From: a virus | Strand: one strand, 5' to 3' | Virus genome (UHGV): UHGV-0154273 | DNA length: 12,652 bases | In this document: positions 1 to 12,652 of the stretch, one piece after another | How positions within the stretch are numbered: the first letter of the stretch is position 1 | How the letters are laid out: each line of letters starts with the position of its first letter | The notes under the pieces: model-generated | The model's input: only the letters and a program-made list of their open reading frames with translations | What the model was told of the DNA's origin: nothing | Database searches by the model: none | Position numbers and translations under genes: made by a program

Positions 1-72
1 TTTTTTTTCAAGCAGAAGACGGCATACGAGATCGTGATGTGACTGGAGTTCAGACGTGTGCTCTTCCGATCT
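1..72. other. Sequencing adapter contamination: poly-T (1-8) followed by Illumina P7 adapter with 6-nt index and TruSeq read-2 primer site
   Basis: Seen directly: CAAGCAGAAGACGGCATACGAGAT (9-32) + CGTGAT (33-38) + GTGACTGGAGTTCAGACGTGTGCTCTTCCGATCT (39-72), the canonical Illumina indexed adapter. Not biological sequence. Confidence 0.95.
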
Positions 73-834
73 GGAATCGGGCGGCGGCTCGTCTCTGACT
101 TTCTGGAAGCGAACCAAGATAAGTTTTCCCGCCAGACGCTGCAAAACTGGTTAACCTGCTTAGGGACGCTGTATGACTTCGCCCGGCGTAAATATGACAA
201 TATCGCCCCTGATAATCCCTTTCACGGCCACAATCTGGAAGCCCGCCAGACGAACGAAAGTTATCAACCTTTTGAACTACACCAGCTACAGGCATTAATA
301 AAAGAGGCAGGTAGCGAGATACGAGACGTAATCATAATCGGTTTGTATTCCGGTATGCGTCTCGACGAAATCGCCAGCATCAAACGAGTTGAGATTATCA
401 AAGTTGAAGGGGTACGCTGCTTCTACGTCAGCAAATCTAAAACTAAAGCGGGTGTAAGGCACGTCCCCATACACTCGCTGTTAATCAGCATCGTTGATAA
501 ATACCTTGCGCAGAACAACGGTGAATACCTGCTCCCCCAATCGAACAAGATTAAACGTGCCGACGGTAAGCGTGGCCCGTGGTACTCGCAGGCATTTACA
601 CGGCTACGCCGTCGCGTGCTGTCAGCGGCTACAGATCGCCAATGCTTCCACTCCCTGCGTGGTCACTTTATTACTTGCTTAGACAGAGCAGGAGTACCAG
701 AACAGCGCATAGGGGCAATAACCGGGCATACCGAACAAAAAGCTAAAACGGAAGCTTTCAGGACATATAGCAAGGGAGCAGGGATGAAAGAACTATGGGA
801 GTATGTGGAGTTGGTCAGTTATCCGTGTTTATAA
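73..834 (+). CDS. int: Tyrosine recombinase / phage-type integrase, 5'-truncated by the adapter junction (C-terminal ~254 aa present)
   Basis: Translation from 73 contains a core-binding-like region and a catalytic domain with conserved Arg (LYSGMRLDEI), HSLRGHF (His-x-x-Arg box) and a C-terminal GHTEQKAKTEAFRTYSKG with the candidate catalytic Tyr. The Met at 58 in the ORF track is encoded by adapter bases and is not a real start. Stop TAA at 832-834. Confidence 0.85.
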   Translation, partial: GIGRRLVSDFLEANQDKFSRQTLQNWLTCLGTLYDFARRKYDNIAPDNPFHGHNLEARQTNESYQPFELHQLQALIKEAGSEIRDVIIIGLYSGMRLDEIASIKRVEIIKVEGVRCFYVSKSKTKAGVRHVPIHSLLISIVDKYLAQNNGEYLLPQSNKIKRADGKRGPWYSQAFTRLRRRVLSAATDRQCFHSLRGHFITCLDRAGVPEQRIGAITGHTEQKAKTEAFRTYSKGAGMKELWEYVELVSYPCL

Positions 835-860
835 AAAAGGCGCTATAGCGCCTTTCTTTT
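833..860. terminator. Bidirectional intrinsic terminator between convergent integrase and 124-aa gene
   Basis: A-run (833-838), perfect palindromic hairpin GGCGCTATAGCGCC (839-852), T-rich run TTTCTTTT (853-860). Sits exactly between two convergent stop codons. Confidence 0.6.
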
Positions 861-1233
861 AAACATCAAAGATGACATCACCATGATACGCGTTAAACTG
901 CGGATTCCGCATGATGGTGATCACTTGCTGAACTACCCACTTTGCACCGATATCAAGTTCATGCTCTATAGCGCACGGTATAGCAATACCAGATTTCTGA
1001 CACTTGATAGTGAAGGAAAATCCCTCATCTTTGCCTAGAATTGTCTGCAAGTGTTGTCCAATGAAATTTGTAAAAATCACTCTCAACTCAGCTAACGTGA
1101 TTGGAGGTTTATTACGCGGATCATTAAGTCTATCAACAGCAAAATGAAATGACATCTTTAGCTTGGCTCTATCTTCTTCCAAGATATCGTTAATATCTGC
1201 AACTAAATCATCAATCTGCTGTTGAGTTATCAT
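859..1233 (-). CDS. Hypothetical protein, 124 aa; downstream gene of an AT-rich two-gene cassette (possible toxin/effector)
   Basis: ORF with ATGA start/stop overlap with the upstream 69-aa gene. Sampled 60-bp blocks are ~37-42% GC, lower than the rest of the element. No recognisable catalytic motif by eye. Confidence 0.55.
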   Translation of the reverse strand: MITQQQIDDLVADINDILEEDRAKLKMSFHFAVDRLNDPRNKPPITLAELRVIFTNFIGQHLQTILGKDEGFSFTIKCQKSGIAIPCAIEHELDIGAKWVVQQVITIMRNPQFNAYHGDVIFDV

Positions 1234-1439
1234 ATGTGTGCAGCCGTGATCTCAGCTAATTTCTTGTTCAACTCTTCATCGTTTGAAGCTGTGATGGTGC
1301 CTACAAATTCAGTGCGTGATAAAGTACCAGCACGCACATCGAATTCGTAGTTGTCAAACGAATCAACGACGACAAACGCCTTGGTTGCTGGGTTAAAAAA
1401 CGATGCACAATTTTGGTTTGTACGCATATCAAAGTTCAT
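1230..1439 (-). CDS. Hypothetical protein, 69 aa; upstream gene of the AT-rich two-gene cassette (possible antitoxin/partner)
   Basis: Strong SD (AGGAGGA) 4-5 nt before ATG at 1439. 4-bp overlap (ATGA) with the 124-aa gene indicates translational coupling. Confidence 0.6.
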   Translation of the reverse strand: MNFDMRTNQNCASFFNPATKAFVVVDSFDNYEFDVRAGTLSRTEFVGTITASNDEELNKKLAEITAAHI

Positions 1440-1536
1440 ATTATCCTCCTACCCCTTCAAGGGAGATGTAGGAACGAAGTATTCTCAAGTTGAAGCTCAG
1501 TTTGGAGACATATTAGGAAACTGTTTTATGCTCAGC

Positions 1537-1555
1537 CTACGCAATCTACGTCAAT
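1537..1555. promoter_or_regulatory. Tandem imperfect direct repeat CTACG(T)CAAT x2 in the upstream region of the 69/124-aa cassette; candidate operator
   Basis: ctacgcaat (1537-1545) followed by ctacgtcaat (1546-1555), ~100 bp upstream of the cassette start codon on the coding (minus) strand side. Confidence 0.25.
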
Positions 1556-1640
1556 CCGTCAAGAATTGTTTTAAATATAGGCAAGTAACAAGGCAGCCAC
1601 AACAACACATAACCGAATGAAAATAAAAGAAATAATCTCA

Positions 1641-2078
1641 TCACGCATGTTGTCTTGGATAAATAACGCCCAACCCCTTGTATTGTCGGCGGTAGGCAGG
1701 TAGCATGCTTAACATGCTACCTCGTGAGAGTCCGCACAAATTTCCCACATAATAACCACCTTCCGCTGCATTGGCCGAACGATGAACCACAGCGCGCACA
1801 CGTCCAGTTCGGTGACAGTGATCCAATACAGCAGACGCGAGGCGTAGCGGCTTAGCTGTCACCGCGCAGCGTCGGTATTGATAATTCCACAGGAAGACAC
1901 GGACAGCGGCCACATCAGCGCGGCGCAACTCCAGCCGTCCTGAACCATTCAACAGGAAGTGATACACATCATCGAACGCAGCAGAATTTTTAATGCGTTC
2001 CGCTAGCGGCATGTTGCCGAGATATTCCAGATAGCCTCGCATCGCTTTTCTTAGTAGTTGGTCTGTCCGTGTAACCAT
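1641..2078 (-). CDS. Hypothetical protein, 145 aa (last gene of long minus-strand operon)
   Basis: ATG at 2078 preceded by GGAGG SD at 8 nt spacing. Stop TGA 1641-1643. No recognisable domain. Confidence 0.6.
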   Translation of the reverse strand: MVTRTDQLLRKAMRGYLEYLGNMPLAERIKNSAAFDDVYHFLLNGSGRLELRRADVAAVRVFLWNYQYRRCAVTAKPLRLASAVLDHCHRTGRVRAVVHRSANAAEGGYYVGNLCGLSRGSMLSMLPAYRRQYKGLGVIYPRQHA

Positions 2079-2350
2079 GATTCAAAGCCTCCACTGTCAG
2101 ATGCAGCCCGTTTGCAGGCTTCGTATTCTTCGCGCTGGCGTTGGCATACCAGAGCATAAAGCTCGGCGGCCATCGCATTAACACGTTCGTCACTGATACC
2201 ATTGCGGCGCATCAGCCCCAGCAGCTTACGAAATTTAGCTTCAAGCTCAGGCTCTCCGGTATCCATTACCCACTGTTTCAGGTCAGCGAGTGCGCCAGTC
2301 ATTGGTGGCGGCTCGATGTACCGCCACCTTAATTTAATCGTGGTTATCAT
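2051..2350 (-). CDS. Hypothetical protein, ~99 aa (start refined relative to ORF track)
   Basis: ORF track start at 2398 is a TTG. In-frame ATG at 2350-2348 is preceded by AGAGGA SD at ~9 nt and gives MITTIKLRW... Overlaps the upstream gene stop by 17 nt and the downstream gene start by 28 nt. Confidence 0.5.
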   Translation of the reverse strand: MITTIKLRWRYIEPPPMTGALADLKQWVMDTGEPELEAKFRKLLGLMRRNGISDERVNAMAAELYALVCQRQREEYEACKRAASDSGGFESWLHGQTNY

Positions 2351-2759
2351 TTTCTTTATCCTCTCTGTAAGCCGGGTGCATTGCCCGGTATTGCTCAATG
2401 GTCAAACCCTCGCTGGCCGCTGCAAACCGTTCCTTTTGCTTACCCGCCAATCGCAAGGCGCTGTCTCTCCAGCAGAGCAGAAAGAAGATGGTCAGCACCT
2501 GCTTACTCAAGCCATCCAGAAGATCACCAAGCCCTTGCTCCAGAAGACAGGCACGCCATGCAGCGGCGTGCTCAGTCATAGCACCTACTATCGGGACAGG
2601 TGCTCCGAGCATTGTCGCAAGCTGACTCATAACACTGTTAGCATCGCCCGGATGCAGCCGTGGAATAGTCATGCGGCCAGCCTGCGCCAACAGTTCAGCG
2701 TACCGCTGGCGGCGCGGGTCATCATCTGCCAGCGCTCTAATCGGCTTTTCATCAGCCAT
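2334..2759 (-). CDS. Hypothetical protein, 141 aa (speculatively a small-terminase-like packaging factor given its HNH neighbour)
   Basis: ATG at 2759 with GGAGG SD 9 nt upstream. Lies immediately downstream of the HNH endonuclease gene. Function not recognisable from sequence. Confidence 0.55.
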   Translation of the reverse strand: MADEKPIRALADDDPRRQRYAELLAQAGRMTIPRLHPGDANSVMSQLATMLGAPVPIVGAMTEHAAAWRACLLEQGLGDLLDGLSKQVLTIFFLLCWRDSALRLAGKQKERFAAASEGLTIEQYRAMHPAYREDKENDNHD

Positions 2760-2777
2760 TAATGGAACCTCCGAGGA

Positions 2778-3305
2778 TTAGGCAGCCTGCAATAAATCGG
2801 CTGGCGTTGACGGATGGTATCTGGCTTTAGCTTTCAGGTACGCAGCACGCGCCGCCGCTTCGGTAGTGAATAAGCCGAGGTGATGGCGAACACCACCAAC
2901 GCGAATGTAAGCCTCCCATCTGCCAGAGCAGGCATGGTGGCTATAACCCTTGGCTTTGCGGTAATTGTGCTGGTTCTCTTGTGGCGTAACCGTGCGGAGA
3001 TTGATAAGGCGGTTGTCATCGCGTACCGCGTTGATATGGTCGATTTGCATCCCGGCAGGGATACCGTCATTAGCAATGATGAAGGCGACACGGTGGGCGT
3101 ATAGCGCATGAGATTTGCCATTGATGCGGACAGATACGCGCCTATATCCGGCGCTGTCCGTTACCGTGTCGGCCAGTTCCCCGGCTTTAGCGTAAATCCG
3201 CTTGTTGGCTCCGATCCGGTCTACTGCATGGAACAGGCGGCCAGTCTTCGCATCGTACCGAAACAAAGAGCGCAACAGCTCCGGGGCATAAGCATCAATA
3301 TTCAT
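2778..3305 (-). CDS. HNH endonuclease with C-terminal AP2-like DNA-binding domain (phage homing/packaging-associated type)
   Basis: HNH_3-type motif HRVAFIIANDGIPAGMQIDHINAVRDDNRLINLRTVTPQENQHN (His, Asn and His spacing typical of HNH). C-terminal GYSHHACSGRWEAYIRVGGVRHHLGLFTTEAAARAAY resembles the AP2 domain commonly fused to phage HNH nucleases. Confidence 0.85.
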   Translation of the reverse strand: MNIDAYAPELLRSLFRYDAKTGRLFHAVDRIGANKRIYAKAGELADTVTDSAGYRRVSVRINGKSHALYAHRVAFIIANDGIPAGMQIDHINAVRDDNRLINLRTVTPQENQHNYRKAKGYSHHACSGRWEAYIRVGGVRHHLGLFTTEAAARAAYLKAKARYHPSTPADLLQAA

Positions 3306-3321
3306 GGCTCGGCCCCTTTTG

Positions 3322-4317
3322 TTATGCAGCTTGTCGGAAATTTATAACGCAGTCAGGGCGGCGCAGCCCAACATTGAACAGGCGATATGAGTCCATCACC
3401 ATTGTCATTTCGCGTTCATCATCCCACTGGCGATTGATAACGCTCTGCGCTTCGACTGTCACAAGTACAGACGCAGGCCGGAACAGCGTCGCCCGTGTCA
3501 GCGCTTCCCCTGCGGTCACATCATAATCAGCGCCCAGTTCATGCGCGGTAATGGCTTCCTGCGGGTAACTGTTCAGCTCAATAACTCGCACCCCAGCGAC
3601 ATAGCCAACGCGACGCCATGCGTAATCATTGCCACTATCCCGGCTGTAACGGACGTTCATCAACTTCTTATGTTCCATCAGGATGCTGAACCAAGCTGGG
3701 TCGATGAGAAGGCACAGCTCCGCCACCGGAATATCTTTTTCAGTTAGGAATCGATTAACAGCAGCTTTAATAGCGTGAACCAGTTCGTTAGCCGCATCCT
3801 CTTCGCTCCCCGTTGTCAGGTCGAGCGAGACAACATTATCCGTCAGCGGGTTAAACGTTGGTTGCAACGTAGGCGGCGGTACAAAGTCAGTCGCTTTGAT
3901 TAGCTGGATAGTGTGCGCTTCGTCGTAGAACTTTGCATGGGCTGTCCCCATGTTGCGGCTCAGCTCTGCGCGAAAGGTGGGCGCTGTCCAGTCGTCTTGA
4001 TAGTCAATCGGGATGCGGATATAGCTCAGCGTATCCACAGAGATAATCAGCTTGTCCGACTTAACGGCGGTAGGCTCCAGCGATTGCCCTGCGGTTCTGC
4101 CCTTCACCTCCAGATCTCCGCTCAGGCGGTCTACACGATACTGATTACTGTTTTTCAGCGGCTTGTATGTGCTCAGCCCCTCGGCGAGAAACACGCTCTT
4201 TGCCTCAAGGCGGGTCTGAACGTCCCGGTCATACGCTTCAATGTGAATGTCGTTGTCAGCATCTACACCGCCCCAGTGCGGGCGGAATTGGTCAGGGGTA
4301 TAAACATTGTCAGTCAT
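3322..4317 (-). CDS. Conserved-looking 331-aa protein of unknown function; possibly structural (capsid-like), unverified
   Basis: Long clean ORF with GGGAG SD 8 nt upstream of ATG at 4317. No nucleotide-binding or nuclease motif seen. Sits between a Q/N-rich scaffold-like protein and the HNH endonuclease, a context typical of head/packaging modules. Product assignment is inference only. Confidence 0.7.
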   Translation of the reverse strand: MTDNVYTPDQFRPHWGGVDADNDIHIEAYDRDVQTRLEAKSVFLAEGLSTYKPLKNSNQYRVDRLSGDLEVKGRTAGQSLEPTAVKSDKLIISVDTLSYIRIPIDYQDDWTAPTFRAELSRNMGTAHAKFYDEAHTIQLIKATDFVPPPTLQPTFNPLTDNVVSLDLTTGSEEDAANELVHAIKAAVNRFLTEKDIPVAELCLLIDPAWFSILMEHKKLMNVRYSRDSGNDYAWRRVGYVAGVRVIELNSYPQEAITAHELGADYDVTAGEALTRATLFRPASVLVTVEAQSVINRQWDDEREMTMVMDSYRLFNVGLRRPDCVINFRQAA

Positions 4318-4385
4318 AGAAATAGCTCCCGCGCCAGCGTTAGCCAGCGCGATTTATGGAAAAGGGGAAAAGAGAATGGGATGAA

Positions 4386-4733
4386 TCAGGCAGCAGCTTT
4401 TTCAGCCGCGATCTCAAGAATCAGGCCGATAAGCGCGAAGGCAGGCCAATGGGGATTAAGCTCGTGCAGGTGCGCAACGCCCCCACCAAAAGCATCGCGC
4501 ATATCAGCACCAGAGATGCCCGCGCGTTTGGCCGCCCGGCGCAGCAATCGCAGCTCGGAGCCGGGAACATACGCCGAGGGCATACGCACGCCGAAGCGTG
4601 AGGCGAGCCGCCGCCAGTGCGCTTCGTCAGCAAAGTCCTGCTTAAGCTGGCTGGCGTTGGCTTTCCAGTGTTCAATCCTCGCGCTACGGGCAGCCCTAGC
4701 CGCTGCCACGTTTTCAGGTGTCAGTAAGGTCAT
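4386..4733 (-). CDS. Hypothetical protein, 115 aa, Arg/Ala-rich with hydrophobic C-terminus
   Basis: ORF in operon orientation. Weak SD. C-terminal WPAFALIGLILEIAAEKAAA could be a membrane or amphipathic segment. Confidence 0.5.
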   Translation of the reverse strand: MTLLTPENVAAARAARSARIEHWKANASQLKQDFADEAHWRRLASRFGVRMPSAYVPGSELRLLRRAAKRAGISGADMRDAFGGGVAHLHELNPHWPAFALIGLILEIAAEKAAA

Positions 4734-4812
4734 TGTCAGATCTCAATGCAAAGTGGGTTTATGTGTGGTGTTTGAGAGGTAATTTCGCGTTTTACAGGTG
4801 CAGGTATACGAA

Positions 4813-4832
4813 TGTACATCTGGCGATGTACA
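4813..4832. promoter_or_regulatory. Inverted repeat TGTACAT-N6-ATGTACA in intergenic gap between the 228-aa and 115-aa genes
   Basis: Perfect 7-bp arms (4813-4819 and 4826-4832) with a 6-nt spacer. No U-run follows on the coding strand, so a binding site or attenuator-like hairpin is more likely than a terminator. Confidence 0.3.
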
Positions 4833-4892
4833 ACGCGATTCAGGCTCTAAAACGTAAGGTTAAGACGTGGGGAAGACAGGACAGGCGATTGC

Positions 4893-5579
4893 TTAACGGC
4901 CAGCGCGTTTGCCAGCGGAGCGCTGCGCAACCAGAGCGCGGTATTGATCGTCGTACTGGCGATGGCCGGGGCCATACCCTGATTGCTGCGCCCACTGCGA
5001 AAGCTGATCATACGCTGCAATAAACTCAGCATGAGACATACCAACAGGTTGCGAGGCAGGCTGGCCGTATGGGTTCCCCTGTGATGGGACATAACCAGTC
5101 GCAGTGCCTGCGACCATACGCTCTTGCAGATAATGAACCGCCCGCTGCATCTGCGCAGGGTCGCCAGACATAACCATCCGTTCAAGGGTTGATTGCGTCC
5201 CGGCGTCGAGCGTGCCAGCGTACTGCAACATCGCGTCAACTGTCCCCTGCCCTAGCTGGCTTTCGACAGACTGGTGAAACTGCCCCATCAGCCCATGAAG
5301 TTCAGGAGTCAACTCAACAGTAGTGCCATCCTGTAATTGCAGCGTGTCGCCCACTTGCGCAGCAACATCAATCTGCTGGTCTTGCTGGTTGGCAAAGTTA
5401 CTTTCGTTCCAGCTTTGATTAATGTTCGCTGGCTGCGTTTTCAGGAAATCAGCATCAGGTGTTGTCTGGTCGAATCTGCTAGCGCCGTTGTCAGCGCCTA
5501 CAGGTGCGGCCATGTACGGCGATTGCTGCGGCGCAGTATCAGCGCCCGAAAGGTACGGATTAACATTCTGGTCAGCCAT
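4893..5579 (-). CDS. Q/N/G-rich low-complexity acidic protein, 228 aa (scaffold-, decoration- or mimic-like; function unknown)
   Basis: ATG at 5579 with AAGAGG SD ~10 nt upstream. Composition strongly biased to Gln, Asn, Gly, Asp and Thr, with predicted disorder. Immediately follows the stop of the upstream HTH gene. Confidence 0.65.
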   Translation of the reverse strand: MADQNVNPYLSGADTAPQQSPYMAAPVGADNGASRFDQTTPDADFLKTQPANINQSWNESNFANQQDQQIDVAAQVGDTLQLQDGTTVELTPELHGLMGQFHQSVESQLGQGTVDAMLQYAGTLDAGTQSTLERMVMSGDPAQMQRAVHYLQERMVAGTATGYVPSQGNPYGQPASQPVGMSHAEFIAAYDQLSQWAQQSGYGPGHRQYDDQYRALVAQRSAGKRAGR

Positions 5580-5581
5580 GA

Positions 5582-5821
5582 TTATGCAACCTCTTGTGAT
5601 GTAACTCGGCGATGTGCCAGTTCAAGTAAAAGCATGTGCGCGTGTACGCATCGGGCAGGAATCATCTTCTGTCCGTGGTACGCTTTGCCGAGATCTTGTC
5701 TGTCGATCTGGTACACATGAGCCAAATCGATTTGACGAAGATTCAAGGCTTCGGCAATGAATTTCAGTTGTTGCCCGCAATCAGCCGCGCGGCGTGGCTC
5801 CATTAAAATAATGGTGCTCAT
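5582..5821 (-). CDS. Putative small HTH (XRE/Cro-like) DNA-binding protein, ~79 aa (start refined)
   Basis: ORF track start at 5863 is a TTG. ATG at 5821 has GAGGA SD at 7-8 nt. Segment LKFIAEALNLRQIDLAHVYQIDRQDLGKAYHG has a helix-turn-helix-like pattern. Confidence 0.5.
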   Translation of the reverse strand: MSTIILMEPRRAADCGQQLKFIAEALNLRQIDLAHVYQIDRQDLGKAYHGQKMIPARCVHAHMLLLELAHRRVTSQEVA

Positions 5822-5835
5822 GAAATAATCCTCAG

Positions 5836-6069
5836 TTAGATAAGGCCATGACGACGCAACCAACGTCGCTCGCCAACGGAGCCACGCGGTCGCTGCCTTG
5901 GATTCTGGTTTGGTGCTTGGCCGGGATCAGTTCGCCCTTCCCCGGACAGGTTCTGTGTCAGCACATCCCAGCCGCGTGATTCAAACGGGGCGTATCCCTC
6001 GCGCTGTTCGTCAAGGTTCACATAGAGATCAGGGTTAACGGCAGGGTGCAGCGGTTCGTTCTCTGCCAT
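5836..6069 (-). CDS. Hypothetical protein, ~77 aa
   Basis: ATG at 6069 overlaps the upstream stop (TGATG). The track's extra N-terminal Met comes from a GTG at 6072. Confidence 0.45.
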   Translation of the reverse strand: MAENEPLHPAVNPDLYVNLDEQREGYAPFESRGWDVLTQNLSGEGRTDPGQAPNQNPRQRPRGSVGERRWLRRHGLI

Positions 6070-6632
6070 CACTTAGCCCCGAATCGCGTGTTAACGTCTT
6101 CCAAAATATCTGGATAAGACCACTTGCTACGCATCAGGCGCAGGACATGAGCAACAGCCTCAGCAGAGATCCCAAGCTCCCCAGCGATCTCGGTTTGTTT
6201 CCAGCCGAAGCGCTCCAGCTTGTGCATCTGATCGAGGTCGGCGCTCAACAGGCGGCGCATCGTCTGCGGTTTCTCAGGCTTTGCTTTAACTGCTTTCGGC
6301 ATCGGGTGGGTGTGGGCGTTGCTAAAGCGGGAATGGACGATAGCCAGCACAGTTTCAGGCCGAATTAGAAAATCGCGTGCAATGGCATGTGCAGTGTCCC
6401 AGTGGCCGCGCCCCGGTTTCCAGCGCTTACGGATGGCGTTGTATTCCTCCAGCGTAATAGCGGCTTCATCCCTCCACTGGTTGGCAAGGTCGGCTACATA
6501 AACGCCGCGCAGCACCGCGTCAACGTCCTCCGGGTCAAATCCGGTTGCAGCGACTACCTCTTCCACATTGCGAAGGTCGCGCTTAACGAGGGTATTGATG
6601 CGCTGGATATCGGTCAGGCTCAGAACTGTCAT
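6069..6632 (-). CDS. HTH-domain protein, 187 aa (C-terminal sigma-70 region-4/LuxR-like helix-turn-helix; regulator or small-terminase-like)
   Basis: C-terminal DLDQMHKLERFGWKQTEIAGELGISAEAVAHVLRLMR matches an HTH pattern. ATG at 6632 overlaps the stop of the upstream small ORF (ATGA). Confidence 0.6.
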   Translation of the reverse strand: MTVLSLTDIQRINTLVKRDLRNVEEVVAATGFDPEDVDAVLRGVYVADLANQWRDEAAITLEEYNAIRKRWKPGRGHWDTAHAIARDFLIRPETVLAIVHSRFSNAHTHPMPKAVKAKPEKPQTMRRLLSADLDQMHKLERFGWKQTEIAGELGISAEAVAHVLRLMRSKWSYPDILEDVNTRFGAK

Positions 6633-6805
6633 AAGGTAAAGTCTCCATCGAAATTGATTTGATCTTCAATCAGCGTGCGAATGAGTAGCAGGCTGGAAGC
6701 GGTGTGTGTTCCCGTCTTGCGGGCGCTTTCATACATGGCTCGTGCTGCGCTCTGATAGTTCGGCGGCAGGGTTGCAAACCATGCTCTAAACTCTGCGGGT
6801 GTCAT
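6629..6805 (-). CDS. Small ORF, 58 aa, not in the supplied ORF track (below its length cutoff)
   Basis: Translated by hand: MTPAEFRAWFATLPPNYQSAARAMYESARKTGTHTASSLLLIRTLIEDQINFDGDFTL. Its ATG (6805-6803) overlaps the TGA of the upstream 68-aa gene and its TGA overlaps the ATG of the 187-aa gene, fitting the coupled operon pattern. Confidence 0.4.
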   Translation of the reverse strand: MTPAEFRAWFATLPPNYQSAARAMYESARKTGTHTASSLLLIRTLIEDQINFDGDFTL

Positions 6806-7008
6806 TGCTCGTCATCCTCAAATACACGGTTAAATGACGTGTCCGGCGCTTCTACGGCATTGGCCTTAAGGAAGTTGACCGCACTGGATAACTCCGCTGC
6901 GGCCATGCGCGACTCACCAGCCTTGTCTTCCTCAAGGCGGCGGATTAGCGCCCCAAGAAGCAAGCCTTTCATTCGCCACGTTTCATTTTCAAACTCGGTT
7001 TTAGTCAT
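6802..7008 (-). CDS. Hypothetical protein, 68 aa
   Basis: ATG at 7008 lies within ATGACTAA, which also contains the stop of the upstream 145-aa gene. Confidence 0.5.
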   Translation of the reverse strand: MTKTEFENETWRMKGLLLGALIRRLEEDKAGESRMAAAELSSAVNFLKANAVEAPDTSFNRVFEDDEQ

Positions 7009-7438
7009 GCGGATTAACTCCTGTCAGCCCCATTACGCGCAGGTACTGGATTACTTCGGCGTGTACTGGTTTTGGTAAAAAGAGGCGACGCTGCACAGAT
7101 TGAAATATCTCGTCGCGCGTCTTGTTGGCAGGGTGAACAGTCCCATTAAAGACCTCACGAGCCATGCGATAGGTCGGCCAAAGACGAGCGCCATCCTCCC
7201 GGCGTCGGAATCTATTCAGCACAGCGGCCAGACATTCCCAAGGCTCACAGTGATTGAGCAGGCAATACCGCTGTAGCGGCGTACCAGCTTGGCGCAAGAT
7301 GGCCGCACGATTAAGAGTCTGGCGGTGGCGCTCAGCTAACCCATCGAAGGAATATCCGTTCAGGGCGAAGGCAAGTTGTGCGGTGACGAGCGCATCCGCA
7401 CGCGTAGCACGACGCTGCGCATGTTCGGTAACAGGCAT
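7001..7438 (-). CDS. Hypothetical protein, 145 aa
   Basis: ATG at 7438 with TGGAG SD ~8 nt upstream. Follows the helicase stop after a 38-nt gap. Confidence 0.6.
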   Translation of the reverse strand: MPVTEHAQRRATRADALVTAQLAFALNGYSFDGLAERHRQTLNRAAILRQAGTPLQRYCLLNHCEPWECLAAVLNRFRRREDGARLWPTYRMAREVFNGTVHPANKTRDEIFQSVQRRLFLPKPVHAEVIQYLRVMGLTGVNPHD

Positions 7439-7476
7439 ATGGATTAACTCCAGAGAATGAGGGGGAGCCTTTCGAC

Positions 7477-9321
7477 TCAGAGGTATTTAGCGATGTACTG
7501 CCAGTTGCAGTTTTCAGGGCGGTAGAAGTAAGCAAGCTCATCAGGCGCAGCATCCAGCGCCAGCGATGACCACAGCAGAAACGCGCGGGCAGGTTGACCA
7601 TCGCGCCCGGCTCGTCCAATCATCTGAATGAGGTCAGGCAGGTCATCAGGAATATATGTAACGATGACGTTGCGAATGTCTGGCACATCAGCCCCCAGCC
7701 CGAAGGCTTTAGTAGCAATCAGAATTGCGCCCGGCGTAGTGGCAAACCACTCAGCGTTTGCGTGGCGTTCTTCGTTACTCAAGTGCATCGTCTTCGAGTG
7801 ATATGGGCGCGCCCGGTCGCCTAAGAGTTTCAGGTACGCCCGCAACGTCTTAAGGTCATTGACGAGAATGAGCGTCTTCTCTTCTTTCGGCAGAGCCTCG
7901 ACCAGACCAATAGCCGCTCGGAAACGTTCGCGGCACTGTCTGACTGTCGTCAACTGGATATTTTCGCGAGCAACATCAGCACGGAATGTTACGTAATCAC
8001 CACGGCAGCCAAGCGACGCCATTAAACTGCGCTCATTTTCGCGTAGCAGCGTAGCCGTAAATACGCAGCGTTGAGCCGAAAGAAAGGCATGTTGTAGCGA
8101 GTGCTGCATGGCCTCGTAAGCGGGTCGGAAATCCCAGTCTTTAACCGTGTGCGCTTCGTCGATGATAAAACGATCAACGCCGTAAGCCATCAGCGCCGCG
8201 AAGACCTGACTCGACAGAACAAGATGCTCAGGTGAAACGACAGCAACACGGAACGCCCCGGCAGCCAGCCCCGCGAGTTGTTGAGCGTTGCGGTGCCTCG
8301 GCAACTTGTCACCGAATGCCACAGCGTGAACGCCAGCATCCCGCAACTGGCGGAGAATCTGGCGCTTTAGGGTATTAGTGGGAACCACGATTACAGACAG
8401 GCCAACGCCAGCGCGGGACTCATAAATCAATGGATAAGCGAAGGCGGCGGTCTTGCCATAACCCGTAGGCAGAACGGCCAGCACATCACTACCACGGGAG
8501 AAGATCGCATCAGCAACAGACAACTGCCCCGGCCTCCACTCCAGCCCATCGGGTGGCAACAGGCTAACGCGTGCGTTTCGGTCACAGCGAACCAGCGGGC
8601 GAAACTCATAAGAGGCTGTATTCAGTGACGGCACAGACGGCGACACTGCCAAGCCGTTTGGGTCACAATGATGATTTGTACTGTTAAATTTATCCTCGGT
8701 AGGTTTCGACTCTCCACACCACAATTGACGAAACTCCGCTGAGTCCCCGTAGCGTTTGAAATCTGAATTGCGCATCGCTTCCAGTTTATTCATGCCCCTG
8801 TTGATGCGGTGTATAGTCTTCTCATCACAAATCAGGAACTCGCGGCAGGCTTTGAGAAAAGCATTCTGCCCGGTTGTCGATGCCGAAACGGCGTGCTCGC
8901 GCGGTTTCAATGCGGCATCATCTACGCGAACACCGGGAAAATCAGGCGGCAGCGGGTCAGCATACCGAGCAGGCTTCTTGTTGAGCCACATTTCTATCTC
9001 AGCGCGTCGGCAATGAATTGCGTCACCGGGCTGGATGACTTGCCGCAACCCCGTGTCAGAGCGCTGTTTTTGCTTCTTCGGTTGAACACCATGCAGCGCT
9101 CGCCATTCCCGCAGGGTCATAGCGGAGCCATCAGCATTGTAATAAAACTCTTCGGTCTTCGTGTTGTATGCCGCCTTAACGGGTTTATGCTTTATCGGGC
9201 ATATCTTGGAACGCCGAATAACAATCCCGTCAGCGACCATTTGCTGTACATCTGCGTTTGCGGTATTGAGCGGGTCAGCGTCGGCAGCCTGCGCAAGCAA
9301 ACGGCGTAGGTTCGTTGGCAT
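7477..9321 (-). CDS. RecQ-family superfamily-2 DNA helicase (DEAH box) with an unrecognised ~280-aa N-terminal domain; likely replication helicase of the element
   Basis: Helicase motifs read directly: RPGQ (Q-motif-like), LPTGYGKTAAF (Walker A/motif I), SPEHL, IIDEAHTVKDWDFRPAY (DEAH motif II followed by the RecQ-typical aromatic-rich loop), FTATL (motif III), MIGRAGRDGQ (motif VI). No RQC/HRDC tail. ATG at 9321 with GGAGA SD 9 nt upstream. Confidence 0.9.
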   Translation of the reverse strand: MPTNLRRLLAQAADADPLNTANADVQQMVADGIVIRRSKICPIKHKPVKAAYNTKTEEFYYNADGSAMTLREWRALHGVQPKKQKQRSDTGLRQVIQPGDAIHCRRAEIEMWLNKKPARYADPLPPDFPGVRVDDAALKPREHAVSASTTGQNAFLKACREFLICDEKTIHRINRGMNKLEAMRNSDFKRYGDSAEFRQLWCGESKPTEDKFNSTNHHCDPNGLAVSPSVPSLNTASYEFRPLVRCDRNARVSLLPPDGLEWRPGQLSVADAIFSRGSDVLAVLPTGYGKTAAFAYPLIYESRAGVGLSVIVVPTNTLKRQILRQLRDAGVHAVAFGDKLPRHRNAQQLAGLAAGAFRVAVVSPEHLVLSSQVFAALMAYGVDRFIIDEAHTVKDWDFRPAYEAMQHSLQHAFLSAQRCVFTATLLRENERSLMASLGCRGDYVTFRADVARENIQLTTVRQCRERFRAAIGLVEALPKEEKTLILVNDLKTLRAYLKLLGDRARPYHSKTMHLSNEERHANAEWFATTPGAILIATKAFGLGADVPDIRNVIVTYIPDDLPDLIQMIGRAGRDGQPARAFLLWSSLALDAAPDELAYFYRPENCNWQYIAKYL

Positions 9322-9436
9322 GGTGAAATCTCCAAAATTAAGGTGAGTTTAGAACGAGGCGCAGGACGGCAGCGCCGAGCTGCCCGTAGAGAGAATTTCA
9401 TGTCAGCAGTGACGTTGAATGTTCTGTCCCTCTTTA

Positions 9437-9462
9437 GTAGTGACTTTCATGTAGGTCACTAC
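9437..9462. promoter_or_regulatory. Perfect 8-bp inverted repeat GTAGTGAC-N10-GTCACTAC upstream of the helicase operon; candidate operator
   Basis: Arms at 9437-9444 and 9455-9462, ~115-140 bp upstream of the helicase start codon on the coding-strand side. Confidence 0.35.
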
Positions 9463-9510
9463 GTATGCACAAGCGAGTGGTGTTCGTTTTGCCACAGTAG
9501 AAACTCTAAT

Positions 9511-9529
9511 TTGATTATTTTTTAATCAA
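9511..9529. promoter_or_regulatory. AT-rich inverted repeat TTGATTA-TTTTT-TAATCAA in helicase-recombinase intergenic region
   Basis: 7-bp arms (9511-9517 and 9523-9529) with a 5-nt T spacer, within an AT-rich stretch that may hold the operon promoter or an origin-like region. Confidence 0.25.
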
Positions 9530-10211
9530 CACCTTTGTAAGCCTTGCCCTGTCTGACTTGATGAATGATTTGCTGATAACTTTCAGTAGGTTTGTTGGGA
9601 TGCTGGGATGTAAGGGGTTATAAGCGGCATTGTGAGTACCATATCCCAATATAGTACCGTACCACTACTCTATCCCCGCCGCGTTGACTGCCTGGCAAGC
9701 ACGGTTGCGTGGAGGGCCGAGCATCACAGCGGGCGAAGGCCGGGAATGAGCCAAAGGCGATGGAGCGGGCTGGAGCATAGCGAGAAGCGCAGCCAGTGTA
9801 GAGCGAAAAGCGATAACACTGATTAGGAGAAGGGATGAAAGGGAAGAACCCTTTTCTGTACATGTATTTTAAATGCAACTTTAAAGGTAAAACGAAGGTG
9901 TTGCCCTGCTTCAAATCTAGCTGAGTGATTGGACAACACAGCCTTTGATCCCTTCCCCTGCCCCATCCCTCGAATTGTTCAGTGATAAATCACATTCACA
10001 ATCTGATCTTGATACTCATCGTCTGGCACGGCTAAAGCCCCGCCATCTCTTCATATCAAGAGCCGCAAGTAATACGGAAATACATTATAAATCATACCAT
10101 TACGAGATTAGGCATAACATAAATATCTGATATCAATACAAAAGCTGTAGGCCATCCATCACCCACAGCCCAGTAACGGCCAGTGCTGGCATCTCATCAG
10201 ACTGTAGGTCA

Positions 10212-10844
10212 TCACTCTGTAACGCTGGCGGACAGCTCACGTTTGATACGGTAGAACGTTGCCCGGCTTATCCCGGCAGCTTTCATGATGTGCTCTGGTT
10301 TATTCCCAACGGTAAGCATAGCGCGGACAGTTTCACGGGCGCTCTCATCCTTAGACTTCCCGTTATATTTCCCCTCGGCTTTGGCACGCTTGATGCCCTG
10401 CGCTTGGCGTGCTCTGCGTGTCTCGTAGTCCACTCGTGCCATCGTAGCGAGGATATCAATCAGCATTGCGTTAACAGCTCTCAGGATGCCCTCTGTAAGC
10501 TCTGACGCCGTATCGTTCAGTAGTTGCCATGAGGTTGGCAGGTCAACGGCAACGATCACCAGTCCCTTATCCTGAATCCTCTGTTTCAGTGTCGCCCATT
10601 CCTTTTGCGTAAGGCGGCTTAGCCTGTCGATGCTCTCGACAAGCAAGACCTCTCCGGCCTGCGCATCATCCAGCAAGCGCATTAGTTCAGGACGCGCCAG
10701 CCTCGCACCGCTGGCGTTCTCGATGTACTCCGCCCGTACAGGCCAGCCCCGATCACTGGCGAACTCTCGCAGCAAGCCCAGCGCCCGGTCTGCGTGTTGC
10801 TCTGATGTACTGGCGCGGCAATAGATAAGCGCATTGTGTGCCAT
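10212..10844 (-). CDS. Serine recombinase of the resolvase/invertase family, 210 aa
   Basis: N-terminal catalytic region with YCRASTSEQ (Ser nucleophile motif), RPELMRLL and LLVESIDRLSR, which parallel Hin/resolvase motifs. C-terminal HTH (KAAGISRATFYRIKREL). ATG at 10844 with G-rich SD. Confidence 0.85.
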   Translation of the reverse strand: MAHNALIYCRASTSEQHADRALGLLREFASDRGWPVRAEYIENASGARLARPELMRLLDDAQAGEVLLVESIDRLSRLTQKEWATLKQRIQDKGLVIVAVDLPTSWQLLNDTASELTEGILRAVNAMLIDILATMARVDYETRRARQAQGIKRAKAEGKYNGKSKDESARETVRAMLTVGNKPEHIMKAAGISRATFYRIKRELSASVTE

Positions 10845-10970
10845 GCTTCCCCCTAAGTCTCAATGAAATATCACAGCAAGACCTATAAGAGATCACATCA
10901 ATAATGTGTAGTCAATAGAGTTTTATAGATAGTCAAATGAGACAGTGTGTCTATGTCTTTATCAGGTATA
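10845..10970. promoter_or_regulatory. Candidate res-like / autoregulatory region upstream of the serine recombinase gene
   Basis: Short repeats directly upstream of the recombinase start: direct repeats TAGTCAAT (10909-10916) and TAGTCAAAT (10930-10938), palindrome AGACA-GTG-TGTCT (10940-10952), repeated ATCACA motifs (10870-10900). By analogy with Tn3-family res sites lying just upstream of tnpR; inference only. Confidence 0.25.
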
Positions 10971-11561
10971 CCCGAAAGAGACTGGCACCGCCCCACAGCA
11001 GCATTCCCCGGCACATCCAGCGAACACAGCGTAGAGCGCACGCAGCAGATCAGCACGGCACCGCCACGATCTCGAAATCACAAAGGCATTGAATCACACA
11101 TTGGAAGCACAGAACGCAGCACAGAGCGATACAGATCGTTTTAGAGGGATGTACAGATACACAGTGAAAGGCAGATGATCGCAGCACTCGTCCCACACGG
11201 TTATTCAGCAACAGCAATCAGCCAGCATCTCGCTCAGTAGCACGCTCCTGTAATGCTTGTCTCGGATGAGCAAAATCTTAGGGTTTCTCAGCGACCCCTG
11301 ACGCGCGGGCACGCACATGCACACGGGGGCGCGGGCGAGCTATAGAGTTGAGGGAGGGGCAACCATAAGCGTGCAATTTTCAAGCTGGGACTTTTAACAG
11401 TGGGATTGTGGGGCTGTTTTGCATTCAGAGAGTGAGGCTGTGGGGGAGCCCTCCTTGAACCAAATAATGCGAAACTGATCATTCTTCCACGTAGCTTAGG
11501 CCACTTTGCATGGATAATTAGCACCAAACACAGCAGCCAGTTTAAGAGAAATGCGCGACAT

Positions 11562-11780
11562 CTACCGTCTGCGTTTACCCCAGCGCTGCATTATGGCTCT
11601 GTGTGCTTCATCCGCTGACCATTCAATAGGTACAACAACGTGTACAGGCATTTCATCGCCAGAGGGGGCACCACGTAAATGGACTCTATACCCTAGTTTA
11701 TTAAGTTCTACCTCGGACATCGGTGATATAACCTCGCCGCTATGGCTGCCGCCAACAAACTCAGCTTTAAAATCCAACAT
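11562..11780 (-). CDS. Hypothetical protein, 72 aa
   Basis: ORF whose ATG (11780-11778) is preceded, 1 nt away, by a 9-nt homopolymeric G tract on the coding strand. The plus-strand ORF 11551-11874 covers the same DNA; the minus strand is preferred because of operon orientation but this is uncertain. Confidence 0.4.
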   Translation of the reverse strand: MLDFKAEFVGGSHSGEVISPMSEVELNKLGYRVHLRGAPSGDEMPVHVVVPIEWSADEAHRAIMQRWGKRRR

Positions 11781-11781
11781 G

Positions 11782-11790
11782 CCCCCCCCC
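11782..11790. repeat. Homopolymeric tract C9 (G9 on coding strand) abutting the start codon of the 72-aa gene
   Basis: Nine consecutive C at 11782-11790. Potential slipped-strand phase-variation site or assembly-error hotspot. Confidence 0.9.
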
Positions 11791-11823
11791 TACACACTAA
11801 CAAGAATCATTGAAGGTGTATCA

Positions 11824-11841
11824 CCCAGCAACTACGCTGGG
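11824..11841. promoter_or_regulatory. Hairpin-forming inverted repeat CCCAGC-N6-GCTGGG between the 153-aa and 72-aa genes
   Basis: 6-bp arms (11824-11829 and 11836-11841). No immediate U-run, so terminator function is uncertain. Confidence 0.25.
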
Positions 11842-11870
11842 CAGAACATCACCTCGGACTATCAATCAAC

Positions 11871-12329
11871 TTAGTATCGCTTTGTGTCTCGTAGTATTAC
11901 AGACAGTAACCACCACCATTGGCGTTTGATCCAACAAACATCACTGAACATCTTGCCGTCAGATGTTTTGATATAAACCCCGCCACGATGATGCACTTTG
12001 TTGTGATGAGCCTTATTTATGAATGGCACGTTCAAGACCATTTCGTCTCGTGCTTTCAATCTTTTTGGCAGCATCGGTGTGATCATGTTCTCGTCCGAAT
12101 ATTCGTCGGATAACATTCTAAGGCGTCCACTGGCTGTTACCACACCGGCTGCACTCAACGTTACATCGTGTGCGCTTATGTTCGAAACGTATATCCTGTC
12201 CTCGTGCTGATCACATCCGAGATAAAGCCTTAGCGATGTTCTGGATTTTAGTAATTGAAATACGGACAAAGCAAAACCCGCCCACGCCGCGATCCCTGTC
12301 CAGTTATCTGTTTGGGTGATCCAAGTCAT
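11871..12329 (-). CDS. Predicted membrane-anchored protein, ~152 aa (N-terminal transmembrane helix), in AT-rich cassette
   Basis: ATG at 12329 overlaps the stop of the upstream 75-aa gene (TGATG); the track's start at 12332 is a TTG. N-terminal hydrophobic segment WTGIAAWAGFALSVFQLL. Sampled blocks ~37-40% GC. Confidence 0.6.
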   Translation of the reverse strand: MTWITQTDNWTGIAAWAGFALSVFQLLKSRTSLRLYLGCDQHEDRIYVSNISAHDVTLSAAGVVTASGRLRMLSDEYSDENMITPMLPKRLKARDEMVLNVPFINKAHHNKVHHRGGVYIKTSDGKMFSDVCWIKRQWWWLLSVILRDTKRY

Positions 12330-12556
12330 CAAGGCTGCATCCCCTTCGACATAAGATACTTAACGATCCCTTCTCGTTGCCTATTACTCAGCTGAAAACA
12401 TTTGTCTAGTTGAGATAAAACCTGCTCGACATCATCTGCCAAGATGGCACTAGCTGCACGAGCGGGGAGATCTCCCTGAATTTTGATAGTGAAATACCCT
12501 GAAGATATTGATAGCTTCAAAAAACAACCTGCTGAGAACTCGTAACTCTCGCTCAT
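12329..12556 (-). CDS. Hypothetical protein, 75 aa, first gene of right-end AT-rich cassette
   Basis: ATG at 12556 with AGAGG SD 7 nt upstream. Its promoter would have to lie beyond the compositional junction at ~12557-12571. Confidence 0.5.
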   Translation of the reverse strand: MSESYEFSAGCFLKLSISSGYFTIKIQGDLPARAASAILADDVEQVLSQLDKCFQLSNRQREGIVKYLMSKGMQP

Positions 12557-12571
12557 AACCGCCTCTGTTGA

Positions 12572-12652
12572 CAGTTCGGCGAGCGCATTGCCGACGGCCG
12601 CACGCGTGTGTACCTGGTCAACACCGGCTGGATCGGCGGCGGCTACGGCGTG
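12572..12652 (+). pseudogene. pckA: Internal fragment of an ATP-dependent phosphoenolpyruvate carboxykinase (PckA)-like gene from a high-GC genome; truncated on both sides
   Basis: In-frame translation QFGERIADGRTRVYLVNTGWIGGGYGV contains the YLVNTGW-GG-YG signature of the PckA kinase region. An in-frame TGA lies immediately upstream (12569-12571). The fragment is ~68% GC with G/C-rich third positions, unlike the rest of the window. Confidence 0.45.

Follow-up and report, generated by a model that had tools for sequence, protein, structure and literature searches.

The analyzed window (UHGV virus genome UHGV-0154273) is an entire contig of 12,652 nucleotides that carries the 3' part of a tyrosine integrase gene, several genes with recognizable phage or nuclease domains, and a non-native tip at each end. 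Its features are as follows, with the strand indicated where assigned.

1-8, no strand, T8 run TTTTTTTT, interpreted as a piece of the T10 spacer carried by the surface P7 oligonucleotide
9-32, plus strand, P7 flow-cell binding sequence CAAGCAGAAGACGGCATACGAGAT, exact (24/24)
33-38, plus strand, 6-nt sample index CGTGAT, the reverse complement of ATCACG
39-72, plus strand, Read-2 sequencing-primer site GTGACTGGAGTTCAGACGTGTGCTCTTCCGATCT, exact (34/34), with the ligation T as base 72
58-834, plus strand, spurious "complete" open reading frame (ORF) of 258 aa with a GTG start, found both in the mechanical ORF list and in the gene call of the public record
73-834, plus strand, genuine 3' part of the tyrosine integrase gene, 253 codons and a stop, 100% identical to the int gene of LR536431 (WP_023063082.1)
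1641-2078, EndoVII-like nuclease
2778-3305, HNH nuclease
3322-4317, minus strand, major capsid/head protein
4893-5579, possible scaffold protein (weak scaffold-like hit)
7477-9321, RecQ-like helicase
10212-10844, serine recombinase
12576-12652, plus strand, chimeric right tip of 77 nt, 77/77 identical to Collinsella records

Identity of the first 72 bases

Exact comparison of window positions 9-72 with the indexed Illumina P7-side adapter gave 64 identities in 64 positions. The analytic chance expectation for such a 64-mer match is 7e-35, and none of 200 shuffled sequences contained the 64-mer, even with up to 3 mismatches tolerated. The sequence ATCACG is index 1 of the TruSeq/NEBNext series, and the P7 sequence, the index, and the Read-2 site together constitute the 64-nt index-1 PCR primer or adapter. 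The left end of the window is the same as this primer (CAAGCAGAAGACGGCATACGAGAT-CGTGAT-GTGACTGGAGTTCAGACGTGTGCTCTTCCGATCT) over all 64 bases and differs from it by the addition of 8 T residues that are absent from the primer. The adapter lies at the very start of the contig in the reverse-complement orientation. No other adapter 12-mers, including those of P5 or a second adapter piece, were found on either strand in the rest of the window. The junction between adapter and genome (72|73 or 71|72) is uncertain by 1 base because the T at position 72 coincides by chance with the E. coli reference.

An earlier note, made from the letters alone, had described these bases as a poly-T run followed by a complete indexed P7/TruSeq adapter and had proposed an adapter screen as a check. 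The screen, run here by exact matching, bears out that description, with the T8 run, the 64/64 match at 9-72, and nothing further in the window. The following marks of contamination with a P7-side adapter are present: the P7 sequence, the Read-2 site abutting the insert, the index, the location at a contig end, and absence of the whole from independent copies of the locus. Window positions 1-72 are thus almost certainly an adapter artefact that is part of no genome. They are a typical example of adapter contamination at the end of a contig, contain no real feature, and hold nothing novel.

Occurrence of the same adapter in other records

When window positions 1-3000 were compared by megablast with 50,697 phage records, only the adapter was matched, in 18 records from unrelated hosts and mostly at their extreme first or last bases; this search gave no DNA-level relative of the element among the phages. 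Alignment of four of these records, those of Bacillus phages HD73phi and Whiting18, Klebsiella phage phiKp_32, and Salmonella phage TS13, revealed the same order in all four: a T-run, the P7 sequence, an index, the Read-2 site, and then unrelated sequence. The T-run comprises from 3 to ∼17 bases in the aligned records, compared with 8 in the window. The index, 6 or 8 nt in length and different in each record, is the sole variable stretch of the adapter, while P7 and the Read-2 site are invariant. A shared architecture with a variable index is the signature of a library oligonucleotide and not of a biological element.

The 18 adapter-bearing sequences were deposited as "complete" phage genomes; examples include MK310228.1 (at its end), LC768500.1 and MK249308.1 (both at the start), and PV611058.1 (positions 295321-295354). 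In some records, the adapter underlies annotated features, such as a repeat_region in Staphylococcus phage Andhra, a "Sir2" CDS in Escherichia phage WPEC3, and a hypothetical protein in a Stenotrophomonas phage. The 40-mer spanning the adapter/genome junction of the window had no matches among the IMG/VR viral contigs.

Reverse-complement adapters have been reported to cluster at contig beginnings in MGnify-type assemblies, where they can break contigs, and adapter trimming followed by re-stitching improves contiguity and allows contigs to be joined (BMC Genomics 2024, PMC11536531). The window resembles those cases in that a reverse-complement adapter (CTCTTCCGATCT with flanking read-specific sequence) opens a SPAdes-type contig from an ENA/MGnify-type assembly, and the contig stops there. 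Unlike the universal 12-mer described in that study, the window retains the full adapter through P7 and the T-run, and the effect on one particular gene call can be documented; nothing essential differs.

The truncated integrase gene

Window segments 72/73-9708 and 10258-12576 match the E. coli chromosome NZ_LR536431.1 at 99.96 to 99.99% identity. Upstream of the equivalent of window position 73, this chromosome carries integrase sequence and no adapter, with position 73 falling 321 nt into the gene for the annotated 360-aa tyrosine recombinase WP_023063082.1. The earlier note had stated that only independent sequencing with exactly these 72 bases in a genome could overturn the adapter assignment; in the independently sequenced NZ_LR536431.1, integrase sequence is found in their place.

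The genuine part of the window protein contains the PF00589 catalytic domain at residues 70-222 (41.3 bits against a gathering cut-off of 27.1, E value of 1.8e-10), and the integrase also matches phrog_1 with an E value of 3e-29. Intact integrases of 403 and 408 aa are encoded in the related islands of E. coli NCTC11023 and strain 5735. In an alignment with these two proteins, the window protein starts at column 154, so that ∼153 N-terminal residues are missing. In the relatives, a DUF6538 domain spans residues 8-60 and a SAM-like domain spans residues 111-202, and searches of the window protein gave no hit for either; the domain set of a complete integrase is not found there because the contig end truncates the protein. 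Over their C-terminal 253 residues, WP_171965228.1 (408 aa) and WP_111732386.1 (403 aa) share 84 to 90% identity with the product of the genuine 73-834 segment, and the PF00589 domain is common to all three. In contrast, residues 1 to ∼153 are absent from the window copy, which has five adapter-coded residues instead.

The catalytic domain is complete in the genuine part, which lacks the arm-type DUF6538 domain and the beginning of the SAM-like core-binding domain. The real gene encodes a tyrosine integrase of ∼406 aa, of which the contig retains only residues ∼154-406. The proposal that the true 5' part of int is missing is thus upheld, both by the continuation of integrase sequence upstream in LR536431 and by the ∼153 codons that are present in the relatives. 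Together with the core of the attachment (att) site, these codons make up the sequence missing from the contig, roughly 0.56 to 0.58 kb.

The adapter-made ORF at 58-834

The integrase reading frame is closed upstream by a TGA codon at positions 40-42, within the adapter, and stays open from 43 to 834. A GGAG at positions 45-48, located 9 nt upstream of the GTG codon at position 58, mimics a ribosome-binding site. With the TGA at 40-42, the GGAG at 45-48, and the GTG at 58-60 all in place and in frame, the truncated gene was therefore called as a "complete" protein of 258 aa. Its codons 2 to 5 (CTC TTC CGA TCT, encoding L-F-R-S) also come from the adapter and are followed by the genuine residues G-I-G-R-R. 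That the apparent start codon consists of adapter bases, as had been pointed out before, is correct, since positions 58-60 are within the adapter; even so, the public record has its gene start there. The exact product of this ORF is recorded once, in ena:ERZ773532:NODE_1986_length_12652_cov_8.917932, where the gene is called at 58-834.

This potential is not limited to one reading frame. A GTG follows the last stop codon in all three frames of the adapter (at positions 58, 56, and 39), and at least the last 30 bases of the adapter are open in every frame. The possible adapter-coded N termini are M/V-LFRS, M/V-CSSD, and M/V-TGVQTCALPI.

Attachment site and island boundaries

The element is an island of 14 to 15 kb at the 3' end of the tRNA-Gly gene glyU, with window positions 73-12570 corresponding to positions 11553-25285 of the NZ_LR536431.1 locus (referred to here as L001). 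Relatives of the island were detected in ∼60 of the 5,426 complete E. coli genomes. In both intact relatives, the att core is a 29- to 30-bp copy of the glyU 3' end, TGGAGCGGGCGAAGGGAATCGAACCCTCGT, located 87 to 89 nt upstream of the int ATG; in strain 5735, it starts 576 nt upstream of the equivalent of window position 73. The glyU gene itself is at the opposite end of the island, ∼15 kb from the int-side repeat in NCTC11023, and 13.7 kb from the IS1A junction in LR536431. An integrase gene beside the distal att repeat is the classic arrangement for islands that insert at tRNA gene 3' ends. A tRNA gene together with a direct repeat beside int was found in the relatives from NCTC11023 and strain 5735, and not in the window, which contains neither a tRNA gene nor a copy of the glyU att core with up to 3 mismatches tolerated. 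On the right side, the genuine sequence of the contig ends ∼1.3 kb before glyU. Both boundaries of the island therefore lie outside the contig.

The situation on the left side is complicated by an insertion sequence. Compared with an intact relative, the int gene of LR536431 lacks its first 11 nt, and an IS1A element stands in place of these and of all sequence to their left. The 360-aa integrase annotated in LR536431 is itself incomplete, as it starts from an internal ATG and its frame is open upstream to the end of the IS1A. Given this IS1A in the closest genome, the att site may be gone from the source strain as well. The earlier suggestion that the adjacent att site is missing and the left boundary artefactual is therefore upheld, with one refinement: the site is absent from the window and its core is present in the relatives, but int and att may not be adjacent in the source strain either.

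The IS1A copy of NZ_LR536431.1 occupies L001 positions 10786-11553 and abuts a truncated gene for a YqeG-like transporter (yqeG-like), with no target duplication. In strain 5735, the region upstream of the island int (locus L003) contains partial repeats of the glyU 3' end at positions 972-994 and 5425-5453 and a second, divergently oriented integrase gene at 3657-5291. This arrangement suggests that two islands reside in tandem at glyU in that strain.

Gene content of the island

The island encodes a major capsid/head protein, which matches phrog_267 with an E value of 3e-67 and shares ∼57% identity with its counterpart in coliphages of the genus Bonnellvirus (Autographiviridae). Together with the possible scaffold protein, the two nucleases, the helicase, and the serine recombinase, it makes the gene content of the island satellite-like. 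Searches of the element detected no genes for a portal, terminase, or tail, and no description of a glyU satellite with a capsid gene was found in the literature. It could be speculated that the element is an undescribed capsid-encoding phage satellite that exploits T7-like helpers, but this must be regarded as doubtful.

The window differs from LR536431 by a 549-bp stretch at window positions 9709-10257, between the helicase and serine recombinase genes, which takes in the final 15 recombinase codons and is absent from LR536431. At the place of the missing 549 bp, the LR536431 junction shows a 5-bp microhomology. An insertion in the window or an assembly error was considered and ruled out, as the segment is contiguous, at ∼90% identity, in ∼40 other E. 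coli genomes. The comparison thus identifies the difference as a deletion in LR536431.

Right end of the contig

The match to E. coli stops at window positions 12570-12576, with a mismatch at 12571, and the bases beyond are GC-rich. This right tail had no matches among the 5,426 complete E. coli genomes. Exact copies of a 45-mer taken from it occur in at least 120 genome records, and nearly all of the matches listed belong to Collinsella or other Coriobacteriaceae; over the full stretch of 12576-12652, 15 of the matching Collinsella/Coriobacteriaceae records listed are identical at 77 of 77 positions. The tail encodes ...GERIADGRTRVYLVNTGWIGGGYGV, a motif recognized as that of phosphoenolpyruvate (PEP) carboxykinase, so the gene is presumably pckA. 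The possibility that the source strain simply has a different island flank, represented by the GC-rich tail, was also considered and was ruled out by the lack of any E. coli match and by the perfect identity to Collinsella.

The right tip is thus a cross-species chimeric join. The combination of E. coli and Collinsella sequences points to a gut metagenome as the most likely origin of the contig. A chimeric tip of this kind supports the view that the contig comes from an unpolished metagenome assembly of imperfectly cleaned reads at low coverage (8.9).

Origin of the terminal adapter

From the architecture of the left end, we infer a route that involves read-through, an origin of the T-run in the flow-cell oligonucleotide, and missing trimming. 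Read 1 would run off the end of a short insert into the A/T ligation base and the Read-2 site, then through index 1 and P7, and finally into a series of A's. The poly-A would be templated by the poly-T spacer through which the P7 oligonucleotide is bound to the surface, and the start of the window would show the reverse complement of such a read; the read-through reads themselves would end with AGATCGGAAGAGCACACGTCTGAACTCCAGTCAC-ATCACG-ATCTCGTATGCCGTCTTCTGCTTG-AAAA. Surface P7 oligonucleotides are written as T10 followed by CAAGCAGAAGACGGCATACGAGAT (PMC13584795), and the T8 run is probably part of this T10 spacer, although the correspondence is approximate, with 8 rather than 10 T residues here and ∼17 in another record. 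If the reads were assembled without full adapter trimming into the SPAdes-style contig NODE_1986 (k-mer coverage of 8.9), at least one untrimmed read would have become the left tip of the contig, and base 73, inside the integrase gene, would mark the end of the insert.

Whether the adapter caused the break is a separate matter. The adapter may be an artefact that did not truncate the gene; the contig would then have ended near this point in any case, because of a coverage gap (∼9×) or an IS1 repeat a few hundred bases upstream, and the adapter would be no more than the protruding end of the outermost read. The k-mer coverage of the contig, just 8.9, is consistent with this explanation, as are the IS1A element of the nearest genome, LR536431, which ends 448 bp upstream of the junction, and the opposite end of the contig, which likewise stops in a non-native tip. 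However, the break is not at an IS1 edge, the usual place for repeat-induced breaks, and the source strain differs from LR536431 by the 549 bp, so it may not carry this IS1 at all. Furthermore, adapters themselves break contigs, as indicated by the higher contiguity after trimming and re-stitching (PMC11536531). On balance, termination independent of the adapter is a reasonable possibility with a somewhat less than even chance of being true. The view that the adapter truncates the integrase gene accordingly stands in its descriptive part, as the front of int is missing and the adapter is in its place; the adapter may have caused the break or may simply have been attached to it.

Two other explanations concern the adapter itself. 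The left end could derive from a chimeric library molecule, in which an adapter or adapter dimer became attached to an E. coli fragment by ligation or template switching. The right end of the contig is evidence of chimeric joins in the same data set, but the orientation of the adapter, its completeness through P7, the T-run, and the terminal position all fit read-through and the pattern in the other records, and a second adapter or P5 piece is absent, which makes such a molecule a very unlikely source. Finally, the idea that the 72 bases are genuine, coming from an engineered strain or constituting the true N terminus of the integrase, draws on the open frame 43-834 with its GTG and GGAG, and nothing else speaks in its favor. 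It conflicts with the exact match to a synthetic 64-mer, the same constant parts of which are fused, with other indexes, to unrelated phage genomes; with the conserved integrase sequence found at the junction in a 99.99% identical chromosome and in two relatives; and with the lack in the called protein of the DUF6538 and SAM-like domains that are present in those relatives. The probability of this explanation is negligible. Read-through into the adapter of an untrimmed read is the preferred reading of the left end.

Implications for the public records

The value of the finding is that of a quality-control flag only. The public contig should lose its left 72 bases and its right tip (12571/12576-12652), and any element ends, att site, completeness, or circularity inferred from the untrimmed contig would be wrong. 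A contig that opens with this adapter can systematically make a truncated gene look complete. The 258-aa "integrase" is an example of such a product, a chimeric and N-terminally truncated protein that is held in public collections as complete and should be treated as a 5'-truncated fragment.

Follow-up and report, generated by a model that had tools for sequence, protein, structure and literature searches.

An Escherichia coli chromosomal island with its own podophage-type capsid and scaffold genes is probably a phage satellite

Extent of the island and its variable arms

The window (the whole 12,652-nt stretch of DNA analyzed here) holds about 85% of one copy of an E. coli chromosomal island of ~14.8 kb. 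Positions 72-12576 are 100% identical to E. coli NZ_LR536431.1, except for 549 bp (9709-10257) that are missing there through a deletion between 5-bp GTTGC repeats; the coordinates first proposed for the element, 73-12571, agree with this genomic part. Bases 1-71 are an Illumina TruSeq index adapter, and ~12572-12652 is a foreign tail (76-81 nt, 72% GC) that reads as a PEP-carboxykinase-like peptide, so a chimeric contig, the outcome that was to undo the original prediction, was found only trivially at the tips and not for anything between them.

The plus-strand gene at 72-834 (ORF 58-834) encodes the C-terminal ~254 codons of a tyrosine integrase (PF00589, E = 1.9e-10), convergent with a long minus-strand gene array, both as originally described. 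The contig stops before reaching the 5' part of this gene and the distal att site, a truncation due to the contig and not to biology; the full gene has about 406 codons (408 aa in locus L002). In NZ_LR536431.1, the sole complete genome with exactly this copy, IS1 removed the distal att site along with the start of the integrase gene, displacing only the first ~4 codons (the annotation is a 360-aa ORF from an internal ATG), and the island there is stranded. About 90 E. coli genomes appear to retain only a 5.6-kb stump, of which one example was examined.

Related islands are integrated at the 3' end of tRNA-Gly(ccc) or tRNA-Leu(caa) via the tyrosine integrase, between tRNA repeats of 24-31 nt, and carry two cargo slots that often contain defence genes (restriction-modification systems, AbiTii). 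In the window, slot 1 consists of two minus-strand genes, 859-1233 (124 aa; phrog_14518, E = 4e-65) and 1230-1439 (69 aa; phrog_14630, E = 4e-39), from families of unknown function; a tblastn scan (E <= 1e-5) of 13 other family loci found neither of them. Relatives with listed genes in this slot have Eco47II and NmeDI restriction-modification systems, AbiTii, a DUF3606 protein plus a hypothetical, or a hypothetical. Slot 2, the tRNA-proximal arm (11562-12556, minus strand), has genes of 72, 153 and 75 aa for which family searches gave no match, the 153-aa protein having a hydrophobic N-terminus. This arm runs ~1.3 kb past the window to tRNA-Gly(ccc) in NZ_LR536431.1, and its content varies among relatives (Rap1a, DUF3800 and others).

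Capsid, nuclease and helicase genes of the core

Between the slots, all genes lie on the minus strand. The gene at 3322-4317 encodes a 331-aa major capsid protein (MCP) with an HK97 fold of the T7/phiKMV type (phrog_267, E = 2.8e-67; solved podophage capsid chains, E = 4.8e-78). It is 57.7% identical to the capsid protein of Escherichia phage forsur, a Bonnellvirus, and the nearest phage capsids are those of Bonnellviruses, at 51-58% identity among those sampled; its dN/dS is 0.08. A short scaffolding protein of 228 aa is encoded at 4893-5579 (dN/dS 0.12-0.18): its C-terminal half matches the head-scaffolding family phrog_1018 (E = 5e-5), and its last ~100 residues align to residues 309-409 of the 410-aa forsur scaffold (hhalign E = 5.8e-5, probability 66%). 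The slot between scaffold and capsid is variable. Here it holds a 115-aa gene (4386-4733; phrog_21723, E = 1e-52, unknown function) that was not detected in 5 of 13 relatives scanned; L002 has a 137-aa weak-HTH protein instead, and L005 a 160-aa homologue (64% over ~77 residues) with an extra weak C-terminal HTH.

A 68-aa gene at 6802-7008, beside a 58-aa gene (6629-6805), gave four weak signals that point to one family, the small terminase (TerS): PF11123 (T7 gp18 family; E = 3.3e-4, under the cut-off), phrog_891 (E = 3.8e-3), a tblastn match within the forsur TerS gene (47% over 32 aa, E = 0.005) and an hhalign match to residues 15-58 of forsur TerS (E = 8.5e-5, probability 60%). At hhalign probabilities of 60-66%, the putative homologies of the TerS-like and scaffold proteins to forsur proteins are weak.

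Two nucleases belong to the same array. The HNH endonuclease of the original prediction lies at 2778-3305, directly downstream of the capsid gene (HNH_3, PF13392, E = 1e-13; phrog_99, E = 3.5e-48). Its matches are spread across 1,877 phage records; the best-ranked, with 35-48% identity, come from 44-kb phages that are mostly Autographiviridae. The second, at 1641-2078 (1641-2042 with the RefSeq start), is a junction-resolving nuclease of the endonuclease VII type (PF02945, E = 3e-6; phrog_423, E = 3e-15), found in all 13 relative loci scanned. Its best phage relatives come from 40-49-kb genomes, mostly phiKMV-like Pseudomonas podophages, in which the gene adjoins an exonuclease gene.

The RecQ-like helicase and the resolvase that had been named were both recovered. 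The 614-aa SF2 helicase (7477-9321) has DEAD (E = 2e-22) and Helicase_C (E = 2e-14) domains, and residues 261-585 match RecQ structures (E = 7e-31). Its N-terminal ~260 residues are family-specific: the only homologues found share 67-95% identity and, when a source is named, come from Enterobacter and E. coli; the AF2 model has a pLDDT of 37. PADLOC labels the protein DpdF (889 bits) and found no other dpd genes beside it; its function is presumed to be replication. The resolvase is a 210-aa small serine recombinase of the resolvase/invertase group at 10212-10844 (PF00239, E = 7e-25; phrog_125, E = 3e-40), with a 28-bp res-like palindrome upstream of the gene (10955-10982). The non-coding region between resolvase and helicase (9322-10211) includes a 262-nt block (9950-10211) that is 86-91% identical in L002, L007, L008 and L009 and lies inside an 82%-identical match in L011, making it a candidate origin or recombination site. 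This spacer also has a terminator-like hairpin (10171-10142) and a sigma70-like site (9541-9514), in counts no higher than chance.

The remaining core genes are small and conserved. Those at 2051-2350 (99 aa) and 2334-2759 (141 aa) are family-specific and without family matches (dN/dS 0.10-0.21; AF2 model all-helical, pLDDT 60), and homologues of the 141-aa protein occur only on Enterobacteriaceae chromosomes. Two genes at 5582-6072 (~79 and 78 aa), also without family matches, were tblastn-positive in 13 of 13 relatives scanned, with dN/dS of 0-0.09. A 145-aa family-specific gene (7001-7438; no matches, dN/dS 0.10-0.20) keeps its position, as does, in all relatives, the gene for a 187-aa candidate regulator (6069-6632) with a C-terminal HTH (sub-threshold HTH_ParB, Sigma70_r3 and HTH_23 at residues 139-176). 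The latter is the one HTH protein with a family signal, so the "many small regulators" reported earlier are weakly founded.

Searches of Pfam and PHROGs detected no primase, large terminase (TerL), portal or tail genes in the window, as had been stated. The island has no recognizable replication initiator or primase and no conjugation or mobilization gene; no induction switch was identified, and a helper-type promoter was sought there and not found. The family as a whole lacks genes for a portal, a large terminase, virion core proteins and a tail, and no locus has kept any phage gene beyond the reduced set.

A genome-end signal and a size-constrained family

We searched 50,697 phage records by blastn and observed that 11312-11389 (minus strand) matches non-coding DNA of five ~42-kb podophages (E = 9e-8). 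Two of these carry a taxonomy line naming Bonnellvirus, and three are unclassified with the same junction region. In phage J8-65, whose GenBank record lists a direct terminal repeat of 259 bp, the alignment straddles the beginning of this annotated repeat, which is also where the mature DNA would end. The island sequence thus resembles a pac/ter-like genome-end junction, with a predicted mature 5' end at 11351 on the minus strand, …CCCCTCCC|TCAACTCTATAG…, and only the left boundary of the phage repeat is mimicked. The motif is single-copy in the window and in forsur, and it is the sole conserved block amid otherwise unalignable DNA between island and phage (core 68% identity, flanks 39-46%). 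Of the 20 loci with full synteny, 19 carry it (L001, the window and 18 relatives; L033 was left out of the scan), among them an island lineage whose MCP is just 60% identical. In the loci measured, it lies about 240-450 bp upstream of the start of the resolvase gene. A resolvase gene adjoins it in every relative, in several divergent types (26-98% identity). The isolation hosts of phages with this junction are Escherichia, Enterobacter, Kosakonia, Cronobacter and Pantoea.

The gene order was the same in 20 of 21 family loci fetched, from five genera (E. coli, Enterobacter spp., Kosakonia, Kluyvera and Trabulsiella), at tRNA-Gly or tRNA-Leu: end-signal, resolvase, helicase, small genes (including the TerS-like gene and the HTH protein), short scaffold, MCP, HNH, two small genes, endonuclease VII and integrase. 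MCPs are 92-97% identical across genera, and there are at least two deeply diverged lineages (60% MCP identity). Four of the genera that yielded junction-carrying phages (Escherichia, Enterobacter, Kosakonia and Cronobacter) also harbour islands or the 141-aa marker, as do Citrobacter, Klebsiella and Phytobacter. Copies with both att sites, proposed earlier as a check, do exist: 13 att-to-att copies span 14,471-15,158 bp although their cargo differs (mean 14,808 bp, SD 225, for 12 copies). The mean is 0.35 of that of Bonnellvirus-like genomes (42.0 kb, 18 records), the same ratio as for P4/P2 and SaPI1/80α. In comparisons with three relatives, every core gene has a dN/dS of 0.00-0.29; the core is functional and under purifying selection, not decaying. 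Bonnellvirus genomes lack counterparts of the helicase, the resolvase and about eight of the small genes.

A probable satellite and the alternative readings

The original prediction left the element type unresolved, with nothing capsid-related seen. Its gene list was correct but incomplete, as it overlooked the T7-like MCP, the scaffold, endonuclease VII, the TerS-like gene and the end-signal mimic. With an MCP, a TerS-like protein and a scaffold encoded, the island can be assigned a type. To judge from sequence, it has the hallmarks of a satellite: tRNA att sites, a constrained size of about one-third of a candidate helper and, apparently from that helper's lineage, capsid genes and an end-junction mimic. 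Its own head-shell and scaffold genes, together with a Bonnellvirus DNA-end signal, therefore indicate that the island is probably a phage satellite. We favor, with a probability of about 0.62, a satellite of a virulent Bonnellvirus-like podophage (Autographiviridae, ~42 kb) that builds its own shell and takes the tail, portal and large terminase from that phage. With an MCP identity to known Bonnellviruses of only 58%, a relative not yet sampled could be the true helper. The earlier view that this is neither a complete prophage nor P4-like stands, as searches revealed no gene for Sid, Psu, Delta or alpha. The island also falls outside the definitions of capsid-forming PICIs, as claimed, and of SaPIbov5, but it is near to both in logic, closer to the former than had been supposed. 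The family appears to be undescribed, as was suggested, no published description having been found in the literature, and it is probably a new kind of phage satellite that rides in small capsids.

In such a satellite, helper infection would lead to excision of the island, which would replicate with its own RecQ-like helicase and probably with polymerases of the helper or host. The island would supply its capsid protein and a scaffold half the length of that of the helper, retaining a helper-like, coat-binding C-terminal end, and from these, small procapsids that fit one-third of the helper genome would form around the helper portal/core; judging from the genome-size ratio alone, they are probably T=4 and not T=7. 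The helper large terminase, possibly redirected by the island mini-TerS, would recognize and cut the island at the junction mimic (11351/11352) and fill the small heads, and helper tails would complete the particles. To prepare island DNA for packaging, endonuclease VII may remove its branches; the HNH nuclease might aid cleavage or attack the helper, and the resolvase with the res-like site beside the end-signal might re-circularize or resolve the DNA.

We consider it unlikely that the island is instead a defence island that phages do not move, spreading by other means, in which the capsid and scaffold homologues poison podophage head assembly, the end-signal is a decoy that titrates or misdirects terminase and the nucleases cut podophage DNA. 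Both cargo slots of relatives carry defence genes (restriction-modification systems and AbiTii among them), tRNA-Gly and tRNA-Leu are known defence hotspots, and the HNH and endonuclease VII nucleases and the DpdF-like helicase would suit this role. However, a decoy needs no size limit, and 13 copies with varied cargo all fall within 14.47-15.16 kb, one-third of a phage genome. Moreover, the near-identity of MCPs over five genera, with att sites and integrases intact, implies that some vehicle transfers the island horizontally and efficiently, and the island encodes no conjugation or mobilization function. Interference is also compatible with hitch-hiking; known satellites do both.

Less probable still is a satellite of a different or additional helper, or one packaged as multimers in helper-sized capsids with the island MCP serving, for example, to exclude the helper genome. 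The modest MCP identity to sampled Bonnellviruses leaves room for another helper, and capsid-forming PICI capsids are known to take the tails of unrelated phages (10.1101/2025.02.11.637232); yet the end-signal matched Bonnellvirus and no other phage group in the records searched. Three island lengths (3 x 14.8 = 44.4 kb) approach the helper genome of ~42 kb but slightly exceed it, and a dedicated, shortened scaffold with a coat-binding C-terminus is what would be expected for a shell of a different size.

Finally, a decayed temperate Autographiviridae-type (T7-like) prophage that lost its RNA polymerase, DNA polymerase, portal, tail and terminase is very improbable: the MCP, scaffold, TerS-like, endonuclease VII and HNH proteins do match Autographiviridae (the top-ranked phage matches for MCP, endonuclease VII and HNH, the last with relatives in many other phage groups too), an integrase and a tRNA att site exist, the NZ_LR536431.1 copy is damaged by IS1 and the 549-bp deletion, and about 90 E. 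coli genomes appear to retain just the stump, but the window and 20 of the 21 loci share one reduced gene set and order across five genera and at least two diverged lineages, with no additional phage gene in any of them, purifying selection on all core genes, a tightly conserved size and a helicase, resolvase and small genes foreign to Bonnellviruses.

A 4.6-kb fragment, L035, may represent a third island lineage. IMG/VR gave a single match, a provirus-type contig with chromosomal flanks.

Extent and gene content of the island

The contig carries artefactual tips. Positions 1–71 are an Illumina TruSeq index adapter, CAAGCAGAAGACGGCATACGAGAT-CGTGAT-GTGACTGGAGTTCAGACGTGTGCTCTTCCGATCT (index CGTGAT), and from ∼12572 the GC content rises from 44% to 72%, in a tail of ∼80 nt (12572–12652) that departs from the E. 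coli locus and translates to …RVYLVNTGWIGGGYGV, which we take to be a PEP-carboxykinase-type motif. The adapter and the foreign GC-rich tail suggest that adapters were left unclipped and that the assembly took in a chimeric read or a contaminant. The real genomic part between the tips is 72–12576, and the limits of 73–12571 in the original prediction were thus exact. This part is 100% identical to E. coli NZ_LR536431.1 except for 549 bp (9709–10257) that are missing there. The whole element had no megablast match among 50,697 phage records, so it corresponds to no known phage or prophage record.

In NZ_LR536431.1, the element is flanked by an IS1 copy and tRNA-Gly(ccc), beside actS-xdhA. The 549-bp gap (21633–21637 of the fetched locus, L001) is bounded by 5-bp GTTGC microhomologies and takes the last ∼11 resolvase codons together with a conserved 262-nt non-coding block. 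Since relatives retain most of the 9709–10257 segment, the window represents the ancestral state. The IS1 (L001 10841–11553) displaces the first ∼4 integrase codons, the promoter, and the distal att site, which leaves that copy stranded. The deletion and the IS1 in the integrase show that the NZ_LR536431.1 copy is decaying. At one end of the window, the first ∼150 codons of the integrase are missing together with the distal att site, and at the other ∼1.3 kb, including one further gene and the tRNA; a tRNA scan found none within the window, as the tRNA lies beyond it. The copy in the window is therefore incomplete, and mobility is lost in the nearest complete genome.

The integrase, RecQ-like helicase, HNH endonuclease, and resolvase that had been recognized from the sequence were all borne out by Pfam, PHROGs, and RecQ structures, and Pfam and PHROGs agreed that primase, large terminase (TerL), portal, and tail genes are lacking. 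The original prediction had, however, overlooked the genes for a capsid protein, a scaffold, a small-terminase (TerS)-like protein, and endonuclease VII (EndoVII, 1641–2078). The capsid gene (3322–4317) encodes a major capsid protein (MCP) of the T7/phiKMV type (phrog_267, E = 3e-67; solved podophage capsids, E = 5e-78). Its nearest phage relatives are capsids of Bonnellvirus phages of E. coli/Enterobacter, with 57.7% identity to that of forsur (42.5 kb). The last ∼100 residues of the scaffold (4893–5579) align with the last 100 of the 410-aa forsur scaffold (E = 5.8e-5), a homology visible by hhalign alone, and the 68-aa TerS-like protein (6802–7008) gave four independent weak matches to small terminases of the T7 gp18 type, including forsur TerS. 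By tblastn against forsur, the MCP alone matched strongly, with a weak match within the TerS gene. EndoVII and HNH have more distant matches in 40–49-kb phages, many of them Autographiviridae, and HNH relatives are also common in other phage groups. Portal, TerL, tail, core, and lysis genes were found neither in the window (Pfam, PHROGs) nor among the Pfam/RefSeq-annotated genes listed for 10 relatives.

The helicase (7477–9321) is covered end to end over residues 111–614 by the PADLOC DpdF model PDLC02858 (889 bits), and defence-finder pipelines may therefore label it as part of a Dpd system (7-deazaguanine DNA modification). We rejected such a system because the DpdF-like helicase occurs without DpdA/B/C or further Dpd proteins: the Dpd models matched none of the nine other window proteins scanned with PADLOC, and no window gene belonged to a Dpd-type family in Pfam or PHROGs. 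The small proteins had no match in NCBIfam, and their sole PADLOC match, BrxE on the 145-aa protein (13.8 bits, E = 0.009), was not meaningful. AlphaFold models were unusable for the N-terminal 265 aa of the helicase (pLDDT 37) and, for the all-helical 141-aa protein (pLDDT 60), too weak for a fold search.

The end-signal and other non-coding sites

When the non-coding right part of the window was compared with the 50,697 phage records by distant blastn, only five ∼42-kb podophages matched, all at 11312–11389 (minus strand; 79% over 78 nt, E = 9e-8). Two of the five have a Bonnellvirus classification. The remaining three, without a classification or a stated taxonomy, share the junction region, which is 94% identical to that of megetsur, a Bonnellvirus. 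On the phage genomes, the match falls within the long non-coding stretch that separates the last late gene (endolysin) from the first early gene, directly behind the former. The GenBank record of J8-65, another Bonnellvirus phage, annotates the genome ends as 259-bp direct repeats (1–259 and 40723–40981), and its annotated left end (TCGACCCGAAGG…) aligns exactly behind the conserved …CCTCCC of the motif. The homology of the island motif to the Bonnellvirus terminal-repeat junction is clear. On the minus strand of the island, CTTGAAAATTGCACGCTTATGGTTGCCCCTCCC|TCAACTCTATAGCTCGCCCGCGCCCCCGT spans the aligned cut position (11351/11352), and the predicted left end of the island would start 5'-TCAACTCTATAG… at 11351.

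As the terminase of T7-like phages acts at the concatemer junction, we read the 78-nt motif as the predicted packaging and cleavage site of the island. The motif occurs once in the island and once in the phage, and a multi-copy phage promoter was rejected for this reason. It was present in 19 of the 20 full-synteny loci, with one locus (L033, E. coli E2348/69) outside the motif scan, and where measured it lies ∼240–450 bp upstream of the resolvase start. It is the sole alignable block there, with a core identity between island and phage of 68% versus 39–46% in the flanks. The resolvase accompanies the motif in every case.

The interval from the predicted DNA end to the resolvase gene contains a 28-bp imperfect res-like palindrome, GTCTCTTTCGGGTATACCTGATAAAGAC (10955–10982), which lies ∼110 bp upstream of the start of that gene and is followed by the repeats TAGTCAATAGAG and TAGTCAAATGAG in a layout that resembles a res site. 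Immediately downstream of the resolvase is the 262-nt AT-rich non-coding block (9950–10211), which is conserved at 86–91% in four relatives and at 82% inside a longer match in a fifth, while the non-coding DNA around it is alignable in patches only. Within the block, the 15-mers ATCTGATCTTGATAC and ATCTGATATCAATAC form a pair at a distance of 124 bp, and the block is a candidate for an origin or a site of recombinase action. A 26-bp near-perfect palindrome, GTAGTGACTTTCA|TGTAGGTCACTAC (9437–9462), lies 115 bp upstream of the helicase start; it was rejected as a family operator, being confined to this copy and absent from 16 relatives. In the spacer between the scaffold and the next gene, the motif AAACGCGAAATTACCTCTCAAA (4792–4771, minus strand) is conserved by eye, with one indel, in the deeply diverged locus L005 and has no counterpart in phages, including forsur; it may act as a promoter or regulatory site specific to the island.

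A scan of the window for promoters of the T7/T3/SP6/K11 type gave a single site with seven mismatches and none that was credible, and a search of the forsur genome for repeated promoter motifs gave nothing usable. Counts from sigma70 promoter and terminator scans of the window were not above those of shuffles, and an Rfam scan found no RNA family. No induction switch, replication initiator, or helper-type promoter was identified in the island.

A conserved family of constrained size

The same gene order was found beyond the window in 20 fetched loci from E. coli, several Enterobacter spp., Kosakonia, Kluyvera, and Trabulsiella; it was established gene by gene for thirteen relatives and the NZ_LR536431.1 locus, and from gene lists for the remaining loci. 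The order is end-signal, resolvase, variable DNA, helicase, 145-aa protein, TerS-like protein, 58-aa protein, HTH protein, two small genes, scaffold, a variable slot, MCP, HNH, 141-aa and 99-aa proteins, EndoVII, cargo, and integrase. L005, whose MCP is 60% identical, retains this plan with the HNH gene relocated upstream of the helicase, and a 4.6-kb fragment with an MCP also at 60% (L035) retains the capsid-to-integrase part. The copies are integrated at tRNA-Gly(ccc) or tRNA-Leu(caa), with att repeats of 24–31 nt and integrase types that match the site. All core genes had dN/dS values of 0.00–0.29 against three relatives. The cargo between EndoVII and integrase is variable: Eco47II or NmeDI restriction-modification, AbiTii, or, in the window, two small genes with PHROG matches only.

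Att-to-att length was 14,471–15,158 bp in 13 complete copies (mean 14,808 bp, SD 225 bp, n = 12); the two cargo arms vary by kilobases yet offset each other. This narrow range is the kind of constraint expected of a fixed-volume capsid. Bonnellvirus-like records averaged 42.0 kb (n = 18), an island/phage ratio of 0.352. The same ratio holds for P4/P2 and SaPI1/80α, in which the satellites occupy T=4 and the helpers T=7 heads; SaPI1, at 15 kb against 44 kb for 80α, is about one third of its helper, as the island is of its putative helper. The family thus shows two features of satellites, a size constrained to a fraction of the helper's (0.35 of 42.0 kb) and, in the window and the 10 annotated relatives, an incomplete set of virion and packaging genes.

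The capsid gene was found in 59 of 5,426 complete E. coli genomes and the end-signal motif in 147. The excess of the motif probably reflects 5.6-kb att-bounded stumps in ∼90 E. coli genomes, one example of which was examined. In E. coli JE86-ST02 (L032, 10571–16169), this mini-element at tRNA-Leu carries the end-signal motif, resolvase, a further HTH protein, and three genes without assigned function, and lacks the capsid, scaffold, helicase, and an internal integrase; it represents a stump left by deletion or else a minimal hitch-hiker. In the EPEC reference strain E2348/69 (CP059840; L033, 6443–21504), the copy at tRNA-Leu is intact and 15,061 bp long; its cargo is an AbiTii-domain gene, and its capsid gene is annotated "hypothetical protein". 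Intact copies are also present in E. coli LD26-1 and NCTC11023, and "hypothetical protein" is the PGAP label of the capsid gene in several genomes examined.

Weighing these observations, we give a probability of roughly 0.6 to the view that the element belongs to a new satellite family that encodes its capsid shell and parasitizes Bonnellvirus-like phages. The earlier view that it fits no known class and might represent a new family stands in part, and the satellite reading supersedes its "type unresolved". A different helper, or the packaging of multimers in full-size heads, is possible though unlikely. The cargo and nucleases would also suit a pure defence island in which the capsid and end-signal act as decoys, an unlikely reading that leaves unexplained both the size constraint and the occurrence of near-identical copies across genera without a conjugative function. 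A decayed T7-like prophage is highly improbable, contradicted by the conserved synteny across deeply diverged lineages, by purifying selection, and by our finding no richer relative. Scans of IMG/VR for the helicase and motif returned one provirus-type contig only and so provided no virion evidence for the satellite.

Comparison with known satellites and proposed mode of propagation

The satellites described from Enterobacteria (P4-like, PICI, cf-PICI) exploit temperate phages of ∼40 kb (PMC12772148). That commentary of December 2025 and an Enterobacter mobilome paper of September 2026 (PMC13612085) cover P4-like, PICI, cf-PICI, PLE, and jumbo-phage islands only, and in the literature, of which our coverage was incomplete, we found no description of satellites of T7-like virulent phages or Autographiviridae, or of these proteins.

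Like cf-PICIs (10.1101/2022.09.08.507074), the element is a chromosomal island with an integrase, its own MCP, an HNH nuclease, and a small-terminase-type protein (MCP and HNH strong, TerS-like weak), with presumed satellite-sized heads, a need for a helper for the rest, and near-identical copies across genera. The cf-PICIs encode a complete set of head and packaging genes, listed as portal, protease, head-tail connectors, TerS, and TerL in a quotation in PMC13612085, and steal tails only; we found no portal, prohead protease, connectors, or TerL in the window or the 10 annotated relatives. Unlike cf-PICIs, the island has a capsid of the T7/phiKMV type with a separate scaffold, and its putative helper is a virulent podophage rather than a temperate siphophage.

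The island scaffold resembles CpmB of SaPI1, a short alternative scaffold with the C-terminal end of the helper scaffold, and the island encodes a homologue of the helper capsid protein, as SaPIbov5 does with Ccm (PMC8569155). It differs from SaPIs in host phylum, helper family, and capsid lineage, in having a RecQ-like helicase as candidate replication module instead of Pri-Rep, with no Stl-type repressor recognized, and in a signal that mimics a T7-type terminal-repeat junction instead of pac or cos. With respect to classical Gram-negative PICIs, an integrase is present, and AlpA and primase were not found.

P4-like satellites share with the island an enterobacterial host, tRNA integration by a tyrosine integrase, hotspots of defence cargo, and a genome about 0.35 of the helper's; P4 carries the DNA-end recognition sequence of its helper, to which the 78-nt motif would be the putative counterpart. 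However, no Sid, Psu, Delta, or alpha primase-helicase was found among the Pfam/PHROG matches of the 21 ORFs treated as genes, and P4 combines the helper capsid protein with an external scaffold, whereas the island has its own capsid protein and an internal scaffold. Similar to PLEs of Vibrio cholerae, which parasitize the strictly virulent phage ICP1, the island would exploit a virulent phage, and it carries a serine recombinase; PLEs also deploy nucleases alongside hijacking (PMC9410903, PMC8096241) and form small capsids (PMC10945586). In PLE, however, a large serine recombinase integrates and TcaP remodels the helper coat, while the island has a tyrosine integrase, a small 210-aa serine resolvase, and its own coat protein, and we found no sequence relationship to PLE and no Pfam or PHROG match to a PLE-type module (RepA, TcaP/NixI/CapR).

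With Bonnellvirus phages (J8-65, forsur, megetsur, and others), the island has in common the MCP (57–58% identical), the scaffold C terminus, the TerS motif, and the 78-nt motif, and relatives have EndoVII- and HNH_3-type nucleases. Only the phages have ∼42-kb genomes with RNA polymerase, DNA polymerase, primase/helicase, portal, core, tail, TerL, and lysis genes, and only the island has the integrase, resolvase, RecQ-like helicase, and cargo. The absence of RNA or DNA polymerase, portal, tail tube/nozzle, and TerL sets the island apart from an Autographiviridae phage or prophage. The island would work most like a cross in which having its own capsid protein is the cf-PICI trait, and the alternative scaffold and the Ccm-type homologue of the capsid are the SaPI traits. 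Its distinctive traits would be a virulent podophage as putative helper and a T7-type terminal-repeat junction as signal.

We propose that infection by a Bonnellvirus-like phage would induce the island, which would be excised and replicated. Its own capsid protein and short scaffold could then build small procapsids on the helper portal and core, and helper TerL would cut and package island DNA at the mimic site, perhaps guided by the mini-TerS, before helper tails are added. EndoVII may clear branches ahead of packaging, and HNH might be a cleavage partner or an anti-helper weapon. That the resolvase and res-like site re-circularize the terminally repeated DNA is attractive but speculative. 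The fullest version of this proposal, to which we give slightly less than an even chance, is that of the first Autographiviridae satellite family, with a novel division of labour. The satellite would supply no more than the shell (capsid protein and truncated scaffold) and a mini-TerS, and would take its portal, core, large terminase, and tail from the helper. Its DNA would be cut where it mimics the terminal-repeat boundary of the helper, and on entry the resolvase/res pair adjacent to that site would re-circularize it in a Cre/lox-like manner. Such a family would be intermediate between capsid-remodelling satellites and cf-PICIs and common in Enterobacteriaceae, E2348/69 included.

T7-like virulent phages are workhorses of phage therapy and biotechnology, and E. 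coli K-12 was the isolation host of the candidate helpers. If the islands hijack Bonnellvirus-like phages, gaps in the host range of such phages and their failures to plate would be explained, and restriction-modification and Abi systems would travel between genera with the islands, which would also offer a natural system for a change in T7-type shell size and, for engineering, a packaging signal defined to 78 nt. Software that relies on the marker sets of known satellites is likely to overlook the family.

A separate island of ∼4.4 kb occupies the same tRNA-Gly site in E. coli 5735 (CP154887; L002), duplicated either side of the satellite. It encodes a 544-aa integrase, a DUF4145 protein, and two genes without assigned function. 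Upstream of a 163-aa gene, it has a pair of near-perfect promoters for T7 RNA polymerase, TAATACGACTCACTATAGGGAAAG and TAATACGACTCACTAAAGGGAGAG (4886–4910 and 4995–5019), 109 bp apart, with a second copy of the pair at 23899–24032. The ∼4.4-kb island looks like a T7-infection-triggered module.

Follow-up and report, generated by a model that had tools for sequence, protein, structure and literature searches.

The closest described system to the locus analysed here is KreTA, a toxin-antitoxin (TA) pair named by Odai et al. ('The Viral AlphaFold Database...', bioRxiv May 2025; Sci Adv 2025;11:eadz8560; PMC12487901). In that work, the proteins WP_000632671.1 (kreT) and WP_001008346.1 (kreA) were cloned, and E. 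coli BW25113 was poisoned by KreT and rescued by co-expressed KreA. The toxin selectively blocked the incorporation of 3H-methionine, i.e. translation, and an AlphaFold dimer displayed the predicted RNase site covered by KreA, for which a loose resemblance to the TriTu immunity protein was also reported. KreTA homologues were found across Gammaproteobacteria, with no viral relatives detected by sequence in the database of the same paper (VAD), and phage-challenge terms are absent from its text. On the structural side, the phage T4 RNase RegB acts in the control of phage gene expression, depends on the ribosomal protein S1, cuts at GGAG and has two reported catalytic histidines, H48 and H68. 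Finally, the PBECR RNase domains are deployed in polyvalent phage proteins (Iyer et al. 2017; PMC5512222).

The stretch of DNA under study (hereafter the window) comes from the UHGV virus genome UHGV-0154273 and comprises 12,652 nucleotides. Its positions 800-1700 are 100% identical to the E. coli chromosome NZ_LR536431.1, where the corresponding pair of coding sequences is WP_000632671.1 and WP_001008346.1, both annotated as hypothetical. The window translations are identical to these two proteins: the toxin has the sequence of KreT, and the antitoxin is KreA, encoded directly upstream in a bicistronic unit. There is thus little doubt in our view that the cassette is a KreTA type II TA system and that it occupies, as low-GC cargo, the integrase-proximal position of a small integrative island that encodes a capsid. 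A reading made from the sequence alone (the sequence-only reading) had proposed a novel TA or defence module and suggested expressing the 124-aa gene either alone or together with the 69-aa gene. The corresponding experiment is already in the literature with a positive outcome, since toxicity and rescue were published for the identical proteins (PMC12487901), and these toxicity data rule out ordinary phage structural or regulatory genes. The TA part of the proposal is thereby borne out, whereas the module is no longer novel, given that the name and the validation, obtained with these exact sequences, date from 2025. The impression that neither protein carries a motif assignable to a known family holds: Pfam (E<=1), PADLOC (PADLOC-DB v2, E<=1) and NCBIfam returned no match for KreT or KreA, and PHROGs places both in families of unknown function (phrog_14630 and phrog_14518). 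A RelE/ParE-family TA system was discarded in the same way, as no family model matches. The practical outcome is one of annotation, both proteins being either devoid of a model or 'hypothetical' in Pfam, NCBIfam, PADLOC and RefSeq.

The cassette and its putative signals are organized as follows (window coordinates):

836 to 855, no strand assigned: bidirectional intrinsic-terminator-like hairpin between the integrase stop (834) and the kreT stop (859), from folding.
859 to 1233, minus strand: kreT, toxin of 124 aa, predicted endoribonuclease with a RegB-like fold.
1230 to 1233, minus strand: ATGA shared by the stop of kreA and the start of kreT, with putative translational coupling, from the sequence (tcat on the plus strand).
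1230 to 1439, minus strand: kreA, antitoxin of 69 aa, modelled as four beta-strands and a C-terminal helix.
1445 to 1450, minus strand: Shine-Dalgarno AGGAGG, 5 nt 5' of the kreA ATG, from the sequence (CCTCCT on the plus strand).
1534 to 1562, minus strand: putative promoter-like element, with -35 TTGACG (1557-1562), a 17-nt spacer and -10-like TAGGCT (1534-1539), read by eye.
1537 to 1555, no strand assigned: short imperfect tandem repeat, CTACGCAAT / CTACGTCAAT, within the putative promoter spacer, visible in the sequence.

Both ORFs and the ATGA overlap are present as first described, and in homologous kreA/kreT loci the two genes likewise overlap by these 4 nt, or else overlap slightly or are separated by a short gap. 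Similarly, AGGAGG or GGAGG precedes kreA in two of these loci (L004 and L005). The pair is convergent with the integrase gene (stop codon at 832-834), from which it is separated by a gap of 24 nt that is nearly filled by the hairpin at 836-855, GGCGC-TATA-GCGCC extended by AAA/TTT and bordered by an A-tract and, on the opposite side, by a T-tract. Folding gave -16.8 kcal/mol for the plus strand and -19.9 kcal/mol for the minus strand (z of -5.7 and -6.6, respectively), and none of 200 shuffled sequences folded as well. A consensus terminator scan missed this element, probably as the T-run becomes part of the extended stem. Since the hairpin folds strongly on both strands, a bidirectional terminator shared by int and kreTA, as put forward in the sequence-only reading, is plausible. 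The cassette also stands out by its composition, with 39.4% GC (859-1640) versus 53.0% in the remainder of the window; the lowest value of any other 782-nt window is 45.3% (mean 53.4, sd 2.9), in agreement with the low GC content initially noticed.

Upstream of kreA, promoter-like elements in a similar position were also read by eye in L005 (TTGACT-17-TAGCCT) and L004 (TTGACG-16-TAGAAT), while a consensus promoter scan reported no promoter on the kreTA strand. Taken together, a promoter may lie at 1534-1562. The tandem direct repeats at 1537-1555, initially proposed to be of the kind used by autoregulated TA operators, are present, but as two imperfect units of 9/10 nt (CTACGCAAT and CTACGTCAAT) distinguished by an indel. 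They are absent from the output of TRF at score 30 and from a general repeat search of the window, and a comparable event occurred in 35 of 2000 shuffles in a post-hoc word test. KreA, whose model folds as a beta-meander and a helix with generic structural matches only, displays no recognizable DNA-binding domain (Pfam, fold model and structural matches considered), and an AbrB/MazE-type DNA binder was rejected since the order of the secondary-structure elements does not match. Classical autoregulation by the antitoxin is therefore not evident, and the operator proposal is not supported by such a weak repeat; at best, 1537-1555 might be a candidate operator.

The cassette is inserted in an island of ~14 kb (window 73-12576; L001 13953-27631), with one end near a tRNA-Gly gene. 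Besides the integrase, the island encodes an endonuclease VII-like protein, an HNH nuclease, a major head protein (phrog_267), a scaffold-like protein, a RecQ-like helicase and a serine recombinase, and neither a portal nor a terminase was recognized in it. On the basis of this gene content, the island looks like a capsid-encoding phage satellite, which to our knowledge has no obvious fit to the P4, PICI or cf-PICI gene sets. On the reference chromosome (L001 12447-13810), an IS1A and a truncated aromatic amino-acid transporter gene are located directly upstream of the island integrase, indicating that this end of the island has been rearranged.

Some features of the window relate to its assembly. 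Positions 1-72 correspond to an Illumina TruSeq index adapter (a T-run, CAAGCAGAAGACGGCATACGAGAT, the index CGTGAT, then GTGACTGGAGTTCAGACGTGTGCTCTTCCGATCT), which replaces the genomic sequence, the homology to the E. coli chromosome starting at 72-73. Consequently, the 258-aa 'integrase ORF' (GTG at 58) begins with residues that are an assembly artefact; the real protein is a tyrosine integrase of 360 aa. Further downstream, NZ_LR536431.1, otherwise 99.99% identical, lacks a 549-bp segment (9709-10257) that occurs only once in the window. The junction of this segment falls within the gene of the serine recombinase/invertase (10212-10844, minus strand), at its 3' end, and changes the C-terminus of the protein; the segment may represent an indel, or a variable segment associated with the recombinase. 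At the other extremity, the last 76 bases (12577-12652) have no match in NZ_LR536431.1, while the preceding 2.3 kb match at 99.96%, which may mean that the junction differs or that the contig end is chimeric.

The island backbone was found in 59 of 5426 complete E. coli genomes, of which only one carries kreTA. Three sister islands hold other cargo between the integrase and endonuclease VII genes:

L099, 3205 to 3678: YafO-family toxin (strain A16).
L100, 2954 to 3856: AbiTii abortive-infection protein (derivative of EPEC E2348/69).
L101, 3203 to 3847: hypothetical protein of 214 aa.

The integrase-proximal slot is a variable cargo position. This result, together with the low GC content, agrees with the separate acquisition of the cassette as suggested by the sequence-only reading, and the nature of the cargo fits its view of integrase-proximal positions as hotspots for defence and TA genes. 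The presence of AbiTii and YafO in the same slot makes an anti-phage role of kreTA plausible by analogy, and a phage-defence assay of KreTA reasonable. Judging from this context, the biological role of the pair would most likely be an abortive-infection-type defence and/or the stabilization of the island. A more restrictive possibility is that KreTA acts purely as an addiction module, which stabilizes the island or prophage by post-segregational killing and has no anti-phage function. Its location beside an integrase gene, in an element able to excise, would suit such a role, as would the lack of a published defence phenotype and of a PADLOC model. However, a bona fide abortive-infection gene (AbiTii) at the same slot points to a hotspot for defence cargo, and many prophage-borne type II TA systems are now known to defend against phages. 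We thus regard addiction as the sole function of KreTA as unlikely.

Concerning the toxin itself, the predicted structure of KreT consists of helices on a four-stranded antiparallel sheet that can be superimposed on RegB or RelE. The best structural match is an mRNA endonuclease and spans KreT almost entirely, and a Foldseek search of BFVD retrieved a RegB-annotated protein at E 3.6e-5; for KreA, the matches were the TriX and TriTu immunity proteins, and these were weak. In an alignment of 125 KreT-like domains, no or hardly any variation is seen at H30, R40, N41, T106 and R109, and E49, R35, N37, D38, P86, M108, K/N110 and F113 are nearly invariant. Such a His/Glu/Arg/Thr set has the look of a metal-independent RNase active site, as in barnase/RNase T1-type catalysis. 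At the sequence level, hhalign of the KreT family profile against T4 RegB gave a probability of 2%, which is not significant, and the sole aligned segment is a short HxxDR match that places KreT H30/R35 on RegB H48/R52. Since this alignment is not significant, we claim a shared fold and a short motif and not sequence homology, and the H30/R35 correspondence should be taken as a lead. The family alignment displays no second conserved histidine that would match RegB H68. Moreover, KreT matched none of the RegB or RelE/ParE models of Pfam at E<=1, and the broad KreT alignment, used as a profile against PDB sequences, retrieved chance-level matches only.

These data suggest the following working model. 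kreA and kreT are probably co-transcribed from a promoter that would be located ~95-125 nt upstream of kreA, and their translation would be coupled through the ATGA overlap. When free, KreT shuts down translation and causes growth arrest, as published for the identical proteins. Fold and conservation indicate that KreT is most probably a metal-independent endoribonuclease of the RegB/RelE (BECR) type, for which H30 with R35/R40, E49, T106 and R109 are likely catalytic candidates. Neutralization by KreA, itself published, would probably proceed through direct 1:1 binding over the active site, as in the published AlphaFold dimer, and KreA might be labile. We find a toxin that relies on H30 and is inhibited by occlusion of its active site to be a reasonable view of the system, and the conserved KreT residues are direct targets for mutagenesis. 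Alternatively, KreT could block translation without cutting mRNA, either by binding to the ribosome or a translation factor or by cleaving or modifying tRNA or rRNA, with the RegB-like fold serving as a scaffold. Indeed, the effect of KreT reported experimentally is translation inhibition only, and the second RegB catalytic histidine has no equivalent in the toxin. Yet this option has to be weighed against the conserved residue set, so similar to a metal-independent RNase active site, and against the nearly full-length match to an mRNA endonuclease; we hold it to be quite unlikely.

The distribution of the module was investigated at several levels. With the cassette as query, megablast returned nothing from 50,697 phage records, and a word-indexed protein search found just 6 and 12 close relatives for the two proteins. 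In contrast, tblastn revealed the kreTA pair, at ~55% identity, in two unannotated GenBank genomes of Uetakevirus (epsilon15-like phages). A RefSeq-based survey may have missed these pairs because both GenBank records are flagged UNVERIFIED and are unannotated. In both genomes (L002 13154-15481; L003 6818-8617), kreTA is located downstream of an antirepressor-like gene of 241-279 aa and is followed by a small ORF with a signal-peptide-like N-terminus (MKKA..LSL..TQAFAG); the region has the appearance of a moron-like accessory region and adjoins tail and injection genes. GTDB genomes and IMG/VR were also scanned for the linkage between both genes, yielding 97 loci. A KreA homologue is present immediately upstream and on the same strand in all 48 loci with a standalone KreT (~121-129 aa), and in none of the 49 more distant KreT-like loci. 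The paired loci include Enterobacterales (Yersinia, Proteus, Klebsiella, Pantoea, Erwinia and Rahnella), a Pseudomonas plasmid, Martelella, Pseudoduganella and Thioploca, with alpha- and betaproteobacteria represented, as well as many viral contigs of 38-56 kb (IMG/VR prophages). On plasmid p1 of Pseudomonas silvicola (L010 3757-4270), a kreA-like ORF of 58 aa is next to a kreT-like ORF of 151 aa whose N-terminus weakly matches KreA, which suggests that this copy is frameshifted or fused.

The occurrence of the pair in complete temperate Uetakevirus genomes, close to an antirepressor-like gene, is relevant to another interpretation. Like T4 RegB, KreT could be a life-cycle RNase that cuts specific mRNAs of the host or of the element after induction or infection, KreA being a timing regulator that keeps it inactive in the lysogen. 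RegB, the nearest structural relative, does work in the control of phage gene expression, and KreT-like domains without KreA in large multidomain phage proteins (see below) look like an offensive use comparable to that of PBECR domains. On the other hand, the cassette behaves like a moron, given its own strong Shine-Dalgarno, promoter-like site and terminator, its orientation against the integrase gene and its foreign GC content. Antitoxin and toxin are strictly paired, in the gene order (antitoxin before toxin) that is classical for type II systems, and sister islands carry AbiTii or a YafO toxin at the same slot. [quoted passage not shown]

The family extends well beyond the standalone toxins. 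An exhaustive HMM search recovered 364 KreT-like cluster representatives at E<=1e-3, many of which lie within proteins of 200-1300 aa and are widespread in environmental phages. Fused partners include cytidylyltransferase-like, DUF5824, zeta-toxin/AAA_33, DUF3008 and InPase domains, with no Pfam model over the KreT-like part. Consistently, the best Foldseek matches of KreT in BFVD are multidomain phage proteins, e.g. a 602-aa protein of Sinorhizobium phage phiM12. The range of KreTA and KreT-like domains is thus larger than described in PMC12487901, with the addition of Uetakevirus, IMG/VR contigs, alpha- and betaproteobacteria, and fused domains in many phages. A 3359-aa LapA/BapA adhesin (P0065) that emerged as a KreT-like relative was dismissed as a repeat artefact on account of its weak per-domain E-values.

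Among the IMG/VR loci (L049-L097), phage ORFs of 850-1300 aa combine cytidylyltransferase-like, DUF5824, KreT-like and zeta-toxin/AAA_33 kinase-like domains. Three examples of such giant KreT-like ORFs, with no KreA homologue nearby, are:

L050, 1007 to 4348.
L081, 1961 to 5755.
L087, 919 to 4830.

From their domain composition, these ORFs look like polyvalent effectors with an undescribed RegB-like RNase module. The Pfam models PBECR1-5 match neither KreT nor any of its 72 fused or multidomain relatives, among which MuF_C gave one sub-threshold match (E 0.006, protein P0058). The KreT-like domain is far commoner in phages than PMC12487901 indicates, and through it a TA toxin is connected with both T4 RegB and the polyvalent effectors of phages. 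A broader scenario would be that KreT is the domesticated, antitoxin-controlled form of a much larger, undescribed family of RegB-like RNase domains found in giant proteins of environmental phages, and that in Enterobacterales KreTA is anti-phage abortive-infection cargo, exchangeable with AbiTii and YafO in the integrase-proximal hotspot of a family of capsid-encoding satellites. We propose this scenario tentatively, as a possibility that still has the odds against it. As a further possibility, KreA-like proteins could neutralize the KreT-like effectors of incoming phages.

To conclude, the locus can be placed among the known systems as follows. In comparison with T4 RegB (PDB 2hx6), KreT is shorter (124 versus 153 aa), displays no significant sequence homology and has no conserved equivalent of the catalytic H68. 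RegB has no known antitoxin, whereas standalone KreT is always paired with KreA. With respect to the BECR-fold toxins RelE, HigB, YafQ and YoeB, no Pfam family of this superfamily matches KreT, which possesses an extra N-terminal helix in common with RegB, and KreA differs from the antitoxins of RelE/ParE-superfamily systems in having no RHH, HTH, Phd or AbrB-type DNA-binding domain. Like the PBECR domains (PMC5512222), KreT-like domains occur both alone and within very large multidomain phage proteins, and the likeness in deployment extends to their partners, which are nucleotidyltransferase-like, zeta-toxin/AAA_33 kinase-like and InPase domains. The closest system remains KreTA, with which the cassette shares the two-gene arrangement, identical proteins and a prophage-like setting in which an integrase and a capsid gene are present. 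The carrier is here a satellite-like island of ~14 kb instead of a full prophage, but the module itself is no different.

Follow-up and report, generated by a model that had tools for sequence, protein, structure and literature searches.

An integrative element of Escherichia coli and related bacteria that carries a phiKMV-type capsid gene and is probably an undescribed phage satellite

The window, that is the whole 12,652-nucleotide stretch analyzed here (virus genome UHGV-0154273), holds most of an integrative element of about 14.5 kb from E. coli and related bacteria. The window is not the whole element: it is a contig that begins with 71 bases of Illumina adapter and ends with 76 bases of foreign DNA. 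The integrase gene is cut by the contig end and measures 1083 nt in an identical chromosomal copy (NZ_LR536431.1). The element contains one long operon on the minus strand, of which the RecQ-like helicase is the first gene (Table 1). An earlier sequence-only reading described positions 2334-5579 as a packaging-like module. The ORFs that it named are all present, on the minus strand and at the positions it gave, with the 99-aa ORF lying mostly outside that range.

Table 1 Features of the element in the window (positions count from the first base).
Feature	Position	Strand	Evidence
Tyrosine integrase, 3' part	72..834	+	matches NZ_LR536431.1 'tyrosine-type recombinase/integrase', identical
Integrase-proximal cargo slot, two ORFs (124 aa, 69 aa)	859..1439	-	PHROG 14518 and 14630
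Endonuclease VII-like, junction-resolving nuclease family	1641..2078	-	PF02945 E 3e-06; PHROG 423 E 2.9e-15
99-aa core protein	2051..2350	-	annotated CDS in RefSeq; dN/dS 0.21
141-aa core protein	2334..2759	-	dN/dS 0.25
HNH_3 endonuclease, 175 aa, homing type	2778..3305	-	PF13392 E 1.1e-13; PHROG 99 E 3.5e-48
Major capsid protein, 331 aa, phiKMV/Bonnellvirus type (HK97-fold family)	3322..4317	-	
Variable slot in scaffold-capsid gap, here a 115-aa ORF	4386..4733	-	PHROG 21723 E 1.3e-52
Short scaffolding-protein homologue, 228 aa	4893..5579	-	PHROG 1018 'head scaffolding protein' E 5.4e-05
Two small ORFs (79 aa, 5582-5821; 78 aa, 5836-6072)	5582..6072	-	
187-aa core protein, C-terminal helix-turn-helix; candidate DNA-binding/regulatory factor	6069..6632	-	
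58-aa core ORF	6629..6805	-	13/14 loci; no family match
68-aa homologue of N-terminal half of T7/phiKMV-type TerS	6802..7008	-	
145-aa core protein	7001..7438	-	13/14 loci; dN/dS 0.11; no significant match
RecQ-family DEAD-box helicase; candidate replication protein	7477..9321	-	13/14 loci
Motif copy 1, CCTACATGAAAGTCACTACTAAAGAGGGAC	9426..9455	-	score 28.2 with satellite-derived matrix, 21.8 with phage-derived matrix
Motif copy 2, ATCAAATTAGAGTTTCTACTGTGGCAAAAC	9486..9515	-	score 20.8 with phage-derived matrix
Serine recombinase, resolvase/invertase type, beside operon	10212..10844	-	PF00239 E 6.8e-25; PHROG 125 E 3e-40
Conserved non-coding segment, 43 nt; candidate cis-acting site	11347..11389		
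att-distal cargo slot, three ORFs (72, 153, 75 aa)	11562..12556	-	

The 331-aa protein, listed as of unknown function in that reading, matched PHROG 267 'major head protein' (E 2.8e-67), solved phiKMV-type capsid proteins (PDB 23sf_I, E 4.8e-78; 8eld_A, E 7.7e-75) and Bonnellvirus major capsid proteins (57% identity over 98% of its length). We firmly assign it by homology as the major capsid protein (MCP). It is the most conserved core protein, at 92-97% across genera, with a dN/dS of 0.08. For the Q/N-rich protein, hhalign of the 228-aa family against nine phiKMV-like scaffolds gave, in addition to the PHROG match, 97.4% probability (E 1.2e-11). The homologue is short (228 aa vs 411 aa in Lidtsur), and its residues 124-228 align to residues 310-410 of Lidtsur gp40, the C-terminal third of the phage scaffold. 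The order of scaffold then capsid is the same as in Lidtsur. The 115-aa ORF in the gap between them is present in 8 of the 14 loci compared and has homologues in Aeromonas phages; two other members contain a 137-aa ORF at the same position. Of the annotation 'HNH-AP2' given to the neighboring endonuclease, the HNH_3 part is solid and the AP2 part is weak, the match in the C-terminal region falling below the Pfam cut-off (E 0.049). Its nearest relatives among phages are HNH genes that phiKMV-like phages carry in multiple copies, Drulisvirus phages contain an HNH of PHROG 99 type between their scaffold and MCP genes, and the element family has two allelic types.

The 141-aa and 99-aa proteins had been put forward as small terminase (TerS) candidates on size. 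The 141-aa protein, with orthologues in Enterobacteriaceae only, had no Pfam, PHROG, NCBIfam or PDB match, and its AF2 model was all-helical, of low confidence (pLDDT 62) and without a Foldseek match, giving no TerS signal in either sequence or fold searches. The 99-aa protein, 87-97% identical in 13 related loci, had no match in Pfam, PHROG, NCBIfam or PADLOC. A better candidate is the 68-aa ORF, outside the region first considered. The window protein matched PF11123 DNA_Packaging_2 below the cut-off (E 3.3e-04) and PHROG 891 (E 3.8e-03), and 15 of its 21 orthologues matched PF11123 (best 2e-08). BLASTP to Lidtsur TerS gave E 6e-05, and hhalign of the family against four phage TerS proteins gave 91.7% probability (E 7.6e-07). 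The match covers TerS residues 8-58 of 101, that is, only half of the protein.

The sole window ORF longer than 331 aa encodes the RecQ-family helicase. We scanned 20 ORFs against Pfam and PHROG, and ten of these against NCBIfam, and detected no portal, TerL, protease or tail family; portal, TerL, tail and lysis genes are likewise absent from two relatives with called genes. The sequence-only reading was correct in reporting no TerL, portal, protease or tail genes. The window also lacks a lysis gene and fragments of DNA polymerase, RNA polymerase or tail genes, nor did we identify an excisionase, a repressor or a recognisable replication initiator in the element. For most core genes there is no counterpart in phages at all. 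The helicase matched PF00270 (E 2.2e-22), PF00271 (E 1.7e-14), recQ_fam (E 1.3e-39) and the PADLOC 'DpdF' model PDLC02858 (E 2.7e-268), and carries an N-terminal region of about 260 aa without assigned function. The endonuclease VII-like gene is present in 14 of 14 loci (dN/dS 0.11). The 187-aa protein (13 of 14 loci) has weak helix-turn-helix matches in residues 139-176 (ParB HTH, E 9.4e-04, and others) and no PDB match. The 78-aa ORF occurs in 13 of 14 loci and the 79-aa ORF in nine, with partial matches of 55% identity in four others; neither matched a family in Pfam and PHROG scans. The serine recombinase is found in 13 of the 14 loci, three or four of which have a divergent version (26-34% identity).

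To the extent of the 14 loci, from Escherichia, Enterobacter, Kosakonia, Kluyvera and Trabulsiella, the core gene set and its order are shared, and further orthologues occur in Citrobacter, Cronobacter, Klebsiella and Phytobacter. Relatives of the element are present in 151 of 5426 complete E. coli genomes. dN/dS values of 0.08-0.25, for the 12 core genes where they were computable, indicate purifying selection. Together with the common order, this indicates that the ORF arrangement is not due to chance. Element divergence is out of step with host taxonomy. The element inserts at the 3' end of a tRNA gene by means of a tyrosine integrase that is swappable. Integrase type and att site differ among family members, and the att repeats are the 3' ends of tRNA-Gly or tRNA-Leu. 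The eight att-bounded copies measure 14,471-15,158 bp despite differing cargo, and this narrow range suggests a packaging limit. In the integrase-proximal slot, the 124-aa and 69-aa ORFs are, among the 14 loci, confined to the lineage of the window (L001), and relatives contain type II restriction-modification systems or a ThsB-like TIR protein. The three ORFs of the att-distal slot are absent from the other loci and had no PADLOC, Pfam or PHROG match; relatives carry TIR/bSEFIR, DUF3800 or Mrr-like genes there. The 43-nt non-coding segment retains 93-95% identity in elements from Trabulsiella, Kosakonia, Kluyvera and Enterobacter, which otherwise have no similarity to the window in the surrounding cargo region.

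A motif of about 22 nt occurs in one to four copies upstream of the element operon. In the closest phages (157 kb), a matrix derived from the satellite copies found 6 matches where shuffles gave 0.14; in 1.18 Mb of other phiKMV-like loci it found none. Conversely, a matrix built solely from phage sites found 18 matches in the element loci (243 kb), where shuffles gave 1.5. All 18 lie on the helicase coding strand and upstream of the helicase; every match checked lies 85-590 nt 5' of its start codon. Outside the elements, the motif was almost restricted, among the phage loci examined, to Bonnellvirus/Waewaevirus-type phages. Each phage has sites at two syntenic positions, one overlapping a start codon and the other in frame within a gene. 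Just 5' of the conserved ACTAAGG core, the bases vary from phage to phage but are shared by both sites within a given phage. In the LIMEzero record, a feature with this core, AAGGCAAGCACTA, carries the label 'putative phage specific promoter'. The motif also contains AAGGAG, which resembles a ribosome-binding site. We regard the copies as candidate promoters for a helper RNA polymerase, on the basis of the motif statistics and this one 'putative' annotation.

The closest capsid proteins (51-58% identity) belong to the Bonnellvirus/Waewaevirus phages Lidtsur, J8-65 and LIMEzero, which also share the scaffold C-terminus, the TerS N-terminus and the motif with the element. These are complete virulent phages of 41-43 kb with RNA polymerase, DNA polymerase, portal, tail and TerL genes; all of these are missing from the element, which instead carries an integrase and the RecQ-like helicase. 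P4-like satellites and classical Gram-negative PICIs resemble the element, with its two slots for defence cargo, in their tRNA-linked integrase and hotspots of defence genes (PMC9122126). They use the coat protein of temperate helpers, in contrast to the element with its own capsid and proposed virulent helper, and Pfam, PHROG and NCBIfam scans of the element detected no sid, psu, delta, alpha, alpA or pri-rep. PLE of Vibrio cholerae (helper ICP1) and PICMI of Vibrionaceae are described as chromosomal satellites of virulent phages, as proposed here, and PLE forms small capsids, turns nucleases on its helper and becomes active upon infection. PLE reshapes the helper coat with the external scaffold TcaP and capsid genes are lacking altogether in PICMI, whereas the element encodes its own capsid. 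No sequence relationship to either is evident, and helper group and host differ. The Streptomyces satellites MiniFlayer and MulchRoom are described as encoding their own encapsidation machinery, like the element. They differ in host and phage lineage, are described as without key replication genes and are not known to be integrated.

We searched the literature and found no description of such an element; it is probably an undescribed phage satellite. A group of virulent T7-like phages is the apparent source from which its capsid, scaffold and TerS-like genes were copied. Capsid similarity and the motif both point to the same group, the nearest known phage capsid being only 57% identical. We judge it reasonably likely that the element is a satellite and that the helper it exploits is Bonnellvirus-like and virulent, within the Autographiviridae (T7 supergroup, phiKMV-like). 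From the sequence-only proposal of a satellite, helper dependence and packaging genes without TerL, portal or tail are retained, on firmer grounds than that reading had; the notion that it supplies only specificity factors is not, as the element carries an MCP and a scaffold homologue. That proposal also envisaged a cos-type module in which the HNH enzyme partners the terminase of a helper, with TerS being either the 141-aa or the 99-aa protein. Only HNH adjacency and protein sizes speak for it, but the HNH is of the free-standing homing type (PHROG 99) of phiKMV-like capsid modules, the 141-aa protein gave no TerS signal, the 99-aa protein matched no family and another ORF of the operon is the better candidate for TerS. 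Moreover, the nearest phages of the capsid are of the T7 supergroup, in which JG068, a phiKMV-like phage, is reported to have direct terminal repeats and not cos ends, so that the argument from cos terminases is inapplicable. We consider this module very unlikely. Least probable of all is membership of the capsid-forming PICIs (cf-PICIs). Those of Enterobacteriaceae are, like the element, integrated at about 15 kb in several genera, helper-dependent and equipped with their own capsid protein. cf-PICIs encode all that heads and packaging require (portal, protease, TerS, TerL, connectors) and borrow nothing but tails from the helper (PMC13612085). Tested for these features, the element was rejected as a member: it has only the capsid, the short scaffold and a half-length TerS homologue, without portal, protease, TerL, head-tail connectors or an AlpA or primase-rep family match, and its capsid lineage is podoviral. 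With this gene set, it would also need the portal and TerL of a helper.

A decaying temperate T7-like prophage that lost portal, terminase and tail genes would explain why relatives of phiKMV-like capsid, scaffold, TerS, endonuclease VII and HNH genes lie beside an integrase. It is again highly improbable: the 14 loci, from several genera, agree in gene content and order, size is constant, selection is purifying, no frameshifted remnant was seen among the core genes, polymerase and tail fragments are absent and most core genes are without phage counterparts. A chromosome-bound defence island, in which a diverged capsid, short scaffold and half TerS are expressed upon infection as dominant-negative decoys that poison the assembly and packaging of the helper and the HNH cuts phage DNA, is a lesser possibility that deserves more weight than these. 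Truncated scaffold and TerS proteins are plausible poison subunits, a phage-type promoter motif would mean infection-triggered expression, the family carries other defence genes, and IMG/VR yielded only two close relatives, one of them from an isolate genome. Against it stand the narrow size range despite variable cargo, the full-length and most conserved capsid, the spread across genera without regard to host taxonomy, and a helicase, endonuclease VII and TerS-like gene for which a decoy has no need. In known satellites, interference and transfer occur together, and the two readings therefore overlap.

As a satellite, the element would respond to helper infection through the single-subunit RNA polymerase of the helper, which would transcribe its operon even once host transcription had stopped. 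Its capsid and scaffold proteins would build on helper portals to form capsids sized for 14-15 kb. These would be smaller than those of the helper, an idea whose sole basis is the genome size ratio, 14-15 kb being one third of a 42 kb helper genome. The ratio is also about one third for P4/P2 and SaPI1/80alpha. The TerS-like protein would direct helper TerL onto satellite DNA, with portal, TerL, tail and lysis functions coming from the helper. Possible roles of the HNH enzyme and endonuclease VII are the cleavage of helper DNA or the processing of concatemers of the satellite, and the element probably interferes with its helper too.

The 331-aa protein, for which the sequence-only reading offered no function, is a major capsid protein. 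It is homologous over its full length to characterised phiKMV-type capsid proteins of the HK97 fold, matching PHROG 267 (E = 2.8e-67, residues 1-329) and a solved phiKMV-type capsid protein (PDB 23sf_I; E = 4.8e-78, residues 1-324). Sequence identity is 56-58% over 97-98% of the length to the major capsid proteins of Bonnellvirus coliphages (Lidtsur, J8-65 and others), 51% to that of the Pantoea phage LIMEzero, and at most 45% to those of other phiKMV-like phages. All ORFs named in the sequence-only reading are present in the window, and its description of the Q/N-rich 228-aa protein as scaffold-like is supported: the protein matches PHROG 1018, "head scaffolding protein" (E = 5.4e-05). Comparison of 20 aligned family members to nine phage scaffolds with hhalign gave a probability of 97.4% (E = 1.2e-11) over the last ~100 residues only, which align with positions 310-410 of the Lidtsur scaffold (411 aa). 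The N-terminal 120 residues show no relationship, and this part is shorter. In other phages, the C-terminal end of the scaffold is the capsid-binding part. The scaffold-then-capsid gene order of the element is that of the phages. Judged from sequence, the 228-aa protein appears to be a short scaffold that retains the C-terminal end. This homology is detected by profile methods alone, since tblastn against phage genomes and phmmer against the PDB returned nothing.

The 141-aa and 99-aa proteins had been proposed as small terminase subunits (TerS) on account of their size. A 68-aa ORF, which lies outside the range considered at that time, appears from its homology to be a better packaging candidate than either. 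The protein scores 21.1 bits against PF11123 (DNA_Packaging_2, the T7-type small terminase), for which the gathering cut-off is 27.5, and 15 of its 21 orthologues match this family (best 2e-08). It aligns to the Lidtsur TerS (E = 6e-05), and profile-profile alignment of the family to phage TerS with hhalign gave a probability of 91.7%, confined to TerS residues 8-58 of 101. The AlphaFold2 (AF2) model is a helical hairpin (pLDDT 72), for which Foldseek searches of the PDB and BFVD were uninformative, and a profile search of 1.84 billion representatives recovered just 10 relatives, none annotated as a terminase. The 141-aa protein has orthologues in Enterobacteriaceae only, with no family match and no match in a profile search of PDB sequences; its AF2 model is helical and of low confidence (pLDDT 62), and Foldseek, one of the checks proposed in the sequence-only reading, found no match in the PDB. 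The 99-aa protein has no family match.

The absence of large terminase subunit (TerL), portal, protease and tail genes from the window was confirmed with Pfam and PHROG searches of 20 ORFs and NCBIfam searches of ten, and the same scans found no lysis family. Similarly, no portal, TerL, protease, tail or lysis gene is present among the called genes of two relatives. Thus the virion gene set is incomplete in the window and in these two relatives, as in satellites generally. The only ORF in the window longer than 331 aa encodes a RecQ-family helicase, and the last gene of the operon encodes an endonuclease VII homologue. The 187-aa, 145-aa and 115-aa proteins and the helicase N-terminus had no PDB sequence match. 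What lies between the scaffold and capsid genes varies: eight of 14 loci have a 115-aa ORF in this slot, and two others a 137-aa ORF. The shorter protein (115 aa, PHROG 21723) has homologues of 56-57% identity in Aeromonas myophages. The helicase matches the PADLOC "DpdF" profile PDLC02858 over almost its whole length (E = 2.7e-268) and scores 128 against the NCBIfam DpdF model, which has a cut-off of 550. A Dpd DNA-modification defence system was rejected, as the other Dpd components have no match in the element. PDLC02858 was probably built from this helicase family, and the match puts the element at risk of being mislabelled as a Dpd system by defence annotation pipelines.

As is typical of satellites, the element has its own integrase and att sites: a tyrosine integrase gene lies at one end, and in eight loci the element lies between direct repeats of 23-34 bp that have the sequence of a tRNA-Gly or tRNA-Leu 3' end. 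In E. coli strain 5735 its length is 14,559 bp, and the bounding repeats, 23-24 bp long, match the tRNA-Gly (glyU) 3' end exactly. Seven loci from other genera have a different integrase, sizes of 14,471-15,158 bp and repeats of 25-34 bp, which we take to be the tRNA-Leu 3' end. The glyU site of strain 5735 holds a tandem array, in which the element has on both sides a different, unrelated ~4.4 kb island that contains a 545-aa integrase, a DUF4145 protein and the same 23-bp att core. The core common to 14 loci consists of endonuclease VII, the 99-aa and 141-aa proteins, the HNH endonuclease, capsid, scaffold, five small ORFs (the TerS-like ORF included), the 145-aa protein, the helicase and a serine recombinase; one of the loci is a short IMG/VR contig that covers the integrase-to-scaffold part only, and three or four have a divergent recombinase. 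The integrase, the scaffold-capsid slot and two cargo slots vary. Among complete E. coli genomes, 151 of 5426 contain relatives, which are also present in many other Enterobacteriaceae, and the window copy is 87% identical to Kosakonia and Kluyvera copies and 81% identical to another E. coli copy. Many short-read assemblies (Logan) contain a separate 14.1-15.1 kb contig with just this element (for example 14540, 14588, 14298, 14662, 14831 and 15069 bp), one of which terminates at a tRNA-Leu att site. Such contigs may result from the att repeats, or from an element copy number that differs in those samples. Upstream of the recombinase gene, at a distance of ~500 nt, lies a non-coding segment of 43 nt (GTTGAGGGAGGGGCAACCATAAGCGTGCAATTTTCAAGC) that is 93-95% identical in Trabulsiella, Kosakonia, Kluyvera and Enterobacter elements, in which the surrounding cargo region is otherwise dissimilar to the window. 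It could be a res, pac or origin site.

The window matches the E. coli chromosome NZ_LR536431.1, its nearest complete genome, in two segments at 99.96-99.99% identity. It begins with poly-T followed by an Illumina TruSeq P7 adapter (index CGTGAT), and its last 76 bases are GC-rich and missing from the matching chromosome; by eye, they resemble a piece of a PEP-carboxykinase gene. Both ends of the window are thus artefacts of an assembled contig, and the left one interrupts the tyrosine integrase gene. A 549-bp segment is missing from NZ_LR536431.1, taking with it the 3' end of the serine-recombinase gene. As this segment is found at the same site in 58 other E. coli genomes, it represents a deletion in the chromosome, and an insertion in the window was ruled out. 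No att repeat is left in the identical chromosomal copy, where an IS1 adjoins the integrase end.

Coordinates of features in the window and in compared loci (L numbers)
Feature	Sequence	Coordinates	Strand
Poly-T and adapter	window	1-71	
Segments matching NZ_LR536431.1	window	72-9708; 10258-12576	
HNH endonuclease gene	window	2778-3305	
Scaffold-capsid slot	window	4386-4733	
68-aa TerS-like ORF	window	6802-7008	
Helicase gene	window	7477-9321	
Motif copy	window	9426-9455	minus
Palindrome	window	9437-9462	
Motif copy	window	9486-9515	minus
Segment missing from NZ_LR536431.1	window	9709-10257	
Corresponding site in NZ_LR536431.1	L001	17633-17637	
43-nt conserved segment	window	11347-11389	
GC-rich end	window	12577-12652	
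Tandem array at glyU, E. coli 5735	L003	972-24130	
Defence cargo	L004	12705-14643	
Defence cargo	L008	12693-14614	
Defence cargo	L009	635-1585	
Defence cargo	L006	1097-1873	
Defence cargo	L093	114-1058; 11987-12613	

Every element carries one to four same-strand copies of a ~22-nt motif (consensus ATGAAGGnAnCTACTAAGGAGA) upstream of the helicase. A matrix built from 11 satellite copies was applied to 157 kb from the phages nearest in capsid protein (Bonnellvirus, Waewaevirus and two IMG/VR relatives), where six matches scored at least 17, compared to 0.14 in shuffles; 1.18 Mb from ~70 other phiKMV-like loci gave no match. In the reverse test, a matrix from ten phage sites only found 18 matches in 243 kb of element-bearing loci, compared to 1.5 in shuffles (maximum 6), and one match in the 1.18 Mb of other phages. 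All 18 are on the helicase coding strand, with at least one per element, and those checked are upstream of the helicase. The relationship between the satellite and phage motifs is visible with position-weight matrices only: exact and near-exact searches for the core in Lidtsur and the window did no better than chance, a 48-nt BLAST against all phages found no match, and the promoters of Lidtsur did not emerge from a simple scan for direct repeats.

The phage sites lie on the coding strand at two syntenic positions, one where the structural module begins, past the RNA polymerase gene, and the other ~1 kb ahead of the tail-spike gene. Immediately upstream of the ACTAAGG core, the bases vary among phages and agree between the two sites of one phage (GGCAAGCACTAAGGAG twice in LIMEzero, GTGTCTACTA twice in the phage locus L016), the pattern expected of promoters co-evolving with the phage's own polymerase. 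In the LIMEzero record, a site with the same core (AAGGCAAGCACTA), just past the RNA polymerase gene, is annotated as a "putative phage specific promoter", and Lidtsur has a similar intergenic copy at the corresponding place. The motif copies are thus candidate promoters for a helper RNA polymerase. A caveat is that the motif includes AAGGAG, which is also similar to a ribosome-binding site. A conserved peptide start was rejected, since several copies have ATT, ATA or TAG in place of the ATG. In the window, a possible operator, a palindrome of 13+13 nt (GTAGTGACTTTCA/TGTAGGTCACTAC), overlaps the stronger of the motif copies. An Rfam scan of the window gave no match, and scans for sigma-70 promoters and terminators gave chance-level results only.

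On balance, we consider the satellite reading, taken as a whole, to be probable, with a virulent Bonnellvirus-like phage as the helper. On infection, the single-subunit RNA polymerase of the phage would transcribe the satellite operon. The satellite capsid protein and short scaffold, together with the helper portal, would form capsids fit for 14-15 kb, which is a third of the length of the helper genome (~42 kb), a ratio also seen for P4/P2 and SaPI1/80alpha; the small capsids themselves are a somewhat doubtful part of this scheme. The TerS-like protein would steer the helper TerL to satellite DNA, or block the helper TerS, and tail and lysis functions would come from the helper. The helper-type promoter motif and the narrow range of element sizes speak only indirectly for induction, packaging and transfer by such a phage. 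More speculatively, the HNH endonuclease may cut capsid-module alleles of the helper, much as the nucleases of PLE act against ICP1, a role to which we attach less confidence than to the satellite reading itself. The joint reading, which we regard as finely balanced and fall just short of favoring, would combine tandem helper-polymerase promoters as infection sensor and expression switch, a shell pair (capsid and shortened scaffold) and the DNA-recognition half of TerS from the satellite, and portal, motor, tail and lysis from the helper. The promoters might also, again speculatively and by analogy with the T7 primary origin, prime replication, and promoter variants in one element may widen the helper range.

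Several other explanations were weighed against the satellite reading. A cos/HNH specificity module, with the endonuclease as partner of a cos-type terminase, is contradicted by the features of the gene. The "HNH-AP2" label stands for its first half, the HNH_3 match being solid and the AP2 match marginal, and the protein falls in PHROG 99, with the multi-copy free-standing HNH genes of phiKMV-like phages as nearest phage relatives. In Drulisvirus phages, a PHROG 99-type HNH gene is located exactly between the scaffold and capsid genes. HK97-like cos systems have a small HNH gene beside TerS/TerL and portal; here TerL and portal are absent, and the context of the HNH gene is that of a homing endonuclease and not of an HK97-type terminase partner. 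Two allelic types of the gene occur, with 87% identity to the window in two loci and 63-66% in eleven, while the adjacent capsid gene stays 92-97% identical, which suggests endonuclease replacement by recombination. A prophage remnant is contradicted by the tested features: the shared core, the selection on it (dN/dS of 0.08-0.25 for core genes between two E. coli copies, not computable for the TerS-like ORF owing to saturated synonymous sites), the sizes and the distribution rule out a decaying prophage and point to an element that is actively exchanged under a size constraint.

The main alternative is a defence island that does not transfer and uses its capsid, scaffold and TerS proteins as decoys. 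The cargo slots of relatives contain two different type II restriction-modification systems, one with an Eco47II-family nuclease, as well as an Mrr-like nuclease, a DUF3800 protein (PADLOC candidate PDC-M04A), a bSEFIR/TIR protein and a ThsB-like TIR protein, whereas the cargo ORFs of the window have no defence-family match. We consider this alternative unlikely; it overlaps with the interference expected of a satellite. Membership of the cf-PICIs is contradicted by the gene content. These encode their own capsid, portal, protease, head-tail connectors, TerS and TerL (PMC13612085), whereas the element has just the capsid protein and a half-length TerS homologue, along with a scaffold. The int-alpA-pri/rep module of PICIs and cf-PICIs is also absent, with no AlpA or primase family match in any ORF and the RecQ-family helicase as the replication candidate.

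The satellite that we propose differs from other known satellites as well. The sid, psu, delta and alpha primase genes of P4-like satellites have no PHROG, Pfam or NCBIfam match in the element. PLE, with its Vibrio host and ICP1 helper, differs in both host and helper lineage, and PLE and PICMI, satellites of virulent phages, are not known to encode a capsid protein, unlike the element. Literature searches, including protein accessions and satellite, T7-like and Bonnellvirus topics, found no description of the element. To our knowledge, and consistent with the literature searched, no satellite of a T7-like phage has been described so far, and the E. coli satellites that we know of all use temperate helpers. 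The element would thus be a new satellite family with a new strategy. If confirmed, it would stand at a third level of capsid dependence, intermediate between the reshaping of helper coat (P4, SaPI, PLE) and the whole head of cf-PICIs, and would be the first satellite to sense the helper's own RNA polymerase via copied promoters. The phage loci that share the capsid relationship and the motif belong to phiKMV-like podophages of Escherichia, Enterobacter, Pantoea, Kosakonia and Cronobacter. Therapy cocktails make use of phiKMV-like phages. Given these hosts, this use and its own spread, the element could both block such phages and spread its restriction-modification and TIR-type defence cargo via their lysates.

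Follow-up and report, generated by a model that had tools for sequence, protein, structure and literature searches.

Replication proteins of phage satellites and the island helicase

The motors of known satellite and plasmid initiators are of the SF3, SF4, or AAA+ type. For example, PICI Rep and P4 alpha are built on SF3/AAA+ motors, often with a primase, and the iteron origins are located beside or inside the gene. In PICIs, the replication module comes first and is followed by the packaging module. SF2 RecQ-type helicases are not known to act as origin-specific initiators.

The window analyzed here, i.e., the whole stretch of 12,652 nucleotides of the virus genome UHGV-0154273, is an E. coli chromosomal island that matches NZ_LR536431.1 over positions 72-9708 and 10258-12576 at 99.96-99.99% identity. 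It carries a helicase gene (7477..9321, minus strand) whose 614-aa product joins an orphan N-terminal region to a RecQ-type SF2 core. Judging by its sequence features and surroundings, we see about an even chance that this protein is the origin-specific replication helicase of a satellite-like island. Similar to the PICI Rep/Pri-Rep proteins (SaPI Rep, Gram-negative PICI pri-rep) and P4 alpha, it is a satellite helicase that heads an operon with packaging functions, and it has a putative specificity part of exchangeable types that is apparently matched to a cognate cis site. The order of regulatory region, helicase, and packaging and capsid genes parallels that of PICIs, the helicase being where PICI rep sits. 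Unlike PICI Rep and P4 alpha, the island has an SF2 RecQ-type motor, no primase, and no iterons, and its candidate site, in place of iterons, consists of inverted repeat arms around an AT-rich spacer, located 0.4-1.5 kb upstream.

The island as a whole resembles cf-PICI, P4, PLE, and PICMI in that it carries an integrase, measures about 15 kb, and is located at a tRNA gene. As in cf-PICI and other satellites, a capsid and a scaffold are encoded by the element itself, together with a small-terminase-like protein, and there is a packaging site resembling that of the helper. It differs from cf-PICI, P4, PLE, and PICMI in the T7/phiKMV-type capsid, in that neither a portal nor a large terminase or protease is detected, in the inferred helper, which would be a virulent member of Autographivirales with terminal repeats, and in the RecQ-type replication protein. 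No description of this island family or of its helicase was found in the searched literature, and the island is apparently undescribed so far.

Gene content and satellite-like character of the island

The genes from the helicase through endonuclease VII all have the same orientation and either overlap or are separated by short gaps, and the series also has an HTH protein and an HNH endonuclease. A small-terminase-like protein of 68 aa (6802..7008, minus strand) is encoded downstream of the helicase; its matches, weak and below threshold, are to Pfam DNA_Packaging_2 (21.1 bits against a cut-off of 27.5) and PHROG 891 (E 0.004), and it is 47% identical over 30 aa to the small terminase of phage Lidtsur. 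It is followed by a scaffolding-like protein (4893..5579, minus strand; PHROG 1018) whose C-terminal end resembles the Lidtsur scaffold, and by a major capsid protein of the T7/phiKMV type (3322..4317, minus strand; PHROG 267, E 3e-67), whose identity to Bonnellvirus capsids, e.g., that of Lidtsur, is 57.7%. Portal, large terminase, protease, and tail genes were not detected among the island proteins.

A tyrosine integrase (58..834, plus strand), truncated at the 5' end where the contig stops, lies at one end of the island and a tRNA gene at the other. In the relative L017, which was assembled as a separate contig, 25-nt repeats of a tRNA 3' end bound 14,774 nt. At about 14.7 kb, the island has roughly one third the length of the helper genomes (41-42.5 kb). 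Contigs of about 14-15 kb were considered as a sign of circular excised DNA and this was rejected, because their terminal 25-nt overlap is the att repeat; they reflect an assembly break and are no proof of circles.

The packaging signal is suggested by an 87-nt element at 11304..11390 (minus strand), a mimic of the helper terminal-repeat boundary and a putative packaging cut site. It matches noncoding sequence that is single-copy in Bonnellvirus genomes. In phage J8-65, for which the ends are annotated, the 87-nt match extends across the left edge of the direct terminal repeat of 259 bp, and the genome end CCTCCC/TCGAC corresponds to 11352/11351 of the window, which would be the predicted cut. 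The core of the element is kept in every relative of the island, even in L004, the most distant one. A search for a second helper-like cut site, corresponding to the right boundary of the repeat, found none. The element is taken as a putative cis-acting packaging signal common to helper and island. The integrase, the tRNA att repeats, the Bonnellvirus-like capsid, the scaffold, the small-terminase-like protein, and the cut-site mimic make the island look like a satellite, and we consider it quite probable that it is one, with virulent Bonnellvirus (T7/phiKMV-like) phages as helpers.

The RecQ-type core of the helicase

The protein encoded at 7477..9321 is 100% identical to RefSeq WP_001142870, named 'DEAD/DEAH box helicase,' and a Shine-Dalgarno GGAG sits 8 nt 5' of its ATG. 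The core spans residues 261-590 (7552..8541, minus strand) and has motifs 0-VI and an aromatic-rich loop. Pfam places DEAD at residues 264-428 and Helicase_C at 478-575, which makes the motor SF2 and not the SF3/AAA+ motor of satellite initiators. The best PDB matches of the family profile are the RecQ catalytic cores 4TMU (E 1.6e-39) and 1OYW (E 3.4e-37), over residues 260-585, and the fold match of the AlphaFold model is likewise a RecQ catalytic core. In comparison with the bacterial RecQ cores of E. coli (1OYW) and Cronobacter sakazakii (4TMU), the two RecA-like lobes, motifs 0-VI, the DEAH box, and the aromatic-rich loop are alike, at 28-29% identity over residues 260-585. The dN/dS of the core is 0.075, calculated for the window and a relative with about 93% protein and 91% DNA identity.

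The protein is nevertheless distinct from bacterial RecQ, as it is without the Zn-binding, winged-helix (RQC), and HRDC domains and has a 260-residue orphan N-terminus instead. The Zn-binding PF16124 and RQC PF09382, both carried by true RecQ proteins, have no Pfam match in the helicase, and neither has HRDC PF00570, the C-terminus ending about 25 residues past the core. A short conserved tail (7480-7551, minus strand) replaces these domains. The curated RecQ cut-offs are missed as well (TIGR00614, 136.3 vs 219.8; TIGR01389, 146.8 vs 640.2). The preliminary description, which saw a complete RecQ-type motif set at the C-terminus without RQC and HRDC, was correct in this: the motifs WRPGQ, LPTGYGKT, DEAH, W396/F398/R399, FTATL, and GRAGRDG are invariant in 17 relatives, and the ATPase motifs are intact and invariant.

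The closeness of the core to RecQ repair and recombination helicases allows a different role. The protein may be a DNA-processing or helper-interference helicase whose N-terminus binds a helper or island protein; it would act on replication or recombination intermediates, e.g., by helping concatemers to form or terminal repeats to be duplicated for packaging, or by disrupting the forks of the helper. Concatemers and terminal-repeat duplication are needed for T7-like packaging, and the HNH and endonuclease VII nucleases are also encoded by the island. What this role makes of the N-terminus and its partner site, and the probability we give it, are considered with the co-variation data below.

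The N-terminal region and its modules

Residues 1-260 gave nothing in Pfam (even at E<=10), PHROG, NCBIfam, PDB sequences, or solved folds. When residues 1-259 were searched exhaustively with HMMER against 1.84 billion representative proteins, there were 13 matches only; the full-length ones carry the same helicase, and the rest consist of short fragments or of a small paralogue that stands alone. Similarly, tblastn against 50,697 phage records matched the helicase core only. An N-terminus that matches nothing recognizable, as first described, is thus borne out across the Pfam, PHROG, NCBIfam, and PDB searches, with the boundary nearer to 260 aa than to 280. The two-part N-terminus of this helicase is previously undescribed.

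Several identities were tried for it and rejected. A MerR/excisionase-like wHTH at residues 66-115 had no Pfam match at E<=10, and the structure model was unsupportive. A primase/AEP identity is opposed by the absence of a conserved acidic triad across the family; the primase-like domain that had been suggested at first sight is thereby given up, there being neither a detectable family nor a conserved catalytic acidic triad. An origin from a helper protein was also rejected, as phage Lidtsur, translated in six frames, had no match to the N-terminal HMM and the phage records searched with tblastn matched nothing but the core.

The N-terminus is nonetheless under purifying selection, as is the whole gene (dN/dS 0.075-0.15). 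For the same pair, i.e., the window and a relative of about 93% protein and 91% DNA identity, dN/dS is 0.085 for residues 1-110, 0.15 for 111-202, and 0.14 for 203-260. Because residues 1-110 are under purifying selection, the start at M111 implied by the PADLOC model PDLC02858 is wrong. Structure prediction, which had been proposed for this region, was informative in part: AlphaFold gives moderate confidence in two pieces, a beta-rich unit at 25-80 (AF2 pLDDT ~80) and helices at 152-201, and no overall fold, the N-terminus model as a whole having a pLDDT of 59-62.

Module A comprises residues 1-95 (9037..9321, minus strand) and is a basic, beta-rich, swapped cassette of four types. Residues 25-120 are basic in 17/17 relatives, with a pI of 9.3-10.1. 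Module B (residues ~131-202; 8716..8931, minus strand) is helical and has the invariant residues G151, N153, A154, C165, R172, I173, and W201. It is followed by a low-complexity linker (residues 203-260; 8542..8715, minus strand) that is predicted to be disordered and is mosaic among relatives. Both modules have free-standing paralogues. That of module A is a protein of 100 aa, 37-44% identical to residues 26-87, in the E. coli loci L020, L021, L024, and L025; that of module B has 83-85 aa and is found in L004, L005, and L006 (hhalign probability 98.2%, E 6e-14). Each of these A-like and B-like genes sits immediately 5' of the helicase gene.

Noncoding DNA upstream of the helicase

The helicase gene is preceded by a conserved leader with the Shine-Dalgarno sequence (9322..9377, minus strand), 88-91% identical in relatives. 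Upstream of the leader is a variable, shuffled promoter-proximal region (9378..9652, minus strand) with a 26-nt palindrome at 9437-9462 and a weak sigma-70-like site at 9541-9514. It is the least conserved intergenic part, exchanged between relatives, and looks regulatory. An iteron or AT-rich origin had been expected within 9322-9620; the stretch has no iterons or repeats and belongs to the variable part of the intergenic DNA, so that this expectation is not upheld. Repeat and tandem-repeat searches found no iterons anywhere in the window, and its most AT-rich 60 nt are at 10084-10143. A helper RNA-polymerase promoter upstream of the operon was also looked for, and Lidtsur offered no multi-copy intergenic motif to search with; what island and helper have in common is the single-copy element at the boundary of the terminal repeat.

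Further upstream, a noncoding block of about 560 nt (9653..10211, minus strand) is 86-95% identical in relatives whatever their recombinase type. The recombinase, a serine recombinase of the resolvase/invertase family (10212..10844, minus strand), is the conserved upstream neighbour of the helicase, and the block is conserved even where the recombinase of the relatives is only 26% identical. A hairpin at ~10007-10061 within the block has three covarying pairs in RNAalifold.

The segment at 9729..9959 is type-specific, co-varies with module A, and is the candidate origin; its discrete types, seen at 9729-9949 of the window, are 220-390 nt long. The type-A segment has an 18-nt inverted repeat (arms 9825-9842 and 9942-9959) around a 99-nt spacer of 62% AT, and the type-B segment has a 14-nt inverted repeat around an 86-nt spacer of 72-74% AT. 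The two are unrelated in sequence and have in common the architecture of an inverted repeat with an AT-rich spacer. Their inverted-repeat scores were reached by 0/200 shuffles, and the inverted repeat of type C is not significant. In the type-A loci L002, L012, L014, and L026, the right repeat arm is degraded, with more than two mismatches; this counts, together with the lack of a primase and of iterons, against reading the helicase as origin-specific. One strain, L001, with an identical helicase, is without 9709-10257, and because the candidate site is lost with it, this copy may be defective.

The same segment could be a control site of the operon. Module A would then be an autoregulatory, operator-binding domain, the segment an operon control site or a structured leader RNA, and the helicase activity would serve another function. 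The segment does lie upstream of the operon, between recombinase and helicase; RNAalifold finds conserved helices, and the adjacent hairpin at 10007-10061 shows a few compensatory changes. Regulator-operator pairs, moreover, co-vary too. Against this, the segment and the start codon are 400-1500 nt apart, the DNA between them is unrelated and shuffled, and Rfam recognizes no RNA family in the noncoding DNA. It would also be unusual for a DNA-binding regulator to be joined to a complete ATP-driven helicase, and an AT-rich spacer between inverted repeats suits DNA melting better. We therefore regard an operator as improbable, and the segment is treated in what follows as a candidate origin.

Co-variation of module A and the upstream segment

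The main support for reading the protein as an origin-specific replication helicase comes from the pairing of its first 95 residues with the upstream segment. In 24 loci, the type of module A pairs with the type of the segment without exception, and there are four types of each. Module A of type A is found with segment A in 14 loci, type B with segment B in 5, type B2 with segment B2 in 3, and type C with segment C in 2.

That module A is exchanged as a unit is seen in L014 and L010. Across residues 96-600, their helicases resemble two type-B loci, with 88-100% identity to L011 and 81-95% to L020, whereas residues 1-95 are 96-98% identical to the type of the window and only 60% to type B. By these identities, module A is a recombination cassette swapped between helicases. 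The DNA between segment and helicase gene is shuffled independently of the pairing of the two. For example, the intervening region v3 occurs with both A/A and B/B combinations. In L014, v3 is homologous to its counterpart in B-type loci, so that the islands of L014 and L011 differ by two separate concordant patches. An initiator and its origin would be expected to show such a pattern, which suggests that the helicase, with a module A matched to the segment, is the origin-specific replication helicase of the island.

The weight of the co-variation is bounded by its sample: the sequences are related, the independent recombination events behind it are few, and module A and segment are no more than ~1.5 kb apart, so that physical linkage is a possible source of it. 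The region v3 is only about 77-86% identical between A/A and B/B islands, and the pairing may have come from a single long exchange out of a diverged donor. Linkage of this kind is what the processing or helper-interference helicase introduced above would need, in which case the co-variation would be linkage only. The distance of less than 1.5 kb and the few events are in its favor, and so are the free-standing paralogues of A and B, which suggest an interplay between proteins. It accounts poorly for a perfect pairing in four types despite the shuffled intervening DNA, for the concordant differences of L014 and L011 in two discrete patches on a shared backbone, and for a module A that is consistently basic. 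Overall, we consider such a processing or interference role unlikely.

The origin-specific replication helicase also has other observations on its side. The helicase is the only replication-type enzyme found in the island, and no primase family was detected among the island proteins. Its invariant ATPase and RecQ motifs, the low dN/dS along the gene, its place in the island core, and the basic residues 25-120 count in its favor as well. The suggestion of the preliminary description that the gene encodes the replication initiator of the element thus holds up in part: the sole replication-type enzyme, its PICI-rep-like position, and the co-variation of module A and segment speak for it, if indirectly, and the origin predicted at that time was wrong in place and kind. 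A more specific proposition is put forward only tentatively, and we find it somewhat doubtful. It states that a RecQ-type SF2 helicase has been recruited as a sequence-specific origin opener whose exchangeable 95-residue cassette reads a matching origin, made of an inverted repeat and an AT-rich spacer, in undescribed enterobacterial satellites of virulent Bonnellvirus phages; these satellites would build their own T7-type capsids and copy the cut site at the terminal repeat of the helper.

Proposed route of replication and packaging

As an origin-specific helicase, the protein would work in the following way. The basic module A (residues 1-95) would recognize, presumably by binding DNA, its cognate noncoding element about 0.4-0.65 kb upstream (9729-9959). 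Module B (131-202) and the linker may mediate protein contacts, either self-association or the binding of small paralogous partners. The RecQ-type motor, moving 3'-5', would open the AT-rich spacer of the segment, the putative origin. A replisome, probably that of the helper, would then copy the excised 14.7-kb element. The copies would be cut at the mimic of the terminal-repeat boundary of the helper and packaged in capsids made from the capsid and scaffold proteins of the island itself.

If the proposition is true, the helicase represents a new class of replication initiator and the island the first satellite family known for Autographivirales coliphages. A RecQ-type motor would join the short list of origin-specific initiator helicases, and the four natural pairs of module A and site are domain swaps already made by nature with which origin specificity can be tested. 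Virulent T7/phiKMV-like coliphages are a well-studied group used in phage therapy and biotechnology, and they would gain satellites. Likewise, an island with defence cargo could block therapeutic phages and be spread by them.

Distribution and relation to defence systems

The helicase is found in 57/5426 and the capsid in 59/5426 complete E. coli genomes, in overlapping sets of strains. About 1% of the complete E. coli genomes, that of EPEC E2348/69 among them, have the island. The helicase relatives with organism names, ~70 family members and eight genome loci, are all from Enterobacteriaceae. The island also occurs in Enterobacter, Citrobacter, Cronobacter, Kosakonia, Kluyvera, and Trabulsiella, and synteny is kept across six other genera, Kluyvera, Kosakonia, Enterobacter, and Trabulsiella among them. 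The cargo varies (restriction-modification, DUF3800, AbiTii, toxin-antitoxin) and is placed at the island ends, between att and recombinase or beside the integrase. Judged by this synteny, the helicase is a core gene of the island and not cargo.

Defence genes are often carried by satellites, and the helicase could itself be one; as satellite cargo it might be a restriction component similar to DpdF, a toxin similar to PsyrT/RqlH, or a sensor helicase. The RecQ-like SF2 core is common to DpdF, PsyrT/RqlH, and the island helicase, and PADLOC models match it (DpdF PDLC02858 with 889 bits, PsyrT with 132 bits); relatives of the island do carry restriction-modification, DUF3800, and AbiTii cargo. 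However, PDLC02858, a model of 504 positions, covers residues 111-614 end to end and was evidently built from this helicase family. The curated NCBIfam model of DpdF, NF041063, gives 128.5 bits against a cut-off of 550, over profile positions 156-488 and hence the core only. In contrast to DpdF, with its architecture of ~813 aa, and to PsyrT/RqlH, the helicase has no partner genes and is located in the syntenic core and not in the cargo region. PADLOC, Pfam, and NCBIfam found none of dpdA/B/C and dpdD-K among the window or island proteins, and no match to the antitoxin PsyrA/RqlI in the genes neighbouring the helicase. A defence function, which had been raised early as an alternative, is for these reasons not supported and is rated as highly improbable, and the replication helicase is preferred for the core gene. 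PADLOC-style 'DpdF' calls and RefSeq 'RecQ' names are an annotation trap, both being misleading for this helicase family.

Packaging-site-like element and noncoding block

An 87-nt single-copy element of the window (11304-11390, minus strand) is also found in Bonnellvirus phages, which include J8-65 (L015/L016) and the phage genome locus L003 (40868-40953). In the phages, its counterpart straddles the left edge of the 259-bp direct terminal repeat, and in the window a cut is predicted at 11352|11351. All relatives of the island have kept this element, a candidate mimic of the helper packaging site. The roughly 1 kb of DNA that lies upstream of the recombinase and flanks the element (10845-11303 and 11391-11870) holds no annotated gene, and conservation among the relatives is limited there to the first ~140 nt and to the pac-like core. 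The flanks also show a strong purine/pyrimidine strand bias and numerous CACAG/GCACAG motifs.

The noncoding block between the recombinase and the helicase has been partly lost in the RefSeq strain whose helicase is 100% identical (L001), where 549 bp are missing (window 9709-10257 versus L001 16228-16232). This deletion takes out the recombinase C-terminus and the greater part of the conserved noncoding block, the candidate origin with it; 53 further islands of E. coli retain the 549 bp. The shared half of the block carries a conserved hairpin (window 10007-10061, -) with the arms CTCTYGATRY ... RYATCRAGAT around GGCGGGGCTTTAGCCGTGCC, in which three base pairs are altered on both sides (nine relatives), and which could be a structure in RNA or DNA.

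Upstream region and annotation of the helicase

Which gene directly precedes the helicase depends on the island type. A 100-aa paralogue of module A (the first 95 residues of the helicase) lies directly upstream in L020, L021, L024 and L025 (4675-4977), while an 83-85-aa paralogue of module B (residues ~131-202) occupies this position in L004 (9741-9992) and L006 (5364-5621), two islands in which the HNH gene has been relocated in front. B2-type islands encode directly upstream an unrelated 145-aa protein (L027 15512-15949; L031 15545-15982). No such extra gene is found immediately upstream of the helicase in islands of the window type. Between the helicase start and a weak sigma-70-like site, the window carries a near-perfect 26-nt palindrome (9437-9462; GTAGTGACTTTCA/TGTAGGTCACTAC) with a third AGTGAC half-site ~30 nt from it, an arrangement that looks like an operator.

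The PADLOC v2 model 'DpdF' PDLC02858 (504 positions) scores 889 bits on residues 111-614 (window 7477-8991). As this model was evidently made from the same helicase family with the start mis-called at M111, a defence-finder style DpdF label on this helicase is likely spurious.

Contig ends, cargo and related islands

The window begins with an Illumina TruSeq index adapter (1-71; CAAGCAGAAGACGGCATACGAGAT-CGTGAT-GTGACTGGAGTTCAGACGTGTGCTCTTCCGATCT) and its last 76 bases (12577-12652) are GC-rich and bear no relation to the island. Hence, it is a short-read contig with both ends artefactual, which accounts for the truncated integrase ORF. The cargo ORFs of the window (11871-12332 and 12329-12556) gave no family match. 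In the relatives, the variable cargo (L017 576-2431; L002 16746-17516; L027 6396-7298; L029 6557-7030; L030 5429-7268) is enriched for defence-type genes, namely Eco29kI restriction-modification, DUF3800, AbiTii, YafO toxin and one further restriction-modification system. An apparently intact type-A island resides in the prototype EPEC strain E. coli O127:H6 E2348/69 (L026; NC_011601.1 4848371-4867345), where it is adjoined by a type I restriction-modification locus.

Follow-up and report, generated by a model that had tools for sequence, protein, structure and literature searches.

A conserved non-coding module with covarying hairpins in a satellite-like island related to Bonnellvirus phages

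What is the role of an 890-bp stretch of DNA (positions 9322–10211) that separates a helicase gene from a recombinase gene and that itself seems to contain no gene at all? The question is raised by a stretch of 12,652 nucleotides from UHGV virus genome UHGV-0154273, here called the window. The interval had originally been read as a plausible control region and/or origin for the helicase operon. The view that it is non-coding, acts in cis and precedes this operon holds, but two things were overlooked, namely a conserved structured module, of which the part within the interval (9653–10211) makes up about 63% of the gap, and the location of the interval in a satellite-like island. The conservation of this module, the covariation of its hairpins, its non-coding status and the kinship of the island with phages are established below. 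The module matches no catalogued RNA family, and the interval is best described as the putative control or cis-acting region, without coding function, of a satellite-like island.

The gene-free interval and its two parts

Both neighbouring genes could be identified, and they are the ones that had been expected: to the left a gene for a RecQ-family SF2 helicase (7477–9321, minus strand), and to the right a gene for a small serine recombinase (10212–10844, minus strand). The claim that no genes lie between them is supported by annotation, Pfam searches, periodicity and indel evidence, which all agree. PGAP annotated no genes in the gap, either in a record that is 100% identical to the window or in its relatives, and six-frame translation of the gap gave no Pfam match at E≤1. 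The variable alignment columns of the gap lack a three-nucleotide periodicity (54/47/45), and homologues of the gap are separated by single-base indels. A pseudogene or a small protein can be ruled out on the basis of the lack of Pfam matches, the lack of codon periodicity and these indels. The minus strand of the gap is A-poor and contains an open reading frame of 98 amino acids, for which the simplest explanation is that stop codons are rare on an A-poor strand. A Shine–Dalgarno sequence followed by ATG at 9825–9837 was also rejected as the start of a small protein, because a stop codon comes next in most relatives. A search for tRNA and tmRNA found none.

The gap consists of two unlike parts, a lineage-specific leader of the helicase gene (9322–9652) and a conserved module of 563 bp (9653–10215). 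In the islands to which it belongs the usual distance between helicase and recombinase genes is 1.26 kb, and the 890 bp present in the window is a shortened version of this. When the window is compared with E. coli E2348/69 and other genomes, only 9653–10215 is found in common, at about 90% identity; similarity at the DNA level to these genomes is absent for 9338–9652 as well as for the recombinase gene, and the match ends exactly at the stop codon of the recombinase. The features discussed in the following are collected in Table 1.

Table 1 Location of the features of the helicase–recombinase interval, its module and the 45-nt element, in window coordinates
Feature	Coordinates	Strand	Basis or remark
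Helicase-proximal leader	9322–9377	−	Shine–Dalgarno GGAGA, read from the sequence, some 8 nt upstream of the start codon (ATG at 9321)
Perfect 8-bp inverted repeat, 10-bp spacer	9437–9462		GTAGTGAC-N10-GTCACTAC
AT palindrome (9511–9529) with promoter-like hexamers	9489–9541	both (+ 9489–9518; − 9541–9514)	TTGATTA-T5-TAATCAA; promoter scan
Tandem TGGGATG(C/T), two copies	9596–9611		TGGGATGC/TGGGATGT
AGTACC (9635–9640, 9653–9658) and GTACC (9659–9663)	9635–9663		Imperfect palindrome GTACCATAT-N-ATATAGTAC; module junction
Conserved satellite-specific non-coding module, 563 bp	9653–10215	−	Right end is the recombinase stop codon
Module A	9653–9793	−	T-poor on the plus strand (T is 9–12% of bases); A-poor in gene sense
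Lineage-variable segment, long hairpin with G-tract	9794–9944	−	Inverted-repeat scan, folding
G-tract GGGATGGGGCAGGGGAAGGG, G-quadruplex-type motif	9950–9969	−	Sole such motif in the window
Hairpin H1, outer 9974–9978/9998–10002, inner 9982–9985/9990–9993	9974–10002	−	Covariation
Hairpin H2, 9-bp stem 10007–10015/10053–10061, inner hairpin 10024–10032/10037–10045	10007–10061	−	Covariation
Hairpin H0, 5 bp	10063–10077	−	96% paired; both-side changes in one pair
−10-like block TG-n-TATGAT/TATAAT	10084–10099	−	TATGAT in all but one of 38 core sequences, including L023
Terminator-like hairpin with T-run	10142–10171	−	40 nt after the recombinase stop; scan; sequence conserved
45-nt element common to Bonnellvirus phages	11347–11389	+	Outside the gap; partner of the G-tract

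The leader is conserved to very different degrees along its length. Its helicase-proximal positions are 86–92% identical in many lineages (L007, L009, L010, L013, L015, L017–L019, L023), and 9481–9656 is common only to the window, L013 and L015 (78–80% identity). The four motifs that had been noticed in and around this part, the 8-bp inverted repeat, the AT palindrome, the TGGGATG tandem and the AGTACC repeats, are all present in the sequence at the positions that had been given for them. Their statistical weight was assessed with 300 shuffles. The single 8-bp inverted repeat (shuffle mean 0.13) was reached by 10% of the shuffles, the three 7-bp inverted repeats (mean 0.65) by 6%, the four tandem 8-mers (mean 0.3) by 1.3%, and the eight nearby hexamer repeats (mean 4.2) by 11%. 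As repeats, the motifs are weakly above chance (p about 0.01–0.1).

The AT palindrome is the only one of the four that is retained in relatives. It reads ATGGTTA-T5-TAACCAT in L015, as a result of two compensatory double changes, and is degraded in the other relative. The 8-bp inverted repeat is not kept in L013 or L015, in which the TGGGATG tandem is missing or altered as well. Between the two AGTACC repeats both relatives hold an extra 155 bp that is absent from the window, and which includes a block of 48 nt that is 89–94% identical in E2348/69-type islands.

The original prediction had spoken of operator-like palindromes. This term may apply to the AT palindrome, in view of its overlap with promoter-like hexamers and its preservation in L015. 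The other three motifs are not conserved. A promoter scan, which had been proposed as a check, did place hexamers over the AT palindrome, but it gave two hits where 2.3 were expected from shuffles. We consider 9489–9541 a candidate for a putative promoter/operator of the helicase operon.

The wider proposal was that the entire gap is an ordinary promoter/operator region, perhaps with an origin, in which HTH proteins of the island would bind the palindromes and repress the helicase operon. Apart from the hexamers on both strands of the AT palindrome and the compensatory changes in L015, this is suggested by the weak HTH match of a protein of 187 aa encoded in the operon, and by a pRha regulator gene in the equivalent gap of a distant lineage. 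However, it covers 9322–9652 at most, three of its four motifs are unconserved and near chance, the promoter-like hits are not enriched, and the 563-bp structured module, which is most of the gap, is left unexplained. This proposal is improbable. It may hold for 9489–9541, where it would fit with a role of the module as RNA as well as with a role as DNA.

The island and its kinship with Bonnellvirus phages

Whole islands of this kind are about 14.5 kb in length, carry an integrase at one end and are bounded by a tRNA gene. The integrase, of the tyrosine type, is found at the left end, with flanking tRNA-Gly or tRNA-Leu genes in L002, L001, L007, L008 and L023. Comparison with PHROG identified a major head protein, a scaffold protein, HNH and EndoVII nucleases, the helicase and an invertase-type recombinase. 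The major head protein and the scaffold are the only virion genes recognised, and no terminase, portal or primase was recognised among the island proteins that were scanned. To the right of the recombinase gene lies a variable slot with restriction or defence cargo.

The capsid protein encoded in the window shows 57% identity along its entire length to its counterpart in phage aldrigsur (Bonnellvirus; E=1e-136), and the C-terminus of the scaffold is 31% identical to its Bonnellvirus counterpart. The kinship extends to non-coding DNA. A 45-nt element upstream of the recombinase gene, nearly invariant in every satellite lineage including the most distant ones, matches with 91–93% identity the non-coding DNA that directly follows the final gene in nine Bonnellvirus or Bonnellvirus-like phages; in three further phages the identity is 84–86%. 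In sibling islands of the E2348/69 type, the helicase-proximal half of the gap holds 165–205 nt of non-coding DNA from the end of the phage genome, with 83–98% identity to 15 Bonnellvirus-like phage records, and the record of phage glasur is cut exactly within the segment that matches these islands. In gene direction the 45-nt element is followed by an A-poor tract, the junction palindromes and the leader, in the phage as well as in the island, the difference being that in the island the recombinase gene and the hairpin core are inserted after the 45-nt element. The cis DNA that is common with phages resides in the 45-nt element and in the sibling islands; none of it is found inside 9322–10215 of the window.

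As judged from its sequence, the island appears to be a satellite-like element related to Bonnellvirus phages (T7/phiKMV-like, Autographiviridae), with a putative dependence on such a helper. The phage-derived piece present in sibling islands is apparently lost or replaced in the sub-lineage of the window. Because the gap itself matches no sequenced phage, the link between the window's own gap coordinates and a helper is an indirect one.

Several signals that a helper might have contributed were considered. A copy of a helper cos or pac site within the gap found no support, since phage and plasmid similarity was absent, and an exact-pattern scan of IMG/VR gave no junction-like palindrome. A promoter for a phage RNA polymerase was suggested by CACTATAG in sibling islands, which resembles the T7/SP6 core; since the 42-kb phage genome contains this sequence a single time, it is not the general promoter of that phage, and the candidate was dropped. 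A 19-nt motif that is repeated in the early region of the phage is absent from the window. In the Bonnellvirus literature that was searched we found no report on the physical ends of the genomes, and in the literature searched for this purpose no description of the island family or of satellites of Bonnellvirus.

In general organisation the island is similar to satellites of virulent phages (Vibrio PLE/ICP1, PICMI) and to satellites that encode a capsid (cf-PICI): it is an integrative island with a tRNA-site integrase, some but not all head genes, with homology to those of a phage, and a cargo slot for restriction or defence, and it has some non-coding DNA in common with its putative helper. 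It differs from these in that the putative helper, inferred from sequence, belongs to the Autographiviridae (Bonnellvirus), and in that a capsid and a short scaffold are the only head proteins encoded, in addition to which the island has a RecQ-like helicase gene and the gene for the small serine recombinase.

Conservation and folding of the module

Of the 5426 complete E. coli genomes searched, 59 carry the module, always in the chromosome and as a single copy. It was furthermore found in eight other species of the Enterobacteriaceae, with Kluyvera, Kosakonia, Enterobacter and Trabulsiella among the genera, and in about 30 metagenome contigs. Its nucleotide identity is 86–92% where the helicase protein is only 68–69% identical, and the core (9950–10140) is 86–87% identical at the nucleotide level in islands with helicases that are 68–69% identical in protein. 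Identity between the recombinases that adjoin the module is just 26% when the window is compared with E2348/69. This contrast points to selection on the nucleotide sequence itself or to repeated swapping of the module among islands.

Rfam 15, which includes the C4/P4 CI RNA, gave no match at gathering score in the window, and at E≤10 only chance-level matches were obtained in the region; on four sibling loci nothing was found except a flanking tRNA. A search of 50,697 phage records gave nothing similar to the module, even with a threshold of E≤10, and the entire segment 9322–10215 of the window has neither a match to a sequenced phage nor similarity to plasmids. Because no phage record matches this segment, the module appears to be specific to the satellite instead of being copied from a signal of a sequenced helper. 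Two other ideas about its origin or use were abandoned. The frequency of GGA on the purine-rich strand, counted by hand, is close to what composition predicts, so that a sponge for CsrA was dropped. The similarity of 9941–9977 to the 3′ end and flank of tRNA-Gly, which could indicate a relic attachment site, was taken as chance (nhmmer E 0.6–1.5, inverted with respect to the real site).

The structure of the core was evaluated by scoring a hand-drawn model comprising H0, H2 and H1 (31 pairs) on 38 distinct core sequences. In this set 98.4% of the cells form standard pairs and nine pairs have changes on both sides, a result that was matched by none of 500 shuffles; in controls in which the 3′ partner was slid by 1–3 columns, only 0–1 pairs with both-side changes remained. 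In the stem of H2 both-side changes are present in six of the nine pairs, with 99.4% of the cells paired. The most divergent copy, L023, has the entire H2 stem replaced by GAGGATGAA/TTCATCCTC, and it retains both stems of H1 via compensatory changes. Base pairs in the core are maintained by compensatory substitution.

Next to the core, the lineage-variable segment has sequences that are unrelated across lineages, yet a long inverted repeat is present in all lineages that were scanned or folded, and in six of seven lineages tested against shuffles the fold z-score of this segment is between −2.3 and −4.3 on at least one strand. The tract at 9941–9959 is complementary to two other tracts, at 9825–9842 and 9742–9758. 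Although the sequence of the G-tract changes, most variants retain its four G-runs; about five (L008, L023, L056, L099, L108) show only three when read by eye. In module A a hairpin at about 9691–9718 has outer pairs GCC/GGC, GCG/CGC or GUA/UAC and an inner pair that is G-C or A-U. This hairpin is the only piece of the module that was found in the distant lineages (L022, E=1.2e-4; L020, E=0.03).

Part of the G-tract (9959–9971, minus strand) is an inverted partial copy of positions 11350–11361 (plus strand) of the 45-nt element, the first 12 nt of which, GAGGGAGGGGCA, recur inverted inside the G-tract. The window contains exactly two copies of the motif GAGGGA(N)GGGGCA, in inverted orientation (0.01 expected), and about 20 loci have the same pair. 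One could envisage that these two copies bound an invertible segment of the Hin type, and that inversion of the recombinase gene together with an outward promoter switches the helicase operon. The position of the pair around the recombinase gene, the best PHROG match of the recombinase ('DNA invertase') and the −10-like block that lies inside the segment and faces the helicase would all fit. However, not a single inverted arrangement was seen among the 53 E. coli genomes and about 30 other loci that have the module contiguous across the left repeat; furthermore, the repeats are just 12–13 nt long and on reading have no dyad symmetry of the hix/gix kind, and the recombinases encoded between the same repeats are only 26% identical across islands. 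An invertible switch is thus very improbable.

Watson–Crick covariation is identical on both strands and fits hairpins in DNA equally well. The gene-sense (minus) strand may be the relevant one, a preference based on the weaker evidence of a few wobble pairs, fold energies and layout. The fold z-score is −3.58 for the minus strand versus −1.74 for the plus strand, the alignment-fold energy is −141 versus −96 kcal/mol, and seven wobble pairs fit the minus strand versus one that fits the plus strand. H2 has five U-G wobbles that are possible on the minus strand only, and its inner stem has an invariant G-U pair. In gene sense the recombinase stop codon is followed by the terminator-like hairpin, the −10-like block and then the hairpins, in the same direction as all genes. 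The −10-like block has no −35 hexamer, its TG is not universal, and it was not called by the promoter scan. On the plus strand, most lineages have a weak terminator-like hairpin with a T-run (8189–8203 in L001), and the region is purine-rich and T-poor on this strand, which would suit an antisense transcript.

Possible roles of the module in RNA and in DNA

Our tentative reading, to which we give somewhat less than an even chance, is that the module is a structured leader or inter-cistronic RNA in gene sense, within the cis-acting hub of a satellite-like island. An RNA is favoured because the preservation of stems across long loops by compensatory change is seen more typically in RNA, and because the hints about the strand agree with it. 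The gap would then be the shortened version of a cis-acting non-coding hub in an integrative island of about 14.5 kb that is a satellite of Bonnellvirus phages. Followed in gene direction, its layout starts with the 45-nt element and the serine recombinase gene and continues via the terminator-like hairpin into the module, from 10215 down to 9653. There the −10-like block is followed by H0, H2 and H1, the G-tract, the lineage-specific long hairpin and the A-poor tract with its covarying hairpin. After the module comes the leader of 330 bp, with the promoter-like site over the palindrome, and then the helicase operon.

In such an arrangement the module would be transcribed together with the genes and, once folded, would act in the leader or between cistrons; transcription of the region, the strand in question and the function of the module are all points that we infer. 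The hairpins could serve as processing or stability signals, like the RNase III sites of T7 transcripts, and alternative pairings of the G-tract might decide whether transcription or translation proceeds into the helicase and capsid operon. In this way the expression of the operon could be tied to infection by the helper phage.

Two known types of RNA structure are relevant for comparison. In T7-like phages, RNase III processing hairpins lie between genes. H2 is similar in that it has a 9-bp lower stem, an internal loop and an upper stem and is located between cistrons of an element related to T7-like phages; it has no sequence similarity to these hairpins, and the resemblance is one of shape only. 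The CI RNA immunity of P4 and the put RNAs of HK022 are leader RNA structures of a main operon that decide on the progress of transcription. The module resembles these in having a putative leader structure in which one tract, 9941–9959, could pair with either of two others, but it differs from P4 in that both partner tracts are on the same side, as opposed to seqA and seqC of P4, and in the lack of a C4/CI match in Rfam.

Alternatively, the module could act at the DNA level, as a replication and/or packaging signal that is the equivalent of the genome-end (concatemer-junction) region of the helper. The hairpins and the G-tract would then be formed in single-stranded or extruded DNA, and would be recognised by proteins that the helper uses for replication or packaging, or by the RecQ-like helicase, EndoVII or HNH protein of the island. 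A satellite needs such signals, and no other candidate was noticed. The colinearity with the phage end region in the 45-nt element, A-poor tract and junction palindromes is in agreement with it, as are the phage end DNA of up to 98% identity in the gap of sibling islands, the cut of the glasur record exactly in that segment, and the presence of a RecQ-family helicase gene next to the gap and of EndoVII in the island. The conservation of the core also far exceeds that of the genes beside it, which would be expected if machinery of a common helper or host reads this site, and iteron-like arrays are present in the equivalent gap, though only in the distant lineages L020 and L022. On the other hand, the module is unlike any of the 50,697 phage records (E≤10), there are no iterons in the window (no repeat family beyond chance in 9000–11300), compensated stems across a 37-nt loop are in our judgement more characteristic of an RNA, and the literature searched does not document where Bonnellvirus genomes physically end. 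Reading of the core by eye gave no DnaA box, but an origin in the gap is conceivable. A DNA signal is the main rival of the RNA reading, and we regard it as somewhat unlikely.

The comparison with the concatemer-junction and packaging region of T7 gives a similar picture. The gap of the sibling islands is like this region in that it holds near-identical phage genome-end DNA in the same order of elements, whereas the gap of the window is without phage-derived sequence and the module is apparently satellite-specific.

To return to the structured RNA, such an RNA would represent a new and fairly large class in the enterobacteria, where structured RNAs have been looked for intensively; a DNA signal, on the other hand, would reveal the way in which a T7-like phage replicates or packages a satellite. 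It is conceivable, but on balance doubtful, that the islands are a new satellite family that exploits virulent Bonnellvirus phages in E. coli and relatives, with the module as a new large structured element that senses or uses the helper. The module might then couple infection by the helper to expression, replication or packaging, and the lineage-variable hairpin could serve as a specificity cassette. To our knowledge, the helpers of the phage satellites known from E. coli until now (P4, PICIs, cf-PICIs) are temperate. Virulent T7-like phages, which find wide use in therapy and biotechnology, would be added to the scope of satellite biology by an island family that takes its capsid gene and near-identical genome-end DNA from them.

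For further work the module offers a testable handle: it is short and has sharp boundaries, it is present in the well-studied strain EPEC E2348/69, its hairpins are defined by covariation, and a natural deletion variant exists. This variant, E. coli record NZ_LR536431.1, is otherwise 100% identical to the window and lacks 554 bp (9709–10262), i.e. most of the module together with the 3′ end of the recombinase gene, which is truncated as a result. Both junctions carry GTTGC (9704–9708 and 10258–10262), so that the event looks like a microhomology deletion. With the phage-derived piece absent from the window and most of the module deleted in a near-identical strain, the sub-lineage to which the window belongs may be in decay.

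Phage-related DNA and proteins

The approximately 1 kb upstream of the recombinase gene (window 10845-11870) is also without annotation in a record that is 100% identical, so that the recombinase is a lone gene flanked by two large non-coding stretches. This upstream DNA differs from island to island, except for a 45-nt element that has 91-93% identity to sequences of nine Bonnellvirus or Bonnellvirus-like phages, the putative helpers, in which the copy is non-coding and directly follows the last gene. A related stretch is present in the tail-fibre/tail-sheath intergenic gap of the P2-like phage R18C, directly upstream of a 693-bp gene, a length that it shares with the gene adjoining the element in the island of E. 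coli E2348/69. The coordinates of these and other features are collected in the table.

Sibling islands also possess a piece of 165-205 nt with up to 98% identity to the non-coding genome-end DNA of Bonnellvirus. The palindromes CTATA-GTGA-TATAG and GTATC-GCTA-GATAC, both small, lie in this piece, as does a portion of a long A-poor tract. No such piece is present in the window.

At the protein level, the island capsid protein is 57% identical to that of Bonnellvirus, and the scaffold is much shorter than its phage counterpart (228 versus 409 aa), with relatedness confined to the C-terminus. These features would be compatible with a capsid of reduced size, built to hold a 14.5-kb genome.

Coordinates of features in the window and in related island loci (L numbers)
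Feature	Location	Strand	Remark
45-nt element GTTGAGGGAGGGGCAACCATAAGCGTGCAATTTTCAAGCTGGG	window 11347-11389	+	near-invariant across all island lineages
Capsid and scaffold	window 3322-4317 and 4893-5579	-	both related to phage proteins
Phage-like genome-end piece	L001 7639-7844 (E2348/69); L127 4378-4542; L128 3835-4007		sibling islands
Second G-quadruplex-type motif	L008 3119-3142; L009 3164-3187; L019 (reoriented copy) 8293-8316	gene-sense in all	
Repeat sets	L020 4420-4830; L022 4070-4440 and 3287-3530		equivalent gap, distant lineage
Regions of L002 (NZ_LR536431.1)	13251-13637 and 2841-3538		554-bp deletion; IS1
Cargo slot right of recombinase	L006 4195-5563; L010 4029-5168; L004 and L005 about 4655-5472; L127 576-2431		

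Motifs and repeats between helicase and recombinase

Within the conserved non-coding module, TTCACAATCTGATCT (window 9997-10011, plus strand) is unchanged in 37 of the 38 sequences of the hairpin-bearing core. It contains ATCTGA, reminiscent of ATCTGTT, the T7 class II pause/termination signal of the T7 concatemer junction; the resemblance is a lead only. The C-rich tract at 9941-9977 (plus strand) is similar to the tRNA-Gly(CCC) 3' end and flank at the attachment site of the islands (L020 900-936), a likeness that is not significant (E 0.6-1.5) and is in opposite orientation.

In some islands the DNA that separates the module from the recombinase stop codon is longer by 177-265 bp. This additional DNA has a second G-quadruplex-type motif, GGG(C/T)GGGGTTATTGGG(T/C)GGTGGGG, which shares its strand with the first one in the module. 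In islands of a distant lineage (helicase identity 42-46%), the equivalent gap holds arrays of about ten ATAC-TAAGGAGG-GTAT-like units spaced 33-39 bp apart. Iterons are one possible identity for these arrays; decoy sites of the ribosome-binding or CsrA type are another. Further short repeat sets occur in these islands, and in L020 the gap also includes a pRha regulator gene.

Deletion variant and cargo slot

The island of NZ_LR536431.1 is identical to the window apart from a 554-bp microhomology deletion, through which the bulk of the module is gone, as is the C-terminus of the recombinase. An IS1 adjoins the integrase; this copy may be in decay. To the right of the recombinase the cargo varies by island, including XcyI and Eco29kI restriction-modification systems, a TIR-domain protein and a DUF3800 protein, and this slot looks like a defence hotspot.

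Follow-up and report, generated by a model that had tools for sequence, protein, structure and literature searches.

The window, by which we mean the whole 12,652-nucleotide stretch of UHGV virus genome UHGV-0154273 that was analysed, represents a ~13-kb tRNA-integrated chromosomal island encoding a T7-like capsid protein, a scaffold-like protein, HNH and EndoVII nucleases and a RecQ-like helicase. Its minus strand carries a small serine recombinase gene, with a predicted res-type site of ~126 bp (10857-10982, three dyads) directly upstream and a conserved block of the island backbone at its 3' end:

10093..10214, minus strand: conserved backbone block, with two copies of TGACCTACAG, a palindrome (10179-10190) and a terminator hairpin
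10132..10171, minus strand: terminator-like hairpin GGGCTGTGGGTGATGGATGGCCTACAGCTT followed by TTGTATTGAT, the sole terminator-like site in 9300-11900
10212..10844, minus strand: small serine recombinase gene, resolvase type, ORF of 210 aa
10857..10893, no strand assigned: predicted res site III, accessory dyad, ATCTCTTATAGG-N13-TTTCATTGAGAC on the minus strand
10909..10943, no strand assigned: predicted res site II, accessory dyad, GTCTCATTTGAC-N11-CTCTATTGACTA on the minus strand
10910..10915, minus strand: -35-like hexamer TTGACT of the putative recombinase promoter, in the right arm of site II, read from the sequence
10955..10982, no strand assigned: res site I, predicted crossover site, 28-bp imperfect dyad, GTCTCTTTCGGGTA|TACCTGATAAAGAC on the minus strand

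The initial annotation described the recombinase gene as stand-alone, and this holds: a gene-free spacer of 890 bp (9322-10211) separates it from the helicase gene, and the next upstream ORF lies ~720 bp away. The predicted product (210 aa) is an intact small serine recombinase, with conserved catalytic residues and a C-terminal helix-turn-helix. It matches the Pfam families Resolvase (PF00239; residues 5-160, 6.8e-25) and HTH_7 (residues 171-203, 6.3e-5; marginal, 23.5 bits against a cut-off of 23.8); R10, S12, D73, R74 and R77 show no variation among 21 homologues, S12 being aligned with S10 of gamma-delta. The closest solved structures are Sin/Bin3 (2r0q; 1.8e-12, residues 7-204) and gamma-delta resolvase (3.6e-8), and the full-length alignment to Sin and gamma-delta takes in the DNA-binding domain. 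Homologues ~69% identical are found on IncFIB and other Enterobacter plasmids, one ~66% identical on a 5.8-kb Erwinia plasmid, and a protein annotated as ParA resolvase shows 40% identity over 207 aa. In the closest relative, LR536431 (99.99% identical), a 554-bp deletion takes away the C-terminus of the recombinase, indicating that the gene is dispensable in the integrated island. This difference was also considered as a site-specific deletion and rejected; at its junction lie 5 bp of microhomology, GTTGC, with no relation to the res motif.

Several short direct and inverted repeats upstream of the gene (10845-10970) had been described as resembling res subsites. The repeats are real and beyond chance, but the end proposed for them, 10970, cuts site I in half, the true end being 10982. 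With a half-site matrix built only from distant relatives (L005-L015), the site I dyad scored 29.8, compared with a mean of 14.0 (sd 2.1, maximum 19.2) for the best dyad in 60 shuffles. There is only one site I in the window; its axis (10968/10969) lies within GGTATACC (10965-10972), a crossover core conserved better than any other part of the site, and the half-site motif of the res is RTCTCWWTWGGG. Site I is conserved in all 15 aligned relatives. Exact copies of GGTATACC are found at -144..-93 in 32 of 80 loci of the family, the background being 0.0066 per kb, and among proteobacterial relatives ~50% identical the core persists ~115-140 nt ahead of the gene, the outer half-site motif differing from clade to clade.

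The site III axis is ~93 bp (9 helical turns) from that of site I, and the site stops just ahead of the ribosome-binding site; with a score of 13.3 (spacer 13) it ranks second only to site I among the independent dyads of the window. The site II axis is ~42 bp (4 turns) from site I; the window-type site II is degenerate, the inner GGG having gone from both arms and the score being below threshold, so its assignment rests on alignment with the counterpart GTCTCAATAGGGT-N10-CCCTATTGAC in L008-L015 and L084. Half-site matches in relatives fall at the conserved offsets -14/+2, +25/+47 and +74/+99: those of site II at +25 (forward) and +47 (reverse), and those of site III at +73..75 (forward, 15 of 17 loci) and +98..100 (reverse, 7 loci). 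The three-dyad layout is kept upstream of every relative examined, in islands and on an IncFIB plasmid; the relatives with three dyads at these fixed offsets encode proteins 62-98% identical and occupy unrelated contexts, plasmid pDSMZ13645 among them. We conclude that the upstream region constitutes a predicted res-type site, in which 12-bp motifs make up three dyads. GAGAC precedes the start codon in the majority of the 15 aligned upstream regions. L008-L011 carry TTGACA-16 nt-TATCAT at the position of the -35-like hexamer; the -10 element of the window is weak, and a consensus promoter scan called no promoter in the region upstream of the recombinase.

An invertible switch had also been proposed for this locus; since no second site I was found and no inversions were seen, this proposal is not supported. 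Such a switch would call for a recombinase of the Hin/Gin/Pin type flipping a neighbouring segment, a reading suggested by the best PHROGs family (phrog_125, 3e-40, named 'DNA invertase'), by the label 'DNA invertase Pin-like' that some database sources give to homologues, and by an identical domain order. Against these labels, site I is single in the window, in each of ten island loci of 20-31 kb (scores 24-30, next best dyad at most 9) and across 15 kb of chromosome on each side in a near-identical relative. There were no inverted segments between the window and L003-L007, and in ~150 E. coli genomes the matches fell at single places and on one strand, with no inversion. A hix-like dyad modelled on the hix/gix consensus gave no match with 3 mismatches allowed. 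Moreover, a crossover site with two adjoining accessory dyads is the arrangement of a resolvase, and we regard an invertase as extremely improbable here.

A small serine recombinase is found in the same slot of every examined island of this kind, and the recombinases in this slot are of three kinds, mutually only 26-35% identical, two of them unrelated to the window type and occupying the slot in other islands. Judged from this distribution, the recombinase gene is a core part of the island. The res sits exactly where the conserved core gives way to variable, tRNA-proximal cargo. This cargo includes an XcyI-type restriction-modification pair in L087, a DUF3800 gene in L002, Mrr_cat in L092 and, in the window, ORFs of unknown function; PADLOC gave no match for the three cargo ORFs, and a search of the whole window against Rfam (E <= 1) returned a chance match only. 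The occurrence of the same res-recombinase cassette on plasmids and its sharp borders in the island would also be expected if the recombinase were the leftover of a Tn3-family transposon or of a plasmid fragment, with no role for the island. No transposase and no terminal inverted repeats are annotated within the island, though, and both the ORF and the site are intact; furthermore, the slot is filled in all the islands examined by three unrelated recombinases, which argues for selection on function. A leftover is consequently very unlikely.

The repeats flanking the 3' end of the gene had been proposed as a possible mark of a resolution site, an invertible switch or a module junction. The sequence features on which this relied were recovered: the direct repeat (CTGTAGGCCATC at 10145-10156, CTGTAGGTCATC at 10202-10213), the overlap of the second copy with the stop codon (TCA at 10212-14 on the plus strand, TGA on the minus) and the palindrome GCCAGTGCTGGC at 10179-10190. 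Repeat pairs matching at 11 of 12 positions within 100 bp number 3 in the window versus 1.4 +/- 1.2 in shuffles, so their presence as such is unremarkable. Both copies, 57 nt apart, are retained in 10 of 12 related islands, and for this reason the repeat is, on comparative evidence, genuinely conserved as an element, independently of the window recombinase. It belongs to the backbone block, in which TGACCTACAG stands at 10202-10211 and 10145-10154; the block follows recombinases of three unrelated types in 10 of 12 islands and is absent from L003 and L004, and the point where it starts bounds the recombinase cassette. The repeats as recombinase sites did not survive this comparison: they lie behind a 26%-identical recombinase in L087 and are missing behind 94-97%-identical ones (L003, L004), a dissociation from recombinase type in both directions, and they have no match to the half-site matrix. 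The terminator-like hairpin (10171..10142, minus strand) is located 40-70 nt past the stop codon of the recombinase; it also forms in the minimum-energy fold, with repeat copy 1 (10145-10156) as its 3' arm. The local fold is unexceptional (z = -1.7). Two further candidates were rejected: an anti-terminator pairing of repeat copy 1 with CTGTGGGT showed no covariation, five islands having a G to A change in that copy without a compensating change; and a third copy of TGACCTACA (9449-9458), considered as a regulatory iteron, is not conserved in other islands.

The suggestion that the locus marks a junction between modules was borne out at two places: the flanks reassort around site I, and the repeat copy at the stop codon is the exact joint of unrelated cassettes to the conserved backbone. 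The clearest junction is in island L089, whose distal side is 92-95% identical to type-A islands up to ...GTCTCGTTTGGGTA, while its proximal side, from ...GTCTCGTTTGGGTA on, is 92% identical to the type-C island L092. The parental halves of its hybrid site I meet in a 3-4 bp interval at the dyad axis, and the parental sites differ by one base in the presumed 2-bp overlap. The hybrid site of L089 carries the signature of a res x res crossover between heterologous sites and, as a single event, gives indirect evidence of strand exchange at the axis of site I. Its native partner was found via a protein search and contig look-ups; DNA searches of plasmids and E. coli genomes gave nothing useful. 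Together with the three dyad subsites at conserved offsets, this natural hybrid upholds the resolution-site reading of the upstream repeats. The in silico demonstration covers the protein class, the architecture of the site, its conservation and uniqueness, and the junction that a natural crossover has left at the axis of site I.

The same junctions raise the question of whether the system mainly serves to exchange modules, through res x res recombination, among islands and plasmids, with multimer resolution secondary. The position of the res exactly at the border of core and cargo, the free reassortment of distal and proximal flanks and the L089 hybrid point in this direction, as does the window itself, which combines a type-A right half with a different left half and a distal flank like that of L007, L086 and L091. 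No island with the native left half of the window was found, and its own junction can therefore be narrowed down only to the left half of site I as far as the axis. L089 alone, however, maps unambiguously to the axis; type-B islands diverge from one another ~27-33 nt outside it, at the outer edge of the conserved site, as expected from ordinary cargo turnover up to a constrained site. Accessory-site resolvases strongly disfavour intermolecular reactions (PMC12217951; PMC5698047), so that intermolecular res events are expected as rare by-products. Exchange as the main role is, in our judgement, improbable.

The preferred reading, which we consider likely, is that of a self-contained resolution cassette, in which a serine resolvase gene directly follows its cognate res and which would serve to resolve multimers. 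Binding, topology, autoregulation and this multimer-resolving role are features that we infer, the mechanism being drawn by analogy with Tn3/gamma-delta, RK2 ParA-MRS and the SGI1 resolution system. Resolvase dimers would bind all three dyads; two directly repeated res on one supercoiled molecule would synapse via sites II and III; Ser12 would cleave all four strands at the central dinucleotide of site I (10968/10969), and rotation of the half-sites would delete the DNA between the res sites. An integrated single-copy island would undergo no reaction, because it offers no partner site. The substrate would be an island dimer, multimer, tandem array or cointegrate, arising for example after excision and replication, and monomers would be the product; the cassette most likely cuts island multimers to single copies. 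On this reading, rare crossovers with a foreign res at the same point have also passed the cargo arm and the recombinase cassette from island to island. If the helper were a T7-like phage packaging concatemers, the resolvase could work against packaging.

Sites II and III extend over the -35-like hexamer and the stretch just ahead of the ribosome-binding site. Recombinase bound there would be likely to repress its own promoter, an autoregulation proposed by analogy with Tn3-type res. This overlap, and the dispensability of the gene in LR536431, would also suit a protein acting mainly as a DNA-binding regulator of island genes, its recombination activity being vestigial. That account is highly improbable, given that the catalytic residues are all invariant in the family, that no part of the site is better conserved than the GGTATACC crossover core and that a natural crossover product exists.

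As a resolution cassette, the system in the window is a familiar, textbook one and not surprising in itself. Its value lies in the exact coordinates of a predicted res with three subsites and of the crossover point within it, and in the large clade of proteobacterial resolvases with a common GGTATACC crossover core, which is apparently uncharacterised. The resolution function would furthermore be a conserved core of a poorly described island family with an Autographiviridae-like capsid protein, in other members of which two unrelated recombinases replace the window-type resolvase; no published description of a family of capsid-encoding tRNA-integrated islands was found in the literature searched. 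The one clean natural heterologous res x res crossover may help to explain the reshuffling of the cargo adjoining the site. A bolder proposal, which we offer as a tentative and on balance doubtful one, is that in these satellite-like islands site I serves as the swap point at which the defence/cargo arm and the recombinase cassette are exchanged with other islands and with res-bearing plasmids, the enzyme also supplying the monomeric circles needed to fill small T7-like capsids that the island itself encodes. If true, the resolvase would double as an engine of the modular evolution of a phage satellite.

Tn3-like res sites are described as ~120 bp long, located upstream of the gene and made of three dyads of 12-bp motifs, with sites I and II 4-7 turns apart and the central 2 bp cleaved (PMC12217951); the geometry of the window site fits this description in its size, position, dyads and spacing. 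Further likenesses to Tn3/gamma-delta are a small serine recombinase with a C-terminal helix-turn-helix and its res directly upstream, a 28-bp site I with a central A/T-rich crossover, a site II ~6 bp longer, and sites overlapping the promoter (PMC9943657, PMC12217951). The differences are the distant sequence relationship (E 3.6e-8), the half-site motif RTCTCWWTWGGG, the ~42 bp between the axes of sites I and II, and site III, which is the shortest in Tn3 and the longest in the window (37 bp). Compared with a Tn3-family transposon, the island has no transposase annotated in RefSeq relatives and no transposon ends, and the neighbours of the cassette are the helicase and cargo ORFs.

The Hin/Gin/Pin/Cin invertases share the superfamily and the domain order with the window protein, whose homologues are often labelled 'Pin-like'; in contrast to these systems, the locus lacks an inverted pair of crossover sites, an invertible segment and any hix-like sequence, and it has accessory dyads in place of an enhancer. 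Sin, from staphylococcal plasmids, is the best solved-structure match and of similar length (~209 aa). In the Sin res, direct repeats make up the only accessory site, and there is an HU/IHF site in addition (PMC9943657), which lies between sites I and II. The accessory half-sites of the window are inverted and form two dyads, different from a Sin-type arrangement. ParA of RK2/RP4 is a small serine recombinase of ~220 aa which acts at the MRS site (~106 bp) in plasmid multimer resolution (PMC5698047). The 40% identity of the annotated ParA resolvase and the closer homologues on plasmids liken the window protein to this system; unlike parA, its gene stands alone and not in a parCBA operon, and the DNA upstream of the annotated parA gene in L085 has no GGTATACC core. 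SGI1 is conjugatively mobilised, whereas the window island encodes a capsid and has the look of a phage satellite. Both carry a Tn3-like res-resolvase module in an integrative, helper-dependent island, beside a helicase and adjoining variable cargo, and in SGI1 the resolvase and its res have been shown to remove island multimers (PMC12217951).

The recombinase, an open reading frame of 210 aa, matches Pfam Resolvase (6.8e-25, residues 5-160) and HTH_7 (6.3e-5, marginally under cut-off); the NCBIfam search gave no equivalog at its cut-off. In an alignment of 21 homologues (49-82% identical) R10, S12, D73, R74 and R77 are invariant, and S12 is aligned to S10, the catalytic serine of gamma-delta resolvase. 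Among relatives of solved structure, Sin/Bin3 match best (1.8e-12), followed by the gamma-delta/Tn3 resolvases; a protein with the annotation ParA resolvase is 40% identical across 207 aa. The family is large (3970 matches): Enterobacter plasmids of 47-300 kb carry homologues at about 69% identity, and a 5.8-kb Erwinia plasmid has one at about 66%. The gene and its flanking features are as follows (slash in site I, dyad axis):

10212-10844, - strand: recombinase ORF, 210 aa
10955-10982: site I (crossover site), 28-bp dyad RTCTCnnTnGGGTA/TACCnnAnnnnnnn, centred on GGTATACC, axis 10968/10969
10909-10943: site II (accessory), dyad GTCTCAATAGGGT-N10/11-CCCTATTGAC, from the alignment
10857-10893: site III (accessory), dyad with its GAGAC end just before the ribosome-binding site, from the alignment
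10202-10213: 3' repeat, CTGTAGGTCATC, overlapping the recombinase stop codon
10179-10190: palindrome GCCAGTGCTGGC
10145-10156: 3' repeat, CTGTAGGCCATC
10171..10142, - strand: terminator-like hairpin, then TTGTATTGAT

The gene is a separate transcription unit: the helicase gene (7477-9321) lies 890 bp downstream, the nearest upstream ORF is about 720 bp off, and the sole terminator-like hairpin in 9300-11900 is found just past the stop codon. The initial annotation had called the recombinase stand-alone, which agrees with these gaps and the hairpin, and its statements on both repeat copies, the stop-codon overlap and the palindrome were all correct.

Alignment of the sequence preceding the start codon, for the window and 14 relatives (62-98% identical in protein; from E. 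coli, Enterobacter, Kosakonia, Rosenbergiella, Raoultella, Buttiauxella, Citrobacter and Pantoea) revealed three conserved blocks, corresponding to sites I, II and III. The window-type site II is without the inner GGG in both arms, so its assignment in this type rests on the alignment; its right arm contains a -35-like hexamer, TTGAC(T/A). Using a half-site matrix derived from the database loci L005-L015 only (the window and close kin left out), the arms of site I were the top two matches in the whole window (16.3 and 13.5 bits), and the dyad scored 29.8, compared to 14.0 +/- 2.1 (maximum 19.2) for the best shuffled dyad in 60 shuffles. The half-site offsets from the axis were fixed over 17 loci (site I, -14 and +2; site II, +25 and +47; site III, +73..75 and +98..100), placing the axes of sites II and III about 42 bp (4 turns) and 93 bp (9 turns) from that of site I. 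The same three-dyad arrangement precedes a homologue on the IncFIB plasmid pDSMZ13645; relatives at about 50% identity, spread over many Proteobacteria and including some on Psychrobacter plasmids, keep the GGTATACC core at the same distance and vary in the outer motif by clade (e.g. GAACC or GATAC). Of 80 loci, 32 have an exact GGTATACC at -144..-93; its frequency in the rest of these loci is 0.0066 per kb. The upstream repeats described initially as res-like are thus three conserved dyads, with site I far above shuffled sequence; what may be new is a clade with the GGTATACC core and a long site III. A 45-nt element (CCCGGCTTGAAAAATTGCACGCTTATGGTTGCGCCTCCCTCRAC, - strand, 11347-11393), some 370 nt from site I on the distal side, shows about 90% conservation in every capsid island; the sequence around it is otherwise unrelated. 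A 72-aa ORF further on (11562-11780, - strand) has a G-rich ribosome-binding region ahead, gave no match in the PADLOC search and is without annotation in the RefSeq relative L001.

The cassette lies in an island of about 13 kb, integrated beside a tRNA gene (tRNA-Gly or tRNA-Leu). Of 5426 complete E. coli genomes, about 150 carry it, and this island type is also present in Enterobacter and Kosakonia. A tyrosine integrase is located at one end, and the genes other than the integrase (EndoVII-like nuclease, HNH nuclease, major head protein, scaffold-like protein, RecQ-like helicase) are on the - strand. The major head protein matches phrog_267 (2.8e-67) and is 57% identical to its counterpart in Bonnellvirus (Autographiviridae, T7-like podophages); the island ORFs scanned included no recognisable portal or terminase. 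The whole island (window 1-12652) looks like an undescribed phage-satellite type, and is a more unusual object than the cassette itself; our literature search found no paper on this family, and a 2025 preprint deals in general terms with satellite-like defence islands at the same tRNA-Leu/ahr locus (PMC12458937). The helicase matches the PADLOC model PDLC02858 'DpdF' over the full profile (2.7e-268) with no other Dpd genes near it; the model may have been built from the island helicase family, and false Dpd calls are possible. In E. coli 5735 (L086), WP_021563832 and the DUF4145 protein WP_021563833 are present on both flanks of the island (1-410 / 18932-19423 and 1023-1664 / 20036-20130), which suggests insertion into, or duplication of, another element.

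In every island of the type examined, a small serine recombinase gene separates the helicase-side spacer from a variable cargo lying toward the tRNA (unknown ORFs in the window, DUF3800 in L002, an XcyI-type restriction-modification pair in L087, Mrr_cat in L092). Three kinds occupy this slot:

207-210 aa: window, L002-L005, L007, L086, L091
191 aa, 26% identical to the window protein: L087, L090
187 aa, 34% identical to the window protein: L089, L092

The upstream repeats differ by kind, each carrying its own. The replacement of unrelated genes by one another at a fixed position argues that recombinase function in the slot is under selection, and the occurrence of the GGTATACC-core clade as a core module of a capsid-encoding satellite-like island may be new. 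Related cassettes also occur in a second, smaller kind of element (L093, 8001-12847; L094, 8001-15963; L083, the 5.8-kb Erwinia plasmid), where the recombinase is followed by a sigma-70 region 4 / HTH_38-like gene; L093 and L094 also encode an HNH nuclease, a tyrosine integrase and sometimes Abi genes.

The repeats at the 3' end had been proposed as a possible recombinase site. From the stop codon, the block reads on the - strand TGA TGACCTACAG ... GCCAGCACTGGC ... GGGCTGTGGGTGATGGATGGCCTACAGC TTTTGTATT, and the 3' arm of the terminator-like hairpin is repeat copy 2 (- strand order; 10145-10156). Such a direct repeat is not unusual within the window. Both copies are present in 10 of 12 islands, always 57 nt apart, following all three recombinase kinds; the stop codon abuts copy 1 directly in six islands, and in the type-B islands L005, L007 and L086 the repeats lie 175-265 nt past it. 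L003 and L004, with recombinases 94-97% identical to that of the window, lack them. The block is therefore part of the island backbone rather than of the recombinase, and copy 1, at the stop codon, marks the joint between the exchangeable cassette and the backbone. Between recombinase and helicase, a noncoding block of about 440 nt (9653-10092) is 85-95% conserved in six islands, above the adjoining 1756-9656 block (81-86% DNA identity in L003 and L004); it contains a hairpin (about 10007-10061) with three compensatory base-pair changes, had no Rfam match, and may act as an sRNA, an origin or a packaging signal. A 26-nt palindrome (GTAGTGACTTTCA/TGTAGGTCACTAC, 9437-9462), located some 120 nt upstream of where the helicase starts, includes a third TGACCTACA-like copy, the motif not being conserved at that position in other islands.

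Islands were then centred on the site I axis and compared over 120 nt on each side (unrelated-sequence baseline about 60%). The recombinase side of the window is 98% identical to the type-A islands L002-L004; its cargo side is unrelated to them (57-60%) and reaches 72-75% with L007, L086 and L091. The cargo side of L089 is 92-95% identical to L002-L004, including the entire left half-site CTGTCTCGTTTGGGTA, and its recombinase side is unrelated to these and 92% identical to the type-C island L092. In a four-way alignment the parent switch falls between GGGTA and CACTCAATGGATAC. Comparison with the native sites of the 187-aa kind (...TTGAGTA/CACAAC... in L093 and L094; ...GAGCG/TACTTAATGGATAC in L092) narrows the exchange interval to 3-4 bp at the dyad axis, where the presumed 2-bp overlaps of the parents, AT versus AC, differ by one base. 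This one clear case has the pattern that a serine recombinase would produce by crossing over two res sites that differ. The type-B islands part from one another at the conserved site's edge, 27-33 nt outward of the axis, a pattern that ordinary cargo turnover would give. The module junction suggested initially thus holds in that flanks reassort at site I and a cassette-backbone border coincides with a repeat copy; the window's own junction is only bracketed, lying somewhere from the final lineage-specific base in the left half-site up to the axis.

An invertible switch, also proposed initially, is not supported: there is a single site I-type dyad (score 24-30; next best at most 9.6) in each of 7 scanned loci encoding a 207-210 aa recombinase; entirely collinear homology between the window and L003-L007; and matches in single places, on one strand, in the approximately 150 E. 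coli genomes. The scanned loci were 20-31 kb long and included L001, the E. coli relative at 99.99% identity, with 15 kb of chromosome on both sides; L087 and L090, with the 191-aa kind, have no site I-type dyad, and the hybrid dyad of L089 scores 14.9. The only length variant is a 554-bp deletion in NZ_LR536431.1 (L001; window 9704-10257), fusing the recombinase to the spacer with loss of its last ~15 codons; its GTTGC microhomology junction led us to reject a site-specific event.

We consider it quite probable that the locus is a resolution cassette; its specific role in the island life cycle is put forward with less assurance, as somewhat favoured. The resolvase would bind all three dyads in each of two res sites present as direct repeats on a single molecule, and strand exchange at 10968/10969 would delete the intervening DNA, converting island multimers, tandem arrays or cointegrates to monomers; it would also repress its own promoter. 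The class of the protein, the architecture of the site, its conservation and uniqueness, and the crossover junction are in silico results.

The upstream site fits Tn3-like res as described in the literature (PMC12217951; PMC9943657), which precedes its gene, is about 120 bp long and comprises three dyads built of 12-bp motifs; 4-7 turns separate its sites I and II, and site I is cleaved at its central 2 bp. It is unlike the res of Sin, whose single accessory site is a direct repeat (PMC9943657). In SGI1, a restored resolution system removes island multimers (PMC12217951), and it is by analogy with Tn3/gamma-delta, RK2 ParA-MRS (PMC5698047) and SGI1 that we infer binding, topology, autoregulation and a multimer-resolving role for the window cassette.

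What the first reader, a model, noticed from the sequence alone, without database searches (positions are those of the whole stretch)
11562..12556. Right-end AT-rich cassette: small protein + membrane-anchored protein + small protein, candidate abortive-infection/defence module
Three minus-strand genes (75 aa, ~152 aa with an N-terminal transmembrane helix, 72 aa) form a compositionally distinct block (~40% GC) at the edge of the element. The first two are coupled by a TGATG overlap. A hairpin (11824-11841) and a G9 tract separate the third. Small membrane effectors paired with small soluble partners are typical of abortive-infection and TA systems, and none of the three has recognisable motifs.
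Basis: partly seen in the sequence, partly recalled or inferred. Interest (0 to 1): 0.7.

Follow-up and report, generated by a model that had tools for sequence, protein, structure and literature searches.

The report
Orphan membrane-protein gene pair, satellite cargo
A rare two-gene module, a 75-aa soluble protein translationally coupled to a 152-aa membrane-anchored Ig-fold protein, sits with an optional third small gene in the variable cargo end of an E. coli phage-satellite-like island next to known anti-phage genes; it is a plausible but untested new phage-exclusion module, not a three-gene unit and probably not a toxin-antitoxin pair.

Summary
The three minus-strand ORFs, the TGATG overlap, the hairpin and the G9 tract are all present. 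GC is 46%, not about 40%, and the last 76 nt of the window are foreign GC-rich DNA.

All three are real genes without any Pfam, NCBIfam, PHROG, PADLOC or PDB match, but they are not one unit:
- **ORF2 (152 aa)** is the core. It defines a small unnamed family of 145-180 aa proteins: a hydrophobic N-terminal helix (predicted N-out/C-in), an Ig-like beta-sandwich (AF2 pLDDT 80) and an Arg/Trp-rich C-terminal helix.
- **ORF1 (75 aa)** is an Enterobacterales-only partner. It was always followed by ORF2 with overlapping stop and start codons, yet it is absent or decayed in 8 of 20 ORF2 contexts, which argues against an antitoxin role.
- **ORF3 (72 aa)** accompanies ORF2 in only 3 of 20 contexts.

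ORF2-family genes lie at ends of satellite-like islands. Elsewhere they sit directly downstream of RAZR/PD-T7-4 or of an AbiTii protein, or beside the portal gene of a P2-like prophage, where P2's known hotspot lies. ORF2 occurs in 14 of 5,426 complete E. coli genomes.

Best reading: mobile-element cargo, probably a membrane-acting phage-exclusion module. This rests on context and architecture only.

The parts
12329..12556 (-). ORF1: 75-aa soluble orphan protein and lineage-specific partner of ORF2 (includes the stop codon).
   Evidence: ORF list. There are 23 homologue clusters, all Enterobacterales and mostly exactly 75 aa, with no Pfam hit. dN/dS is about 0.2-0.5. ORF2 always follows immediately downstream.
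12562..12565 (-). GAGG Shine-Dalgarno-like motif 6-9 nt upstream of the ORF1 ATG.
   Evidence: Read directly from the sequence. It is conserved in L001 and L028.
12327..12331 (-). TGATG junction where the ORF1 stop and the ORF2 start overlap by one base (translational coupling).
   Evidence: Homologues have a 4-nt overlap of stop and start.
11871..12329 (-). ORF2: 152-aa protein and core of the module, the founding member here of an unnamed family.
   Evidence: RefSeq WP_000219901.1 'hypothetical protein'. There are 28 close clusters and 25 distant representatives. Codon-position substitutions are 2/3/17. AF2 gives pLDDT 80.4.
12246..12299 (-). ORF2 residues 11-28: N-terminal hydrophobic helix, the predicted membrane anchor (N-out/C-in).
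   Evidence: Hydropathy and flank charges across 31 family members: K+R averages 0.5 before the helix and 2.3 after it. AF2 places a helix at residues 3-28.
11943..12233 (-). ORF2 residues 33-129: Ig-like beta-sandwich, predicted cytoplasmic, with near-invariant N50, S52, H54, R94 and invariant G62, G68.
11877..11933 (-). ORF2 residues 133-151: basic/aromatic amphipathic C-terminal helix (KRQWWWLLSVILRDTKR).
   Evidence: AF2 helix at 133-151. Hydrophobic moment reaches 0.57. The RRxWWW motif is conserved family-wide and R136 is invariant.
11781..11870 (-). 90-nt spacer between ORF2 and ORF3, containing the 6-bp hairpin (11824-11841) and the G9 tract (11782-11790).
   Evidence: No terminator was detected. 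Fold z-score is -1.4. The G-tract is G9 in E. coli copies and G6 in Kosakonia.
11562..11780 (-). ORF3: 72-aa basic-tailed orphan protein, an optional downstream gene that is not part of the conserved pair.
   Evidence: Present only in L001/L028, L010 (94%) and L040 (42% identity, 71 aa). No hits in phages, plasmids, Pfam or PDB.
12577..12652 (.). Foreign GC-rich end of the window (reads GERIADGRTRVYLVNTGWIGGGYGV). It replaces the native promoter and the divergent gene and is not part of the module.
   Evidence: Similarity to E. coli stops at 12576. Alignment with L001 and L028. Translation.

Best explanation
ORF1-ORF2 is a two-gene accessory ('moron') operon. It is carried in the variable, tRNA-proximal cargo end of a roughly 13.7-kb capsid-encoding, phage-satellite-like island. 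ORF3 is a separate, optional small gene lying downstream on the same strand.

**ORF2.** It is a single-pass inner-membrane protein. A short acidic N-terminus faces the periplasm. An Ig-like beta-sandwich and an Arg/Trp-rich amphipathic C-terminal helix face the cytoplasm.

**Most likely role.** I think phage exclusion of the abortive-infection type is the most likely function:
1. The cytoplasmic sandwich binds a phage-derived or infection-derived cue.
2. The protein then oligomerises through its membrane helix.
3. The basic/aromatic helix perturbs the inner membrane.

**ORF1.** It is a lineage-specific cytoplasmic modulator or specificity partner, made in fixed ratio by translational coupling. 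It is not an antitoxin.

**Shown:** gene reality, coupling, family architecture, cargo location and defence neighbours.
**Inferred:** topology, the defence function and every mechanistic step.
For: **Real, selected genes**
-.

**Strict ORF1-to-ORF2 coupling**
- Seen from the ORF2 side.
- Seen from the ORF1 side, which is unbiased with respect to ORF2: E. coli P0056 with 24 contigs read, and Brenneria P0072.

**Host element**
- It encodes integrase, a major head protein (phrog_267, 2.8e-67), a scaffold-like protein, an HNH endonuclease, a helicase and an invertase.
- The module lies between the invertase and tRNA-Gly.

**Modular swapping exactly at the ORF2 start**
- Homology between the E. coli and Kosakonia loci begins at the first codon of ORF2.
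- Upstream is ORF1 plus the 259-aa gene in one locus and a 182-aa Rx4H-motif protein in the other.

**Defence neighbourhood of family members**
- RAZR/PD-T7-4 lies directly upstream in Ewingella (PADLOC 2.2e-94). RAZR is a proven abortive-infection HEPN RNase (PMC13017515).
- An AbiTii protein lies 45 nt upstream of a distant homologue (PADLOC 5e-43).
- A homologue abuts the portal gene of a P2-like prophage. In P2 the defence hotspot lies between gpA and portal gpQ (PMC9122126).
- KAP-NTPase and PLD neighbours occur in L017.

**Rarity**
- ORF2 is in 14 of 5,426 complete E. coli genomes.

**Architecture**
- AF2 pLDDT 80.4.
- Positive-inside charge bias across 31 homologues.
- Conserved RRxWWW helix.
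- Transmembrane proteins in hotspot systems are generally regarded as suicide effectors (PMC9122126).
Against: - No sequence or profile link to any known defence protein. PADLOC, Pfam, NCBIfam and PHROGs are all empty.
- The fold is a generic Ig-like sandwich and says nothing about activity.
- Defence association rests on a handful of loci. No statistical enrichment was computed.
- RAZR works alone, so adjacency may simply reflect a shared hotspot.
- ORF2 could be a hotspot-flanking backbone gene.
- No homologue was found in 50,697 phage genomes.
- Topology was inferred from charge bias, not from a dedicated predictor or an experiment.
- No structure or interaction prediction was possible for ORF1 or ORF3.
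Confidence: 0.4

Rival explanations
1. Superinfection exclusion rather than abortive infection. ORF2 sits in the inner membrane and blocks DNA entry or a membrane step of incoming phage without killing the cell, in the manner of T4 Imm, P22 SieA or lactococcal Sie2009. ORF1 assists or regulates it.
For: - Architecture is a single N-terminal anchor plus a ~120-aa domain.
- It is carried by prophage and satellite elements.
- ORF2 can stand alone, as many Sie genes do (own knowledge).
Against: - The charge bias predicts a cytoplasmic domain, whereas injection blockers of the Sie2009/Ltp type expose their domain outside (own knowledge).
- No Pfam superinfection-immunity match.
Confidence: 0.2
2. 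ORF2 is a backbone or housekeeping gene of the mobile element that merely flanks a cargo hotspot. Examples would be a membrane tether or regulator used in the satellite's own life cycle, helper interference, or lysis timing. The true swappable cargo would then be what lies upstream: ORF1 plus the 259-aa gene, the 182-aa protein, or RAZR.
For: - The recombination breakpoint is exactly at the ORF2 start, and the block ORF2-ORF3-downstream is conserved at 96.5% between E. coli and Kosakonia.
- The upstream content varies while ORF2 stays at 71-97% identity.
- ORF1 and the 259-aa gene co-occur in 9 of 12 ORF1 contexts.
Against: - The region downstream of ORF2 is also variable. ORF3 is replaced by a 230-aa gene in E2348/69, and downstream genes differ in other loci.
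- ORF2-family genes occur in unrelated element types: a P2-like prophage, a Pseudomonas conjugative plasmid, and an integrase islet with ORF2 as the sole passenger.
- No PHROG or holin match and no endolysin nearby.
- The 259-aa gene occurs on 126 plasmids without ORF1 or ORF2.
Confidence: 0.2
3. A type II toxin-antitoxin or addiction module. ORF2 is a membrane toxin, ORF1 is its small upstream antitoxin, and the pair stabilises the island.
For: - Small upstream gene translationally coupled to a larger downstream one.
- ORF1 diverges faster than ORF2 (37-58% against 71-81% identity), as antitoxins often do (own knowledge).
- ORF1 was never seen without ORF2.
Against: - Intact ORF2 persists without ORF1 in 8 of 20 distinct contexts, including one with an ORF1 remnant (L031).
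- No distant ORF2 homologue has an ORF1-like gene.
- No match to any TA family.
Confidence: 0.1
4. No phage-related function. The genes are neutral or otherwise adaptive hitch-hiking cargo, such as an envelope-stress or surface-related protein that happens to ride on mobile elements.
For: - No functional homology of any kind.
- The Ig-like fold is used in countless contexts.
Against: - Strong purifying selection.
- Repeated placement beside Abi genes and in a phage hotspot.
- Very low prevalence, typical of conflict genes.
Confidence: 0.1

Closest known systems
[quoted passage not shown] 2022, PMC9122126)
   Same: - Small, rare gene sets that swap between conserved flanks near an end of a phage or satellite.
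- They often include transmembrane proteins with no recognisable domains.
- One ORF2 homologue sits next to the portal gene of a P2-like prophage; the P2 hotspot lies between gpA and portal gpQ.
   Different: - The host element here is not P4-like. It encodes its own major head protein, a helicase and an invertase.
- None of the three proteins matches any PADLOC model.
- No activity has been shown.
Membrane effectors of abortive-infection systems with an N-terminal TM segment plus a small beta-rich domain (for example CBASS Cap15; own knowledge)
   Same: - Short protein with N-terminal membrane helix or helices followed by a compact all-beta domain.
- Such domains could sense a signal and drive oligomerisation.
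   Different: - No cyclase or other signal-producing gene is adjacent.
- ORF2 has one TM helix rather than two, an Ig-like sandwich rather than a beta-barrel, and an extra Arg/Trp helix.
- No HMM match.
AbiT (AbiTi + AbiTii) and AbiTii-HEPN proteins (PMC3710099, PMC13064643)
   Same: - A distant ORF2 homologue lies 45 nt downstream of an AbiTii-domain protein on the same strand.
- This resembles a two-gene Abi layout.
   Different: - The window has no AbiTii gene.
- ORF2 does not match PADLOC AbiTi models.
- AbiTi is described as endoribonuclease-like, not a TM plus Ig-fold protein.
RAZR / PD-T7-4 (PMC13017515)
   Same: It is the immediate upstream neighbour of ORF2 in Ewingella, in the position occupied by ORF1 in the window.
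   Different: - RAZR is a self-sufficient zinc-finger HEPN RNase.
- It is unrelated in sequence to ORF1, ORF2 and ORF3.
Archaeal type IV pilins and FlaF/FlaG (PDB 8fk7_A, 6w8u_A, 5tug_A, 4p94_A)
   Same: - 'Lollipop' architecture of a hydrophobic N-terminal helix plus an Ig-like sandwich.
   Different: - 14-17% identity and TM-score about 0.45.
- No prepilin-peptidase signal: the leader is acidic and there is no G/[FM]xxxE motif (by inspection).
- ORF2 has an extra C-terminal helix and a predicted cytoplasmic domain.
- No pilus genes are nearby.
Membrane-anchored superinfection-exclusion proteins (T4 Imm, P22 SieA, lactococcal Sie2009; own knowledge)
   Same: - Small membrane proteins encoded by prophages or mobile elements.
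- They are often stand-alone.
   Different: - No sequence or Pfam relationship.
- The predicted orientation places the ORF2 domain in the cytoplasm.

Membership tests
Type II toxin-antitoxin module | Bicistronic operon with a small gene tightly coupled to its partner. | tested here: met
   TGATG overlap. Homologues have a 4-nt overlap of stop and start.
Type II toxin-antitoxin module | The toxin gene does not persist intact without its antitoxin. | tested here: not met
   Intact ORF2 without ORF1 in 8 of 20 contexts, including an ORF1 remnant in L031.
Type II toxin-antitoxin module | Homology to a known toxin or antitoxin family. | tested here: not met
   No Pfam, NCBIfam or PADLOC hit.
Type II toxin-antitoxin module | Toxicity of ORF2 that is neutralised by ORF1. 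| not testable with these tools
   Needs expression experiments.
Known anti-phage defence systems (PADLOC-DB 2.0) | Profile match of at least one component. | tested here: not met
   No hit for ORF1, ORF2, ORF3 or the divergent 259-aa gene at E <= 0.1-1.
Mobile-element defence-hotspot cargo | Lies in a segment whose content varies between otherwise conserved flanks of related elements. | tested here: met
   Between the invertase and the tRNA, related islands carry different gene sets. A breakpoint falls at the ORF2 start.
Mobile-element defence-hotspot cargo | Known defence genes occupy the same segment in relatives. | tested here: met
   RAZR/PD-T7-4, AbiTii, and a homologue next to the portal gene of a P2-like prophage. 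Only a few loci were seen and no enrichment statistic was computed.
Mobile-element defence-hotspot cargo | Confers phage resistance when cloned. | not testable with these tools
   Needs plaque assays.
Holin/antiholin or other lysis cassette | Match to holin, spanin or endolysin families, or adjacency to an endolysin. | tested here: not met
   No PHROG or Pfam hit. The flanking genes are an invertase and, in the native locus, the 259-aa hypothetical gene, and the larger window ORFs are head, HNH, helicase and similar.
Type IV pilin-like proteins | Hydrophobic N-terminal helix plus a beta-sandwich globular domain. | tested here: met
Type IV pilin-like proteins | Class III signal peptide or prepilin-peptidase cleavage motif, and pilus assembly genes nearby. 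| tested here: not met
   The N-terminus is acidic without the G/[FM]xxxE signature (alignment; motif from own knowledge). No pilus genes appear in any locus.
AbiT (AbiTi/AbiTii) | Presence of AbiTii and AbiTi homologues. | tested here: not met
   No AbiTi or AbiTii match for the window proteins. AbiTii is present only next to a distant ORF2 homologue.
Bitopic inner-membrane protein (N-out/C-in) | One hydrophobic segment of about 18 or more residues, with positive charges on the cytoplasmic side. | tested here: inconclusive
   Family median KD17 is 1.65 and this copy scores 1.54. K+R averages 0.5 before the helix and 2.3 after it. No dedicated predictor or experiment was available.

The most novel reading that the evidence does not exclude
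ORF2 founds a new class of membrane-anchored Ig-fold phage-sensing effectors. These would work alone or be plugged downstream of interchangeable partners (ORF1, HEPN-type Abi RNases such as RAZR, AbiTii-HEPN, or the 182-aa Rx4H protein). The result would be a modular 'sensor/nuclease plus membrane arm' defence architecture that moves between satellites, P2-like prophages and plasmids.
Probability: 0.15. Interest if true: 0.7.

Novelty: new variant of a known kind. Interest (0 to 1): 0.4.

Why it matters
- If ORF1-ORF2 protects against phage, it adds an unrecognised protein family with no Pfam domain to the bacterial immune repertoire.
- It would also mark the tRNA-proximal end of a capsid-encoding satellite family as a defence hotspot. 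That would give a new place to mine for systems, as the P2 and P4 hotspots did.
- In several loci ORF2-family genes lie directly behind proven or probable HEPN-type Abi genes. This could point to a membrane arm cooperating with RNase-based abortive infection.
- If it does not protect, it remains one of many orphan cargo genes and the finding is ordinary.

Tried and rejected
**Profile and sequence searches**
- Pfam, NCBIfam, PHROGs and PADLOC scans of all three proteins gave nothing.
- A Pfam scan of 31 ORF2-family members and of 8 ORF1 homologues gave nothing consistent.
- PDB sequence searches found nothing, with the A2 profile for ORF2 and single sequences for ORF1, ORF3 and the 259-aa gene.
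- tblastn of ORF2 and ORF3 against 50,697 phage genomes found no match.
- Against plasmids, the only ORF2 match was one distant Pseudomonas copy.

**Structure**
- The first AF2 run on close homologues was unusable (pLDDT 50).
- The second run, with distant homologues, worked.
- BFVD fold search returned only weak hits to uncharacterised proteins.
- The afdb50 library was unavailable.

**Other searches**
- The search for related loci with the diverse alignment failed because no stretch was conserved enough.
- Rfam found no RNA family in the window.
- The literature search for the RefSeq accessions returned nothing.

**Ideas rejected**
- Three-gene operon unit: ORF3 is rarely present.
- Holin/antiholin: no lysis genes or matches.
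- Pilin: no signal motif.
- The 259-aa gene, the 182-aa protein, RAZR and the AbiTii protein as mutual homologues: pairwise BLASTP was insignificant.
- The hairpin as a terminator: no T-run and z = -1.4.

**Unresolved**
- Codon-position analysis could not settle ORF3. There were only four substitutions and all were non-synonymous. The 42% homologue settled that it is a real gene.
Full report
**1. What is in the sequence**

The minus strand of 11562-12556 carries three ORFs.

| ORF | Coordinates | Length |
|---|---|---|
| ORF1 | 12329-12556 | 75 aa |
| ORF2 | 11871-12329 | 152 aa from the ATG |
| ORF3 | 11562-11780 | 72 aa |

- The ORF1 stop and the ORF2 ATG share one base (TGATG). A GAGG lies 6-9 nt before the ORF1 ATG.
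- A 90-nt spacer separates ORF2 from ORF3. It holds a 6-bp/6-nt-loop hairpin (11824-11841) and a G9 run that ends one base before the ORF3 ATG.
- The hairpin has no T-tail and was not called a terminator. The spacer folds no better than shuffles (z = -1.4).
- GC is 46.4%, against 52.1% for the window.

**2. Where the window comes from**

- Window 11200-12576 is 99.9% identical to E. coli NZ_LR536431.
- There the region belongs to an island of about 13.7 kb next to tRNA-Gly. PHROGs identifies an integrase, an EndoVII-like nuclease, an HNH endonuclease, a major head protein (phrog_267, 2.8e-67), a scaffold-like protein, a DEAD/DEAH helicase and a DNA invertase. I call it a capsid-encoding, satellite-like element. 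No terminase or portal was seen.
- The native gene order is invertase, ORF3, ORF2, ORF1, a divergent 259-aa hypothetical gene ('NB259'), then tRNA-Gly.
- RefSeq annotates only ORF2 (WP_000219901.1, hypothetical).
- The last 76 nt of the window do not match that locus or a near-identical metagenome contig (L028). They read as a GC-rich coding fragment, GERIADGRTRVYLVNTGWIGGGYGV.
- The window therefore ends in a chimeric junction 16-20 nt upstream of ORF1. It lacks the native promoter region and NB259.

**3. Are the ORFs genes?**

- **ORF2.** Against the 97%-identical Kosakonia copy, substitutions fall 2/3/17 on codon positions 1/2/3. There are 28 clusters of close homologues at 65-93% identity; the named ones are all Enterobacterales.
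- **ORF1.** Homologues are gapless and exactly 75 aa in at least seven genera. dN/dS is roughly 0.2-0.5 for pairs where dS could be estimated.
- **ORF3.** The comparison with Kosakonia is uninformative: four changes, all non-synonymous. A 71-aa, 42%-identical homologue occupies the same position in L040, so it is a real protein.

**4. Is it a three-gene cassette?**

No. Dereplicating all loci recovered gives about 20 distinct contexts for close ORF2 homologues.

| Feature | Contexts (of about 20) |
|---|---|
| ORF1 directly upstream of ORF2 | 12 |
| ORF1 plus divergent NB259 | 9 of those 12 |
| ORF1 without NB259 (two Serratia-type loci, Brenneria) | 3 |
| ORF2 without an intact ORF1 | 8 |
| ORF3 present | 3 |

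The eight contexts without an intact ORF1 are:
- **E2348/69 and Kosakonia:** a 182-aa protein with a conserved RLRN[IL]TVH (Rx4H) motif lies upstream.
- **Ewingella:** RAZR/PD-T7-4 lies upstream.
- **L017:** a DUF6685 protein (313 aa) and a KAP-family NTPase lie upstream.
- **L035:** a lipoprotein-like ORF lies upstream and a gene with an NPPY motif (methyltransferase-like; motif recognised from own knowledge, not profile-tested) lies downstream.
- **L030:** ORF2 lies essentially alone between a host gene and an integrase.
- **L041:** no ORF1 is detectable.
- **L031:** only the C-terminal remnant of ORF1 survives in front of an intact ORF2.

Searching from the ORF1 side removes the ascertainment bias. 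E. coli P0056 (24 contigs read) and Brenneria P0072 both have ORF2 immediately downstream with a 4-nt overlap. ORF1 therefore depends on ORF2, but ORF2 does not depend on ORF1.

NB259 is independent. It occurs on 126 plasmids, and the two plasmid loci examined carry neither ORF1 nor ORF2.

Homology between the E. coli and Kosakonia loci starts exactly at the ORF2 start codon and runs downstream through ORF3 at 96.5%. The upstream partner has been swapped by recombination at that point.

**5. What ORF2 is**

- A full HMMER scan of 1.84 billion representatives found 25 proteins at E <= 1e-3. Most are 142-179 aa with the same layout.
- No member hits a Pfam family convincingly, and the family profile hits no PDB sequence.
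- With these sequences in the alignment, AF2 gives pLDDT 80.4 and pTM 0.67. The model has a helix at 3-28, an eight-stranded sandwich over 33-129 and a helix at 133-151.
- There is no prepilin signal.
- The N-terminal helix is only moderately hydrophobic in this copy but clearly so in distant members (KD17 up to 3.0, family median 1.65).
- Across 31 members, K+R averages 0.5 before the helix and 2.3 after it. By the positive-inside rule this puts the sandwich and the C-terminal helix in the cytoplasm.
- The C-terminal helix (RRxWWWLL...) is basic, aromatic and amphipathic. This is typical of interfacial membrane-binding segments (own knowledge).
- G62, G68 and R136 are invariant; N50, S52, H54, R94 and G125 are conserved in at least 90% of members. 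N50, S52 and H54 alternate along a predicted strand, so they would face the same side.

**6. Context of the family**

- Close members sit at the ends of related integrative islands (a resolvase or invertase, a 145-aa gene, and DUF6945/HTH_36 genes), next to tRNA or host genes.
- One neighbour is RAZR/PD-T7-4 (PADLOC 2.2e-94). It is an experimentally proven, self-sufficient abortive-infection HEPN RNase (PMC13017515).
- A distant homologue lies 45 nt downstream of an AbiTii-domain protein (PADLOC 5e-43). AbiTii domains are often fused to HEPN domains (PMC3710099).
- Another distant homologue abuts the portal gene of a P2-like prophage. In P2 the cos-proximal defence hotspot lies between gpA and portal gpQ (PMC9122126).
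- A further copy is on a Pseudomonas conjugative plasmid.
- ORF2 is present in 14 of 5,426 complete E. coli genomes.

**7. Interpretation**

- The evidence establishes a conserved ORF1-ORF2 pair, in which ORF2 can also occur alone, as rare mobile-element cargo in defence-rich neighbourhoods.
- It does not establish function.
- I favour a phage-exclusion role with ORF2 acting at the inner membrane and ORF1 as a lineage-specific modulator (confidence 0.4).
- The toxin-antitoxin model is disfavoured because ORF2 persists without ORF1.
- A lysis role is unsupported.
- 'ORF2 as a hotspot flank or satellite backbone gene' and 'superinfection exclusion' remain live rivals.
- ORF3 is a separate optional gene with no terminator-like site between it and ORF2, so read-through transcription is plausible but untested. 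Its G-tract differs in length between relatives (G9 against G6), which could affect its expression.

**8. Limits**

- No dedicated TM predictor was available.
- The AFDB fold library was unavailable.
- Defence association is anecdotal (a handful of loci), not statistical.
- The HEPN status of the 182-aa neighbour rests on a motif only.

Noticed in passing
window 12577-12652: The last 76 nt are GC-rich and read in the + frame as GERIADGRTRVYLVNTGWIGGGYGV, which looks like an ATP-dependent PEP carboxykinase motif (own knowledge). E. coli L001 and metagenome contig L028 instead carry an AT-rich promoter region there. The window end appears to be a chimeric or assembly junction.
   Followed up: partly
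window 1-10844 (L001 3107-13645): The host element is an island of about 13.7 kb beside tRNA-Gly. It encodes an integrase, an EndoVII-like nuclease, an HNH endonuclease, a major head protein (phrog_267), a scaffold-like protein, a DEAD/DEAH helicase and a DNA invertase, but no terminase or portal was seen. It looks like a capsid-encoding satellite that does not fit the P4 or classical PICI layouts.
   Followed up: partly
window 9322-10211: This is an 890-nt non-coding spacer between the helicase and the invertase. Positions 9653-10211 are conserved at 88-90% in 59 E. coli genomes and are unannotated. The window carries about 554 nt more here than the otherwise near-identical L001. It could be an origin or a regulatory region.
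   Followed up: partly
window 11782-11790; L010 ~6538-6543: The homopolymeric G-tract immediately before the ORF3 start codon is G9 in the E. coli copies and G6 in Kosakonia. This may be a slippage-prone tract that modulates ORF3 translation.
   Followed up: partly
L001 15502-16281 (outside the window): A divergent, acidic 259-aa hypothetical gene (WP_023063078.1) accompanies ORF1-ORF2 in 9 contexts. It also occurs on 126 plasmids, and the two plasmid loci examined carry neither ORF1 nor ORF2. It has no Pfam or PADLOC match.
   Followed up: partly
L002 9535-10083; L010 5368-5916; L031 5293-5832: A 182-aa protein (WP_000851053.1) takes the place of ORF1 in E2348/69 and Kosakonia. It keeps an RLRN[IL]TVH (Rx4H) motif reminiscent of HEPN RNases, but it has no profile hit.
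   Followed up: partly
L031 about 6200-7000: A TolA-C-terminal-like ORF (judged by eye) and a decayed C-terminal remnant of ORF1 (...SRSHLKSKGMQY*) lie directly upstream of an intact ORF2.
   Followed up: no
L002 8998-9450 (E. coli E2348/69, NC_011601.1): An intact ORF2 homologue (94% identical) is present but not annotated in the RefSeq record of this reference EPEC strain.
   Followed up: no
window 11243-11390: About 150 nt downstream of ORF3 is conserved at 90-94% in roughly 100 E. coli genomes that lack the cassette, and it is unannotated. It is probably backbone or non-coding sequence of related islands.
   Followed up: no

Follow-up and report, generated by a model that had tools for sequence, protein, structure and literature searches.

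A run of nine G residues lies directly upstream of a small minus-strand gene for a 72-aa protein, in the place of its ribosome-binding site, and the length of this run varies in nature. Sequence comparison and a model of translation initiation lead us to favor, with moderate confidence, the explanation that the tract is the slippage-prone Shine-Dalgarno (SD) element of a real gene and gives its expression a graded, heritable setting.

The tract can be read directly from the window, by which we mean the whole 12,652-nt stretch of DNA analyzed here. Positions 11778-11792 of the plus strand are CAT G CCCCCCCCC TA. Read along the minus strand, a UA dinucleotide is followed by the nine G residues (11790 to 11782), a single C (11781), an ATG (11780 to 11778) and a TTG (11777 to 11775). 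The tract spans positions -2 to -10 relative to the start of the 72-aa gene, in agreement with the coordinates and description in the earlier note, which had placed nine G residues on the coding strand 1 nt before the ATG. The features at the gene start are as follows.

11782-11790, minus strand: G9 homopolymer (C9 on the plus strand), a simple sequence repeat (SSR) of polymorphic length and the putative SD-like element of the 72-aa gene.
11791-11792, minus strand: UA dinucleotide 5' of the tract, which extends the pairing with the 16S 3' end and is kept in 21 of 21 loci.
11775-11780, minus strand: tandem starts, ATG (11780-11778) and TTG (11777-11775).
11562-11780, minus strand: gene for the 72-aa protein, a member of a small uncharacterized alpha/beta family known from its homologs and an AlphaFold2 fold.

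No other C or G run of at least 7 nt occurs in the window. Based on 200 dinucleotide-preserving shuffles of the window, a C9/G9 run is expected by chance 0.04 times per window, and such a run was present in six of the shuffles. The complete E. coli genome NZ_LR536431.1 also carries G9 in a region that is 100% identical. In E. coli K-12, G.C runs of 8 bp are already outliers of the genome-wide distribution, and runs of at least 8 are strongly avoided in this species (PMC8510543).

Homologs sharing a conserved motif, together with a confident predicted fold, indicate that the 72-aa ORF is a real gene. A word-indexed search recovered a single cluster at 90% identity, whose 10 members come from E. 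coli and Kosakonia. When 1.8 billion representatives were scanned exhaustively with HMMER, eight proteins of 71-80 aa emerged that align from residue 1 with 34-46% identity, and a profile search yielded further homologs from Hydrogenophaga, Cellvibrionaceae and metagenomes. Taken over two protein searches, the aligned homologs are 71-80 aa long and 30-51% identical (up to 55% by BLASTP), and their alignment defines the family motif F-x-GG...E-x-EL-x-x-LGYR...AVP-x-EW-x-x-DEAH. Given a 17-sequence alignment, AlphaFold2 predicts a beta-beta-alpha-beta-beta-alpha fold with a pLDDT of 90.3 and a pTM of 0.75, compared with a pLDDT of 55 from the single sequence alone. The coding evidence comes from the distant homologs because the substitutions between close alleles (seven nonsynonymous and three synonymous) are uninformative, carrying no signal of constraint at such short distance.

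The tract marks a small uncharacterized protein family whose confidently predicted fold has no significant match in the PDB or BFVD. The 72-aa protein has no match in Pfam, PHROGs, PADLOC or NCBIfam, and no conserved neighbor gene was found beside its distant homologs. The family is very rare, amounting to 11 clusters in 5.8 billion proteins and one of 185,579 GTDB species representatives; among 5,426 complete E. coli genomes, the gene is present in one. Roughly 1,000 public assemblies encode a protein identical to the 72-aa product.

In the 15 nt before their ATG, the distant homologs have ordinary SD motifs and no homopolymer, with layouts such as AGGAG-6 nt-ATG, AAGGTG-6 nt-ATG and GGAG-7 nt-ATG, and in the closest outgroup (55% identity) the layout is GGGTGGGGGTG-4 nt-ATG. 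In the enterobacterial clade, UA-Gn-C is the sole purine-rich element before the ATG. Since ordinary SDs occupy the same slot in the distant homologs, we conclude from this comparison that the G tract is a lineage-specific replacement of the ribosome-binding site, and the position assigned to it in the earlier note is borne out.

In a thermodynamic model, the strongest pairing with the 16S 3' end that needs no gap is UAGGGGGG : 3'-AUUCCUCC-5', a duplex of 8 bp and -9.6 kcal/mol. The conserved UA anchors this anti-SD duplex on its 5' side and fixes its leftmost register, so that each G added or lost moves the SD-to-start spacing by 1 nt. For G9 the modeled aligned spacing to the AUG is 3-4, which is workable for a site of such 16S complementarity. 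With seven or fewer G residues the modeled spacing to the AUG is too short, and the spacing to the UUG is 3-4.

Three independent observations fit a dual start at AUG and UUG. Gene callers pick the TTG in G6 alleles (71-aa products P0005 and P0006), in a G5 contig (L022) and in a contig whose ATG reads AAG (L021). Replacement of the ATG, by GTG (L003) or by AAG (L021), leaves the ORF retained. Several distant homologs begin at the position equivalent to codon 2 of the 72-aa gene. In practical terms, the tract gives inconsistent gene calls: PGAP leaves both the 72-aa ORF (11562-11780) and a 75-aa ORF (12329-12556) unannotated in NZ_LR536431.1, and in other pipelines the small gene comes out with 72 aa (ATG) or 71 aa (TTG) according to the length of the tract. 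An N-terminal extension of the 72-aa ORF is ruled out by an in-frame TAG directly before the tract (G9 and G6). We also rejected a six-codon upstream ORF ending at the tract (AUG AUU CUU GUU AGU GUG UAG), which is not conserved, its AUG being lost in two allele groups (11809, 11808).

A second G9 tract was seen at positions 785-793 of an unrelated metagenome contig (L029; ERZ27275342 k141_8210033). It reads cgtTA-G9-CTA-ATG, the same 'UA-G9-C..AUG' layout as in the window, and stands 3 nt ahead of a 266-aa ORF that has a Cys-rich N-terminus and hydrophobic segments. The contig also has a distant homolog of the 72-aa protein (P0019) 1.9 kb downstream of its G9. This arrangement would be a hint of recurrent homopolymeric SDs in this gene neighborhood.

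The 72-aa gene belongs to a module shared between otherwise different surroundings, with these parts.

11347-12332, minus strand: 986-bp two-gene module, made up of the 152-aa gene, the spacer with the tract, the 72-aa gene and about 215 nt downstream.
11871-12329, minus strand: 152-aa upstream gene with a hydrophobic N-terminal segment, a predicted membrane protein.
11781-11870, minus strand: 90-nt spacer between the 152-aa and 72-aa genes, with 9 variable positions among alleles.

Copies of the module in E. coli, Kosakonia and metagenome contigs share 94-100% identity, while their flanks differ. The 152-aa gene is intact in every allele open to examination; in Kosakonia-type alleles it has 157 aa with a GTG start, a form that annotation pipelines miss. 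Neither a sigma-70-like promoter nor a terminator was found in the spacer, from which we infer that the 72-aa gene is probably co-transcribed with the 152-aa gene. The module has sharp boundaries and recurs in satellite-like islands. Elsewhere it lies beside Thoeris TIR, Shedu and type I R-M genes and, in K. arachidis, beside CbtA/CbeA and ParE modules. In E. coli E2348/69 (L002 5998-7453), what is left of the module is the 152-aa gene and a piece of 45 nt from downstream, and an oppositely oriented 230-aa gene stands in place of the G tract and the 72-aa gene.

Window positions 72-12576 are essentially identical to the E. coli VREC0864 chromosome (NZ_LR536431.1) with one 549-bp exception. That chromosome is without 549 bp (window 9709-10257) found in the window and in other copies, which removes the 3' end of the resolvase. 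Strains bearing the island include VREC0864, GCA_030199775.1 and Kosakonia oryzae/radicincitans. The DNA forms an integrative island, bounded by an integrase on one side and tRNA-Gly on the other, and carries genes for endonuclease VII, an HNH endonuclease, a major head protein (phrog_267, E = 3e-67), a scaffold-like protein, a DEAD/DEAH helicase and a serine recombinase, and we read this content as that of a phage-satellite-like element of E. coli and Kosakonia. The tract lies in the accessory end by the attachment site, where small genes of 75, 152 and 72 aa follow one another in series on the minus strand. A stretch of about 890 nt between the helicase and resolvase genes (9322-10211) has no convincing ORF and no Rfam match and may be a regulatory region, an origin or an uncharacterized RNA.

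Across 21 independent loci, the tract is G5 in one, G6 in seven, G7 in one, G8 in six, G9 in five (the window included) and G10 in one. It is never broken by a substitution, and it is the sole indel site in flank alignments of related loci. Among six loci with no difference over 980 flanking nt, four have G9 and two have G8; the Kosakonia-type group (at most 3 differences) likewise contains both G8 and G7. Other lengths repeat faithfully: four independent metagenome contigs of one allele all have G6, the K. arachidis draft (strain Ah-143) and the complete CP045300.1 both have G6 with no difference over 980 flanking nt, four Kosakonia-type loci have G8 and five E. coli-type sources have G9. Because lengths differ reproducibly, and do so between copies with identical flanks, the comparison indicates that the tract is a true indel hot spot and no one-off assembly error. 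This status agrees with the exponential rise of E. coli indel rates with homopolymer length (PMC8510543).

Repeat number is accordingly polymorphic among close relatives, and the uniform length that the earlier note had named as evidence against its proposal is not what nature holds, copies without a single SNP over 980 nt included. Most length differences track allele lineages (the G6, G8 and G9 groups), which suggests that lengths are stable over considerable time and that the tract is not wildly unstable. Exact-pattern scans for the tract gave no hit in viral contigs, one in metagenome contigs and none in GTDB representatives; a protein-based scan of representatives found K. arachidis only, and phage and plasmid collections gave no match.

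The effect of length on translation was estimated with a simplified re-implementation of a Salis-type initiation model that combines hybridization, a spacing penalty, a start-codon term and local mRNA unfolding. Its parameters are based on Salis et al. 2009, and it uses ungapped registers and no standby term. In this model, pairing strength saturates at six G residues and spacing is what changes with length. The earlier note had held that length changes would alter both SD-like pairing and spacing; the second part stands, while pairing is predicted to stay the same for six or more G residues. Relative to G9, the modeled AUG rate is 0.006 for G6, 0.02 for G7, 0.19 for G8, 1 for G9, 3.1 for G10 and 5.8 for G11, and the rate from the UUG at codon 2 is 0.16-0.37 across G6-G9. 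The preferred start flips from UUG to AUG around G8, and the output summed over the two starts differs from that of G6 about 8-fold at G9 and about 20-fold at G10. The effect on expression is thus predicted to be graded and not ON/OFF, with the adjacent UUG as a buffer, and tract length probably tunes the amount of 72-aa protein made.

Together, these results are consistent with the following mechanism. The G tract would serve as the SD element of the 72-aa gene, which stands second in a conserved accessory module of two genes beside the island attachment site. As a 9-bp G.C homopolymer, it would gain and lose G residues by replication slippage far faster than the flanks acquire substitutions. 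With the 16S 3' end predicted to pair no further upstream than the UA preceding the tract, one G gained or lost would amount to a 1-nt change between the SD duplex and the AUG. Long alleles (G9-G10) would hold the AUG at a workable spacing; in short alleles (G5-G7) the AUG would be too close, and initiation would move to the weaker UUG at codon 2. The net outcome would be a heritable, slowly reversible and graded protein dose with no ON/OFF switch. E. coli and Kosakonia are mismatch-repair proficient, and switching is therefore expected to be slow, well below that in Neisseria, Campylobacter or Helicobacter.

The strongest competing explanation accepts the G run as the SD and has its length drift with neither regulatory nor adaptive meaning, pairing in several registers and the use of either start keeping expression robust. 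We regard this as possible, if on the unlikely side. It draws on the mainly lineage-bound distribution of lengths, on the tolerance of the GTG and AAG start changes, on the distant homologs that do well with ordinary SDs and on the established mismatch-repair proficiency of the hosts. Real ribosomes tolerate homopolymeric SDs in several registers. The UUG start may also buffer the effect of tract length, as it does for short alleles in the model. The modeled total rate nevertheless still shifts about 8-fold between G6 and G9. Moreover, long G.C runs are avoided in E. coli (PMC8510543), yet an uninterrupted run of at least six G residues stands at 20 of the 21 loci, which argues against mere drift.

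A stronger version of the graded setting makes the tract a genuine contingency element of an enterobacterium with proficient mismatch repair, namely a hypermutable SD that would toggle between AUG and UUG and dose a small protein against its membrane partner in a possibly anti-phage or abortive-infection satellite module. We consider this doubtful. If it holds, subpopulations bearing the satellite would differ heritably in module activity. More generally, simple-sequence contingency loci are usually regarded as almost absent from E. coli and its relatives, and long G.C runs are rare there. If confirmed, a length-polymorphic ribosome-binding site on this mobile island would mean that slippage-based tuning of expression can reach mismatch-repair-proficient hosts by way of mobile elements, and it would offer a simple natural system (G5-G10, tandem AUG/UUG) for relating SD-to-start spacing to translation.

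The length differences might instead be homopolymer errors of sequencing or assembly, with the true length uniform within each allele and the G9, G8, G10 and G5 differences spurious. The condition of the contig gives this some substance. Window positions 1-71 are an Illumina TruSeq indexed adapter (CAAGCAGAAGACGGCATACGAGAT-CGTGAT-GTGACTGGAGTTCAGACGTGTGCTCTTCCGATCT), the integrase gene is cut at position 72, and the last 76 nt (12577-12652) are unrelated high-GC DNA encoding GERIADGRTRVYLVNTGWIGGGYGV, which resembles PEP carboxykinase. Given the adapter start and the foreign end, the contig is a raw short-read assembly with chimeric ends, and the caution over assembly quality voiced in the earlier note was reasonable. 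Its doubt about the true length is eased by five independent sources that have G9, the modal length for this allele. The G5 and G10 lengths come from metagenome contigs with coverage below 2x, and the G9/G8 difference within one allele depends on two G8 assemblies, and one of these (a 5.3-Mb contig) probably derives from long reads. Error could account for G5, G10 and one of the two G8 cases. It cannot, if random, account for the whole length pattern: the lengths of different alleles are reproducible (G6 in the four metagenome contigs and both K. arachidis assemblies, G8 in four loci, G9 in five), G8 is also present in an isolate assembly of short-read size (L006), and the tract itself is present everywhere. 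We therefore judge error to be an improbable source of the variation as a whole.

Alternatively, the tract could act at the RNA level, where the G run would pair either with a C/U-rich small RNA or with a complementary segment inside the gene, hiding the SD and the AUG, and its length would set the strength of pairing. The internal segment is the following.

11661-11668, minus strand: internal CCCCCUCU (codons 38-40), a predicted pairing partner of the G tract and the start codon; non-significant.

Minimum free energy folds pair UAG9CAUGU with ACGUGGUGCCCCCUCU (codons 34-40), about 110 nt downstream, and the tract is more than 80% paired in the predicted ensemble. A C-to-U change in the Kosakonia allele retains G.U pairing, and there is a precedent for a G-repeat as RNA target in the RepG-tlpB pair of Helicobacter pylori (PMC8322730). 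Against this, the stability of the tract-sequestering fold does not significantly exceed that of shuffled sequences (z = -1.39; 18 of 200 shuffles equally stable), and no compensatory covariation is seen among alleles. The window has no Rfam family match, and no candidate small RNA is known for the G tract. We keep this sequestration as a weak rival, and a very improbable one. Two further roles were rejected. A promoter or terminator function of the tract or spacer has no sigma-70-like site and no terminator to support it there, three weak matches lying elsewhere in 11200-12652. An invertible segment driven by the adjacent serine recombinase was set aside, with no convincing long inverted repeats flanking the module.

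Finally, we dismiss as hardly credible the option that a 107-aa plus-strand ORF (11551-11874) is the real gene, as the earlier note allowed for, and that C9, read as Pro-Pro-Pro, is a frameshift switch in its coding region: this ORF exists, covers the tract and keeps its frame in the G9 and G6 alleles, but it has no Pfam match and an S/T/P-rich, antisense-like composition, its frame is broken by G8, among the commonest lengths, as it would be by G7, and the opposite strand encodes the protein with distant homologs and a confident fold.

The favored reading, an SD whose length sets expression in a graded manner, can be compared with known systems. In mechanism class, the locus would be a simple-sequence contingency locus. 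The G9 tract exceeds the length of about seven that lets a G/C homopolymer slip frequently, it occupies the ribosome-binding slot of a real gene, where it can be expected to affect expression, and its length is polymorphic among near-identical strains. The contingency loci of Neisseria, Haemophilus, Campylobacter and Helicobacter (porA, opc, pgtA, napR) likewise have a G/C run of at least 7 nt whose length changes by slipped-strand mispairing between close isolates, napR for example having 6-12 G residues across isolates (PMC11798529). Those tracts lie inside ORFs, where frameshifts turn expression ON or OFF, or in the spacers between -35 and -10 elements, whereas here the tract is in the ribosome-binding site itself and its predicted effect is graded. 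The host also differs from those in this comparison in having MutSLH mismatch repair. To our knowledge, E. coli is not noted for SSR contingency loci.

Closer analogs are found in 5'-UTRs. The G-repeat in the 5'-UTR of Helicobacter pylori tlpB varies between strains and, through the small RNA RepG, gives a length-dependent graded output (Pernitzsch et al. 2014; PMC8322730). It resembles the present tract as a strain-variable homopolymeric G-repeat in an mRNA leader. The tlpB repeat acts via a trans-acting C/U-rich small RNA, while the tract described here abuts the start codon, where direct anti-SD pairing is the simplest reading. In the espR 5'-UTR of Mycobacterium tuberculosis, a recurrent +1 G variant raises translation efficiency in a reporter (PMC11898584). 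The likeness is a +1 G change in a 5'-UTR homopolymer; in our case the homopolymer would be the SD and the variable would be the SD-to-start spacing. In hmw1A of Haemophilus influenzae, an intergenic heptanucleotide SSR forms part of the transcribed 5'-UTR, and expression is graded according to its length (PMC12721329). That repeat has a 7-nt unit and acts via a long hairpin processed by RNase III, in contrast to a mononucleotide run in the SD.

Relative to all of these 5'-UTR analogs, the present case is set apart by a homopolymer that would itself be the SD and abuts the start, by two tandem starts and by mismatch-repair-proficient Enterobacteriaceae as hosts, in which such loci are unexpected. 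The earlier note had spoken of a classic translational phase-variation arrangement. This description is not supported, as a homopolymer within the SD is not a classic arrangement and the modeled response is graded and buffered by the UUG. Among known systems, the tract is probably best described as a length-polymorphic, slippage-prone ribosome-binding site that would act as a slow graded setting rather than a classic ON/OFF phase switch.
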